Assembly: GCA_001804285.1 (NCBI GenBank)
Contig: MHFR01000037.1
Span: forward strand, 149,952-213,951
DNA length: 64,000 bases
Source: Candidatus Danuiimicrobium aquiferis
GTDB taxonomy: Bacteria > Omnitrophota > Omnitrophia > Omnitrophales > Danuiimicrobiaceae
Reading direction: 5' to 3'
The position numbers and the translations under genes are program-made. The notes under the pieces are model-generated. The model searched no databases, was not told where the DNA came from, and saw only the letters and a program-made list of their open reading frames with translations. Below are positions 1 to 64,000 of the stretch, piece after piece (positions within the stretch are counted from its first letter, which is position 1; each line of letters begins with the position of its first letter).

Positions 1-12000: not shown

Positions 12001-15000
12001 TGCTATTCTCGAATCCCTCGAAATATTTCCGGCGTCCAGATTACGCATTTCGATTTCGGGCGTCCCCACCGTTGCCCAATCGTTATCCGCATGAGCCATA
12101 TTCCGGACAGACTCTTTCATGACATCATAATGGCGATAATCTTCCAGCGCCTGTCCGTAGCCCGCCTCTTCTAAGTTTTTGCGCAGATATTTTTCAATTT
12201 CATTCAGCGTTTCACGCGCAATCTGTGAAGTTCTGATTAACTCGCTCGCCTTCCGCCCGTCATTTTTATTCTGCGTCTCAATTGCTTTGATCCGATCATC
12301 CATGGTTTTCAGGCTCATCTCAATCGATATCAGGTCGAAAAGTTTATTTCGAAGGTCTCTTTTTTGATCGTCAGTCAACGGCGTCGCGGGCGTAATCGCT
12401 CCTTCTATGGCGGCTATTTCCCGATTAAGCAGGTCCCGGCTTTGTTCAGCCGCGCTCCTTTCATCAAGCAATTTCTGATACTCCTCACCATATTCGGCCG
12501 CCCGAATCAGCACGCCAAAAATCTTATCCAGACTTTCCGGCGTTAACGTTTCCCCTTCACGTTTAAGCGTCCGGAGAAAGTTGGCAAACACCTCCCGATC
12601 CAGGACATCTTCATTGATCATTTTTTCGAAACTTTCAAGCGAAAAACCTTCAACATCGGTGCGGATCTTCTTAACAAACGGTTCTGTCATTCCGGTTAAT
12701 AATTTATCCGTGAACATACTCTCAACCATCTTATAGAGCTCATAGCCCATGCTGTTCTTTTCATCCATAAAAAACGCCATCCAGATTCGCTTGGAAGGGT
12801 CAACCAATTCTAATTTTTCCGAACCGCGCGCGTCAAATTCTTTCAAATTAAAACCGAGTCCTTGCAAGCCGATATTCTCGCCGTGTTCATCCGGATAATA
12901 ACCGCCGGCATAGGAAAAAACCGGGGTGTTGGTGAAAAATTCCTGCAGGTTTACATATTCGACCGGTCCGACCATGTCTTCAATTCGCTGATCGTGGGGG
13001 ACGGGTAATTTCCGGTTGGTTTGTCCGGAACTCCAGTACAACCACACGGTTGTAATGATAAGTCCGATTCCGACGCCGATCGCGAAATTTCCGAGTGCGA
13101 GACCGATCAGGCCGAGAACCGCCGATAGCACTCCGCCCTTGAGCGCTACATCCGCCCGCAATGTTCTCCCTGAAAGCGTATGATATTCAATTGTTCGATA
13201 TAAATTGCCGGCCCGTAAGGAAGTCGCTATATCCATAATCCAGCCGTATTTTTTGCTGACATTGTGGTTTGTTGCGGCCCACGATCGGTAGAGATAAATC
13301 ACGCGGCGATTCATTTTTCGTCCCAATGCTTCGGCCGCTTCTTTTTGCCGACGTGCTATTTCGAGAGAAATAGGACCCGATGACGCGATAATGAATACCG
13401 TAGCGGGGTCTGTATTACCGCGCATGATTTCTTCCATGTTTTTGATCGGGCCACTGTTAAAATCACCTAAATTTTCGTTCTTAGCCGTCGAAGGCATCAC
13501 AACGGCAGGTTTATACGCTTCGGGAATAGAATCGCTAAAACGGAAATGAAGAATAGAATCAAGATCAATTGTCGTCTGGCCCTTCCTCAAAATCTGGGGA
13601 TAAACCGCCTCTAATATTTTCCTATTAAGGGATTCTAATTCAGCCACCGTGAAAACAGCTGCGGGTTCCAGGGCCCTCGCTAATAATGCTTTAGTCGCAT
13701 CGTCAAGCCGGCTTAGCATTTTGGGACTTCGTTGAATGCTCCCATAATCTTGCACGCGCATCCTGACCGCCAGAATTTGATTTAAGGCGTCAGCCCACTC
13801 TTGTTTGGCAACAGTTTGACCATTCTCAATCCTTCCCCTTATCGCGTCAAGGACTCCTTGGTCCCATCCGTCAGTTAATTCATTTCCCCTAAAGGAATTC
13901 GCATTCAGGTTTCCGATGAGATTGTCCGCAAAAACTTTGTTTGTAGATCGATCAATCCTTTGTCTGATAAGTTCCTGCCTGAACTGTGCTTCGTTGTCAA
14001 AAACCGACTCTTTCACGGCTTCAGTATCAGTCGGAAAGCCCAGGCGCCTCAATTCATCCTCAAGGCGCGCTCGATCGTTAAAAATTTCTTGATTGATCGC
14101 ATTAACGTTAACACCCCCGCGGCGCAATTGTTCCTTGAGCCATTCGCGCCCTATTCCCTCGACATCGATTCCCTGCCGGCTGAATTCATCTTTGATCCAC
14201 GCTTTTTGGAACCCCCAAAGGTCAACACCGCGCGCACGCAATTTTTGAACGAGCGCCGCTTCATCGTAATAAATAGAATCCTTGACAGATTCAAGATCAA
14301 TAAAAGGAATCCCGAGAGCCTGCAACGTTTCCTCAAGCATGTCTCTATTGTCGAAAACCAAATCCTCCACAGAGGCAATATCAATTTTATTGGCACGCAA
14401 CGCCTCAGTCAGCTGCTTCCGATCATCAAAAACCGCATCGGGAAGCGTAATCCCGTGTATAGTTAAGCGCTCTTTCAGCCATGCTTTTTGGATTTCCGCG
14501 ACATCAATTCCTTGCCGGCTTAATTGTTTCTTCAGCTTCGTTCTTCCGCCTGACTTAATATCGAGGACAACGATCCCACGTCTTTTCAATTCTTTCTCAA
14601 GGCGCTTCTTATTGTTAATCGTTGCATCATCGATAGTGGTTGTATCAACCCCAAGGCGGGCCAGTTCTTCTCTGACCCATTCTCTTTCAATAGATGCGAG
14701 ATCGAGCCTTTGTCCGCCAACTCTTTGCCGGCTCAAAACTTCTTTAAATCTTTCTTTCCGGAACGCCCGGAAATCCGCGCTCCGCGGCGCCATCGGCTTA
14801 CCCCATAAAGTCGCCGTCCGGTCCATTGCAATTTTCCCAAGGTCAAGACTCAAAAAGAAAATATGAACAACCAAAAGCACGACCATCCCCGGCAGCACAT
14901 ACGCCCAATCTACGGAAAAAATTGCAATGGCCCATGCGAATACCCCTGCGATGCCGGTAATCGCAATCATCTGAAAAATCAGTTTGCTTGGGAATCCCCT

Positions 15001-18000
15001 CGGCCGGTAATTTTCATAATCCGGGCTCTTTGCGCCGACGGCCCCGCTCTCTCCGATGGTCGGCGTAATAAATGGTATGCCCGGATGCCTTGCAAACCAA
15101 TCCCGAATCTTCTGAGGAACCAGCCGGCTGCCGATCGGTTCATCCTTCTCTCCCGTTACCTGGCTCGCCCGTTTCCGCCGGATGGTTTCGCCCGTGATTA
15201 ATAGAAGTAGCGCAAGGAAAATAATAACCAGCCACTTCGAAATGTTATTCACAAGAATCCACGTGTTATGTTGTTTTGCTTTCCCTACCTCAATCGGCGC
15301 CTCGCGCAGATTCACAACTGCTTTTTCATCAACCACAGTTTTCCCATCTATTGTGATGGTTTTCTTCTCCGCTTCCTTTGCAAACTCTTTTTCCATTTCA
15401 TATTTCACGTGATTTTCCGCGTCTAAAACCACCGCACCGTGAACTTTCGATTCCCTTTTTAATTCAGCCTTACTATAAAGCACGTCTTCAGGGACAAGAG
15501 AAGAATGATCAAGGGAAACCCGGCTTATAACGGCCGCTATGGCAAAAACTATTTTAGGATATATTTCAAGTGATGTATCTTTGCGCTTCAATTGATCAAT
15601 CTGTTCTTGTAAAACCCGCAAATCAGAAAACAAGGTCTTAATCTCCGTCAACGTAAGTTTCCCTATATTACGCAATCGCAATATTTCATCTTTCTGTTCT
15701 TTAGTTAGCGTGATGCGATACACCAAATCCTTTTTCTTCTCTTGATCGAGAAATGTTTTAGCCCACAGATCAATTAAATCCGCGGGTTCTTTTTGCTCCT
15801 CCTCAAAAGTAATACTAATTTGCTCGTTGGCAGGCATTTTCTCAGCCAACCTGATAGCGACACCTTTGGCAAGCGTTATAATCGCTTTTCTAACGACATC
15901 CCTTTTCCCTGATTCATCTTTGTTAAATTTCACTTTTTCGAGCGCACGAAGCAACTCATCAGCATTTGTGATATAGCCATAGATGCGCTCTAAATCTTTT
16001 GAAACTATTCTAAAATCTTCTATCAAGGCTTTTAATCCTTGCGGTGTCACTTCTCCTGATTTAATTTTCTTTGCATATTCGGCCACAGCTCGATCCGAAA
16101 TCTTGACATGGTTTTTCTTGTTAAGCCGCATAACAAACTCTTCGTGCCCGTTATTGGCTAATATTCCATCTTCCACCTTCGAAAGCATTGTTTCATCAGG
16201 CCGCACCAAGAGCCGGTAACGGATAAACCTGTCCAACTGATTGGGCTCCTTTATGCTTATTTTATCCCTACTGATCTCTCCATAAGCAAGTTCGACAAAT
16301 TTATTCGATACGCCGTTCATTGTAAAAAATGCGGAAGAATAGGCCCGGACTACTGACGGCGAGGTTTTATCGCCTTCGAACAATTTCGCAAAAAACGCTT
16401 CCGTTTCCGGATCGAATAATATCCCAAGCTTTCTCTCCCCTTCCCACAAGACAAGCCGCCTGCCTTCTTGTTTGGGGCCGCTGGTTAATTGATATACCAC
16501 TTGACGGTTTTTAGTATCGGTTAAAATATTTTTGAAAAACTGTTCCGTTCGCCATAAGCCAATCGCGTCAGGGTTCCCTGCCACCCGGCTGACAATATTC
16601 CGCAAAGGTAAATTCGTATCCCACGCCAAATTACCATCACCAAGATAGGCAAAGATGAGTTCGTCAAACAACAGGTTCCTATAAAACTGATTTTTATCCT
16701 CCCGGCTAAGAAGGACGTTACCAAGATATTTGTTTGCATATTGCTTTTGAATTACTGCCGTATAATGGAACAAATTTTCATAATCCTGATCAGTCATGCG
16801 TTCAGGATCAATATTACCGATAGAATCCACTTGATTGGTATCAATAGGTATTCCATCCCAATGTTTTTCCCAAAGTTCCCATATTTTCTTTCTGTCCCCG
16901 ATGCGCTTTTCAACCTCCATCAATATAAGCGGTTTTCCGTCTTTGTACGGCGGTTTCTGCATCCGCTCTAACCAATGCAAGGCCCCGCCGCGCATATACC
17001 GCACTGCAAAACTCGGCAATAACTGCGTTTCCAATTCTTTCCTATCGAAAGTTTTCTCTTTGGTCTGCTTTTCCCCTTGAGCATCTGTCTCAGTTTCAAT
17101 CGATATCAAACCGCCTTCTCTCAATTCACTGTCTTCCATTAACCGTTTGATGTATTGATCAAAATCAGCCTTAGCGCTGACATCCATGATTTCATGGTGC
17201 ACCGGATAGGAACTATATAACTTAGCTACGGCTTGATAATTTGAAATTGCCGGTGCAATTTTCTTTAATTGATCATGGTCTTTCTCTTGCATTTGGTCAA
17301 TATCAGGAATTTCAATATCGCGGTCGTGCAAAAACTGCACATAAGCATTCAAGAGTCCTTCTGCGTATACGCGCTTAAACTCCTCTTTAATATCATCCAG
17401 GACCTTCTCCACCCCCAACCTTCCGTATTTCAATTGCTGGAGCGCGATAAATGCGTCCTCTTCCGCCTGATACCAATTCACCTGGTGCATTTTCTTGTCC
17501 GGAGTCTGATGACTAAATGAAATGCCTTTTAAGAACTCCATTTGATTCTTAAACATATCCGAAACCGTGCCGGTTCCTTTTAATATCTTTACGAGATTCA
17601 TTCGGTCACGCAAATCTTTCTCAAGATTTGCCTTGCTGTCATATTGTTTTACAAAAAATGACAACTGCGCCATTAGGTCGTTGAAACGGGCTTTGTGTTC
17701 CAAATCTTCTCCGGCATCACGAAATGCCTCGGAAAGCTCTTTCCGGAAATCATAGCCCGTATCGCCGTCATGAATCATTTTTTGATAACTATCGAAAACC
17801 GGAGATTCGAGAATTTCGATCAACCGCGTTGTCCTGGCTTCTCCTTCTTTCAGCCATGACAGAAGCAACCCAAGGTGAACCGGATTCTCGCGGTCAAATG
17901 TTTTCGTTTTTGACGAATCAATTGCATTAAAAAGTTTTTGAATCAACGACGATTTATTATCCTTATCCTTGGGTGGCGTGATAAATGAATCGATGCGGTC

Positions 18001-21000
18001 TGTGATTCTCTTCATTAAGTCCAGGATATCACTATCGCTCACACCGGGTCTTTTCGCATATTCATGCGCCACCATATGAATTAATCCTGCGCGAACACCG
18101 CTTTCACTGGGGCTCCAGATTTCACCCACCGGCCGTTTGAGTATTTTTTCGTAAAGGCTTCTGACTTTTGTTTCGAATTCCTTTGTAAATTCCGGGGTTT
18201 GGGTCTTGCGCGCCGCGAAAGCCTCGACATCCGCGTTCTTAAGACGCCATTGAATATCCCCTTCTACCACCAACGATTCAAACCAAGCCAAAGCCAGGGC
18301 GCGAATGTTTGAATCGTAAATAAAGGTCTCTTCGCTGATCGCGGGCAAATCTTCTCTAATGATTTCTCCGATGTCCGCGTAATATTTATTCGCCCGTTCG
18401 ATTCCCGCGCTTCTCGCTTTCGGATCGTTTAATTTTGCGATCAATTTTTCTCGTTCCACTTTCCATTTATCAAATCCCTTTTCCACGATAATGCCAAGTT
18501 CGGAGAGAATCATCGATTGGACACGAGGGTCTTTCTTGAATTGATCAAATGAGAAATCAGAGCCAAATATCGGAACACCGACTGCTTCGTAGAATTGCTT
18601 GATGGTTGAAGCGGCCCTGTCAATTTCGCCTTTTACTTTCCCCTCATTTCTAGCGTAATCAAGAATCCCGGATTTCCCGGCCTTCCCGTGCAATTTAGCG
18701 TGAAATTCAAAAACACCCTCTTTCGCCATAGCCGTCAGTTGTGCCCGGACAAGATTCCAGGCAAAACGGTTTTTCTTGAAATTGTCCATGGTGATTCCAT
18801 ACCGGTCTTTTCCACTCACCGCAATTTCGAGTTCCCGCGCATTATCAACGGCAATCTCCAACGCCGTTTTCCCGGATTTCCCGTCCTTCACGATCTCACC
18901 GCTAACAACATCGTATCGTTCAACAGTTTCCGCAGGCGTTTGTGCCAGCCATGCGAATTCCTGCGCTCCGACTTTTTCCGTTTTATCCCGACTGCCTTCT
19001 TCCGTCATACGCGAAAGCATTCCCATGACTTCCATCCGGACAAGATTATTCTTGAATACGTCTTTAACGGTGTAGACTTTGGCTTTATCACCAAACCGCA
19101 ATTTATTCGCCCGGTTCACTTGGCCCACGGCAAATTCCAGCGCCGTATCCGGCGCTTTTGCTTCGCCGGGCTCTGAGGATACCGGACGGGATGCCGCAGG
19201 TTGAGTACCCGCAAGTGGCGTTGCACCGGCAACTTCTACGGAACGGATACCAATCCGGGACACTTCTTCCTGCATCCTGAGGATTTCCGCATTCGATATA
19301 ATAGTCGGATGAACTCCAGCCGGGGCGGTTTGTGCTGAACCCGGCTGTGTCCAAAGGGACGGAGGAGGCAACACTGGCAGTCTAAACGTCAAGTTATTTT
19401 TCGTTTTCAAATGGTCACTCAAAAACGACATATCGTTTTGATGTTTATGAGCGTACGGATAAACCCCGCCCGCAAACTCCGCTTGAATGAGAAAGCTGAA
19501 GAAAACGCTGAAATGATCGGGAACAGATAAATACAGCCGAAGATCCGGATTCTGGTTTTTCAGCTGCAATTCAAGGAGCGCCTGCGCTTTTGCGATTTTA
19601 AGCTGTGCCTCATCGCCGATCATATTCCTGATGTTATTGATAAGCGTAACGAGCCTCTCCGGATTCGTTGCCGGGTCCATTTCCGGATGCAACAACAAGT
19701 GTGTGGCAAGACCGGATGCCATGCCACGTTGAAACGTCTCGGGATCTATGCGATTTCCCACTTCGGATATTTTCCCCTTTTCCTTTCCTTCTTCACCGAT
19801 AATCGCAACTGCCAAATTGTGATTTGCTTTAACAAGTTCAGTTGAGTTTATATAATTATCAATCCTATCTTGGTCACCGCCCGCAATCGCGCGGCTCCAC
19901 TGGAGATGAAGCGTAAAAGTTTCTAAATCGAGGCCGGTCAAATAGAATTGCGTTAAAGCATTCCAAAGCCCCATGTCCGCGGCATTGGATAGAACAAGCG
20001 GCTTATCTTTGTCACGATAAAACTTATTGATCAATGGCCTTGTTTCTTCCATTGCCTGATGATAGCGGCGGGCGACCACTCCGAGGCGTTCGGGTTTGAT
20101 GCCTTTCTGGTCTTCGGTCAAATCTTCGGCGCGGATCACGTTCTTCGCCTTCAAATCCTTAAAATATTCCTTTGTGAAATTTAAAAACGAAAGTGTTTCA
20201 CCGTTAATGTATGTCGAACGAACTTCCTTCGCTTCACGTGCCAATGCTTGGACATCAAGAAGTGTTAATTTATTCTTTTCCCCGTTTTGCCGAGCCTCTT
20301 CTAACAAGATTCTTAAATGAAACGCTGACGGAACTTGATTTAATAATTGCTTAGCTTCTTTATAAAGCGCCTCGGTTTCTGTGGGCGTTGGCATTTGGCC
20401 TTTTTGATAATCTTTAATGCGCTCAAAGATTTGTCCGTCGCCGATCGCACCAACGACCATGCTGTGGAATCCGACTTGATCGACAAGCGCATTTAATTGA
20501 GTAAAAAATTGACGGAATTTCGCCTCATGCTCTTTCCAAAACACTTCCGGATCCTTGCTGATCAAGAGCTGATCCATCAATTTAAATTTATAAAACAAAG
20601 AGAATACCGCAACCAACCGGCCATGGTCCCGGTCGTGGTCAAAAAATTCAGGGTTCTTAATTCCAAGTTTTGTGGTGTAGGTAATAAATTCGGGAAGATC
20701 GTACATCTTACGGAGGACAATTTGACGGTTGCGAAGTTGATCGACGGATTGCTTTGCTTTGAGCGCTACTTCTTTCAAAACGAGAATTTCCCGGTCCCAG
20801 GACTTTTGAAAATTTTCAAAATCCCGAATGCGCGCACGAAATTCATTCCACTTCTTTAATGTCTCCGGGTCCGGAGCTGAATCCGCAAAGGCCTCGCTAA
20901 CCGCTTTCACAACGAGATTATACGCCTCACGCGTTAACTGATCTTTACTCACCGTCTGCGTCACATCGAGAACTTTATTGAAAGTGGCCGGATCAATTTT

Positions 21001-24000
21001 CGGATAAATTCCGAAAACAAGCCCGCCATGATTCAAGGATTGACGCGCCGCATCGGCAGAATTTGTCACATCCATGATCCACGCATCCAACCTTCTCATA
21101 TCCGCAAGCTCAGATACCGTCAAATCCTGTCCGCTCGGGCGGGATATCATCCTGTTATAGATCAGAAGCATTTCGGCCGTTTCGGCGACACGATCGTCAA
21201 TAGACTTTGGCCGCGAAAATCCGATTTGTTGCTGTTTATAATCATAGACCCCGAGTTCAAAAGCCCAACCCATTAAAAACAGGTTTAGTTTTTTATCGCG
21301 GTCCCGGCCGCCGGCATCGGCAATTTCTTTGGTGTCAAACCGGTCCCTCAAAAACTCTTCCATAAAATTCGGGAATTTTTGACTCATGAGCGCCGGATTG
21401 TCCCGGATTTCTTGAATCGTCTTATTATCAATCAATTTTTTTGCCGCTTCCGTCGCGCGGCCTAAAATGAGTTTCATCTTGTCGACGGAAATATTACGCG
21501 CATGGGCAATTTCATAGAATTTTAAAACAAATGTGTTCAAATCATTAACATCAACGTGTCCCTCATAGGTCACTTTGAGCGCATCTAAAAACTGCTTTAC
21601 GGATTCTTTTATTTCCAACACATCGTATTTACTATTCGTCGTCTCAGGCGCGGTGGCTATTAATTCATCGTACGATGTAACCTTGGGCCGGAATGGCTCC
21701 TGACCTTCTAATGTCTTTTCGATTTGATTGTATCCGTCATCTGACAATTCTTGCGGAGGCTTGGCAATAATCGGGTCGGTCACTTTTTGAACCGCATCGG
21801 TTTGCTTTTGCGCCTCTTGCAATTTCAAATTCGCTCTCATCCTTTGGGTTTGATCGACGACTGACCGTAATACTTCTACTTGTCGATGCGACTCGGCATC
21901 AGGTTCCTTAGAAATGTCCTCTGTGTTGGTAAATTTAACTTCCTGAAATCCGATTCTTTTCGGATCGATACCGGCCAATTCGAGGCTGGCCTGAATCTGT
22001 TTGCTCCATGAAATGATCGCTTTAAACTCTTCGTTTCGCGCCCGTTCAATGCCAATCAATCTCGACCAACCGAGCGTAGGATGTTCGATATGCGTGCGCC
22101 AGTCCGAAGATTCTTCTTTGATCATTTTTTCCCAATGGGCCTGCTCGTTTCTCAACCCTTCTCTGAGTAACCTATCGCTAATATCAAACATATGACGGGA
22201 GACAACGTAATTTGCCAAAAGCTCCATATGCCTTCGCACGATATTGTTCTTTACATCTTTAATATTCCATCGCTCATGAAGTTCTTTAATCATTTCAGCC
22301 CGGGCCATATGCATTTTAGACGGATCCAAAGTCACCGTTCCATCTGCCCGTAGCGTAAACGGAAAACCAATACCGCCTTGATTGTCCCAGCTCCCTCTTG
22401 CGCCCACCGATAGTCCCAGCCCTCCTTCAAAATATAACGGACCAAACAAACCCACGTGAGCTGCTTCCGCCTGCGCTTTCTGGGCATCCGCTTTATTTTC
22501 CTGATAACGTAAATCCACGTCTTTCTGAGCCCACTCAAGCCATGTCTCCCTGCTCATTTTGTCGATATTCAAAACATTCGCCCGTTCATATCCGATCAGC
22601 TGAATATTCTCGGGGGTGACGAAAATCGATTCAGGATCGTCTGTGAATTCACCAAAAGCACCGATAAGGCGTTCGCGCTGTTGCTTCAAACGCCCCACCA
22701 CCACAAAGCGCATAAGGTTGACCTCATACGGCAGCTGTTCCGGACCATAAATTCCTTCAATCTCAATATGATACCTGTCAATTAATGTCCCGTGTTTTTT
22801 CTTAAAGTTTTCTATATAGGGCGTGCTCCGGTTTTCTTTAAGTTCTTCCGCCATTTTATCGAGCTCTTTCATTTCGGATAATAATTTTTCATATTCAAGC
22901 ACCATGTCATCCAAACCCAGCTCAACGGATTTGTTCTGCTTGAGCGTATTAAGGGCCTGATTTTCAATCATCTTTTTAGACTTTTCGGTCAAATGAATGT
23001 TTTCGAAGGTTCGATTGAGCGATAAATAAATAGACAAGGTAAGGTCCCATCCTGTTTTGGAAGCATGGAAAAATCCGCCCGTATCACGGCTCAATTGTTC
23101 TCTCCATCGCGGCCCGAATTTGCCTTGATATTCTTCGATATAGACACGCTCTAACTCAAACAATGCATTCCGATTGTAAGCGCTTTGTGTCAGTTCCCGA
23201 GTCCGATCATGATCGAGGACCTGGCTGGTATGATGCCTTTCGTCGATCCCCTGGTCGTCAACATCAATAGGTGTGTCAAACGCTTGGGTTAAAAGACCCA
23301 GACGCTCTGCCACTTCGGGATCGCCACCATTCGCATTCCCGAATTTTTTCCAAAACTCAGGAATACTTCGATAAAGAGACTCCCCCCGAAGCCGGTCTAA
23401 CGATATTCCGTTTTCTTTTAATCGCCCCAAATCAGGCATGCTGGCCAGCCTCACCACACTGCCAACAACGTCCATACGGTAATACATGAGGACCTGTTCT
23501 AATTTTCGCCTTTCCAAATCTAACTGGATTTTTCGTGCATCGAGCTCTTCAACCTGTTTTGCCTGCCCCGATTCTTGCGGCATGCGGGCTTTTGCTTCTT
23601 TAATCTTTCGTTCCAAATCATTGATGTCGGCTTGAACTTTTTCGTGTTTTGCAAACACACGCCGCAACTCGCCGACGTTTTCTTCCAGTTCGAGCAAGGC
23701 CGTCTTTCGATTCGTTTCCGTATCCCGCTGATACCGGCCTAAATTTTCAAGTGCAATAGCATAATTCAACAATGCTTTTTGAACGTCATCGTTCAATCTT
23801 GAACCGGTGATCCATGCCGAAAACCCTCTGGAACTTTTGATCATTGCCTTGACCTGGTCAACGCGATCTTGCGACGTGAATGGCTCCATCCGCAAAGCAA
23901 CTTCACGAATATATTTCACTTGTGCGTCTCCCAGTTGATTGATCACTTCCGGAATTTGCGAAAGCGCGAGAAATATTTCGGGCGTCGTGGATCCTGTTAC

Positions 24001-27000
24001 ACTGCTGATAATATTTTTGCGTGCCGCCGTTGTTTCCAAGACTTTCTCCGCATGGTCCTTTTGCGCTACCAAAAGGCGTGCGGCAGCAAATGGGTCCACC
24101 CTCGAATCCCGGTAAACTCCGCTGGTAAATTTAAAAATACCTTCCTGGTTCAACAAGGTCATACCGCTTTCCAAAAGTTTATCCCACTCACGTATCACAT
24201 GATTCGAGGCACTTTCACTTAAGGACAACCCCCCCTTGTCGTAAGAAGAATTCAAACGTTCAGGGAACCGGGCTAAGGATTGATCAAGAACAAGCAGAGA
24301 GCCTGCCGCCTGTAAAATCAATTGATTTAAAGTCTCCCGCGACCGGGTAGTTGCGCCCGCGTTCTGTTCTTCCTGCGTAATCAATTTGCTGACTTCCGTC
24401 TCTAGCTCTTTGATAAAATCATTTAAAAGCTGCCGATCGTTTTTAAGCTGAATATATTCGAAACGCAATTGCATTTCTTTCAGCTGAACATCGTTTTTAA
24501 CCAACTGAGCACCTTGTTCCCGTAAAATGATCTGAGAATCTATCTCGGCAAGAACCTGCTCGGCATTTCCTTTATATCGTGTGACGACTTGCACAAAACC
24601 AATGTTTTGGTTTTGCCACTTCATCGGAAGATCTGAAGAAGACCCGCCGCCCGCTTGATCCTTCGCCATATCCACGGCGCCTTGCGGCACGGAAATACTC
24701 TGATTTTGAACTTGTCCGACACCGGACGCTGTCGGTGTTACAGTTTGCTGTGAATACACCGCCGGAAGTTGCTGCGACCTTACCGCATCAAAATAGTTAC
24801 CTTGAGAAACATGCCCTACGCCCGGCGCAATCGGAGTCACAGATGAATATTGGCCGACACCCTCAGGAATGAGATTGGCCGCGCTGGAAATGCCCGGAAT
24901 CCCAACGGAAGCCGGAGTAAACCAGGAAAGCGCCATTCCAAATTGAGGCGGTACATTAGTAAACAGGGAAGCGACTTGAGAAGCAGTGCCCAACACCTCA
25001 ATGATCCCCATTGGCTGGCCGCTTGCCACAGAAATAACTGCTCCGGCAAGGCCTGCAACCTTTTGCAACTGCCCTAATTGAGACGGACCACTTTGTTTAT
25101 TAACCGCTGCTTGATCAACTACTTTTTGCCAGTTGGCTAAGAACGTAAATCCCACGGATTCGACGTCAACATTTGCAAAAGGGCCTCGCGATGAAATTTT
25201 TTTCCTTTCTGCTCTGAGGACATTCAGGTCGCTCGCTGTCACGGGATCGACTGCTTTATTGCCGGCTAAATCAATAATGTCTCCAAGTTTTAACGCTTCG
25301 CCTGTTTCTGTTTGCCGTCCTTCAATATCCTGTAAGGTTAAATGACCGGCAGTTTCAGCTCGAAGTCTTTTTATTTCTGCCGGCTGATCTTCTTGTTCCG
25401 CGGGGCTTAAGTCCTCGAGTCTCGTCAGCTTCAAATTTGCTTCGATTTTTTTCAGCAAGTCCTCTTCATCATTCAATTTCCCGAGCAACGGACTATCCGG
25501 ACTTAAAACCTTGCGGGCCTCCTCTATAATTAAACTCCGGACAGCATGAATTTTCTCTAAAGCCGTTTTGCGGTGTTCGGTCAATTTTTCTTTTGAATCA
25601 CCCGGTGTGTGAACAATTTCACGAAACCGGATATCCGCGTCCTGTTGATATTGAATCTGTGTGTCAAGCACGTGAACATATCTGTTTAAATTACGTAAAT
25701 GGCGATAGGCTTTGGCGAGGCGTTCTTTGCCGTCATGTTCCATGACCTCACCCCATTGTTCATTCAGCGACTGGTCGTTAAACCGCCAAGGGTCCACCAG
25801 AGCGCGGACCGGAGCAAGTTTTCCGTCTCTATTCGTGCCGAGGAGTTTGCCCGGCTTTCCGTCTTCCCAACGGAGCTGCTCTGCCCGAAGATCGTAAAAT
25901 AATTCATTTCGTTCTTGGAGCAATTTTAATGCCTCGCCTCTCGAAAGTTGACGCACCTGCTCTTCCACGTTGTAACGGCTCCTTGAAAGCAGACGGTCTT
26001 TTTTCTCTTCACGGATCCGTTCCCTTTCCCCATAAGCCCTTGAGAATTCTCCAAGCACACCGCGCAATGAATCGGCGGAATAGTGCTCGAGGTGTTTCGA
26101 GGTGTCTACAATTTTTTCAGCACCTTTCACCGGATAAATTTGATGAATGCTGTCTTGTACTTTCTGGTTCCAATTTCTAAGACTAATCGCATTCTTCTGA
26201 AGCTGGACGCGGATATTGTCCAAACGACTGACCGAATCAATCCAAATCAGTGACGCCAAACGGACCCTGTCAATAGATTCGATTCCCTTCTGCTGGTCTT
26301 GGAGCGCCAACTGATAATTTTTATAGGTTTGCCCCATCACTTTCTTTTGCTGGTGAAATTGCTCCTGAAGTGTTTTTGAATCTTTGACTAATTTTTCCAC
26401 TTCTTGCCGGTAGTCTTCCACCATCTTGAGCTGTGTCCGCTCATGCTCGACTCTTGGATGATTAATTTCCTCATCTGTCATGTCATTGCCTTTGATCAGG
26501 AAAAGATTGCCGATCAGGCTCAGCAGATTGACTCCGACAGTTTCTTGGAGCGTCAAACCGGCAATGAATTGATAAGGAACACTGCTAATGATTTGCCGGC
26601 TTTCATCGACTTGGCTTTGCAAATCAATAGCCGCATGTTCAACTTCAAGACGCCGTAATGCGAAACCATTTTTCCACACCATATCAGCCGGAACCTGCGC
26701 TTCTTCAGTCCGCAGCCATTTTTCAAATTCCGGAGTCAAAACGATTTTAGCGCTATTCGGAAGTCCCAGTTTTTCTTTCAGCACGCGTTCAATCCCCAGC
26801 AACTCCCGGTGCCAAAACAGGTATTGTTTAAATTGCTCGTTGTAAAGCGTTGCCACCTTATTCGGCGCTTGGTCATCGATGTGGAGTAGCATTTGATAGG
26901 CCGCACTTCCCAGCTCCCGATTCCATTCTCCGAGGTTTACCCCGTCAAATTTCCGGATCCGCTCCGCCAAAGAAACATAATCTCTTAATGCCGCATCCGC

Positions 27001-30000
27001 TTCATCACGCGCCTGATAAATTCGCTGCGCATAATCGAGTCTGGCTTTTTGAATGTCATTCAATGTTTTAAACTGCTCTTCCACCCGGCCCGGTTTTAGT
27101 TCGCCTTTGATCCCGATAAAAAACGATGCGCCTATTTTCCCAAATGTAAATTTTTCTCCGTTAATAAAAATGCCAAAACCGACAAACAATTTGGGCAATG
27201 CATCCCATTTCTGTCCTTTGTATTTCTCCCGGAGGGATGCCGCATCATAAAAACTTTCCTTCCCGTCAGGGTCAATCACCTTGAACACATAGCCGTCAGA
27301 CGCGGATAAAGCCATGTCTGGGGTTTCACCTGCCACAGGCGAAATTCTTTCTACTTTCACCTCTGGACTGCCCAGGATTTTTTGATATTTAGCCGGAACG
27401 TCGGGCCGATACCGTTCGACAACTAAGTCAAGGACACTATGAATGGTTTGGCCGTTTGCATCAACCTTCGGCGCAAACAAATCACCAATCATCACTTGAG
27501 AGGTTTCCGGTTCCATCGTTGTCATTTTCGTGGCTTCCTTTAAATCCGGTACCGGCTGAAGCAAACCAAAATTTTCAAATAATTTTCTAAACTCTTCTTC
27601 CGTTCGTTCCGTCACTCGACCGTTCTTTTTCTCCTGTCGGAGTTTAAATATCAGATCTTTAAGTTTTTGCTCAAATCCAGCAGGCCGCACAGCAAAACCC
27701 ATCTCGTTCAATCGTTCCGTAAGTTCTCTATAAGCGAGTTCGGCACTGACTAATTTTTCTACCTGGTCAACCATAAAACCTTCTAATTTTATGCGAACGG
27801 CTGATGGATCAACTCCAAAAGTCTTTTCAAAGAGTTCATTCGCTGAATTCACAATAAAAGCGGTCACGGGTTTTTCGGTCGGAGGTGTTGCGGGCTTTTC
27901 GGTCGGAGCGGGCGTCATGCGATTTAAAACATCAGCTACCGTTTTGGTTAATACGCCTTTAGCCTGCTCACTGTTTCTTTGCTTTTCCGGCAATTTTTGA
28001 AATGCCGTTAAAAATTCTTGTTTAACCTGATCCGGTGTAATTTTCCCCTGGACATTTTGAAGACTATTTTCATACCCGGGAAATTCCTGATCAAACAAAT
28101 TCTCTGCTTCTTCGGCAGAAAAAGGAACCGCCGGCGTCTCTGTCGCTCGAACCGCCGGTTCGGGTTGGGTCGCTTGCCCCGGCATTCCCCCGATGATCAC
28201 CGAAGCAATTGCACTCGTGAGAAAACCCTGCAGTCCTGTGACTAAAACCTTCGCAGTCATTGCTTTTGCGTCAGGCGGAGTCCGCGTCTTGTCGCCATTT
28301 AAAGCTTGTACGGCCACTTGCATTCTACTAAAAATTCCCGCACCGGCTTGTTTTAGCCAATCCTTGACAAGAAAAATATTTTTTTCTCTTCCAATTTCCG
28401 GAGACGGCGGCAAAACCGGAGTGGCTTTTTGCTCTTGAATGGCTTTCACCAGCTTTTCCTGTGCTTTTGCGGAAATCTCCATATAACCCACTAACCGGTT
28501 GTCAGCCGATTTGGAAGAAGTTTTGACAACCCGTTCAAGATCTTCCTGCAATTTTGCTTTTGCCGGATCGTCCGGCACGACTCGGATCAACATACTGGCT
28601 TGCGAGACACCCTGCATTTGTCTGTTAAAACGCACCGCTTGATTGACCGTTTCCATTTCCCGCGGCATCACTTTCATTTGCGGATCAATGCCGGTAATCC
28701 CCATTTCCACGAGCGGATTTTGGTGGCCAACGCCGATCGCTTGTTTCGCGGCAAACCCCATATCACTCGCAATACTCAGCGCTTCCACTTCAACCATTGC
28801 AAAAGCCGTATGCACGCCTGTAAATTTTGAAGCTTCATCCGTCAACGAACGGTCGAGAACCTGTGTTGCCCCATTCAAATCACCTCGGATAATATGAGTC
28901 TCAATATCCCCCAACACATGCTCGGATCCCAACACGTGAATCAATTGTTGCTCTTCAAGGGTTATCCGGCCGTCCGCCAATGCGGCTTTAATCATTGCTC
29001 CGGATTTTTGCGTTATGTCTTGATCGTTTTTCGCCGCATCCACGATTGCCTGTTCATCCACCGTCATACTGCCTAAGGTATGTCCGGTAGCTAAATCGAT
29101 TCCATGGTCAACCGTTTCACCCAACCACAACACGCCGTTGATTTCGAGCGGCAGAATCAAACTCATTCCAAGAGATGCCCAGAAAAACATTTTTAGCCAG
29201 AAGAATATACTTTGACGGGAAAATGCTGCTTTTTGGAGGGATTTGAATGCATAGGGAGTGGCAAGCCACGTTAACAATCCTCCGAGGAATGGAAGCCGGA
29301 CCCACCACGGATGAAGTTTTCCGATTTTGGCCGGCGGACCCGTGCTATCGGTCAGCAGGAGTTTCATTAATTCATGATACTCAGCTTCATGAGATAATCT
29401 CAAACGCTGATGTTGAATCAACGGAATCAGCTGCCCTTTTAAAAATGCGTTGATCTCATCATGTTGATCTGCCGTCAAACCTTCTTTGGTCCCTACCCAT
29501 GACTGGAATTCCTGATAACGGTCTAAAAAGTCCGGAGCCTGTAAATGCTGACCCAATGCTATCAATTTTTCTCTTACTTCTTTTTCCAAATCCAATCCAT
29601 CCGCTTGCGCCTGCCATGCTGCCGTTACCATCCGCATTTGCATCTGAGCAACTTCTTTCGGAAGATAAAGCCCGGTCACTGTCACCACCGATGATAACCA
29701 GCCATACAAGGTGAAAAATGCAAGGAACGTGATTGGAATTGCATAAAATTGCCATGATACTGGCAATAGAAGCGCACCGATCCCGCCAACGAGCCCCATA
29801 TAAATACGCTTATTCAGAAAATCCTTGGTTCCCCGGCTGACGGTTTGGTCATCCCAAACAACATATTTCGCAATGCTACTCCCGTCCGTAAACACCCGCC
29901 GGGCAAACGAAGCTTGAATGATTCCGGCATCCGTCAGTGCCCGCGCGTCTCCTGTTTCAAAACGATATCGCACCAACCGATAAATCTTGTCGGCAGTCAG

Positions 30001-33000
30001 GCGGTTTTGCCGCACACCATATTTCCACATCATTTTCGGAATGAAATTCACCAACAGGAAACTTTCCATCAAGTGATACGGTAGTGTAACCAGCTCTATC
30101 AACGCATCCAAAAATCCTTTTGTCGATGTAAATCGCGTCTTCGCCCAACTCCCGATCCCCGTTCCGATTGCTCTGACAAAACCAATCTTCTGACGCTGCT
30201 TCAGCGCCTCCATCACATGCGACTGCAACTTGCGTGATGCAGCCTTTTTCTGATGCAGCATTTGATGGTGTTCAATGTCAAGCGTCTCGTTCTGCTTTTC
30301 AACGTCCCTAACGATTTTCCACATGTTTTCCTTCGACACGTCAAAGATGGTTTCAAACCCGAATGAGTTTGCAATCTTATTCAATTCATCCAATTGAGCG
30401 CCGTGTTCGATGAGATAAGCGACCATATCTTCCCGGCTGGATACTGGCGACGGACGCGGGATCCTTTGGCCGCTCGATTTGCCGGTTTCCAACACGGTTC
30501 GGACACTCTCATCGTATGTCCCCGCGATGCGATGAATGGCTTGAATCGCTACTTCTGCAAAAGAAAAAATCATTTCGGCCAATCCCATCGACAAAATTAA
30601 TAAGAAAAAATTCGTGGTGACAACCGCAAACATCGGATGAAGCAGTGAAAAAAGAAATATAGTCGACAGCACCGACGTAAAAACCGGTGCGATGAAAAAG
30701 AATAAAAACGCACTGATCCCCATAACCGAAAGCAAATGCCCCCATCGTTCAGCTTTTGACGGACCGCGATTCGGTTGTAATATGCCCGTTCCTGGTTTTT
30801 CGGGCGGTACGACAGGCGTTTGAATTTCCGGAACACCCGGCGCTTTGGCCCCCTCGCGAACAGAAACCGCGGCGGCTCTTGTCGGCGGTTGCGCGGGCAC
30901 CTGCCCAATAGCTCGTGTCGGAGATTCAGGAATCGTCGCATCGTAATAGACATCACGAATTGCAGGTTTTCCACTGACAACAGTTTTTTCTCTTACTCTT
31001 TTATAGATTTTTCCGGCTGCCTTGTCTTGATCGGTCAAAACCGCATCAACATCAGTATGTGTGCGTGAGTTTAAGTAGCTACGGACCGTGGATAAACCAA
31101 CGCGGGTCACACTTGCGCGCGCTCTATCAGAAATATCATAATAAGTGCCGCGTTCCTCATTTGTGATAATTCCTTTGAGCAATTTTTGAATCACTTTGTA
31201 TTGGGGGCGCCCCATTTTCTCAACTTTGGCTTGATCGAGTTTCCCTAACACAAGAAAATCAACCATCACTTCATTCGCAAAACTTAATACCGCATAAACT
31301 TCTTTAATCGTGAAACCGTGTTTCCGCAGTGAAACGCCGTCAGGCAGAAGCGAATCCAGAATATTTTCTATTAACCGTTCGCGCTTATTGTGCAAATCAC
31401 GGCGGAATTTTATTAAACGGTCTCTTGCCGTTTCTTTTCCTGCCGTCGGAACAACTTTTTGTATTCCTTTGCCCGGCATAATTTCCTCTGAAATCGTTTC
31501 CCGGACTTCGGAACGCATTCTCACTTGCGCCGCTCGCTTGGCGGCCCACGTTTCCGGCGAACCGGCAAGTTGAGCCGGAGATATCGGCGTACGAGGCCGA
31601 ACAGTGGCTGCTTGCGTCGGTTGAGACGGTGGCGTTATTTTAGGATTGAAACCGGCAAGCCGGGCAAGATCAGCTGCCGTCAAAGTGGTCAATTCACCCT
31701 TCGCAAACTCTTCCCTGAATTTCAGCTGACTTGCTTCGAATTGGGCTTTCTCAACAATGGTTTGGTTGAAAGCCGCAGGTTCGGTTATCGTTTCCGCTAA
31801 TCCAATCGCAAAATCACCTTTCGAATCATAATAGTAAACTCGTTTCACCGTTCCGCCGGATTTCACGGGCACATCCCGCGAAATCCGCTTGATCCCGATC
31901 GCTTCAAGTTCCTTCAAATCCCTCCGGATGGTTGAATCGCTCACCGCAAAATTAAATTGATCAGGCGTGGAAGATGCCTCTTGAAGTTCCTCTTTCCGTT
32001 TTCGCATGAGTTCCGTTAGCGAAGCAAAGGAAAGCCCGCCCCGCTGATTGATCATTTTGAGCACTTCACGCTGGCGTACTTGCTTGAGTGCACGACGCGG
32101 GTTTAACTTCTGGCCTTTTTTGGCAAGCCGTCCAAGACGCAGATCGTATGCTACTTCCTTCAAATTCTCGGGGTCTAACAAAGCATAAATTTTCCGCGCC
32201 GTATTCTGATCGTAAATATTCTGCCGGATGCTTTCAAGCACGTCATACAGAGCCGGATCTTCCGCCTTATTAGTAAAAACCATTTCTTCATAATGAGCAC
32301 GCGCTTCGTTCAGCGCCGCCTCCGGTGCTTCGCCGGATGATGAAATTTTCGAAATTTCTAAAACGTATTCCTGCAAATCACTTTCAACTTGATGTAAGAA
32401 CGGTGTTTTTCCGCGCAACTGTGCCAGAATTCTCAAAACCCTCAAAATCATTTCCTTAATTCCGCTCAGTGCCGTCATGCGCTGGTCTGGTTCTTTCATT
32501 TCTAAAGCTTGATCGATTTTCTCTGCGATATCACCGAGCAACATTCGATAGGGGCTGTTTCCTTTTACATTCGTAATCGCAAATTTATTTTCCGCTTGAT
32601 TCCAAATGGCCCATAGTTCCCGCAAATCTTCGCTTTGCTCAATGACACTCGGGTCCTGAAATCCATCGCCCATGGAAGGGTGAAAATGAACCAGAATATA
32701 GCGGAAAGCATTCAAGTTATAAGTTGGGGGTTGTTGTAACCGAAAAAAATCGCGAACCCAAGGCATTTGCATGGCTTCTGAGTTTCCCTGGATTTCTTTC
32801 CACGACTTGAAAAATGGCCGCTTTGTTAGACTCATAGTCCCGATCACAAAGTCAATCACCGCCGCCTGCTCTTGAAGATTCAACTTTCCCCATTCCCGCT
32901 GAACCCCCAAAAACCGAAACATCCTGCTTAATCGTTGGGTTCGATCATCGCCTGTCGGCCCGGTCACAGGCTTTTGTGCAGGTTCAACTACCGCCGCATG

Positions 33001-35202: not shown

Positions 35203-35343
35203 GGTAAACTCGAGCACCCCCCTTTTTACTACATTCTTTAATTAAACATAAGAAATAAAAATGAATACTATTGCATTAATATATTGAAAAAGATAATTAA
35301 GCGCATAATATTATCTGTATAACCTTTTTTTATCCCCTAAGTA

Positions 35344-35372
35344 AGTATACACAGCATAAACTATCTTGTCAA
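35344..35372 (-). promoter_or_regulatory. Candidate sigma70 promoter for the giant gene
   Basis: On the minus strand there is TTGACA (35372-35367), a 17-nt spacer and TATACT (35349-35344). This lies about 140 nt upstream of ATG 35202 in an AT-rich leader. Confidence 0.4.
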
Positions 35373-35436
35373 AAATTTTACTTGTTTTTTTAGCCCCATA
35401 ACCCGTTTGTTTAGAGTGGGTTATAGAAAATGTTCT

Positions 35437-38400
35437 CTACAAATGGACTTTCTTTTTGAGCAGATTTTTGAGATCTTCAAAATACAGGTAAAAATTAGGT
35501 ACAATAAACAATGTCAGGAATGTGGATGAAATAATTCCGCCAATCATAGTTAATGCCAAAGGCGCCCAAAGTTCACTTGATTCACTTTGCGAAAACGCCA
35601 TCGGCATAAAACCGATAATGGTCGATAAAGACGTAATCAGAATCGGCCGGAAGCGATCCCGGGCTGCTTTCACGAGCCGCTCTCGCACGTCCGGAATATC
35701 TTTTTTCAAATGATTGATCCGGTCAATTAAAATGATGGAACTATTAACAACATAGCCGACTAATATCACCATCCCGATGAAAACTTGCTCACTCAAATAT
35801 TTTCGTGAAAATGCTAAAATGGCCCACACACCGATAACGCCCAAGGGAATTGCCATCATAATCATCATCGGTTGGGTATAGGATTGATAAAGTGAAGCCA
35901 GCACCATATACACCAAAACGATTGACATCAGGACGCCAAGTGCAAGTTTCGATTTTCCTTTCATCAAGTCTTCGTAAGCTCCGCCAAATCGCCAAAAATA
36001 ATCTTTCGGAAATTTGATCCCCTTCAGGGTTTCTTTTAATTCCTTCGCAATCGCTTCCAGCGGACGCGTCACATCACCCTTCACATAAACATACCGGTAT
36101 TTATCTTTTCGATCGATGGTCTGGGGGCCGCGTGACGGAACCAATCCGGCGATTTGCGAAATTCTCACTTGCGTCCCGTCTTTCGGCGAAACAATATAAA
36201 TATTATTCAAGTCCTCAATTTTCTGCCTGTAAATCGGCTGGAGCCGTGTAATCGTTTCGATTTCGATCCCTTTTTTGAGTTCATGATATTTCGTCGGACG
36301 CATGCCCCGGACCTGCGCATGAATAGAATCCGCCACCTCCCGGACCGTCAGTCCATAAAACGCGGCTTTCGCCTTATCAATCACAACGCTGTATTCGGGG
36401 CGCTTCCGTAAATCCGTCATGACTAAATTCGTAAGTCCTTTAATCGAAGACATTTTTTGCGCCGCTTCATGCGCAAGCTTTTCAAGCGTGTCGTTTTCGA
36501 GCCCGAAAATATTCACGATCATTTTTTTCGACTCCTCGCTTGATGCGCCCTGATCTACGATCAGCGAATATTCATCGTGAATCTGTTTGATCATCTCTTC
36601 GCCTTTTTTCTTCACCTCATCCATAATTACTTCTTTGGCAACTTTCCGTTTTGCCCGCGGAACTAAACGGACGAAGAGGCGCAAATCATCCTTTTGAACG
36701 GTTGTGGAAATGAGCTCAACATCGGGATATTCATGCAAAAGTTCCTCGAGCTTGCGAGCCGCCTCATCATTCGCTTCCAGCTTAGCACCGGCCAAAGGAA
36801 ACACAACCAATTGAAACTCATTTTCTTCTAACTGAGACGGCAAATCCATCGGGAGGATTAAAAGGCGCCAAAGAGAGAACACTAGCAAAAGCACTGTCGC
36901 AATCAACACGGGATATCTGATTTTAAAACTTTTCGACAGCAGATTCGAATATTTTTGCTGCGCACTGCGCTTTTTTTCTTTTCGTTGCCCTATCATAAAA
37001 TTGATAAACTTCACTTTTCTCATTGCATTCAGTGTTTGTTGGTAATAACTTGAAAACGTCCCGAGAAGACCGGATTTCGCATCAAGTGCATTTGTTTTCA
37101 AGAGAAGCAACGGAACTAACATCACGGCACTCAACAACGCTATGATTAATGCGGAACAAACCGTAAAAATAAATCCCGCATAAGTTAAGCGAATCTGTTG
37201 ATCGACAATCACAATGGGAACAAAAACACAAAGGCTACAGAAAAGTGACGCCAAAAGCGGGACAAACATTTCCTCGGCACCGTTCACGATCGCTTCTTCA
37301 CGGGCAATTCCATCTTCTTGCTTCCTCACAATATTCTCAACTACTACGACAGCGCTATCGACCATAATTCCGATCGAGAGCGTAAGTCCGCTCAACGTCA
37401 TCACATTGATGCTGAATCCCAGGCGATCCATAAAAAAGAAAGTCGCAACAATAGAAACCGGAATCGTAGAAGTTACAATCAGGGAAATTAAGGTACGCCG
37501 CAAGCTAACATAAATGATTGCGAAAACAAGAATAATGGCAATCAGGAGCGAATCACGAACATCATTAATGGCCCGTTTAATCAATTTGGCTTTATCGGAA
37601 ATAATGATCGGGTGAAGATCCTCCTTCCGATCCATCATAAAACCCTGAATTGTTTTTTGCACTGCATCGCTGATTTGGATGGTATTCGCCGTGGATACTT
37701 TTTTGACATAGACAGAAACATTGGGACTCAAATTTAATCGCGCATAATCCTCCGGCTCCAGATATGCATCTTTAATCGTAGCAATTTCACTCAGGGGAAT
37801 AATCGAACCTTGCCTCGTCGCCTTCACACCAATCGAACCTATTTCATCAATGCTCGTAAACATGCCCATCGTTCGAATCGCAAAATCATATCCGCCGCGC
37901 TCGTAACTTCCGGCGAGCAACGCAACGTTGCTTGCCCCTATCACATCCATCACCCGTTCGATTGAAATATTGTAGGCAAACATTTTGTCACGATCCAGTT
38001 CGACCAGAATTTTCCTTTCCCGCCCTCCATAGACCTCAACACTTGCAACCCCGTTGACACGATCAAGAACAGGTTTAAGTTCCTGATCTATCATCGAACG
38101 GATATCCTCCGGCGACATGGTCTCAGAAACGATCGCGACAATTAAAACGGCTGAATCAGAATCTTGATAATTGGCAATCACCGGTTTTTCAATTTCCGAA
38201 GGAAGGAGACCTTTAACGCGGGAAAATTTCTCGCGAACTTCAAGCGCCGCAAATTTCATATCCGTCCCGACCTCAAACTCAAGCGTCACCCTGCTTTCGC
38301 TTTCGCGGGAATTTGAATACATGGTTTTCAGGTGGGAAACCGTCGAAACAGACTCCTCCACAAGCCGCGTAATCATTCGTTCCATTTCAAGCGGCGGCAA

Positions 38401-38562
38401 ACCACCGCGGGCACGAATAATGACGGAAATAATTCCGCGGCCGGAGCCTTGATATAATTCTATGGGAAGGAGATACAAGGAAATACATCCAAGCATCAGC
38501 AAGCAGGCGAAAATAACTGCCGTCAAAACCGGTTTCTTTGATGCGACTGTGGGTAATCCCAT
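35437..38562 (-). CDS. RND efflux permease (AcrB/MdtC family), second of a tandem pair
   Basis: The 1041-aa ORF has the typical RND N-terminus (TM1 then a large periplasmic loop) and a 12-TM layout. It is a paralogue of the upstream RND gene. Confidence 0.9.
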   Translation of the reverse strand: MGLPTVASKKPVLTAVIFACLLMLGCISLYLLPIELYQGSGRGIISVIIRARGGLPPLEMERMITRLVEESVSTVSHLKTMYSNSRESESRVTLEFEVGTDMKFAALEVREKFSRVKGLLPSEIEKPVIANYQDSDSAVLIVAIVSETMSPEDIRSMIDQELKPVLDRVNGVASVEVYGGRERKILVELDRDKMFAYNISIERVMDVIGASNVALLAGSYERGGYDFAIRTMGMFTSIDEIGSIGVKATRQGSIIPLSEIATIKDAYLEPEDYARLNLSPNVSVYVKKVSTANTIQISDAVQKTIQGFMMDRKEDLHPIIISDKAKLIKRAINDVRDSLLIAIILVFAIIYVSLRRTLISLIVTSTIPVSIVATFFFMDRLGFSINVMTLSGLTLSIGIMVDSAVVVVENIVRKQEDGIAREEAIVNGAEEMFVPLLASLFCSLCVFVPIVIVDQQIRLTYAGFIFTVCSALIIALLSAVMLVPLLLLKTNALDAKSGLLGTFSSYYQQTLNAMRKVKFINFMIGQRKEKKRSAQQKYSNLLSKSFKIRYPVLIATVLLLVFSLWRLLILPMDLPSQLEENEFQLVVFPLAGAKLEANDEAARKLEELLHEYPDVELISTTVQKDDLRLFVRLVPRAKRKVAKEVIMDEVKKKGEEMIKQIHDEYSLIVDQGASSEESKKMIVNIFGLENDTLEKLAHEAAQKMSSIKGLTNLVMTDLRKRPEYSVVIDKAKAAFYGLTVREVADSIHAQVRGMRPTKYHELKKGIEIETITRLQPIYRQKIEDLNNIYIVSPKDGTQVRISQIAGLVPSRGPQTIDRKDKYRYVYVKGDVTRPLEAIAKELKETLKGIKFPKDYFWRFGGAYEDLMKGKSKLALGVLMSIVLVYMVLASLYQSYTQPMMIMMAIPLGVIGVWAILAFSRKYLSEQVFIGMVILVGYVVNSSIILIDRINHLKKDIPDVRERLVKAARDRFRPILITSLSTIIGFMPMAFSQSESSELWAPLALTMIGGIISSTFLTLFIVPNFYLYFEDLKNLLKKKVHL

Positions 38563-38590
38563 CTTCCGGACCTACTTACGTTTAAATTTT

Positions 38591-38758
38591 GTATTTGTTT
38601 AGCGTTTTGAAGTGGCGGACACGGCCACTCGTGTCATGCCCGCATGTTTTAAGCGGGCATCCATAGTTTCTGGATTCCCGCTTTCGCGGGAATGACAGAA
38701 AAGTGGGCAATCCTTAACAGATAATCACTTCAAAGCGCTAAATAGACACTTTAATTTT
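38591..38758. repeat. MITE/REP-like palindromic element, full copy with terminal inverted repeats (TIRs)
   Basis: The TIRs are tatttgtttagcgttttgaagtg ... cacttcaaagcgctaaatag. Internal hairpins are gtcatgcccgc/gcgggcat and attcccgctttcgcgggaatgac. It is nearly identical in organisation to 46244-46434. Confidence 0.75.
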
Positions 38759-38783
38759 TTTGAAAACATTGGCTCATTACGCG

Positions 38784-41700
38784 CTATATTTGCTCCAGCT
38801 CCTGTTGTTCTTCAAAATAAAATAGCCTGTCGATTGCGCGTGTCAATAAAATGTAAAGTGAAGGAATAACGGTCAGGGTGCACACTGTGCCCCACGCATA
38901 TCCGCCGATCATCGTCACAGCGAGAGGCGCCTGAAGTTCAGACCCTTCACCGATTCCGAGGGCCAAGGGAATCAATCCCACAACGGCAGTTAACATACTC
39001 ATCGTAATGGCACGGAATCGGATGAACGACGCGTCCACACAAGCGCTCACTAATTCACTTCCTTCTCGGCGAGATTGATTAATAAAATCAATCAAAACAA
39101 TGGCGCTGTTTGTTCCCGTTCCGACCAAAATCAGAACGCCGAGAAGCGCGATGATGTTAATCGTCGTGCCGGACATCCAAAGCGCCATCGCCACGCCGAA
39201 GAGAGAAAACGGAACCGTTAAAATAATGATAAACGGATGAAGGAAAGACTCGAATTGAGCTGCCATCAGCATATAATTCAGGATAATTGCAAGGGTGGTC
39301 GCAAAATTTACCCGCTGGAATGATTCTTTGATTTCCCGCGCTTTTCCCACCAATTCAACCGTATATTCTTGCGTTAATTCAAGCTCATCAATAGCCTTTT
39401 GCGCTTGTAATAAAACATCTTTTTCCTTAAAACCCTTTTCAACCGCTGCGCTAATAGTAATCGTCCTCATTTGGTCTTTCCGCCGGATTTCGCTCGGGCC
39501 AAAACCCTGCGTGATCGTTCCGATTTCTTTCAGCATAACCGGAACTTCAAGCGAATGGCTCCGAACCAGCATGTCTCCGAGTTTTGACACATCCTGCCTG
39601 TCGTTTAACCGTAAACGAACGCGGACATCGATTTCGCGACCGCCTTCTTTATACTCCGTAGCAACAGTCCCTTCAATCGCCGCTTTCGAAGTTAGCGCAA
39701 CATCGCGCGCGGAAATCGCATAAAGAGCTGCTCGCTTGCGGTCAATTTCTACTTTGGTTTCAGGCGAAGGAGCTCCTAAATCACTCAGAACGTCCGCCGT
39801 TCCGGGAATCTCTCTGAGCATTTTTTCGACCCGATGTGAAAGGGTGGTTAATTTCCCCAAATCATAACCTTTCACTTCAATCATCACGGGTTTTCCGCCG
39901 CCTGCGGCAAATTCGAAATCGCTTTCCTGCAATACATATTCAATTTCTGCTTTTTCGATTCGATGGGCGTCAACAAGCTTCCGGAGTTCAGCAACAACGG
40001 CAGATGAGGGCCGCCTCCGCTCTTTCTTGAGCTTGATCATAATAAGCGCTTGATGAGACCGTAAACTCGAAACATTCACATCCCCAATCTTTGAAGATTG
40101 GGCAGATCCGATTGTGACTTGAATATTTTCCACCTCAGGAATTCGATTGACTTCCTGCTCAATAATCTTTGCCACTTCATCCGTTGTTTCGATCCGGCTT
40201 CCGACCGGCAGGTTCACCTTCACCATAAATTGCCCCTGGTCAACCCTTGGAACAATTTCGGTGTCCAATCCGCGTAAAATCAAAAGCGCTACAATGAAGA
40301 AACCGATTCCAATCCCGACGATTCCACGGAATAAACGGTTTTGTTTCTTACGATCAAGGTTTAAAATATAATTTTTGATTTTATTTTTGTCGATTTTGAC
40401 CGGCATTTTGAGCGCTGAAGGCTTGGGCGGCGCAATAAACACGGAAAGCATCGGAACGAGCGTCATCGAGACCACAAACGCAATCACCGTCGTATAAATA
40501 ACGGCCCATGATAAGTCCTGAAAAAGTTGACCAGCCACCCCCGGAACGAATAAAATCATCGGAAAGAAAACAGCAATGGTCGTCGCTGAACCTGTAAAAA
40601 TGGGCCAAAAAAGGTCGCTCGCCCCTTCAACGGCTGCTTCGCGGGCATCCTTTCCCTGCTCTCGTAAACGGAAAATATTTTCAATGACGCAAATTCCGTT
40701 ATCAATGACAGAACTTCCGCCGAGAGCCAATCCGAAAAGAGACATCATGTTAAGGGTAATGCCCTGGAGCTGAAAAAAGAAAAAGGTTCCGACCACCGAA
40801 ATCGGAATCGAAACAGCAACAATAAGCGCGCACGTCCAGTCCCAAAAGAAAAGAAATAAAACAATGGCAGCAAGAATTCCTCCTTGAATAGAGGAATCGC
40901 GCACGTTCGCAATCGCCTGTTTAATGAATTTTGATTGGTCATAGACCATTTCAACGGTAATCCCGCGCGAATCTAAATCGTCTTGCAGGAATTCGAGTTC
41001 CTCTTTGACCCGATCCACCACTTGAACGGTGTTGGCGGACCCTTGTTTCTGAATCGTCAATGAAATATTCTCTTTACCGTTATAGCGTGAAATGGTTGTT
41101 TTTTCATGAAAGCCATCTACGATTTCTGCAATATCGCCGACCATCACAAGGCGTCTATCACCGGAGTTTTTAGACCGTTCCTCTCGCAAGGAATCAATGG
41201 TTGACCGGATTCCTTCATCGCCTTTTTCCATAAAGGTATCCGTCTGCCGCTGAAGTTTCTTTTGAACATCGGTTGTGATGACCGTATATGCAATCTCTCG
41301 AACCGAACGAAACTCTCCGACCGTTCGAATCAAAAACTCATAAAGACCTTTCTTAATCCCGCCTGCCGGATAGGAAACATTGGCATTATCAATGGCATCA
41401 ATCACTTCCAAGATAGACACTTCCGCATTTCGCAGCCCGCCCTGATCCAATTCAACTTGAATTTCCCGGTCCAAACCGCCCGACACGCGGACAGAAGCGA
41501 CCCCTTCCACCTTCTCCAAGTTTTCTTTTAAAATTTGATCGGCCATTTGTTTCAATTCGGAAGGCGCGGCTTTCCCGGTAATCGACAACATCATCACAGG
41601 CTTCGCGAGCGGATCAAACTTCAAAACAATCGGGTCTTCCGCTTCTTTTGGCAGACGTTCTTTGACAAGATCAATTTTTTCGCGGACAGCGAGCGCGGCG

Positions 41701-42008
41701 AAATCCACATTTTCGTTCCATCCAAACGTCGCAAAAATCGTGCTCACTCCTTCTTGCGACATCGATTCTAAGCGCCGTAGACCGCTCGTAGAACTGATCG
41801 CCTCTTCGAGCGGCCGTGTAATCAGAGTCTCAATTTCTTCCGGTGCCGCGTTCACATAATTGCTCACGACCGTGATTTGCGGAAATGAAATTTTGGGAAA
41901 AAGTTCCTGTGGCAGGGACGTAAGAGCAATAATTCCCATAAATACAATCGCCGCCATCAGCATGATGGTCGTCACCCTGCGGTCGATTGAAAATTGCGGG
42001 ATATTCAT
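38784..42008 (-). CDS. RND efflux permease (AcrB/MdtB family), first of a tandem pair
   Basis: A 1074-aa ORF with N-terminus MNIPQFSIDRRVTTIMLMAAIVFMGIIALTSLPQELFP. This is a typical RND architecture. Confidence 0.9.
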   Translation of the reverse strand: MNIPQFSIDRRVTTIMLMAAIVFMGIIALTSLPQELFPKISFPQITVVSNYVNAAPEEIETLITRPLEEAISSTSGLRRLESMSQEGVSTIFATFGWNENVDFAALAVREKIDLVKERLPKEAEDPIVLKFDPLAKPVMMLSITGKAAPSELKQMADQILKENLEKVEGVASVRVSGGLDREIQVELDQGGLRNAEVSILEVIDAIDNANVSYPAGGIKKGLYEFLIRTVGEFRSVREIAYTVITTDVQKKLQRQTDTFMEKGDEGIRSTIDSLREERSKNSGDRRLVMVGDIAEIVDGFHEKTTISRYNGKENISLTIQKQGSANTVQVVDRVKEELEFLQDDLDSRGITVEMVYDQSKFIKQAIANVRDSSIQGGILAAIVLFLFFWDWTCALIVAVSIPISVVGTFFFFQLQGITLNMMSLFGLALGGSSVIDNGICVIENIFRLREQGKDAREAAVEGASDLFWPIFTGSATTIAVFFPMILFVPGVAGQLFQDLSWAVIYTTVIAFVVSMTLVPMLSVFIAPPKPSALKMPVKIDKNKIKNYILNLDRKKQNRLFRGIVGIGIGFFIVALLILRGLDTEIVPRVDQGQFMVKVNLPVGSRIETTDEVAKIIEQEVNRIPEVENIQVTIGSAQSSKIGDVNVSSLRSHQALIMIKLKKERRRPSSAVVAELRKLVDAHRIEKAEIEYVLQESDFEFAAGGGKPVMIEVKGYDLGKLTTLSHRVEKMLREIPGTADVLSDLGAPSPETKVEIDRKRAALYAISARDVALTSKAAIEGTVATEYKEGGREIDVRVRLRLNDRQDVSKLGDMLVRSHSLEVPVMLKEIGTITQGFGPSEIRRKDQMRTITISAAVEKGFKEKDVLLQAQKAIDELELTQEYTVELVGKAREIKESFQRVNFATTLAIILNYMLMAAQFESFLHPFIIILTVPFSLFGVAMALWMSGTTINIIALLGVLILVGTGTNSAIVLIDFINQSRREGSELVSACVDASFIRFRAITMSMLTAVVGLIPLALGIGEGSELQAPLAVTMIGGYAWGTVCTLTVIPSLYILLTRAIDRLFYFEEQQELEQI

Positions 42009-42026
42009 TTCATGTCACTCCAAACT

Positions 42027-42140
42027 TTATTATTTAGCGTTTTGAAGTTACTAACAAATTCCCCTCACCCTAACCCTCTCCCTGAGGGAGAGGGTTAGGG
42101 TGAGGGGCGATAGTCAACTCCAGAATACTAAATAGATGCA
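42027..42140. repeat. Palindromic element variant with the same TIR plus a GC-rich perfect hairpin
   Basis: tatttagcgttttgaagtt, then cccctcaccctaaccctctccc-tga-gggagagggttagggtgagggg as a perfect 22-bp inverted repeat. A related copy lies at 46468-46572. Confidence 0.7.
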
Positions 42141-42224
42141 TCGCTTCTACGAAATACCGTGAGGATAGAGAAAATTGTTTTATTCTGCGGTAACAAATGG
42201 GTGGGAGGGGAAAACTATCATACA

Positions 42225-43463
42225 TTAGAGCTCCGCCTCTTGAACTTCAATAATCTTGACCTTCGAACCCTCCTCCAGCCGCTCAAACCCTGACACAGCG
42301 ATGATATCACCTTCTTGAAGGCCTGAATCAATCTGCGAATAAGCCGCTTGCGTATACCCCACCACCACGGGCGCTTTGTGCGCTACTTTTTCTTTGTCAT
42401 CTATGATAAAAACAGACTGCTCGTTTTCTTTTCCTTGCAAAGCATCATTGGGAACCACAAGGGTATTTTTCTTTTGATAAAGGAGAATTTTAATACGCGC
42501 GAACATACCGGGAAGCAGCAAGTTTTCGGGATTTTCGATCCGGACTTTCACATCAGCCGTACGGGAAGTTCCCACGATCACCGGCGCAACATTTTCGACA
42601 ATACCTTCAAACACCTTGTCGGGATAGGAATCGACAAACACCTTCGCTTTTTGCCCTAACGATATTTTGTTAATGTCGCGCTCCGTCACGCCAAACTGGG
42701 CCAATACACGCTCCGTCGACACATGAGAACCTATCAAGGTATTGGGCGTAACCGTTTCACCCTCTTCAATATTCAATTGTCCGATCGTGCCCGTACTGGG
42801 CGCATACAGATTGGATTTTTCCAGCATCGCTTCGTTGGCTTTCACTTCTAACGAATTGGATTCCGCCTCGTATTTTGCCTGATCCATTTCATATTTCACT
42901 TTATCGAGAGTCGATTGAGGAATCGCACCCAGTTTAAATAAAATTTCATGCTCTCTCGTCTTGTCTTGCGCGATTTTCAAAGCGGCTCCGGCTTTCTGAA
43001 ATTGCGCTTGGGAACGTTGAAGGCGCAGCAAAATATCATCCTGGCGCAAAGACACCAACAGAGCTCCTTCCTCATATTTCTCTCCTTCGCGATAATTAAT
43101 CGCGCTCACCACTCCGGGAATTTCAAAACTTAATTTGAATTCAACAGACCCTTTAATCGTTCCGAGAGCATTCAAAGAATCTTCAAAATTAAACCTGCCA
43201 ACTTTGTACGCCGTAATCGCAATACGCTCTTCCTTTGCCCCCACCGCAACCGCATCTTCTTTGACTGCTTTCCCTTTTGGAAAAAATGCCTGCCGGATCA
43301 CTACAAGGCCTACGATAATGACAACAATAATGATCAGCCACCGAAGGTGGCCATGTGAATGCCCTGGTTTTTGTTTTTTAGATAATTTGATGCCGATTTT
43401 ATCCGGAGGTTTTATTCCACTTAATGGCGTTACCGGCTCTTTTTTCATCTCGTTTGGATCCAT
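42225..43463 (-). CDS. Efflux RND periplasmic adaptor (membrane fusion protein, HlyD/AcrA family)
   Basis: A 412-aa ORF with an N-terminal TM anchor, coiled-coil and lipoyl/beta-barrel regions. It sits between the OMP and RND genes. Confidence 0.85.
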   Translation of the reverse strand: MDPNEMKKEPVTPLSGIKPPDKIGIKLSKKQKPGHSHGHLRWLIIIVVIIVGLVVIRQAFFPKGKAVKEDAVAVGAKEERIAITAYKVGRFNFEDSLNALGTIKGSVEFKLSFEIPGVVSAINYREGEKYEEGALLVSLRQDDILLRLQRSQAQFQKAGAALKIAQDKTREHEILFKLGAIPQSTLDKVKYEMDQAKYEAESNSLEVKANEAMLEKSNLYAPSTGTIGQLNIEEGETVTPNTLIGSHVSTERVLAQFGVTERDINKISLGQKAKVFVDSYPDKVFEGIVENVAPVIVGTSRTADVKVRIENPENLLLPGMFARIKILLYQKKNTLVVPNDALQGKENEQSVFIIDDKEKVAHKAPVVVGYTQAAYSQIDSGLQEGDIIAVSGFERLEEGSKVKIIEVQEAEL

Positions 43464-43583
43464 AACGACCTTCGTCCGACTGTTTTTTTCAGCTTTGGTA
43501 CTGCTTATAAATAAATTATGACCTACGAAAACTATAATTGCAAACTTTATAAATGTTTTTTTAATGTTGAATTGATTATCTGC

Positions 43584-45338
43584 TTATAATGAAGATATTG
43601 GTATGTAATCTCTTAAGCCAATGGCCTTGTTTAATTTAGCCTTAGACAGGAAGAATTCAGAAAGGGCCTTATAAACCAACCCTCGCTCCTCCTTAAAACT
43701 CATTTCCGCCTGCAGATATTCTGATATTTGAATCTCATTGTTTTCAAGCCGATGCTTCGATACTTGGGCAAGGCGTTCCCGGTAATCCATCCTCTTATAA
43801 GATGACTCAACCTGAATGAGTGACTTATTAAAATTAAAAAAGGCTTCCTTCACATCGCGCAGCGCTTCTCTTTCCGCTTTCTCAAGTTCTACCACCTGTT
43901 CGAGTGAATTAATTTGAGCTTCCTTTAAATTGCTAAACGATTCCAAATCATCCAATATTCCGACTGAGAATGAATTGCTAATAATATGCGTGTAATTGCT
44001 CTGTTGGAACTGGCTCACAGATGGTGCACGCTCGTCATTATCGAAGGTATATTTAAATGTATTTCCCTCAAGCGGCCATGTCACTTCTATCCCAATCCTG
44101 GCTTCGGGATTCTTTATATGCTTTTTATCTTCACTCCTGTATGCCTCCCCTAATTTTCCATATTCAACAATCAAATCGGCTTGCGGCAATTTTTTGCCGA
44201 GAGTGACGCGATAGGCATAATGGGTGGCTTTCAATTTTGCGGCCTGAACCTGTAAATCAGGGCGATGTTCATACGCCAAATCCACGAACGTATCCAAACT
44301 TTTCTGGAAATCATCCGGTTTTGAAAGATTGGCTTTTTCTTTTTCCTTCTTGAACTCGTTTACATCCAAGGCATTAATATCATATAACGTTTTTACTTCG
44401 ATCGGATCCGACATGGAAAGATCTAAGAACTTCTGTAATTCCAGCCGGGCGATTTCAATCTCTTGGTTCGCTGTTTCCAAGTCATACTGCCCCTGGCTAT
44501 AAAGAGAATCAGTATTCAGCTTCTCAATTTCCGAGGTGAGTTTAGCTTCATACTTCTTGTCGGAAATATTCTTTTGTCCTTTGGCCAGTTCGAAAAGTTT
44601 CACACGGTCATATTTAACGTTGAGCGCTCTTTCGTATTCAAAATATGCCTGTGACACATCCGAAATCAAATCCGAAACTGCTTTATCGTATTCACGCTTT
44701 GCCACTTCAAGATTCGTCTGCTCGAGCATCAATGTATTCCAAATGACACCGCCCCGAAAAATGGGCTGCTTTAATTTCATCCGCCAGCTATCGGATGCAT
44801 AATCCAAACCGGACAATGGGCCGTGTTTCATTTCCCCTTCCATACGGAGCTCCGGAAAAAAATCGCGGATGGCTTTCGCCATGCGGAACTTGGCGAGGCT
44901 GATTCGTTCACTCGCGATTTTAGCGGGAACGTGTACTTGAATCGCCCTGTCAACCACCTCGGCAAGGGTTTTGTCGCGTTCTTCAAGAAACTTCATCCGG
45001 GCAAGAACGGTGTCTTCGTTGATCATGTGTTTAATGTGGGTCCATGTCAGGTACTTAAACTGCGTTTTCCGCTCGCTTTGGAATCGTTTGACTTCGGCCT
45101 TAATTTGCGCTTTATCGGGAGAGATACCCACCACCTGCTTATTTTCCTGTGCGGCGAGTCTGGGATCGACGGCTTCCAATGCCTGCATTAATGCCTGTTC
45201 GCGCTGCTGTTCTATTTTGCGCTCATCATCGGAAGTTGAAAATCGAGGTTGAACCATTTGAGCAGAAACGCTTGTCATTTGAATGACGAAAAACAAAGTC
45301 ACAAACAATGCTATGAGTTTTTTCACAGAGACCATCAT
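43584..45338 (-). CDS. TolC-like outer-membrane efflux protein
   Basis: A 599-aa ORF. The signal peptide MMVSVKKLIALFVTLFFVIQMTSVSAQ suggests the true start is near 45335-45338 rather than 45383. Paired coiled-coil repeats are typical of the OMP family, and it is the first gene of the OMP-MFP-RND-RND operon. Confidence 0.75.
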   Translation of the reverse strand: MMVSVKKLIALFVTLFFVIQMTSVSAQMVQPRFSTSDDERKIEQQREQALMQALEAVDPRLAAQENKQVVGISPDKAQIKAEVKRFQSERKTQFKYLTWTHIKHMINEDTVLARMKFLEERDKTLAEVVDRAIQVHVPAKIASERISLAKFRMAKAIRDFFPELRMEGEMKHGPLSGLDYASDSWRMKLKQPIFRGGVIWNTLMLEQTNLEVAKREYDKAVSDLISDVSQAYFEYERALNVKYDRVKLFELAKGQKNISDKKYEAKLTSEIEKLNTDSLYSQGQYDLETANQEIEIARLELQKFLDLSMSDPIEVKTLYDINALDVNEFKKEKEKANLSKPDDFQKSLDTFVDLAYEHRPDLQVQAAKLKATHYAYRVTLGKKLPQADLIVEYGKLGEAYRSEDKKHIKNPEARIGIEVTWPLEGNTFKYTFDNDERAPSVSQFQQSNYTHIISNSFSVGILDDLESFSNLKEAQINSLEQVVELEKAEREALRDVKEAFFNFNKSLIQVESSYKRMDYRERLAQVSKHRLENNEIQISEYLQAEMSFKEERGLVYKALSEFFLSKAKLNKAIGLRDYIPISSL

Positions 45339-45442
45339 TTCGTCAACAATATCGCTCCTGCATAGGATCGATGGTTTAATCATTTAAAAACTGAAAAATT
45401 ATAAATAACTATTACCTTAAAGTCAACCAAACTAACATTTTA

Positions 45443-46069
45443 TTATCGGCTTCCGGCCGCCAAAAATGAAGGGATGGTTATCAAGAGAAATGAGGTTTCT
45501 TTCATTTGCGAGTTATTGAACGAATACGGAAACTGCCCCTCGAAACACACATAATCCCCTTCTTTTACCACATACTCCTTTTTATCAAATTCAAGAATTA
45601 ACTTCCCGATAATAGACTGCGCAAAACAATGGCCTTTCGTTGCCAAAAGTTTCCGCTCAATTTTCGCTCCCGGTCTGAGGAGCACCTTGCCGACAAAATA
45701 ACCCGCTTCAATCGGTGTATAACAAATAATCCGGGCGCCGTTTTTCGGAAATTCAAGGACATGAACGCCTTTTTGATTACCGGTAAAAATGCGGTGGTCA
45801 CGCCCTTCTTCAATTTCAGAAAACAGGCTGGCAACAGAAATCCCTAAGGCTTGCGCAATCGAACACAGGAAACTAACGGAAGGATTCTTGACCCGGCCTT
45901 TCTCAATGGCATCCAAAGTTCCCGGCTGAATTCCGGCCGCTTTGGCTAAATCAATTTCTCTTAATTCTAAAGCGAGCCTTCTTCTTCGAATGACGTCTCC
46001 GGGATTAATGACAGAAGTTGCATGCACACGAGCCGGATGAGGTGTTTTAGATTGGATTTTTTTAGCCAT
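45443..46069 (-). CDS. XRE-family HTH transcriptional regulator with C-terminal cupin domain
   Basis: The N-terminal HTH is RLALELREIDLAKAAGIQPGTLDAIEKG...LCSIAQALGISVASLF. The C-terminal cupin-like beta segment is GHCFAQSIIGKLILEFD...EGDYVCF. An SD GGAGG lies upstream. Confidence 0.8.
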   Translation of the reverse strand: MAKKIQSKTPHPARVHATSVINPGDVIRRRRLALELREIDLAKAAGIQPGTLDAIEKGRVKNPSVSFLCSIAQALGISVASLFSEIEEGRDHRIFTGNQKGVHVLEFPKNGARIICYTPIEAGYFVGKVLLRPGAKIERKLLATKGHCFAQSIIGKLILEFDKKEYVVKEGDYVCFEGQFPYSFNNSQMKETSFLLITIPSFLAAGSR

Positions 46070-46151
46070 TCAATTCCTCCGCAAGAATCATAATATCTCC
46101 ATATTTCTTTTACAAATCACACCGAAGGGAAAAATCAAAAAATCTATTGTG

Positions 46152-46186
46152 AATAGTTTTATCTATTTACAATAGATAAAACTATT
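46152..46186. promoter_or_regulatory. Perfect 16-bp inverted repeat (candidate operator) upstream of the XRE/cupin regulator gene
   Basis: aatagttttatctatt-tac-aatagataaaactatt lies 83-117 bp upstream of the regulator start codon. Confidence 0.5.
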
Positions 46187-46243
46187 ATAACTATATCCTC
46201 AACAGATAAGAATTACAAGGCTTCCGCGTGTGGAATTGTCGTA

Positions 46244-46434
46244 TCTATTTAGCGTTTTGAAGTGGTGAACACGCCAGTTCGTGTCATGCCCGCATGCTTT
46301 CCCTCAGTAAAGCGAGGGCCGGCCCTATATTTCCAGGGAAGCGGGCACCCATAGTTGCTGGATTCCCTCTTTCGCGGGAATGACAAAGCATTAAAACCTT
46401 TACAGATAATAACTTCAAAACGCTAAACAAATAC
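46244..46434. repeat. MITE/REP-like palindromic element, full copy
   Basis: The TIRs are tatttagcgttttgaagtgg ... cttcaaaacgctaaacaaatac. The internal hairpins match the copy at 38591. Confidence 0.75.
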
Positions 46435-46467
46435 GAATTGTTGTTTATGGAACAACGTGTCTGATTA

Positions 46468-46572
46468 CCGCTTTGAAGAAATTAACAAATCCACCCTCAC
46501 CCCCGCCCTCTCCCTCGGGGAGAGGGTTAGGGTGAGGGGCAATAGTCAACTTCAGAACACCAAATAAAATAC
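46468..46572. repeat. Palindromic element variant (GC-rich hairpin type)
   Basis: gctttgaagaaattaacaaatcc, then ccctctccctcggggagagggttagggtgagggg, then ttcagaacaccaaataaa. It is homologous to 42027-42140. Confidence 0.7.
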
Positions 46573-46582
46573 CGTGCCTCAA

Positions 46583-48289
46583 TCAGTCCCGAAGCAATTC
46601 CTGAACCTTGCCCAAAACTTCGCTGATTGGAACGACGAGGCTTTCTTGCGAAGCACGTTTCTTAATTTCTATTACTCCTTTAACCAAATTTCTTTCACCT
46701 ACCACCACATGAAAAGGCGCTCCAACCAAGTCTGCGTCATTAAACTTCACACCGGCTCTTTCCTCACGGTCATCATAGAGACAGTCAATTCCGGCTTCGA
46801 TGAGTTTTGAATAAAGCTGATCAGCGGCTTCGCGTGTACCGTCATGGCTGTGATTGACTGTAAGCAGTTCTACTTGAAATGGCGCGACAGCAACGGGCCA
46901 TTTCATTCCCTTTGAGTCATTGTGCTGTTCAACAATCGCCGCCATGATTCGATTCACTCCCAAGCCATAGCATCCCATAATCACAAGTTTTTCCGCGCCC
47001 GAACTGTCTTTGTATTTAACATTCAAACATTCCGTATACCGCGTCCCGAGCTGAAAGACGTGCCCGACTTCCATCGCCGTAATGAGCAAAAGTTTATTTC
47101 CGCATTGCGCGCACAAATCCCCTTCCTGAACGAACCGGATATCTCCGGACTGGCTGTAATTAAAATCGCGCCCGACATTCACATGCTTCATATGTTTATC
47201 TTTTTGATTGGCACCCGTCACAAAATCCTGATCGAGCAACAGATCGGCATCAATGATAATCTTGACATCCCTAAGGCCGACCGGAGAAGCAAAACCAAGC
47301 GGAGCCCCTGTTACTTTTTCAATTTCTTTTGCGTTCGCAAGACACAGCTGTTTCGCGCCCAGCAAATTCCTGAGTTTCCCTTCATGCACTTCATGATCCC
47401 CCCGGACACAAGCAGCCACCGGATCACGGTCATTCATCATATAAATAATGGTTTTCATCAATTTCCGCGGCGCTATATGAAAATGTGTTGAAATATCATG
47501 AATTGTTTTCAGATTTGGCGTGTCAAAAATTTCAATTTTCGAACTCGTGGGCGGCGTTGTCTGTTTGGATAATTTTCTTGCCGCAATATCACGGCTCGTC
47601 ACCATCTTGCACGTTTCGCAAACCGCTAAATGATCTTCGCCATATTCTGAACGGACCATAAACTCATGAGAAACTTTTCCGCCCATAATTCCAGGATCAG
47701 CCGTAACAATATCGAAAGAAAGCCCGAGCCGCGTCAATATTTTTTGATACGCGTGATACATGTTCTGATAACTTTTTTTAAGGCCTTCTTCATCCGCGTC
47801 AAAACTATACGCATCTTTCATGATAAATTCTTTCGTCCGGATAATCCCGAATCGCGGCCGAAGCTCGTCTCGGAATTTGGTCTGAATTTGATAAAGCGTC
47901 TTCGGCAGCGCATGTTGCGTTTGAAGATAGGCGCCGGCAAGTTCCGTAATCACTTCCTCGTGCGTAGGGCCTAATACATATTCCGTCCCCGTCCGGTTCT
48001 TGAATGAAATTTTGTCCTCGCCCAGGGCATCGTAACGGCCGGTTTGTTTCCAAATCTCCGCCGGCTGAAGCGCCGGCAACAGAAGTTCAACCGCACCCGC
48101 ACTGTTCATTTCCTCGCGGATGATCCGGCAAATATTTTGAAGGACCCGAAAACCAAGCGGCAAATAGCTGTAAACGCCGGAAGAAAGCTTTCGAATATAG
48201 CCCGCTTTCAATAATAATTGATGACTTTTCGCTTCAGCTTCCTTGGGAATTTCGCGTAAAGTCGGTATTAAAATGGTTCCCCAACGCAT
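46583..48289 (-). CDS. proS: Prolyl-tRNA synthetase
   Basis: A 568-aa ORF with class II aaRS motifs and typical ProRS N-terminal sequence. It occupies the conserved position after rseP. Confidence 0.9.
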   Translation of the reverse strand: MRWGTILIPTLREIPKEAEAKSHQLLLKAGYIRKLSSGVYSYLPLGFRVLQNICRIIREEMNSAGAVELLLPALQPAEIWKQTGRYDALGEDKISFKNRTGTEYVLGPTHEEVITELAGAYLQTQHALPKTLYQIQTKFRDELRPRFGIIRTKEFIMKDAYSFDADEEGLKKSYQNMYHAYQKILTRLGLSFDIVTADPGIMGGKVSHEFMVRSEYGEDHLAVCETCKMVTSRDIAARKLSKQTTPPTSSKIEIFDTPNLKTIHDISTHFHIAPRKLMKTIIYMMNDRDPVAACVRGDHEVHEGKLRNLLGAKQLCLANAKEIEKVTGAPLGFASPVGLRDVKIIIDADLLLDQDFVTGANQKDKHMKHVNVGRDFNYSQSGDIRFVQEGDLCAQCGNKLLLITAMEVGHVFQLGTRYTECLNVKYKDSSGAEKLVIMGCYGLGVNRIMAAIVEQHNDSKGMKWPVAVAPFQVELLTVNHSHDGTREAADQLYSKLIEAGIDCLYDDREERAGVKFNDADLVGAPFHVVVGERNLVKGVIEIKKRASQESLVVPISEVLGKVQELLRD

Positions 48290-48325
48290 TTTTTTCTCTC
48301 CATATAAAAATTTTTATCAAAAAAT

Positions 48326-48390
48326 GTCATTCCCGAATGCTTTTATCGGGAATCTACAATTAATGGATTCCCGCTTTCGCGGGAATGACA
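48326..48390. repeat. Short two-hairpin copy of the palindromic repeat family
   Basis: gtcattcccgaatgcttttatcgggaatcta ... ggattcccgctttcgcgggaatgaca. Confidence 0.7.
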
Positions 48391-48400
48391 TCACATACCC

Positions 48401-49534
48401 TTATGACGGTTTCAGCATCATGAATAAGTGTTTAAGCTTCTCTACCACCCCGACATTGATCAGATCATTATAAAAAACTACCACCATGAGCACCATCAAC
48501 AGATAAAACCCGTAGGTCGTAATCCGTTCCTGGACCGGAATGCTGACCGGTCGACGGAAAATCCATTCGATCAGAAGAAAAACCAAGTGCCCTCCGTCAA
48601 GCGCCGGGATCGGCAGCAAATTAATGACCGCAAGCGAAATACTCAGAAGCGCGGTAAATTGCAAAACCGCATCTACTCCCAGCTTCACCACATCGCCGGC
48701 CATTTTGACAATGACAATCGGGCCGCTCAGGGATTTGATCGACATTCGCCCCGTAAATAGCCGAAAGAGCGCTTCATAAGTCAGCCCTGCCAAATTCGCC
48801 GTTATTCTTGCCGCTTCAATCGTTGCCTGTGGAAATTTTAATTTCTCAATCGCAACACTTTCCGAAGACGGCAGAATCCCGACACGCGGCATCTGCTTCT
48901 TCGTTCCGAACATATCCGGCGCCTGTTCGTAAATGGGTTCAACCATAATGGTTTTGATTTCTTCGCTGCGGCGCACGGAAAATTCGATTTGCTTGGTATT
49001 AATTTTCGAAAGCTGAAAAGTCAAATCCTGCCAGTCCTTCACGGATTTGCCGTTCAACCGGGTCACCACATCGCCGAGCATTAATCCGCTTTTTTGCGCA
49101 GGATATCCATCGATCATTTTTCCGATTTTTGCCGAGGTAATCGACCTCCCCATACAAAGAACCATAACAAAAATCAGATAAGCGAATAAATAATTCATCG
49201 CGACACCCGAGACAACGATAAAAATCCTCCGCCAAACGATCGCGCTTAAATAATCTCCTTCTACTTCACCTTTTCCTCGAGTTTTAACATCTTCTTCCGT
49301 CTCTCCCTGAGGTTTAACAAAGCCGCCGATTGGAATAAGTGAAAGAGAATAACGGGTTCGCTTTCCCTGGAATGAGAAAAGCTCGGGCCCGAATCCGATC
49401 GAAAATTTCTGGACTCCGACACCCGACAACCGGCAGGCAATAAAATGCCCCAACTCATGGATCGCAATTAAAACGCCCAAAATCAATAAGGTCGGAACGA
49501 TTTGTAAAAGAAAATGAATCAACCAACTTAACAT
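48401..49534 (-). CDS. rseP: RIP site-2 metalloprotease RseP (zinc, with PDZ domain)
   Basis: HELGHF zinc motif in TM1 and a PDZ segment. The LDG motif region (IPALDGGH) is present. The start is probably the internal Met near 49534, because the 49561 start overlaps dxr by 34 nt. Confidence 0.85.
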   Translation of the reverse strand: MLSWLIHFLLQIVPTLLILGVLIAIHELGHFIACRLSGVGVQKFSIGFGPELFSFQGKRTRYSLSLIPIGGFVKPQGETEEDVKTRGKGEVEGDYLSAIVWRRIFIVVSGVAMNYLFAYLIFVMVLCMGRSITSAKIGKMIDGYPAQKSGLMLGDVVTRLNGKSVKDWQDLTFQLSKINTKQIEFSVRRSEEIKTIMVEPIYEQAPDMFGTKKQMPRVGILPSSESVAIEKLKFPQATIEAARITANLAGLTYEALFRLFTGRMSIKSLSGPIVIVKMAGDVVKLGVDAVLQFTALLSISLAVINLLPIPALDGGHLVFLLIEWIFRRPVSIPVQERITTYGFYLLMVLMVVVFYNDLINVGVVEKLKHLFMMLKPS

Positions 49535-50670
49535 AACGCCTCTGCTTTCTCGCGAGCCCAATGATCAATGCACAGAATTTCGTCAAGCGACGAATGTGCC
49601 ACGCAACGGTGTTTGGCCATCACGCCTTCAATAATCTTGGGGATCACATCAAATGAAATCCGTTCGTTTAAAAACCACTGAACCGCCACTTCGTTTGCCG
49701 CATTTAAAACTATCGGCATTGTCCCGCCTTTCCGAATAGCTTCATAGCCCAGCCGGAGGCACGGAAATTTCTTTAGATCCGGTTTGTAAAAATGAAACGG
49801 TCCGGTGTTTGCCAAATCAAGCGACGGTAATAAATTCTGAAGCCGTTCCGGATAACTCATTGCATACTGGATCGGAAGGCGCATATCCGGTATCCCAAGC
49901 TGAGCAAGCTGTGCGCCGTCAACAAATTCAATCATGGCATGAATCATCGCTTCGGGATGAATAAGCACTTCAATCCGGTCCGGTGAAACACCGAAAAGAT
50001 GTGCAGCTTCAATCACTTCGAGCCCTTTATTCATCATGGTAGCAGAATCAATTGTAATTTTGGGCCCCATTTTCCATTTCGGATGTTCAAGCGCTTTTTG
50101 CTTAGTCACTTTCCGAAAATCAACTTTTTTCCCAAAAAATGGCCCGCCGGATGCGGTTAAAATTAATTTCCGGACCGTTTTCGCGTCGCGTCCCTGCAAA
50201 CACTGCCAAAGCCCCGAGTGTTCACTATCAATAGGAAGAACGGTCGCGCCGGATTTTTTCGCTTCTGCCATCAACAATCCACCCGCCATCACCAGCGGCT
50301 CTTTATTTGCAATCGCGACACGTTTTCCCGCCGAAACAGCTGCGAGCATCGGTTTTAATCCGACGGCACCGACTATAGAAAAGATGACCTGGTCAGCGCC
50401 CCGAAACGTGCTCGCTTCAATCAAGCCGCTTTCGCCCGTCACAACGCGGATATGAAGCGGCTTCAGTTTTCGCTCAAGCTCGAAAACAGTTTCATTTTCA
50501 AATAAACAAACGAGTTTCGGCCTGTATTTTTTCGCCTGTTCAAAAAGGAGTTCCGTATTTCGCCGCGCCGCAAGCACCGCTACTTTAAATTCTTTCGGGT
50601 GTTCATCAATCACACGAAGCGCATTCACTCCGATAGAACCTGTTGAACCCAATATCGCGATTTGTTTCAT
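49528..50670 (-). CDS. dxr: 1-deoxy-D-xylulose-5-phosphate reductoisomerase
   Basis: A 380-aa ORF with the NADPH-binding N-terminus KQIAILGSTGSIG. Confidence 0.9.
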   Translation of the reverse strand: MKQIAILGSTGSIGVNALRVIDEHPKEFKVAVLAARRNTELLFEQAKKYRPKLVCLFENETVFELERKLKPLHIRVVTGESGLIEASTFRGADQVIFSIVGAVGLKPMLAAVSAGKRVAIANKEPLVMAGGLLMAEAKKSGATVLPIDSEHSGLWQCLQGRDAKTVRKLILTASGGPFFGKKVDFRKVTKQKALEHPKWKMGPKITIDSATMMNKGLEVIEAAHLFGVSPDRIEVLIHPEAMIHAMIEFVDGAQLAQLGIPDMRLPIQYAMSYPERLQNLLPSLDLANTGPFHFYKPDLKKFPCLRLGYEAIRKGGTMPIVLNAANEVAVQWFLNERISFDVIPKIIEGVMAKHRCVAHSSLDEILCIDHWAREKAEALC

Positions 50671-50671
50671 T

Positions 50672-51490
50672 TTATTTCACGGCAGAAAGGTCTAAAATAA
50701 CCGTTAGGTAATAATATAAAACGGGAATGGTGAGTAACAGACTATCAATCACGTCCAATATTCCGCCGAGCCCGGGAATAATTCCCGAATCCTTGATGTT
50801 CGCGTCACGCTTCAAGAGGCTTTCCGCCAAATCTCCAAACTGGCCCAAAATTCCAAGAACAAATCCTAAAATGGCCAAATCCATAAAATGGATTTCGGGT
50901 AAATAAAATTTTGCCGTCAAAGAACAAAGCATCGTCATCACAAAACCGGCAATCGCCCCTTCAATTGATTTGTTCGGGCTGATATGAACGATATATTTAT
51001 GGACTCCGTACTTCCGGCCGACAAAAAAAGCGGCCGCATCGCCCATTTTCAGCATAAACAGCAAGTAAAATATCCACCATGAACCGTCGGGAAGTGACCG
51101 AATCTGACTGATAAATGAGAAAAACCATCCCACATAAATAATTCCAAACAATGTCACGGCCGTGCTGACAAGCGCGTTCTCGCGGAGTTTTCGATGAAAA
51201 TTAAAAATAAAAATACAAAGTACGGCTATCGTCAGAATCATCGTTTTTGTCGGAAGGGTCATCGGAAGCGAAAGCAGCGCCGCAAAAAAGACCCCCAGAT
51301 ACCGGTTGATCACAAGGCCTTTCCGTTCGGCTAAATTGAAATATTCAAGAAGCCCGATAACGATAATGACTTCCGTAACGGCCAAAAAAATCAAAGTGGA
51401 GGCGTAAAAAATCGCATACGAAGTAGCAATGATGATGAAAAGGGATGAGATGAGTCTTTTTTCAAGTTGCGTCATTTTTTCGAAAATCAT
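50672..51490 (-). CDS. cdsA: Phosphatidate cytidylyltransferase
   Basis: A 272-aa polytopic protein with the C-terminal signature KRDANIKDSGIIPGLGGILDVIDSLL. Confidence 0.85.
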   Translation of the reverse strand: MIFEKMTQLEKRLISSLFIIIATSYAIFYASTLIFLAVTEVIIVIGLLEYFNLAERKGLVINRYLGVFFAALLSLPMTLPTKTMILTIAVLCIFIFNFHRKLRENALVSTAVTLFGIIYVGWFFSFISQIRSLPDGSWWIFYLLFMLKMGDAAAFFVGRKYGVHKYIVHISPNKSIEGAIAGFVMTMLCSLTAKFYLPEIHFMDLAILGFVLGILGQFGDLAESLLKRDANIKDSGIIPGLGGILDVIDSLLLTIPVLYYYLTVILDLSAVK

Positions 51491-52227
51491 ACCGATTTAC
51501 ACCGTTCCGTCCGCCCGAACCGTCGCTCACGCCGCTGATAATCTTTTAACGCTTCGAGAAAATCTTCCTTTGTGAAATCTGGCCAAAATTTCGGACTGAC
51601 ATAAATTTCCGCATATGAAATCTGCCATAGAAGAAAATTGCTGACACGCATTTCTCCACTCGTACGAATCAATAGATCCGGATCGGGCAGATTCGCTGTA
51701 TAAAGCGCGCGGGAAACGCAATCCTCATTGATCTCGCTGTAATTTAATTCATTCCGGACAACTTTTTCACACAATTTCTTGATCGCATCGATCATTTCCA
51801 CACGGCTGGAATAACTTAACGCAAGCGTCAAAAGCAATCCCGGTTCATTTTTTGTGTCCTCAACCGTCTTCCGTATTTTCTCTTGAATTTGACCGGGGAG
51901 ATCTTCGATTCTTCCGATGACATTAAAACGAACTCGATTTTTTCGCAATTCCTTAATTTCTAAATCTAAATATTGCGATAATAGATTCATCAAAAAACCG
52001 ACTTCATCTTTTGGCCGATTCCAATTTTCTTTTGAAAAAGCATAAAGTGTTAAATATCGGACCCCCTGATCGCTTGCCGTCCGGACAATCTCGCGGATCG
52101 TATCGACACCTTTTTGATGCCCCATGATACGGGGCATCCCGCGCTGTTTGGCCCAGCGGCCGTTGCCGTCCATAATGATCGCAACATGTTTCGGAATCTC
52201 GTTTAAAATTTCCCGGTCATTTCCCAT
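51487..52227 (-). CDS. uppS: Undecaprenyl-diphosphate synthase (cis-prenyltransferase)
   Basis: HVAIIMDGNGRWA motif, with a 4-nt ATGA overlap with cdsA. Confidence 0.9.
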   Translation of the reverse strand: MGNDREILNEIPKHVAIIMDGNGRWAKQRGMPRIMGHQKGVDTIREIVRTASDQGVRYLTLYAFSKENWNRPKDEVGFLMNLLSQYLDLEIKELRKNRVRFNVIGRIEDLPGQIQEKIRKTVEDTKNEPGLLLTLALSYSSRVEMIDAIKKLCEKVVRNELNYSEINEDCVSRALYTANLPDPDLLIRTSGEMRVSNFLLWQISYAEIYVSPKFWPDFTKEDFLEALKDYQRRERRFGRTERCKSV

Positions 52228-53518
52228 CGATAAATATGGTTTGTAAACGTTCGGATCCTATGGAAACGATTGAAATCCGTGTTTCAAGCATATCTTCAAG
52301 GCGTGTCAAATATGATTTCGCTTTTGCGGGCAATTTCTTCCATTCTCGAATGTGCGATGTTTGTTCGAGCCAGCCGGGACACTCAACATACACCGGCTTC
52401 GCATGCGCGAGGACCTCTTGATCCGCCGGAAAATTTCGAAATTGTTTTCCTTTATATTGATATGCCACACAAATTTTTATGGTCGGAAGCGTATCTAACA
52501 CATCAAGTTTCGTCACAGCCATTTTGCTCAAGCCATTCACCAACACGGAATGTTTCACTAAAAGCGCATCAAACCAGCCGCAACGGCGAGGGCGTCCCGT
52601 CGTCGCCCCGAATTCCTCACCCAGCTCACGGACCATCGCCATTAAAGCCGGCGGAAATTCCGTCGGAAAAGGCCCTTCGCCGACGCGTGTCGTATACGCC
52701 TTTACAACACCGATCACTTCCTCAATATGGGCCGGACTCAAGCCCGTCCCGGTAATGGCTCCTCCGGCGGACGCGTTCGAAGATGTCACATACGGATAAG
52801 TCCCATGGTCAACATCAAGATGCGTTCCCTGCGCGCCTTCAAAAAGAATCCTCTTTTTTGCGCGATGCGCTTCGGCAAGTAACAGTTCGGTACTGCAGAC
52901 AAACGGCGATAGACGATCGCGATAATGCGTATATTCTCTATGAATTTTCGAAAAAGAAAATGGCTGATGCCGATAAACCGCTTGGAGGATATGGTTCTGC
53001 TCTTTTAATACATAAGTAAGCCGGTCTCGAAACACTTTCGGATTCATCAAATCCGCAACGCGAATGCCTAAACGATCCGCTTTATCCGCATAACAAGGGC
53101 CTATTCCGCGTTTCGTCGTCCCGATTTTTCCGCTTCCTTTCTGCCCTTCCCTCAACTGATCCAGCAAACGGTGATACGGAAAAATTAAATGTGCGCGGTC
53201 ACTCACAAACAACCGGTTCTTAACGAAAACATTGCTCTCCCGCAATATTTCAATCTCATGAAAAAATGCTTCAAGATCAATCACCACCCCATTTCCGATC
53301 ACGCATTTCTTACCGGGATGTAGGATTCCGGAAGGAAGCAGATGAAGAATAAATTTTTTATCACCGTAACGCACCGTATGGCCGGCATTATTTCCGCCCT
53401 GATAACGGACAATGATATCGCTATTTTCCGTTAGTAAATCAATGATCTTCCCTTTTCCTTCATCACCCCATTGAGCGCCAACGAGAATCGTTGTCCGTTT
53501 CATGATGTTTTTAGGCAT
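52217..53518 (-). CDS. purA: Adenylosuccinate synthetase
   Basis: P-loop GAQWGDEGKGK with GGNNAGHT. A 433-aa ORF. Confidence 0.9.
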   Translation of the reverse strand: MPKNIMKRTTILVGAQWGDEGKGKIIDLLTENSDIIVRYQGGNNAGHTVRYGDKKFILHLLPSGILHPGKKCVIGNGVVIDLEAFFHEIEILRESNVFVKNRLFVSDRAHLIFPYHRLLDQLREGQKGSGKIGTTKRGIGPCYADKADRLGIRVADLMNPKVFRDRLTYVLKEQNHILQAVYRHQPFSFSKIHREYTHYRDRLSPFVCSTELLLAEAHRAKKRILFEGAQGTHLDVDHGTYPYVTSSNASAGGAITGTGLSPAHIEEVIGVVKAYTTRVGEGPFPTEFPPALMAMVRELGEEFGATTGRPRRCGWFDALLVKHSVLVNGLSKMAVTKLDVLDTLPTIKICVAYQYKGKQFRNFPADQEVLAHAKPVYVECPGWLEQTSHIREWKKLPAKAKSYLTRLEDMLETRISIVSIGSERLQTIFIDGK

Positions 53519-53646
53519 GAAAAACGTCCTTTGTGTAATTTATGTTTCAATTTAAATTTCAGTTCATTCTATGATCTTTTTCTAATCAAATCCGGACACA
53601 AACAACTCACGCCCGATTAAACCTTCAACCGGCCGTTCGTCTCTAA

Positions 53647-55260
53647 TTAAAAATGAATCACTTTCGCATCTATAATTGGAGGAACCGCTTTGAGTTCATC
53701 CAAAACAGCGGCGGGAATATCCTGATCGGTGTTAATGACAGTCATTGCGTATGCCTTGCCTTTTTTTTCTACGCGTCCCAATGTCATTTCGGCAATATTA
53801 ATTTTATTCTTACCGAGCACACTTCCAATCGTCCCCACGACACCCGGGAGATCTTCGTTATGAATGGAGAGCACCACGCCTCTCGGAATCATTTCAAGAA
53901 AAAACTCGTTAATCCGGACAATTCGGGGTTCGCGTTTTCCAAAAAGCGTTCCCATGACCGAATTCGTTTGCCCGTCCATTTTCACTTCCACCGTAATAAA
54001 TGAGGAGAAGTCTTCAACTTGCGTTGTTTTGCTCTCACTAACAGCAATCCCACGCTCTTTTGCAATCGCCGGCGCATTCACAAAATTAACAATTCCGTCA
54101 CAAACTTTTTCGAGCAGTCCCTTGAGAACCGCGATCGTCAGTGGCGCCATATTATAATTCGTAATCTCACCGCCATAACGAATGCTCACTTCTTGGAAAC
54201 GCCCGCCGAAAAGCTGCGCCTGCATGAGGCCAAGACACTCAGCCAAACGAATCCATGGTTTAAGGACTCGGAGTGTTTCCTGGTCAACTGAAGGCATATT
54301 CACGGCATTGCGAATTCCGCGTTCTAAAAGCGCATCCGCAACCTGCTGAGCAACTGCAATCGCAACATTTTCCTGCGCTTCTTCGGTAGAGGCCCCAAGA
54401 TGAGGAGTCGCGATAACGTGATCAAGTACCAAGAGAGGATTATTCTCGGGCGGCTCTTTTGCAAACACGTCTAAGGCCGCACCTTTGACTTGTCCCGATT
54501 GAATCGCATCACAAAGCGCTTGTTCATCGACCAGCCCGCCGCGTGCGCAATTGATAATCGAAACGCCTTTTTTCATTTTGGCAATCGATCCGGCATTAAT
54601 GATATTTTTCGTGTCATCATTTTTGGGAACATGCAAAGTAATAAAATCTGCCTGACGGAACACCGTGTCTAAATCAACAACTTCAATCCCGAGCTGCCCG
54701 ACATTTTCCGCTGAAATATAAGGGTCATACCCAATCACGCGCATTCCGAATGCAATCGCACGTTTCGCCACTTCCCGTCCGATTCGTCCCAATCCAATAA
54801 CACCCAATGTTTTCTCATTGAGTTCCGTTCCCATAAATTGGGCCCGCTTCCATTCGCCTTTGTGAATACTTTCATTGGCTTGCGCAATGTTTCTCGCAAG
54901 CGCCATCAACATTGAAAACGAATGTTCCGCTGTTGAAATCGTATTTCCGTCCGGCGTATTCATCACCACAATTCCCTGCTTTGTCGCTGTAGGCATATCC
55001 ACATTATCAACACCCACCCCTGCGCGCCCGACCAAAGTCAAACGCTTGGCAGCTTCAAGAATATCCTTCGTCATCTGAGTTCCGGAGCGAATCACAATCG
55101 CATCGTACTCGCCGATAATCGCTTTTAATTCTTCCGGCTTAAGACCCGGCTTATTATCCACCTGGAATTCCGGTTCTTTCTTGAGAATGTTTAAACCGCC
55201 TTCGCCAAGTTTATCACTGACTAAAATTTTAAATTGCTTCTTCTCGGTCATAGTCGTCAT
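53647..55260 (-). CDS. serA: D-3-phosphoglycerate dehydrogenase with C-terminal ACT domain
   Basis: The 2-hydroxyacid dehydrogenase fold (GxGxxG GVIGLGRIG) and a C-terminal ACT segment. I corrected the start to Met MTTMTEKKQFKIL at 55260, because the track's 55437 start translates through a repeat element. Confidence 0.85.
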   Translation of the reverse strand: MTTMTEKKQFKILVSDKLGEGGLNILKKEPEFQVDNKPGLKPEELKAIIGEYDAIVIRSGTQMTKDILEAAKRLTLVGRAGVGVDNVDMPTATKQGIVVMNTPDGNTISTAEHSFSMLMALARNIAQANESIHKGEWKRAQFMGTELNEKTLGVIGLGRIGREVAKRAIAFGMRVIGYDPYISAENVGQLGIEVVDLDTVFRQADFITLHVPKNDDTKNIINAGSIAKMKKGVSIINCARGGLVDEQALCDAIQSGQVKGAALDVFAKEPPENNPLLVLDHVIATPHLGASTEEAQENVAIAVAQQVADALLERGIRNAVNMPSVDQETLRVLKPWIRLAECLGLMQAQLFGGRFQEVSIRYGGEITNYNMAPLTIAVLKGLLEKVCDGIVNFVNAPAIAKERGIAVSESKTTQVEDFSSFITVEVKMDGQTNSVMGTLFGKREPRIVRINEFFLEMIPRGVVLSIHNEDLPGVVGTIGSVLGKNKINIAEMTLGRVEKKGKAYAMTVINTDQDIPAAVLDELKAVPPIIDAKVIHF

Positions 55261-55302
55261 GGTTTCACACCTTCCTTTTTTACTCAACCTGACCGGTTTT
55301 TT

Positions 55303-55410
55303 GTCATTCCCGCAAGTTTTAAGCGGGAATCTAAGGTTGTAGATTCCCGACAACCCCGGAAAAGCTGGGGTCGGCCCTTTCTTTCCCAAGGGAAGCTTTC
55401 GGGAATGACA
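55303..55410. repeat. Palindromic repeat-family copy in the serA upstream region
   Basis: gtcattcccgcaagttttaagcgggaatcta ... cgggaatgacac, with a central hairpin ccccggaaaagctggggt. Confidence 0.7.
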
Positions 55411-55476
55411 CAGAATAAAGTATTGTAAACCGCTCAATCCAAAAAACCGGTCAACTTTAGTTTTTTATATCAAATG

Positions 55477-56580
55477 TCAAACTTTCACTGGCCCTTTCGC
55501 TTTCAATTCTTCAATCGTTTCCTTAATGACTTGCGTCACACCCGTAATATGTTCTTCGCTGACAATTCCAAAGTGACAAATTCTGAAAATTTTTCCGTCC
55601 ATATCACCCTGTCCTCCGGCGAGCGTGTACCCTTTTTTGTCACGGATCGTCGAAACAAGCTTTTTCCCATCGACACCAGCGGGTACATTAATCGCCGTCA
55701 CTGCATTCGACCAGTCTTTTGAAAAAAGCGTCAGCCCGATACTTTTCATTTGAGATCGCGTTAATTCCGCAAGACGCGCACAGCGTTTCCAAATAGTTTC
55801 GATTCCTTCAGAATTAATCATCTTCAACGTTTGCTTGAGCGCTAAAACGAGCGTCAGTGCCGGCGTCCATGGAGTATCCCAGTCCGCCAAGGATTTCCGG
55901 TATGCCCCCAAATCCGCATAATACCGTAGACATTTTGCAGTCTCGTTTAATTTCCACGCCTTTTGACTAATTGCAATAAACGCAAGACCGGGCGGAATCA
56001 TCAATGCTTTTTGCGAGCCGGTCACAACAATATCAACTCCCCACTCATCCATTTCCAACCGGTCAGCGCCAAGGCCGCTAATCGAATCCACCACAAGAAT
56101 CGCCGGCGTCCTGGAAGTCTCTTTCGCCATTCCTTCGATATCAAACAAAACACCCGTTGATGTTTCGCACAGGGTCGCAAAAACAGCTTTGGTATCCGGA
56201 TTATCTTTCAGGGCTTTCTCAAGTTCTTTTGCAGGAACAACTTTCCCATACGGGGCTTTAAGCTGTACCAAATTCATCTGATAACGTTTCGCAAGCGCAC
56301 TCCATCTTTCACCAAACTTCCCGGCCTCAACCACAATCACTTTATCTCCGGGCGAAAGGAAATTCACCACGCTTGCTTCCATCGCGAGCGTCCCGGAACC
56401 CGTCAGGGTATAAACATCCTGAGACGTACGGAAAACAAGTTTGAGATTTTCCGAAACTTCTTTAAACAATTCCCGGTACTGGGGCGTTCGATGATGGAAA
56501 ATAGGCTCAGCCATTACATCTAATGCCTCTTGTGGTACCATCGTTGGACCCGGTGTCAATAGAATGTTCGCTTTTGTCAT
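55477..56580 (-). CDS. Class V aminotransferase (AGXT/phosphoserine-aminotransferase-like, PLP-dependent)
   Basis: The PLP-lysine region TGSQKALMIPPGLAF. Its position next to serA suggests a phosphoserine aminotransferase role. Confidence 0.75.
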   Translation of the reverse strand: MTKANILLTPGPTMVPQEALDVMAEPIFHHRTPQYRELFKEVSENLKLVFRTSQDVYTLTGSGTLAMEASVVNFLSPGDKVIVVEAGKFGERWSALAKRYQMNLVQLKAPYGKVVPAKELEKALKDNPDTKAVFATLCETSTGVLFDIEGMAKETSRTPAILVVDSISGLGADRLEMDEWGVDIVVTGSQKALMIPPGLAFIAISQKAWKLNETAKCLRYYADLGAYRKSLADWDTPWTPALTLVLALKQTLKMINSEGIETIWKRCARLAELTRSQMKSIGLTLFSKDWSNAVTAINVPAGVDGKKLVSTIRDKKGYTLAGGQGDMDGKIFRICHFGIVSEEHITGVTQVIKETIEELKAKGPVKV

Positions 56581-56621
56581 ATCGTTACCTCTTTCCGTTT
56601 GATAATTAATTTTTAAACCAC

Positions 56622-57212
56622 TTACTGACTGAACTCAATGACATGATCAACGATTCCGTAATCCTTTGCTTCCATTGCCGACATAAAATAATCGCGATCG
56701 GTATCTTTCTCAATCCTGTCAAGCGGCTGACTTGTATGCTTAGCTAAAATCTCATTCAACTGTTCTTTTAATTTCAAGATTTCTTTCGCTTGAATATGGA
56801 TATCCGAAGCGCTTCCCTGCGCACCGCCCCACGGCTGATGAATCATCACACGCGCGTGCGGTAACGCAAACCGTTTTCCCTTAGTCCCTGCGCTCAAAAG
56901 AAGCGCCCCCATACTGGCTGCCTGCCCCACGCAATAAGTTGATACATTGCATTTCACAAACTGCATCGTATCGTAAATCGCAAGCCCGGCCGTCACACTT
57001 CCGCCCGGGGAATTGACATAAATATTGATGTCCTTATTAGGATCCTCCATTTGGAGAAATAAAATCTGCGCGATAATCAAATTCGCAATCGTGTCATCGA
57101 TCGGCGTTCCGATAAACACAATCCGGTCTTTCAGCAAACGCGAGTAAATGTCATAAGACCGTTCACCGCGTCCGGTTGACTCAACTACAATAGGCACCAA
57201 ATAACCGCTCAT
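56622..57212 (-). CDS. clpP: ATP-dependent Clp protease proteolytic subunit
   Basis: The Ser-His-Asp triad context [11 protein letters not shown] and IHQPWGG. A 196-aa ORF with an AGGAGG SD. Confidence 0.92.
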
Positions 57213-57283
57213 TTAGATCCTCCTGCGTTTAAGTAAAAGGTAAAAAGTGAAAAATCAAAACGTTATTTTTTACTTTTGCCTTT

Positions 57284-58564
57284 TTACTTTTTACATTCTG
57301 TTATGTTCGCCGTTCCCTTCAGCCATTCTATGACTTTTTCATTAAATATCTGCTGTTCAATCGAATCGAGCCTTTCCTGTTTTTCATGATAGAACGTCTT
57401 CACTTCATCAAACGAACGCCTGGCTCTTTCGGAGATTAATTTCAAACGCGTTTCAATATCGCTGGCCGTCACTTCGATTTTTTCCCGCTTTCCGATTTCA
57501 TCCAGAAGAAACGAAAGGCGGACCTGACGGTCAGCTTCATCACGCAAGTCTTTTGCCATTTGTTCTCTTTGTTTCTCAACATCTTCTTCCTTCGCGCCCT
57601 GCATCCGTATCTGCTGAATCTGGTTTTCGACAAGTGCTTTCTGCCGCCGATCGACCATTCCCTGCGGAATATCAAACTTTGAAATTTTAATCAATTGAGT
57701 AAGCAACTCCCGCTCAAGTTCAGTTTCGGCTTGTTCCTGTTTCTGCTGGCTTAAATCCTTTTTCACCGCAGCCGTCAATTCGGCAAGTGTCTGATATTCA
57801 CCGATTTCCTTGGCCAAATCATCATCCAGATTCGGTAATTTTCTCAATTTGTGTTCTTTGATGGTCACGGTAAAACAGCCGTCTTTTCCCACAAATTCCT
57901 TGTGGGCATAATCAGCCGGAAATTTAATCTTCACCTTGCAACTTTCACCCACATTTGCACCAAGAAGCTGTTTTGAGAAATTTTCAAGATAGTCTTTTTC
58001 CCGGATTTCAAACCATTCCCCGTTCCGTCGCTCGACTTCTTTCCCGTCAACTTCGAGCACATAATCTCCGATAATATAATCCCCGACCTGAATCTCGCGG
58101 TTTTCGACTGCTTCAAATTTGCTATGCGCCTCCTGATATCGTTTCAGAACATCCTGAATATCTTTCTGATCAACCTGTTCCACATATTTTTTTAATTTCA
58201 GGCCGGCATAATTTTCAATTTTAATTTCCGGACGAATTTCAACATGAGCATTGTATTTAAGTTTTTGGTCATTGAAATCGATCTCGTCAATTTTGGGTGT
58301 TCCGATTAAATTAATCCCTTTTTCTTTAACCGCTTCGCGAAAACTTCTAGACAAGAGTTGTTTCAGGACCTCGTCATGAGCCTCTTTTTTATAATGAAGT
58401 GCTACGATATTCTTTGGCGCGTGGCCGGGCCTAAATCCCGGGATTTTCGATCGCTTAGAAACGTATTCATAAAACTGATCAAATTCTTCCTGAATTAAAT
58501 TCAGTGGGACATCAATGGTAAGAACTTTTTCGCAAGGACCAATATTTTTAATATCAACTTTCAA
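57284..58564 (-). CDS. tig: Trigger factor
   Basis: A 426-aa ORF with the ribosome-binding motif FRPGHAPK. The conserved tig-clpP neighbourhood supports the call. Confidence 0.9.
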   Translation of the reverse strand: MKVDIKNIGPCEKVLTIDVPLNLIQEEFDQFYEYVSKRSKIPGFRPGHAPKNIVALHYKKEAHDEVLKQLLSRSFREAVKEKGINLIGTPKIDEIDFNDQKLKYNAHVEIRPEIKIENYAGLKLKKYVEQVDQKDIQDVLKRYQEAHSKFEAVENREIQVGDYIIGDYVLEVDGKEVERRNGEWFEIREKDYLENFSKQLLGANVGESCKVKIKFPADYAHKEFVGKDGCFTVTIKEHKLRKLPNLDDDLAKEIGEYQTLAELTAAVKKDLSQQKQEQAETELERELLTQLIKISKFDIPQGMVDRRQKALVENQIQQIRMQGAKEEDVEKQREQMAKDLRDEADRQVRLSFLLDEIGKREKIEVTASDIETRLKLISERARRSFDEVKTFYHEKQERLDSIEQQIFNEKVIEWLKGTANITECKK

Positions 58565-58709
58565 TGGACACCTATCATTAAGTTCAAAATAAAAAGTCGA
58601 AAGTAAAAAAAGGAATTATTTAGGCAGTATTTCATGCTTTCGCGGGTAGCCAAACAAATACCCCTTAACAAACCTAAATCTTTTTACTTTTAACTTTTTA
58701 CTTAAATTT

Positions 58710-58785
58710 TGGAGCGGGAGAAGGGATTTGAACCCTCGACATCAACCTTGGCAAGGTTGCGCTCTACCAACTGAGCTACTCCCGC
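58710..58785 (-). tRNA. tRNA-Gly (anticodon GCC)
   Basis: The minus-strand cloverleaf is gcgggag-ta-gctcagttggtagagc-g-caacc-ttgccaa-ggttg-atgtc-gaggg-ttcaaat-ccctt-ctcccgc-t-cca. Confidence 0.9.
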
Positions 58786-58946
58786 TTGCTGTTTTCATGA
58801 ACTAACTTTTGAATTTTCAATATGTTATAGCAATCGAATCTATTTCAAAGAAATCCGAAACGGATGTATTATATTGATTCCGAGAAAATCTTCAAGAATA
58901 AAGGGTGAATTTTAATGAATGGTGCAAAACCAAGCTTTTCTACAAT

Positions 58947-59714
58947 TCAAGTGGATTTGCGAGTCCAAATAGATAAATATGTTTTTTGATCTTCCCGGAA
59001 TGCTTGAATCGCCACGCTCGCTACGGATCGCGCATCCACCGGACTCATGCCACGCTCTACGAGCCGTTTAAAGATAGCGTCCGGATACAATGACAGATCC
59101 AACGACTGACGGCCTTTCCGCTCTTTCAGAAATTCAAGTCCCGAAACTTTGAATTTATTCAATAACCACCCCGGTTTTTCATTTTCCATATTAAAAAAAT
59201 CATGCGGTTGCCCGTCATCGACAAACAAAACAACCGAAGCATGCTCATTCTCGCTAATCAACTTATCTAAATCAAACGAGTTTGCTATCATTCCGGAAAA
59301 ATTCTGAAAATGGCTATTGCGCTTCGACATCCGGTCGAATTTATCACTGTTTCCGGCAATGCTTTTGAGTTTCAGCTTCCGCCCAAAATCCTTCCACTCA
59401 TTATTCCGGTTTTTATTCTTCTCAAGCGAAATCAAAATATCGTACGCCAGCATTCCCGCATCGTCTTGCACAATAGTCACATCAAACGATACGGGTTCTT
59501 TCCTCCGGGGTAATTCTTCTCGATAAAGATCAAATAATTGATTACAGACCATAGCACCAAAAGCCGGGGCGATTAATTGATACGGCGCTTCTTTAAAACG
59601 ATCCCGGATGGTTTCTGCTTCGCCAAAATTATCTTCAGGCAAGAGGAGGCTTGTAATAATAAAACAAAATAAAAATACAAACAAATATCGATGAGATATA
59701 AAAATTTTATTCAA
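58947..59714 (-). CDS. Hypothetical secreted protein
   Basis: A 255-aa ORF with a signal-peptide-like N-terminus (LFVFLFCFIITSLLLP). I recognise no domain. Confidence 0.5.
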   Translation of the reverse strand: MNKIFISHRYLFVFLFCFIITSLLLPEDNFGEAETIRDRFKEAPYQLIAPAFGAMVCNQLFDLYREELPRRKEPVSFDVTIVQDDAGMLAYDILISLEKNKNRNNEWKDFGRKLKLKSIAGNSDKFDRMSKRNSHFQNFSGMIANSFDLDKLISENEHASVVLFVDDGQPHDFFNMENEKPGWLLNKFKVSGLEFLKERKGRQSLDLSLYPDAIFKRLVERGMSPVDARSVASVAIQAFREDQKTYLSIWTRKST

Positions 59715-59729
59715 ATTGCTCTGCTCTTT

Positions 59730-59787
59730 ATCAATTGATCGAGCGAACCCTGCCCAATTACTCTGCCAGGGTTCGCCTGAGCGTCAA
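59730..59787. repeat. Left copy of a 55-60 bp imperfect direct repeat containing a hairpin
   Basis: gcgaaccctg-cccaattactctgc-cagggttcgc, then ctgagcgtcaaccaatg. It aligns with 60545-60603. Confidence 0.7.
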
Positions 59788-59799
59788 CCAATGACGATT

Positions 59800-59953
59800 T
59801 ACTTCACGGTATTTGGCGAAATGCGAATGATTTTACCATTTTCCCATATCGATAGTGGTCGACCTGTTTTCTTATGACATTCAACGACTCCCCGCACCGC
59901 TTTTTTCAACGCCGCTTCAGCTTTATCCTGTAGAGACATTCTTTTTTTCATTT
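59800..59953 (-). CDS. Small 51-aa protein downstream of the kinase gene (below the track's size cutoff)
   Basis: My translation is MKKRMSLQDKAEAALKKAVRGVVECHKKTGRPLSIWENGKIIRISPNTVK. Its ATG overlaps the kinase stop. Confidence 0.45.
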
Positions 59954-59954
59954 A

Positions 59955-60530
59955 TTACCTCACGCTTCTTTGAACTATTTCGAACAAACCATCGTTAAGC
60001 ACTTCTCTATGGCCGTTGCGTCTTTTCGCAATTAGTATGGGTTTTGCCTTAGAGTTATCAAATAACATCCAGGAGTCAAGTAACGACTCGTACAGAGTGA
60101 AGAAATTATTGATGCCGCGGGCAAATCGCCTACGAACATCTTCGGCAGGTACATGATGCCCACCTTCCCGAACTCTTTCTTTAATACGGGCTATTGCCAA
60201 TTCTGCGATAGGAAGCCAGAGAAAGAAAAGATGCAGCGCATAACCTCTTGCCTTTAACTCAGTCAACAAGCCTACATAAGACTTACCGGATAAAGTCGTC
60301 TCAAAAGCAAAATCAACTCCATGTCCCGCATATTCATGAATTTGCTGTAGTACGAGCTTACCGGCTTTAATAGCCGCAGAGCGAGGCTCAAATGGAGATA
60401 GCCCCTTAGCGATAAGGTCAGCATTTACAAAATTAGGGCAATTCACATATTCGGGTAAAAACATCGTAGCAAATGTAGTCTTACCCGATCCGTTTGGCCC
60501 CGCAATAATATAAATTGCCTTACTTTTCAT
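59955..60530 (-). CDS. Zeta-toxin-like / AAA_33-type P-loop kinase
   Basis: Walker A GPNGSGKTT. An SD AAGGAAGG precedes the Met at 60530, so the track's 60563 start is probably too long. At about 191 aa it is typical of short zeta/UNAG-kinase-like toxins. Confidence 0.65.
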   Translation of the reverse strand: MKSKAIYIIAGPNGSGKTTFATMFLPEYVNCPNFVNADLIAKGLSPFEPRSAAIKAGKLVLQQIHEYAGHGVDFAFETTLSGKSYVGLLTELKARGYALHLFFLWLPIAELAIARIKERVREGGHHVPAEDVRRRFARGINNFFTLYESLLDSWMLFDNSKAKPILIAKRRNGHREVLNDGLFEIVQRSVR

Positions 60531-60544
60531 AACCTTCCTTATCC

Positions 60545-60603
60545 GCCCATCGAACCCTGACAATTACGCCTGCCATGGTTCGCCTGAGCGTCAACAATGG
60601 CGG
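60545..60603. repeat. Right copy of the 55-60 bp direct repeat, abutting the CCA end of the tRNA-like element
   Basis: cgaaccctgacaattacgcctgccatggttcgcctgagcgtcaacaatg. It aligns with 59730-59787. Confidence 0.7.
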
Positions 60604-60666
60604 GCAGAGGGGGATTTGAAGCCCCATGAGTTTCCTCATTGGATCCTAAGTCCAACGTGTCTGCCC
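60598..60666 (-). ncRNA. tRNA-like element lacking a D-arm, with anticodon-loop TAG, a variable arm, a T-arm, an acceptor stem and an encoded CCA
   Basis: The minus-strand fold is gggcaga-cacg-ttgga-cttagga-tccaa-tgaggaaactca-t-gggg-cttcaaat-cccc-c-tctgccc-g-cca. With no D-arm it is a pseudo-tRNA or a recombination-derived fragment, not a canonical tRNA. Confidence 0.4.
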
Positions 60667-60787
60667 TTGAGCTCCTTTATAAAATGTTTTTTGATAGTGG
60701 CTCAAGGACTGGTTTTAACTCCCTTATAAAATTACATATAGAAAGTCAAACCTGGCCGACTATCCATTAAATTTTTTGATAATTTTT

Positions 60788-60869
60788 TGCGGCGCGAGGG
60801 ACTTGAACCCCCAACCCTTGCGGGACAAGATCCTAAGTCTTGCGCGTCTGCCAATTTCGCCAGCGCCGC
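60788..60869 (-). tRNA. tRNA-Leu (anticodon TAG)
   Basis: gcggcgc-tg-gcg-aaattggcaga-cgc-g-caaga-cttagga-tcttg-tcccgcaagggtt-ggggg-ttcaagt-ccctc-gcgccgc-a, which has a class II variable arm. Confidence 0.85.
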
Positions 60870-60960
60870 AAGAAATTATCAAAAATCTATAATTTTCGGA
60901 AGTCGGCACTGTCCCAGCTTCCGATTGATATTCATTCTTCTATTTAAATGAACGCTGGGG

Positions 60961-60982
60961 CTGCCAATTTCGCCAGCGCCGC
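60961..60982 (-). pseudogene. Duplicated 5' fragment (acceptor and D-arm, 22 nt) of the tRNA-Leu gene
   Basis: ctgccaatttcgccagcgccgc is identical to 60849-60870 inside tRNA-Leu. The flanks are weakly similar, consistent with a duplication or recombination scar. Confidence 0.6.
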
Positions 60983-61132
60983 TAAAAATTCAACCGGAAT
61001 CAAGTGCACGCATCGGACTACGGATTCCTTAGCCGCTGCCGATGCAGTATTTTTTCATCGGAAAAAGTGCACGCGTCGGGAGTGACTTCAATAGTCACCC
61101 CCGGCGCCGTACTTAATTCAACCGGAATTAAG

Positions 61133-61205
61133 TGCGCCCTGAAGGATTTGAACCTTCGACCCACTGATTAAGAGTCAGTTGCTCTACCAACTGAGCTAAG
61201 GGCGC
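61133..61205 (-). tRNA. tRNA-Lys (anticodon CTT)
   Basis: gcgccct-ta-gctcagttggtagagc-a-actga-ctcttaa-tcagt-gggtc-gaagg-ttcaaat-ccttc-agggcgc-a. Confidence 0.9.
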
Positions 61206-61259
61206 ATGTCGTTTATTTATACGCATTTACAAAAACAGATAAAAACACGAAAAATTCAG

Positions 61260-61288
61260 TTGACCACCAGTTGACCAAATACTATAAT
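61260..61288 (+). promoter_or_regulatory. Consensus-like sigma70 promoter for the integrase gene
   Basis: TTGACC (61260-61265), a 17-nt spacer and TATAAT (61283-61288). An SD GGAGG at 61315-61319 sits 7 nt before the TTG start at 61327. Confidence 0.55.
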
Positions 61289-61326
61289 ATGCATCGGTTG
61301 ATGATCTAACTGTTCGGAGGTGTGAT

Positions 61327-62541
61327 TTGCCTAAATTACGATTCATAAAAAAACATAACGAATTTCAAATTGATTATTATAACAACGGAAAACGTGTCCG
61401 CCGATATCTTGGACCCGATAAGAAGCACGCCGAGGCTGAGCTTAAACGGGTTGACGCTCTGATCAAAGCCAAAAAATTGGGCTTCGAATTAACGCAAGTC
61501 CGACCAGCGAGCGAGTATAATACATCAACTCCCCCTATTTCTGCAACTCCTGATATCAAATTTTCAGCGGCTGACGGTGCCCAGCATATCTCAATCGCCA
61601 AAGCCATCGATATATACTTAGAAAGATGCAAAGGCGCGACTCAATCCAGAAATATGGCAGAAAAAACTTACGAATCCAAGACCTCTCTCCTTAAGCGTAG
61701 ATTTTCGGATTTCTTGCACAAAAAATTCCCGGAACTTAATTTTCTGGATGATATTCAAAAAGTACACATCGAAAGTTATCGGGCTTATCGGATCAATTCT
61801 CGACACAAGAACGCCCCAACAAGAAAAATCAAACCCACATCTTTTAATAATGATCTGCGCGAACTTATAGCTTTTTTCAATTACTGCATTGAAAATCCTA
61901 AGACTTTTTATATTTTCGTTAATCCTGCATCAAAAGTCGCCAAAGTCCAAAAAGCAGACCGAAATGAACGTCTCCCCTGTCTTTCCCCAGAGGAAATTAC
62001 ACAAGTGTTTAAAAAATGCAATGGCGACACTGAACTCAAAACGGTAATTGAAACATTCATTGAAACCGGCATGCGCTTCAATGAATTAAGAAACCTTCGC
62101 TGGGATGACGTTGATTTGTCGAAAAATGTGATGACGGTAAAGAGTCGCGACGAATTTATGACCAAAAGCAGAAAAAGCCGTACGATTCCAATTAGTCAAA
62201 GACTGCGCGAAATTCTTAAAGAGATCCCAAGGCGAAGTGAAAAAGTTTTTGAACTAAATAATGTCCAACGGATGAGCGCAAAAAAAGACAATCTTTGCAA
62301 CATCCGCAAACGCTTTGACCGGATTAAAAAACACCTTCCCTTTTTAAGGACCGGCGAACGTTTTCATATCTTCCGCCACACGGCTATCACCTTGTGGGCC
62401 AATTCCGGCGTTCCGCTTCCTGTCGTTCAAAAGTGGGCAGGACATTCAAGCATTGAAATGACCATGAAATATGTTCACCCTTCTGAAGAGGAAAGTGCGA
62501 AATGGATGAAAAAGTTCTCAGACACACAGCTCAACTCTTAA
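61327..62541 (+). CDS. Tyrosine-type site-specific integrase (phage integrase family)
   Basis: A 404-aa ORF with the C-terminal catalytic region HIFRHTAITLWANSGVPLPVVQKWAGHSSIEMTMKYVH (the H-x-x-R ... Y motif). It lies next to a tRNA gene. Confidence 0.85.
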   Translation: MPKLRFIKKHNEFQIDYYNNGKRVRRYLGPDKKHAEAELKRVDALIKAKKLGFELTQVRPASEYNTSTPPISATPDIKFSAADGAQHISIAKAIDIYLERCKGATQSRNMAEKTYESKTSLLKRRFSDFLHKKFPELNFLDDIQKVHIESYRAYRINSRHKNAPTRKIKPTSFNNDLRELIAFFNYCIENPKTFYIFVNPASKVAKVQKADRNERLPCLSPEEITQVFKKCNGDTELKTVIETFIETGMRFNELRNLRWDDVDLSKNVMTVKSRDEFMTKSRKSRTIPISQRLREILKEIPRRSEKVFELNNVQRMSAKKDNLCNIRKRFDRIKKHLPFLRTGERFHIFRHTAITLWANSGVPLPVVQKWAGHSSIEMTMKYVHPSEEESAKWMKKFSDTQLNS

Positions 62542-62609
62542 AAACTCTTAGAATTTGCATTTGACAACATGTTACTTATAAGCTACAATTCTAAATGTCG
62601 GGAGTACCG

Positions 62610-62936
62610 ATGAATTTTATTGAAATTCTTGTATATCGAACGGCTGACGGTAAAATACCGTATCAAAATTGGCTAGAATCCATCCGGGATGACCGGATGA
62701 GGACCCGCATACGGGTTCGGATTGATAGATTGCGGCTCGGTAATCTTGGTGATACTAAGAGCGTTGGACACGGTGTTCATGAATTAAGAATGCATTTTGG
62801 TCCAGGTTTTCGGGTTTATTTTGGATATGACGGCCAAACCATTGTTGTTTTATTATGTGGTGGTGACAAAAGCACTCAAAGCCGCGACATTGAAAATGCG
62901 TTACTTTATTGGAACGATTATAAATGGAGAAAATAA
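62610..62936 (+). CDS. HigB/RelE-ParE-superfamily toxin (addiction-module killer protein)
   Basis: The sequence family is FIEILVYRTADGKIPYQNWLESI...LGDTKSVGHGVHELRMHFGPGFRVYFGYDGQTIVVLLCGGDKSTQSRDIENA. An SD GGGAG precedes the Met at 62610. Confidence 0.7.
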   Translation: MNFIEILVYRTADGKIPYQNWLESIRDDRMRTRIRVRIDRLRLGNLGDTKSVGHGVHELRMHFGPGFRVYFGYDGQTIVVLLCGGDKSTQSRDIENALLYWNDYKWRK

Positions 62937-62938
62937 AA

Positions 62939-63259
62939 ATGAAACCTTATGTAAGTTATCATGATCTTTTAATGAGAGACCTCAAAGATCCAAAAGAAGC
63001 TCAAGGATATCTCAACGCAGCTTTGGAAGAGGGCGATGAAAAGCTTTTTTTAGTCGCTTTGAAAAATGTTTTGGATGCACGAGGAGGCTTATCTAAATTC
63101 TCAAGACAAACGAAGCTTAACCGTGTAAGTCTGTACCGGATGTTATCGCGGCAAGGCAATCCGGAATGGGCGAGCATTATCTCTCTACTGCGCGCTTTGG
63201 GCATTCAATTTCGGTTAACTGGTAAAAAGCCGACTACGCTCCACAAAAAAGCAGCGTAA
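62939..63259 (+). CDS. HigA-like HTH antitoxin (addiction-module antidote protein)
   Basis: It starts 3 nt after the toxin stop. The HTH segment is LSKFSRQTKLNRVSLYRMLSRQGNPEWASIISLLRALG, and the N-terminal YLNAALEEGDEKLFLVALKNV is typical of HigA partners of Gp49/HigB-type toxins. Confidence 0.65.
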   Translation: MKPYVSYHDLLMRDLKDPKEAQGYLNAALEEGDEKLFLVALKNVLDARGGLSKFSRQTKLNRVSLYRMLSRQGNPEWASIISLLRALGIQFRLTGKKPTTLHKKAA

Positions 63260-63264
63260 CTCTT

Positions 63265-63546
63265 TTACGCTGCGCGAGCATACTCAATCAATCTTGCCGG
63301 AATCATTTCTTTGGTTTTAAGAAACGAGTGCAGCGCTTCCACGGAAATAAGAATTCTTTTTCCTACTCTGCACAGCGCTGGCCTGCTGCGATTAACCTTT
63401 CCGTGAATTAGAAAGCGTTCAGGCTCGTACCGCAAATATTTTCTGAGTGTTCCCTTGGGTATACTCGTAAAAATACTGGCGCCGTCGAGATCAAGATAGC
63501 CTTCGGGCGCAAAAATGAGTCTTCTTAAGATTTGTTTATGAATCAT
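63265..63546 (-). CDS. Excisionase/AlpA-like HTH_17 DNA-binding protein
   Basis: A 93-aa protein: LDLDGASIFTSIPKGTLRKYLRYEPERFLIHGKVNRSRPALCRVGKRILISVEALHSFL, which resembles the excisionase-family HTH. Confidence 0.5.
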   Translation of the reverse strand: MIHKQILRRLIFAPEGYLDLDGASIFTSIPKGTLRKYLRYEPERFLIHGKVNRSRPALCRVGKRILISVEALHSFLKTKEMIPARLIEYARAA

Positions 63547-63551
63547 TCGGT

Positions 63552-64000
63552 TTAATTTTTGTCTCTAATCGAACCTCCTTTCGGTCTTAAATCCTGAACA
63601 ATACCGGCAACGCCGAGATCATAATCCGACGACTTATATTTCACTTTGCTCATAAGCTCTTTTAAATTGAGCATGTCTTCCGCCTTATAACGCTTTTGCA
63701 ATGGTTCATATTCCATTTGTCCCGGAGTTGTTGAAGGCGGATAAAATCTGCGAACCAGTGTTTCGTTTTTACTATTGAAAAATCCCGCTGCGGTTTTAAG
63801 CCGAAGTTCTGAAGCAATCGCTATCGCAGCCTCCACGGTTTCTTCGCCAAGAAGCGAACGGAAATCAATTCTTTGGTCCAAGCGATCACATTCCTCTTTC
63901 ATTTTTCTTTTAAAAAATCCATCCTCCCATTCATGCAGGATTCCTTTCTCCACCTTGAAATCCGGGAGAAAGATCGTGTGCTGCATATCCCGGCGATCGG
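63552..64000 (-). CDS. Hypothetical protein, possibly N-terminally truncated by the window end
   Basis: The ORF 63552-63986 stays open in frame upstream of the annotated Met to position 64000. I recognise no domain. Confidence 0.45.
   Translation of the reverse strand, partial: DRRDMQHTIFLPDFKVEKGILHEWEDGFFKRKMKEECDRLDQRIDFRSLLGEETVEAAIAIASELRLKTAAGFFNSKNETLVRRFYPPSTTPGQMEYEPLQKRYKAEDMLNLKELMSKVKYKSSDYDLGVAGIVQDLRPKGGSIRDKN

Follow-up and report, generated by a model that had tools for sequence, protein, structure and literature searches.

The sequence examined here is a 64 000-nucleotide stretch of genomic DNA (the window) that includes a five-gene efflux operon and, downstream in the numbering, proS, rseP and serA. 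It belongs to an Omnitrophica MAG from the Rifle aquifer. Of the seven intergenic gaps between 35.4 and 58 kb that measure 100 bp or more, five contain a repeat element. Two of these elements lie at junctions within the efflux operon, in the RND-RND gap (38563-38783) and the MFP-RND gap (42009-42224), as a preliminary sequence-only reading had reported. That reading listed six sites, all of which hold sequences as it described, at an occurrence far above chance; the ends of the four that we class as MITEs have been corrected to the positions in table 1. A further, seventh site is a partial copy that lies within a coding region.

Table 1. Repeat elements and their component parts in the window.
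Position	Strand	Feature	Details
3572..3629	+	half SRM stub and one complete hairpin A	stub 3572-3582; hairpin 3599-3629
38591..38749	.	type-1 MITE, 159 bp, RND-RND gap	left end 38591-38613, GTATTTGTTTAGCGTTTTGAAGT; right end 38727-38749
38633..38663	+	SRM-type hairpin A, long-loop form, inside the MITE at 38591..38749	GTCATGCCCGC-atgttttaa-GCGGGCATCCA; fits the degenerate motif published for SRM
38670..38697	-	SRM/NTS hairpin B	minus-strand reading TGTCATTCCCGCGAAAGCGGGAATCCAG, agreeing with Neisseria NTS consensus at 27/28
42026..42139	.	type-2 MITE, 114 bp, MFP-RND gap	ends ~5 bp from RND Shine-Dalgarno
42061..42107	.	BoxC/PIT-type perfect palindrome	42074-42107 identical to E. coli K-12 (MG1655) TMECO no. 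17
46241..46434	.	type-1 MITE, 194 bp including nested mini-insert, upstream of efflux operon	both 23-nt ends intact
46301..46338	+	mini-insert variant alpha, 38 nt, in loop of hairpin A	CCCTCAGTAAAGCGAGGG CCGG CCCTATATTTCCAGGG
46457..46572	.	type-2 MITE	BoxC-type palindrome at 46494-46539; ends degenerate, 3 mismatches each
48325..48390	.	bare inverted SRM hairpin pair, 66 bp, between proS and rseP	
55303..55409	.	bare inverted SRM hairpin pair upstream of serA	mini-insert in one hairpin
55354..55392	-	mini-insert variant beta, 39 nt	

The repeats were compared with shuffled sequence. With up to three mismatches allowed, 10 occurrences of the end motif TTAGCGTTTTGAAGT were counted, against 3.3 in dinucleotide shuffles (0 of 100 shuffles reach 10), while the 26-nt hairpin GGATTCCCGCTTTCGCGGGAATGACA (3 occurrences), the hairpin TGTCATKCCCG...CGGGMAT (6) and the GC-rich arm GGGAGAGGGTTAGGGTGAGGG (4) are all set against an expectation of zero. 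Scanning the window with nhmmer profiles made solely from copies outside it recovered every site. The type-1 profile returned 38591-38748 (E 1e-47) and 46241-46434 (4e-40), the type-2 profile 42029-42137 (E 6e-28) and 46458-46568 (2e-24), and core-only matches were obtained at 48324-48393, 55298-55361 and 3597-3633; there was no other convincing match in the window.

The shell of the four MITEs is delimited by terminal inverted repeats (TIRs) of 23 nt rather than the 17 nt originally proposed. These begin with GTAT or GTGT (GTATYTRTTTAGCGTTTTGAAGT) and correspond to those of IS66-family insertion sequences with a single ORF. The two bare pairs at 48 and 55 kb lack them, so that the six 'copies' of the sequence-only reading are not the same unit. 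Among 36 distinct paired copies, drawn from the window and from related metagenome contigs, 17 are bordered by perfect 8-bp target-site duplications and a further four by duplications with one mismatch. Almost all type-1 copies of 158-160 bp have a perfect duplication, and in two more type-2 copies and one Elusimicrobia copy it becomes perfect after boundary adjustment. The copies in the window illustrate this least well: the best, upstream of the efflux operon, has flanks GAATTGTC (46233-46240) and GAATTGTT (46435-46442) that agree at 7/8 positions, the RND-RND copy has a degenerate duplication (TAAATTTT / TTTAATTT, 5/8 agreement) and the two type-2 copies have none. One of the latter, in the MFP-RND gap, is taken to be an old copy, since its left tip (TTTATTA...) is degenerate and its flanks show no sign of a target duplication; the other is separated by ~22 bp from the type-1 copy before it. 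All copies are short (114-293 bp) and devoid of coding capacity, and across them the ends and hairpins are kept while the arms in between vary. The earlier description of the elements as both MITE-like and REP-like is borne out by the real TIRs of the full copies and the perfect duplications in relatives.

Autonomous insertion sequences with the same ends exist (L046, L115 and L132). In L046, the 16-mer TTTAGCGTTTTGAAGT, within the 23-nt end GTACTTGTTTAGCGTTTTGAAGT, lies directly ahead of a 463-aa ORF with PF03050 (DDE_Tnp_IS66) and zf-IS66 domains, and this 16-mer within its end was found at at least seven different flanks. L115 carries a complete IS66 of 1737 bp (1695-3431) with ends GTATCTGTTTAGCC... 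and GTAATTATTTAGCC..., an 8-bp duplication (GGAAGTAA) and neither tnpA nor tnpB between its ends; a 293-bp MITE resides on the same contig. A transposase homologue in a named Omnitrophica MAG (L132) has the end GTGTCTGTTTAGCTTTCTGAAGT. The partner transposases (PF03050 E 6e-36 and 1e-45, plus zf-IS66) are encoded in a single ORF of ~450-460 aa behind identical ends, and this arrangement, together with the 8-bp duplication and end starts of GTA or GTG, is shared with the IS66/ISBst12 group (ISBst12, ISDge4). The ends resemble those of ISDge4, which are GTGACTACTCAGCA and GTAACTGCTCAGCA and are accompanied by an 8-bp direct repeat (PMC12898284). Within the window, tblastn with IS66 transposases found nothing and a Pfam survey yielded only a tyrosine integrase at 61327-62541, in agreement with the original view of the elements as non-autonomous. 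The host's own genome, represented by 64 kb and a few kb of identical contigs, yielded no IS66 copy, so the evidence that IS and MITE reside together comes from related metagenome contigs and from a different Omnitrophica MAG.

Two kinds of hairpin cargo occupy the shells. Type-1 copies contain an inverted pair of NTS/SRM hairpins. NTS/SRM is the single-stranded DNA site of the small GIY-YIG Ssn nucleases. The NTS consensus CGTCATTCCCGCGMAVGCGGGAATCYRG is found at one window site with 1 mismatch and at three sites with up to 3, and the degenerate SRM motif at three (0.16 in shuffles). Exact dRS3 patterns start at 38674, 46362 and 48367, the first (ATTCCC-N8-GGGAAT, 38674-38693) being part of hairpin B in the RND-RND gap; the NIME arrangement, in which RS units of 50-150 bp lie between dRS3 repeats, was not seen in the window. 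An ssn (cd10448 GIY-YIG) gene was found neither in the window nor among the Omnitrophota loci examined, so the SRM label is applied by sequence alone. In other phyla, ssn-like genes are flanked by inverted SRMs (L018 and L130). Type-2 copies contain instead an intergenic palindrome with the BoxC/PIT/TMECO pattern, CCCTCTCCC-N3-GGGAGAGGG-TTA-GGGTGAGGG, and by blastn this core is present in 4138 of 5426 E. coli genomes. As RNA, copies of both types are predicted to fold stably (-67.5 kcal/mol, z -9.1, for the RND-RND copy; -66 kcal/mol, z -11.6, for the MFP-RND copy), with covariation limited to one compensatory variant lineage. Cargo hairpins also occur without a shell, as the two bare pairs and an in-frame half copy. 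No IS66-type ends were found at either pair, nor any duplication at the one between proS and rseP; the stub and hairpin of the half copy are read in frame as part of a giant ORF on the minus strand, coding for ...VDSRLKPAGMTEEVKSAGMT....

Nested within this cargo is a mini-insert of 38-39 nt with two hairpins of its own, which sits in a hairpin loop at two sites in the window. The uninterrupted loop form, in which ...ATGCTTT runs directly into AAGCGGGCA..., is present in other copies, and at the orthologous empty site in a related genome (L104, 1892-1959) GACAA is joined directly to AAGCTTTC. The mini-insert was observed in at least 10 different host hairpins, at a constant loop position and in a constant orientation, with no target duplication. 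The single orientation and missing duplication suggest that it is placed by a mechanism other than DDE transposition, and it could also have spread by copy-to-copy gene conversion rather than insertion.

What had been read as a single family is thus a composite of IS66-derived shell, NTS/SRM or BoxC hairpin cargo and loop-specific mini-insert, and we consider it probable that the sites represent three nested repeat layers in this Omnitrophica genome. The outermost would be a MITE derived from a single-ORF IS66-family (ISBst12-group) insertion sequence, with the 23-nt TIRs as its sole conserved mobile features; these ends would be bound by an IS66-family DDE transposase from another part of the genome, which would mobilize the element in trans and duplicate 8 bp at the target. 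The second layer would consist of hairpins that also lead a free-standing existence, here and in other phyla, as NTS/SRM pairs (type 1) or BoxC/PIT (type 2), and the bare pairs may be what remains of an SRM-ssn-SRM unit after gene loss. In the third, the mini-insert would occupy the middle of long SRM loops, always in one orientation. The elements are probably primarily selfish, lying in intergenic gaps because insertions are tolerated there; if their very stable RNA hairpins influence the efflux operon at all, they would do so incidentally. They are an ordinary kind of selfish DNA in an unusually layered build. A more specific proposal, which we regard as speculative and rather doubtful, is that IS66-type MITE shells serve as carriers for two cross-phylum hairpins, NTS/SRM and BoxC/PIT, packaging and spreading them, and that long SRM loops are the specific target of a two-hairpin element of 38-39 nt inserting in one orientation without duplication.

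An origin of the repeats in chance, low complexity or metagenome assembly has next to no probability. One contig end (L002) departs from the window inside the copy at 46.3 kb and could be an assembly chimera, but the window agrees at 100% identity with five other independent assemblies over 4.2-7.2 kb that take in the copies, close to zero matches are expected from the shuffle controls, and dozens of related copies have their own flanks and duplications. The family does occur elsewhere, in related contigs, as the sequence-only reading required of it. Host selection is the basis of another explanation, by which the elements would serve in regulation as RNA structures, either as terminators or attenuators within operons or as 3' stabilizers, and would recur by virtue of that function. 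Their RNA folds are strong (-32 to -67 kcal/mol, z -5 to -12), five of the seven larger gaps between co-directional genes are occupied, and between the MFP and RND genes the type-2 stem is followed by GAATTTGTT, giving a terminator-like score on the transcribed (minus) strand. That score is confined to the type-2 hairpin, however, and the region as a whole has no excess of terminator-like sequences (22 against 23.2 in shuffles) nor, in our judgement, of promoter-like ones (33 against 26.3). The homologous E. coli PIT/BoxC elements are reported to lack promoter or terminator activity (PMC4666352). The same elements also appear at unrelated loci in both orientations, and transposition is evidenced by target duplications and by an IS with the same ends, all of which makes a regulatory origin highly improbable.

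A further view, also unlikely to be right, holds that what moves is the hairpin pair itself and that the IS66-like ends are incidental, the pairs being non-autonomous SRM-ssn-SRM derivatives or REPIN-like units moved by an enzyme acting on ssDNA (a RAYT/Y1 transposase or Ssn GIY-YIG). Many unique loci do hold bare pairs or single hairpins without TIRs, and ssn-like genes in other phyla are bracketed by inverted SRMs. The Ssn paper remarks on the likeness of the NTS-ssnA-NTS layout to an IS (Nat Commun 2025;16:2388); the 70-77% identity of the Ssn family across phyla further suggests horizontal spread. The perfect 8-bp duplications, however, adjoin the IS66-type ends and not the hairpins, and the bare pairs have neither duplication nor conserved flank. 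Moreover, neither an ssn nor a Y1 gene was found in the sequence examined, and the activity shown for Ssn is the cutting of ssDNA, not transposition (Nat Commun 2025;16:2388).

Like MITEs in general, the shells have only their ends in common with the parent IS; unlike other IS-derived MITEs, their interior is made up of hairpins from other repeat classes and not of a deleted IS. The literature searched held no earlier description of an IS66-derived MITE. With the Neisseria NTS/dRS3 and SRM repeats (Nat Commun 2025;16:2388), the type-1 cargo shares the near-complete NTS match, three exact dRS3 patterns, asymmetric sequence on either side of the hairpin (GTCAT... ...ATCCAG) and a location mostly between genes. 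It differs in forming tight inverted pairs, often inside a transposon shell, and in that no ssn gene has been seen so far in this genome, from the uncultured Omnitrophota. The intrastrand-triplex repeats BoxC/PIT/TMECO of E. coli (NAR 2015;43:10126) are likewise intergenic and conserved across phyla, and the type-2 palindrome has, besides its 34 identical nt, a match at ~46/49 nt over the full palindrome of an E. coli copy; whereas the E. coli element is bare, with no mobility function found nearby, the palindrome here is flanked by IS66-type ends, with perfect 8-bp duplications in the relatives L081 and L058.

The elements are built in the same way as QMITE2 of Coxiella burnetii, in which a REP-like palindrome is enclosed in full-size copies by TIRs and unique direct repeats of 7-11 bp and stands alone, lacking both, in the small versions (BMC Genomics 2018;19:247). 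Its palindrome, however, is a GTAG-type REP targeted by IS1111, in place of the SRM or BoxC core and IS66-type shell seen here. REP/REPIN-RAYT systems and BIMEs also consist of short intergenic palindromes, single or in inverted pairs, and form mosaics, but the DDE-type duplications of the full copies here are absent from REPINs. No RAYT (Y1 transposase) was detected among the window ORFs scanned, and the GTAG/CTAC tetranucleotide of REPs is found in some copies only.

These assignments link the commonest intergenic repeat in an uncultured Omnitrophota lineage to a transposase family and a mechanism, and extend NTS/SRM and BoxC/PIT to a phylum with no prior report of either. That both motifs can travel as cargo of DDE-type MITEs offers a testable route to their puzzling cross-phylum distribution. 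Should the shells prove to be vehicles, this would be the first link of BoxC to a mobility mechanism, and targeting of SRM loops, if confirmed, would point to an undescribed mobility process acting on ssDNA hairpins. For the efflux operon, polarity and processing should be measured at the two occupied junctions before equal expression of its five genes is assumed. Recognition of the hairpins also aids annotation, as they yield spurious ORFs (...WIPAFAGMT.../...VIPAKAGIQ...) and break assemblies.

The sequence-only reading had described six repeat sites in the window, with their motifs, and we could confirm all six in the sequence. The end motif TTAGCGTTTTGAAGT occurs 10 times in the window at three or fewer mismatches, against 3.3 in dinucleotide shuffles, while the 26-nt hairpin (three occurrences), the TGTCATKCCCG...CGGGMAT hairpin (six) and the GC-rich arm (four) are each expected zero times by chance; counts at the six sites are far beyond chance. 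A repeat search added a seventh, partial copy at 3572-3629, and profile HMMs built solely from copies outside the window recovered the same seven sites, with no other convincing match in the window. Rfam, searched at the gathering threshold, reported only three tRNAs in the window. The earlier description of the repeats as MITE-/REP-like and non-autonomous holds, but not as a single family: what was called a ‘family’ consists of an IS66-derived shell enclosing either Neisseria Transformation Sequence (NTS)/Ssn-related motif (SRM) hairpins or BoxC hairpins, plus a loop-specific mini-insert. Bare hairpin pairs exist alongside the packaged pairs, and the window copies are of mixed ages.

Repeat copies in the window, and the genes of the 35.4-58.6 kb block in transcription order
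Feature	Position	Strand	Terminal inverted repeats or context	8-bp duplication
Type-1 MITE	46241-46434		ends intact	7/8
Type-1 MITE	38591-38749		ends good	degenerate and A/T-rich
Two type-2 MITEs			ends worn	none detectable
Bare hairpin pair	48325-48390		none	none
Bare hairpin pair	55303-55409		none	none
Single SRM hairpin	3599-3629		in frame within giant ORF	
Trigger factor, ClpP, SerC-like, SerA	35.4-58.6 kb	minus	first in transcription order	
PurA, UppS, CdsA, Dxr, RseP, ProS	35.4-58.6 kb	minus	next in transcription order	
HTH regulator, OEP, MFP, two RND pumps	35.4-58.6 kb	minus	last in transcription order	

The shell is a genuine IS66-family MITE. Scanning metagenomes with an 18-mer from its end yielded many related copies, and lengthening the ends to 23 nt (GTATYTRTTTAGCGTTTTGAAGT) delimited 36 distinct paired copies. 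Perfect 8-bp duplications flank 17 of these 36 (for example AAAGTACG, GAATATTT, TATTCCCA, CATCGATT and AACCACAT) and one-mismatch duplications flank four; once boundaries were adjusted, perfect duplications were also seen for two type-2 copies and one Elusimicrobia copy. The sequence GTACTTGTTTAGCGTTTTGAAGT, the same end as that of the MITEs, directly precedes a 463-aa ORF in L046 (a related contig outside the window) and recurs at at least seven different flanks. Both this ORF and a 457-aa ORF in a second contig, L115, carry PF03050 DDE_Tnp_IS66 and zf-IS66 domains. The L115 element is complete (1695-3431): its ends are GTATCTGTTTAGCC... and GTAATTATTTAGCC..., GGAAGTAA is duplicated on either side of it, and a 293-bp MITE lies on the same contig. 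A transposase homologue with 60% identity is present in a named Omnitrophica MAG, where the end is GTGTCTGTTTAGCTTTCTGAAGT. ISDge4, a published member of the ISBst12 group, is similar in its ends and has a direct repeat of 8 bp (PMC12898284). The likely partner of the MITEs can now be named as an IS66-family element with matching ends (GTNNNTNTTTAGC). The window itself contains no IS66 transposase, the sole recombinase there being a tyrosine integrase at 61.3 kb; the repeats were therefore correctly judged to be non-autonomous.

In a genome contig collection from which the window's own genome is absent, the 18-mer end had 34 matches, approximately the chance number, among which seven were true relatives in three lineages (L015, L017, L018, L023 and L024). 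An empty site for a type-2 MITE was sought by aligning L104 with the window; synteny stops at that point and the alignment was uninformative.

In L023 (Elusimicrobia RIFOXYA2_FULL_50_26), a MITE at 655-790 shares the end 16-mer and is flanked by AATTTGAC, an 8-bp duplication without mismatch; the hairpin pair that it encloses belongs to another SRM variant (GTCATTGCGAGC...). The design of shell plus pair thus recurs in different phyla, while the hairpins themselves differ locally. In L061 (5725-6075), the palindrome of a type-2-like copy is interrupted by a nested type-1 MITE, flanked by CCCCCCAA and CCCCCCCC. Just past its transposase stop codon, at 3285-3410, the L115 element carries a long inverted repeat in subterminal position (CTGTTCCCGCAAGCAGGC..., stems of approximately 27 bp).

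The inner layer consists of borrowed hairpins. Type-1 copies carry two in inverted orientation, of which hairpin B reads TGTCATTCCCGCGAAAGCGGGAATCCAG on its own strand. The NTS is CGTCATTCCCGCGMAVGCGGGAATCYRG, a sequence that includes the older dRS3 repeat ATTCCC-N8-GGGAAT and is bound and cut as ssDNA by SsnA, a small GIY-YIG nuclease; a degenerate version, the SRM, occurs across phyla and often brackets ssn genes (Nat Commun 2025;16:2388). A single position separates the window hairpin from the NTS. In the window the SRM pattern occurs three times, against 0.16 in shuffles, and there are three exact dRS3 patterns. Stem variants that keep pairing were found in relatives (ATTCCGGC/GCCGGAAT, ATGCCCGC/GCGGGCAT and ATCCCCGC/GCGGGGAT), and in the type-1 alignment the ends and hairpins are conserved while the intervening arms vary. 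Double changes were limited to four pairs, mostly from one divergent lineage, and for this reason we make no claim of covariation. In type-2 copies this layer is a perfect palindrome, and its 34-nt core matches E. coli K-12 ‘TMECO’ no. 17 (BoxC/PIT) at every position. By blastn, this core is present in 4138 of 5426 complete E. coli genomes, and the E. coli copies are bare, without IS66-type arms.

The mini-insert, 38-39 nt in length, explains the extra length of the copies at 46241-46434 and 55303-55409. It is built of two small hairpins (CCC...GGG CCGR CCC...GGG), exists in two sequence variants and always occupies the centre of the long loop in a hairpin-A-type SRM, in constant orientation relative to the hairpin and with no duplication. 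At least 10 hairpins differing in stem, loop and flanks host it, and it is absent from the orthologous hairpin pair upstream of serA in L104, where the flanks are approximately 95% identical. Repeated site-specific insertion or gene conversion between copies could possibly account for its spread. A 154-bp type-1 copy in L076 (7719-7872) has the mini-insert joined directly to ...GGGAATGAC, with the remainder of both hairpins deleted, and looks like the product of recombination between repeated stems. A third kind of loop insert, the near-palindrome AGCGAAGCAGCACTGCTCCGCCGTG, is present in SRM loops of L043 (154-339) and L041 (1374-1470), so that SRM loops look like a general hot spot for the nesting of hairpins.

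A search of the window and all loci by regex and tblastn found ssn matches in Desulfobacterales loci only, and no GIY-YIG/ssn gene in the window or the Omnitrophota loci. Likewise, no Omnitrophica member was named among the best 120 of 4243 matches in a protein search for Ssn homologues. Genes resembling ssn lie between inverted SRMs in Nitrosomonas and in Desulfobacterales, in the latter immediately beside the same 16-mer end, which hints at physical linkage of IS66-type ends to SRM-ssn units. In the Desulfobacterales contig L018 (4930-5500; also L015 and L090), an exact copy of the MITE end 16-mer, TTTAGCGTTTTGAAGT, lies directly against an array of SRM half-hairpins; next comes the ssn-like GIY-YIG gene between inverted SRMs, and a second end was not found at this locus. 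The Nitrosomonas sp. wSCUT-2 unit (L130, 1030-1540), an ssn-like GIY-YIG gene with GTCATTTCG-type hairpins at its flanks, is inserted between hsdS and hsdR of a type I restriction system.

Low GC and hairpin style had initially suggested a Coxiella QMITE, which was ruled out since the organism is an Omnitrophica MAG. QMITE2 of Coxiella is nevertheless the closest architectural precedent: its REP core is enclosed by terminal inverted repeats and direct repeats, and there are small bare versions as well. It is an analogue in architecture only. Every component of the elements falls in a known class. No earlier report of IS66-derived MITEs, or of these repeats in Omnitrophota, was found in the literature searched.

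The window's MFP protein is identical to OGW79614.1 and related entries, from Omnitrophica bacterium RIFCSPLOWO2_12_FULL_44_17 and RIFCSPHIGHO2_02_FULL_45_28. Five independent assemblies match the window at 100% identity over 4.2-7.2 kb spanning copies, and a sixth (L002) at 99.97%. L002 and the window appear to differ in presence of the mini-insert at one locus; this was rejected as evidence of polymorphism because divergence starts at the end of a contig and the right arm gives way to the one belonging to a different copy, a pattern that suggests chimeric assembly. Between 35.4 and 58.6 kb, where every gene is on the minus strand, elements occupy five of the seven gaps of at least 100 bp: RND-RND, MFP-RND, upstream of the HTH regulator (two copies), proS-rseP and upstream of serA.

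All elements have very stable predicted RNA folds on the transcribed strand, and only the type-2 palindrome (42061-42107) has a terminator-like score. Regional counts of terminator-like and promoter-like sites are not above shuffles. A candidate promoter arising from a MITE arm (9/12 match at 42057-42029, directed toward the RND gene) was rejected, the regional count not exceeding that of shuffles. Promoter and terminator activity is reported to be absent from the E. coli BoxC/PIT counterpart (PMC4666352). Given these counts and the reportedly inactive counterpart, the suggestion that the elements attenuate or stabilise the efflux transcript is possible but unsupported.

Both ends of the window hold other features. 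Giant genes are known in Omnitrophota, and one stop-free frame of at least 11 747 codons occupies the minus strand at 1-35241, starting near 35241 and running off the low end of the window, with an in-frame SRM hairpin (...VDSRLKPAGMTEEVKSAGMT...) at 3572-3629. The region 58700-64000 may be an integrated element: it contains tRNA-Gly, tRNA-Leu and tRNA-Lys, a zeta-toxin-like ORF (59955-60563), a Gp49-like ORF and the tyrosine integrase (61327-62541), which adjoins tRNA-Lys, and a 45-nt direct repeat (59744-59788 and 60551-60595) is 82% identical between its two copies.

Follow-up and report, generated by a model that had tools for sequence, protein, structure and literature searches.

Repeats around a zeta-toxin-family kinase cassette in an Omnitrophota genome are probably arms of large serine recombinase elements inserted at tRNA 3' ends

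The window, that is, the whole 64-kb stretch of DNA analyzed here, contains a P-loop kinase gene and a small open reading frame (ORF) that lie between two hairpin-containing direct repeats, next to a tRNA-like element without a D-arm (Table 1). An earlier note on this DNA had placed exactly two genes inside the repeats; this was indeed the case, both genes being on the minus strand, except that the small ORF encodes 50 aa and not 51 aa. The kinase has the Walker A motif GPNGSGKTT and more than 8,000 homologues, the top 120 of which are 79 to 91% identical to it and the named ones of which come mostly from Omnitrophota metagenome-assembled genomes (MAGs). No notable PADLOC, NCBIfam, or PDB sequence match of the kinase was obtained beyond Pfam Zeta_toxin. 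Of 57 related loci, nearly all have the 50-aa ORF directly behind the kinase; this ORF had no family match in Pfam, NCBIfam, or PADLOC. It is apparently translationally coupled to the kinase and is presumed to be its conserved partner, an antitoxin, with which the kinase would form a toxin-antitoxin module. The right boundary of the module consists of the last codons of the 50-aa ORF and TAAATCGTCA; in relatives, the stop codon of this ORF is followed by (N)CCGCCA, beyond which the sequences diverge. The 255-aa ORF on the other side of copy B had no match in Pfam, NCBIfam, or PADLOC and was confined to contigs of the same species. It belongs either to the host or, as cargo, to an older element that has lost its right end; no canonical right-end motif was found between this ORF and tRNA-Gly.

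Table 1. Features of the kinase cassette and its surroundings, with positions in the 64-kb window
Feature	Positions	Strand	Remarks
255-aa ORF	58947..59714	-	Downstream of copy B; hydrophobic N-terminus
Repeat copy B	59744..59796	-	CGTCATTGG, then half-site TTGACGCTCAGGCGAACC and hairpin as in copy A
50-aa ORF	59799..59951	-	Begins 3 nt past the kinase stop codon
Zeta-toxin-family P-loop kinase, 191 aa	59955..60530	-	Pfam Zeta_toxin PF06414, E 6e-10; AAA_33; putative cargo gene
Repeat copy A	60551..60594	-	Half-site TTGACGCTCAGGCGAACC, then hairpin; reaches into the kinase ribosome-binding site
Junction hexamer CCATTG	60595..60600	-	Between G73 of the tRNA-like element and the conserved motif
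tRNA-Leu(TAG)-like putative pseudogene	60598..60666	-	No D-arm; ends in G73-CCA; adjoins the upstream repeat (copy A)
Tyrosine integrase	61327-62541	Divergent from the tRNA-like element	Phage_integrase, E 2e-29; ~660 bp from the tRNA-like element

The direct repeats (59744-59788 and 60551-60595) align without gaps over 45 nt at 82% identity. Both contain the exact 19-mer GGTTCGCCTGAGCGTCAAC, which occurs nowhere else in the window and for which 0.02 matches would be expected there by chance, even with 3 mismatches. A third copy was found in the 64 kb neither with an nhmmer profile of the repeat nor in a search that allowed up to 3 mismatches, and a genome-wide repeat of the REP or MITE type was ruled out on the basis of these two copies. 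That two hairpin repeats bracket the cassette, each with its own inverted repeat (CGAACCCTG ... CAGGGTTCG or CATGGTTCG), thus held far beyond chance, and the earlier concern that they might be copies of a common genome-wide repeat was dispelled by the mismatch and profile searches. The hairpin of copy A is made up of CGAACCATG, a 14-nt loop with AATT, and CAGGGTTCG, and the right arm of copy B extends into CAGGGTTCGCTCGATCAA, which repeats the half-site imperfectly in inverted orientation. The two-copy arrangement recurs in two other cases (L005/L094 and L011) and partly in a third (L001). Copies within a locus were more alike than copies from different loci, copies A and B of L005 being identical over 52 bp.

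Read on the minus strand, the tRNA-like element has a perfect 7-bp acceptor stem (GGGCAGA/TCTGCCC), an anticodon arm with the loop CTTAGGA, a long variable arm, and a T-arm, and the CCA-ended structure without a D-arm was present as the earlier note had described it. In covariance-model scoring, a check that the same note had proposed, the Rfam tRNA score of 28.8 bits (E 0.003) was just under the gathering score of 29, and in the Rfam alignment 15 D-arm model positions were reduced to 1 nt and positions 53:61 formed a C.C mismatch. The G53-C61 pair is universal in tRNA. ARAGORN did not call the element under bacterial or mitochondrial settings. In a strain contig that was otherwise 99.7% identical (L186), the T-loop TTC was AAA, at a site near the contig end. 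The element accordingly lacks the marks of a functional tRNA in its D-arm, its 53:61 pair, its score, and the constancy of its T-loop between strains. When 16 nt were put back between two GGCAGA repeats, ARAGORN called a tRNA-Leu(tag). In the element as it stands, the distance from T-loop to motif is 27 nt, as in 35 of 36 real tRNAs located upstream of the motif. The D-armless element is therefore best read as a decaying, pseudogenized tRNA-Leu(TAG) gene and not as a designed structure, because one 16-nt deletion between two GGCAGA direct repeats would produce its shape; under this deletion model the intact target tRNA-Leu would begin GGGCAGATG. We read the element as the putative remnant of the tRNA that served as insertion target, which would make it the left half-site, of attB type.

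Alternatively, the element might be an RNA that functions together with the kinase (as a decoy or substrate, if the zeta-like kinase acts on tRNA, or as an RNase P processing signal for the cassette mRNA) or a minimalist tRNA. It has a perfect acceptor stem, anticodon and variable arms, G73-CCA, and a near-threshold covariance score, folds better than shuffled sequence (-26.9 kcal/mol; z = -2.4), and lies on the same strand as the kinase, directly upstream of it. We nevertheless consider such a role highly improbable. In relatives, the kinase is preceded by an ordinary tRNA-Ser or tRNA-Asp, by tRNA fragments, or by nothing tRNA-like, and neither a homologue nor an intact orthologue of the element was found in any of the other loci examined. 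Moreover, the broken universal pair, the T-loop change in a near-identical strain, the sufficiency of a single deletion between direct repeats, and an intact tRNA-Leu(TAG) only 120 bp away all argue for decay.

A total of 76 distinct related loci were used to assess the position of the motif relative to tRNA genes. In 36 of them, TTGACGCTCAGGCGAACC and its hairpin were located 3 to 6 nt 3' of an intact tRNA (30 tRNA-Ser, 4 tRNA-Gln, 1 tRNA-Arg, and 1 tRNA-Asp). In most of the remaining 40, the motif was preceded by a tRNA 3' fragment or a look-alike half-site, and about 21 of these 40 had no recognizable GTTCR block upstream of it. The junction hexamer was CCATTG in 50 of the 76 loci. The earlier proposal of an att-site arrangement with a tRNA-derived target was upheld by this association of a motif family with tRNA 3' ends, but the repeats do not represent a duplicated tRNA-derived core such as tyrosine integrases leave behind, as they start 3' of the CCA. 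The genes behind the motif varied (Bro-N-like in 27 loci, kinase in 14, large serine recombinase [LSR] in 10, and methyltransferase in 4). In seven distinct loci, the inside sequence was 78 to 92% identical over ~900 nt, and the upstream flanks of the same loci had no similarity or only short matches of 23 to 97 nt. The spacing from GTTCR to motif was 27 nt in tRNAs versus 32 nt in element-type half-sites, a difference of 5 nt that we take to be the one between attP and attB in the published structural model of LSRs.

Twelve LSR-less elements of 1.0 to 6.5 kb end in the inverted half-site GGTTCGCCTGGCGTCCACGACTACCCG(CCA), which is followed by unrelated flank. In related elements the right end is ...ACCCG, after which comes either CCA or a T-rich trailer of the host; the CCATTG of the left junction is therefore element-borne. 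Complete palindromic sites were present in L061, L073, L164, L072, L124, and L127, tandem cassettes in L120 and L142, and relatives such as L171, L081, and L152 were bounded by one attL and one attR. The element-type left flanks of L080, L144, and L015 are only partly explained; no prophage genes were found upstream of them. Two further candidates were set aside: the likeness of the motif to the Tn3 inverted repeat, TGACGCTCAG..GGAAC, was judged coincidental, and acceptor-like pairing at the RNA level in the canonical right end was not convincing and was dropped.

The motif was also linked to an LSR gene. The gene for this recombinase (roughly 550 aa; domains Resolvase, Recombinase, and Zn_ribbon_recom) lies directly next to the motif in about a dozen loci from metagenomes, and the order tRNA, motif, LSR was found in all nine IMG/VR viral contigs with the 18-mer motif. 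The LSR reading frame passes through the motif, which is physically part of the 3' end of the gene, and a T-run comes after the hairpin in the LSR-bearing elements, an arrangement that resembles an intrinsic terminator of the tRNA. The LSR-bearing elements also contain genes that, judged by sequence, are SNF2-, VRR-NUC-, primase-, and ParB-like. Neither kinase nor Bro-N cargo was present inside LSR-bearing loci in the DNA examined, and no recombination directionality factor was identified. The linked LSR, the imperfect palindrome of ~50 bp with one half-site at each end, and the sharp boundary without a long target duplication are those of an LSR site, although the window copy has no cognate recombinase within the 64 kb (tblastn with the LSR).

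The earlier note had instead pointed to the neighboring tyrosine integrase, which would recombine a mini-element with the repeats as attL/attR cores and the tRNA-like element as target. The integrase is a bona fide Phage_integrase protein, close to the tRNA-like element and in a region full of tRNA fragments. However, tblastn yielded no close homologue of it in ~180 motif- or kinase-bearing loci, the sole matches being those in L100/L167 (26% identity) and a short fragment in L155, whereas the LSR co-occurs with the motif and has it in its own gene. In addition, repeats that begin after the CCA are not a duplicated tRNA segment, and the integrase lies on the 5' side of tRNA-Lys with toxin-antitoxin cargo of its own. 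We therefore attach very little probability to the tyrosine integrase as the recombinase of this site.

The repeats might also be cis-regulatory or RNA elements (promoter/operator, terminator, or mRNA-stabilizing hairpin) that were duplicated at two adjacent transcription units and have no mobility today. TTGACG is similar to a -35 hexamer, 3 of the 10 pairs in the conserved hairpin stem show compensatory changes, the T-run behind the hairpin in LSR-bearing elements is terminator-like, and copy A enters the ribosome-binding site of the kinase and copy B precedes the 255-aa ORF. Nevertheless, the best-conserved block of the repeat is the unpaired 5' part TTGACGCTCAGG and not the stem, this block is always placed relative to a tRNA 3' end or look-alike, and a matching inverted half-site is present at the far end of each element. 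A purely regulatory origin is thus unlikely in our view; a role of the hairpin as terminator is compatible with the repeats being LSR arms and does not compete with it.

Taken together, these results make it likely that the repeats are arms of LSR elements inserted just 3' of tRNA genes and that the cassette is recombinase-less cargo. Each repeat would comprise the element-borne, recombinase-proximal arm of an LSR attachment site plus a hairpin. Because the LSR is co-located with the motif, we infer that it catalyzes the insertion of these elements, which takes place directly behind the 3' end of tRNA genes, in Omnitrophota and neighboring lineages. Autonomous members are prophage-like; their LSR is encoded on the opposite strand, in a frame that continues through hairpin and motif into the antisense of the tRNA. 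The full element site is an imperfect palindrome, consisting of GGGTTCGCCTGGCGTC, a spacer of ~20 nt that ends in ...ACCCGCCATTG, and TTGACGCTCAGGCGAACCC, the left half of which imitates the T-arm and the 3' strand of the acceptor of a tRNA; crossover at or just 5' of G73 would then join the tRNA to the element-borne CCATTG and motif. Many members have no recombinase and consist of cargo only, which may be the zeta kinase with its partner, a Bro-N-like gene, or a methyltransferase. The cassette of the window would be such a cargo module, now with the target tRNA on one side and an older copy of its arm on the other, and the target tRNA, redundant with the intact tRNA-Leu(TAG) nearby, would have decayed and lost its D-arm through the 16-nt deletion between the two GGCAGA repeats. 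The same arm is present on both sides of the cassette, which has no canonical right end and no standard attL/attR pair; with neither such an end nor an LSR in the window, the cassette may be immobile. Since LSRs do not duplicate their target, something else must account for the internal tRNA fragments of arrays such as L120; a cluster of tRNA-Ser targets that decayed later is one possibility.

Comparison with sister genomes had been expected to reveal an empty site without the segment 59790-60545. No such site was found in 23 to 24 contigs, all of the same species and retrieved because they encode a protein identical to the kinase or to the product of the 255-aa ORF; the cassette was present wherever upstream DNA sufficed. 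In a 700-nt contig (L189), the end of the small ORF was joined to copy A, which suggests a circle or tandem junction. The crossover implied by this contig falls inside the 18-bp motif and not at the presumed LSR core and hence points to homologous recombination, tandem duplication, or a variant strain and not to LSR action.

Imperfect palindromes of 50 to 60 bp that bracket a promoter-poor toxin-antitoxin cassette, with hairpins in direct orientation, with copies more alike within than between loci (as in L005), and with tandem cassettes (L120 and L142), are reminiscent of integron-like cassette arrays or of IS200/IS605-type (PATE) elements, the hairpin ends of which are recognized as single-stranded DNA. 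The consensus boxes of attC, R'' and R', are RYYYAAC...GTTRRRY. The palindrome GTTGACG...CGTCAAC, however, has the reverse polarity and is off consensus, no IntI gene was linked to the motif, and HUH transposases were absent from the largest shared ORF clusters of the loci. Moreover, the elements insert exclusively at tRNA 3' ends, and their far end consists of an inverted half-site, as is typical of sites that recombinases recognize as double-stranded DNA. We give hardly any credence to either mechanism.

A broader reading that builds on the LSR arms is more tentative, and we hold it to be possible at best. Recombinase-less cassettes docked at tRNA 3' ends may form an integron-like economy in Omnitrophota and their neighbors, with toxin-antitoxin, restriction-modification, and Bro-N-like cargo that a prophage-borne LSR would move in trans. 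Taken as a whole, this reading would make any tRNA ending in ...CCG(CCA) a landing pad, via the tRNA-mimicking element site; would have the shared 50-bp arm allow shuffling, duplication, and loss by homologous exchange, as L189 suggests; and would see the second half-site of the kinase module in the 3' end of the 50-aa ORF (TTCGCC-N16-CGCCA, in register with the canonical half-site).

Judging from its sequence, the locus in the window is a scar of the ordinary kind that mobile elements leave and represents neither a new type of RNA nor a new system, and annotators should not call a novel RNA at the D-armless element. It may serve as an example of how an element that brings its own G73-CCA could render a tRNA gene redundant and let it decay. 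The comparison of loci defines the attachment site, the target rule, and the boundaries of a widespread family of LSR elements in a poorly studied, uncultivated phylum and indicates that small defense and toxin-antitoxin cassettes travel with the same attachment site. The naturally occurring pairs of sites, each made up of a tRNA 3' end and a palindrome of 54 bp, are candidate serine-integrase tools.

Close analogues of this element family have already been described. The ssrA-specific islands of Dehalococcoides carry DsiB, a serine recombinase of ~540 residues, on the reverse strand directly beside attL (McMurdie et al. 2011, PMC3146451). Their target is the tRNA-like gene for tmRNA, in which they insert at the T-loop/3' region and downstream of which they lie in tandem, and fifteen islands without an integration module were interpreted as cis-mobilizable elements (PMC3146451). 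The Omnitrophota family resembles them in recombinase size, gene arrangement, tRNA-like target, and the existence of recombinase-less members. In contrast to the Dehalococcoides islands, it targets ordinary tRNA genes (Ser, Gln, Arg, Asp, and Glu), its crossover would be at the discriminator and not in the T-loop, it has no 20-bp direct repeat of the target, the repeated unit being the arm of the element itself, no small second serine recombinase was seen, and its cargo is of the defense or toxin-antitoxin type.

Cis-mobilizable elements (CIMEs), reviewed together with accretion at ICE/IME attachment sites, are cargo regions that are bounded by attachment sites, lack recombination and transfer genes, and depend on the recombinase of a related element; their definition comes from streptococcal ICEs with tyrosine integrases (PMC5704250). 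The related LSR-less elements are like CIMEs in having both ends, whereas the cassette of the window falls outside the definition, with the same arm on both sides in place of attL plus attR. The tycheposons of Prochlorococcus integrate at tRNA genes, older ones being pushed inward, and their islands contain partial tRNAs and degenerate elements, adaptive or defensive cargo, and tandem-repeat junctions that are detectable in populations (bioRxiv 10.1101/2020.12.28.424599). Most of them have tyrosine recombinases and flanks of partial tRNA repeats, and a minority have large serine recombinases (bioRxiv 10.1101/2020.12.28.424599). The Omnitrophota family, by comparison, is flanked by element arms and has an LSR as its recombinase, the gene of which extends across the site.

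With regard to cargo, the kinase module resembles zeta/epsilon (PezAT) systems in combining a Zeta_toxin P-loop kinase with a small coupled partner ORF on mobile DNA; it differs from them in its order, with the kinase first and the small ORF second, and in a partner that is unlike epsilon or PezA. With regard to the recombinase, the architecture of Resolvase, Recombinase, and zinc ribbon is that of phage-type serine integrases (the phiC31, Bxb1, and A118 class), and the element site, an imperfect palindrome of ~54 bp, is also as for phage-type large serine integrases. Classical members of that class target protein-coding genes and not tRNA 3' ends; in the Omnitrophota family, unlike in these integrases, the left half-site of the element mimics the T-arm of a tRNA.

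The kinase and the 50-aa ORF lie between two hairpin repeats, copies A and B, and all particulars of the repeats, of the genes between them and of the tRNA-like element in the earlier note were confirmed. The repeats (45 nt, 82% identity) share an exact 19-mer, for which 0.02 matches are expected in 64 kb; it was found nowhere else in the 64-kb window, and a profile search of the window yielded no third repeat copy. Each repeat opens with a conserved half-site (the motif). Kinship of this motif (TGACGCTCAG-GCGAAC, window 60577-60594 and relatives) with the Tn3 terminal inverted repeat, GGGGTCTGACGCTCAGTGGAACG, was considered and rejected, the likeness being judged coincidental.

Features of the cassette and its surroundings, all but the tyrosine-integrase island read on the minus strand and in minus-strand order
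Feature	Position in window	Strand
tRNA-Lys	61205-61132	minus
Duplicated short pieces (tRNA-Lys/tRNA-Leu spacer and first 22 nt of tRNA-Leu)	between tRNA-Lys and tRNA-Leu	minus
tRNA-Leu(tag), intact	60870-60787	minus
tRNA-like element	60666-60598	minus
CCATTG	between tRNA-like element and copy A	minus
Repeat copy A	60594-60551	minus
Zeta_toxin-family kinase, 191 aa	60530-59955	minus
50-aa ORF, start 3 nt past kinase stop	59951-59799	minus
CGTCATTGG	between 50-aa ORF and copy B	minus
Repeat copy B	59788-59744	minus
255-aa ORF, no family match	after copy B	
tRNA-Gly, then tig, clpP	after 255-aa ORF	
Gp49/HigB-like toxin, tyrosine-integrase island	62595-62936	
HI1420/HigA-like antidote, same island	62924-63259	

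The surrounding tRNA region carries further repeats. At 60961-60990 and 61101-61135 there are orphan tRNA-Leu starts, 22 nt long and joined to 8 nt of upstream sequence (93% identical to 60848-60877), together with a further copy of the tRNA-Lys/tRNA-Leu spacer (80% identical); these are signs of repeated rearrangement or insertion 5' of tRNA-Leu, separate from the cassette. A 23-nt inverted repeat (60773-60795/60863-60885, 96% complementary) brackets the intact tRNA-Leu(tag) and adds about 16 bp to its acceptor stem (TTTTTGATAATTTCTT-tRNA-AAAAAATTATCAAAAA); it may act as a stem in precursor processing or mark the two ends of a small inserted unit. An imperfect 20-nt hairpin (60665-60707, 75% complementary, 3-nt loop) lies directly 5' of the tRNA-like element, and a related 19-mer occurs twice, 47 nt apart (60667-60685 and 60714-60732).

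An 18-mer scan of metagenomes gave 119 loci, roughly a quarter of which were chance matches within GC-rich genes; after deduplication, and with the window and the motif-bearing genome loci counted in, 76 distinct true motif loci were retained. An intact tRNA ended 3 to 6 nt ahead of the motif in 36 of the 76 (30 Ser with four anticodons, 4 Gln, 1 Arg and 1 Asp), most of the remainder had a tRNA 3' fragment or a tRNA-resembling half-site at this place, and CCATTG was the junction hexamer in 50. The gene adjoining the motif varied by locus, being most commonly Bro-N-like (MNKEITTTKIAIFRKREIRK...) and elsewhere the kinase pair, a DNA methyltransferase or others. Seven distinct Bro-N elements were 78 to 92% identical across about 900 nt inward from the motif, and their upstream flanks had no similarity or only short matches (23 to 97 nt).

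Behind the motif, about a dozen loci encoded on the opposite strand a protein of 540 to 600 aa whose Resolvase, Recombinase and zinc-ribbon domains identify it as a large serine recombinase (LSR). All nine IMG/VR viral contigs with the 18-mer had the order tRNA (Ser, Gln, Arg or Glu), motif, LSR, and by eye the genes behind the LSR looked SNF2-, VRR-NUC-, primase-polymerase- and ParB-like. The LSR frame extends across hairpin and motif, where it encodes ...EQGSPERQQWRRGRDSNP, and from there enters the tRNA antisense, so the element site sits within the 3' end of the LSR gene. We infer that the LSR catalyzes recombination of these elements; none is present in the window. The tyrosine integrase at 61327, raised earlier as a possible partner of the cassette, did not hold up in this role, since it had no close relative in the motif or kinase loci, where the only matches were a short fragment in one locus and sequences of 26% identity in two others. 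This 404-aa protein belongs to an island 5' of tRNA-Lys (61327-63259), separate from the cassette.

Twelve LSR-less elements terminated 1.0 to 6.5 kb downstream in an inverted half-site, GGTTCGCCTGGCGTCCACGACTACCCG; beyond it came either CCA and then unrelated flank or, with nothing in between, a T-rich trailer. Both halves occurred together as GGGTTCGCCTGGCGTC - CACGACTACCCGCCATTGT - TGACGCTCAGGCGAACCC in L061, L073 and L164, and a tRNA-Gln-specific variant of the full site was found in L072, L124 and L127. The two-half site, an approximately 54-bp palindrome, is built like the element site of a serine integrase, and its left half resembles a tRNA T-loop (GGTTCG) with an acceptor 3' strand and GCCA. 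The sequence at left junctions is CCG-CCATTG and at matching right ends often CCCG followed by host trailer without CCA, so CCATTG is probably supplied by the element and the crossover probably lies at or just 5' of G73. In 35 of 36 real tRNAs, 27 nt separated the GTTCR block from the motif, and in 11 element-type left flanks the distance was 32 nt; in a published structural model of LSRs, the zinc-ribbon motif of attP reportedly sits some 5 bp farther outward than that of attB.

Eleven loci (L080, L083, L086, L090, L095, L171 and others) shared a left flank of the form GTTCGAAC-N17-(C)ACCGCCATTG, located about 35 nt upstream of the motif; its middle varies, and its block stands 32 nt from the motif. 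Neither a tRNA nor prophage genes were found upstream of these flanks, which may represent another kind of element half-site or a target other than a tRNA. The tRNA-Gln-specific subfamily (L072, L124, L127, L197 and L198) had the junction ...GGGCAGCCAACC joined to TTGACGC, an LSR about 58% identical, the far-end half-site GGTTCGTCTGGCGTC and cargo that, going by its ORF sequences, appears Fic-like. In L164 (oriented, 8232-8310), an "empty" unit consisted of a tRNA fragment, the motif, a 17-nt loop and the inverted half-site, ending ...ACCCGCCA, without cargo between the halves; it may be a deleted-element footprint or a minimal site pair. Arrays such as L120 contained internal tRNA fragments.

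The stem 3' of the motif was conserved, with compensatory changes in 3 of 10 pairs, and its right arm doubles as an incomplete copy of the half-site in inverted orientation. In LSR-bearing elements the hairpin is long and followed by a T-run, and thus probably terminates read-through from the tRNA; in the cassettes the T-run is lost.

The kinase had thousands of relatives, the best 120 being 79 to 91% identical and the named ones mostly from Omnitrophota MAGs. In many of the 60 genome loci fetched, the kinase lay directly 3' of a tRNA-Ser or tRNA-Asp gene or a tRNA 3' fragment, and in about 15 loci ...CTCTCCGCCATTG joined to TTGACGCTCAGGCGAACCCTG-loop-CAGGGTTCGC preceded it. Its pairing with the 50-aa ORF was constant among related loci, and the two are presumably a toxin-antitoxin pair. 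Past the stop of the small ORF, relatives read (N)CCGCCA before their flanks diverge; speculatively, the 3' end of the ORF itself (TTCGCC-N16-CGCCA) acts as a half-site.

The tRNA-like element aligned end to end with the Rfam tRNA model at 28.8 bits (gathering score, 29), with 1 nucleotide standing in for fifteen D-arm positions and C.C as loop-closing pair 53:61; ARAGORN made no tRNA call for it. The segment from D-loop to anticodon in the neighboring tRNA-Leu matches the 5' part of the element (GGCAGACACGTTGGACTTAGGATC) at 83% identity, and the element's GGGCAGA pairs perfectly with the 3' strand TCTGCCC, which together fit a tRNA-Leu(TAG) copy with a deletion. The ancestral copy would have carried the same hexamer in the acceptor 5' strand (GGGCAGA) and the D-loop (TTGGCAGA), and the 16 nt between these would have been lost; when a hypothetical TGGTGAAATTGGCAGA was reinserted, ARAGORN called a normal 85-nt tRNA-Leu(tag). 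Where the window has TTC in the T-loop, contig L186, from a strain with 99.7% identity over 2 kb, has AAA, and no other fetched locus contained a homologue of the element. On these grounds the element is probably a pseudogene; an intact orthologue was not found among the fetched loci. It might be speculated that the G73 of the integrative element, in replacing the discriminator, inactivated the tRNA-Leu copy.

Copy A and the tRNA-like element have the form of an attL (tRNA-type spacing, CCATTG, motif). Ahead of copy B there is only CGTCATTGG and the small-ORF end, as in related loci L005/L094, L011 and L001, and the canonical right end of the element family is absent from the window cassette. 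On the simplest reading, the kinase module has the target tRNA on one side and, on the other, a copy of the same arm that is older. A 700-nt metagenome contig from a different sample (L189, 1-700) runs from the last 21 nt of the small-ORF region through the motif and a copy-A-type loop into the kinase, and its small-ORF end carries the copy-B-type CGTCATTGG; such a join would come from an excised circle or a tandem duplication of the cassette. The implied point of exchange falls within the 18 identical bases, away from the inferred LSR core, and so points to homologous exchange between the two repeats, or to a variant strain, rather than to LSR action. The empty site that the earlier note proposed to look for was not found in same-species contigs.

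The closest described case to the Omnitrophota LSR family is that of the Dehalococcoides ssrA islands, in which a 540-residue serine recombinase is encoded on the reverse strand beside attL, insertion is into the tRNA-like end of tmRNA and islands stand in tandem; fifteen islands without an integration module were read there as cis-mobilizable elements (PMC3146451). Tycheposons, elements of Prochlorococcus, show the same island-building at tRNA genes and the same tandem junctions, within populations, with LSRs in a minority (bioRxiv 10.1101/2020.12.28.424599). Three traits set the Omnitrophota family apart from known systems: insertion beside ordinary tRNA 3' ends, a crossover that would lie at the discriminator, and a recombinase gene that spans the site; its mechanism is already known in kind and not new.
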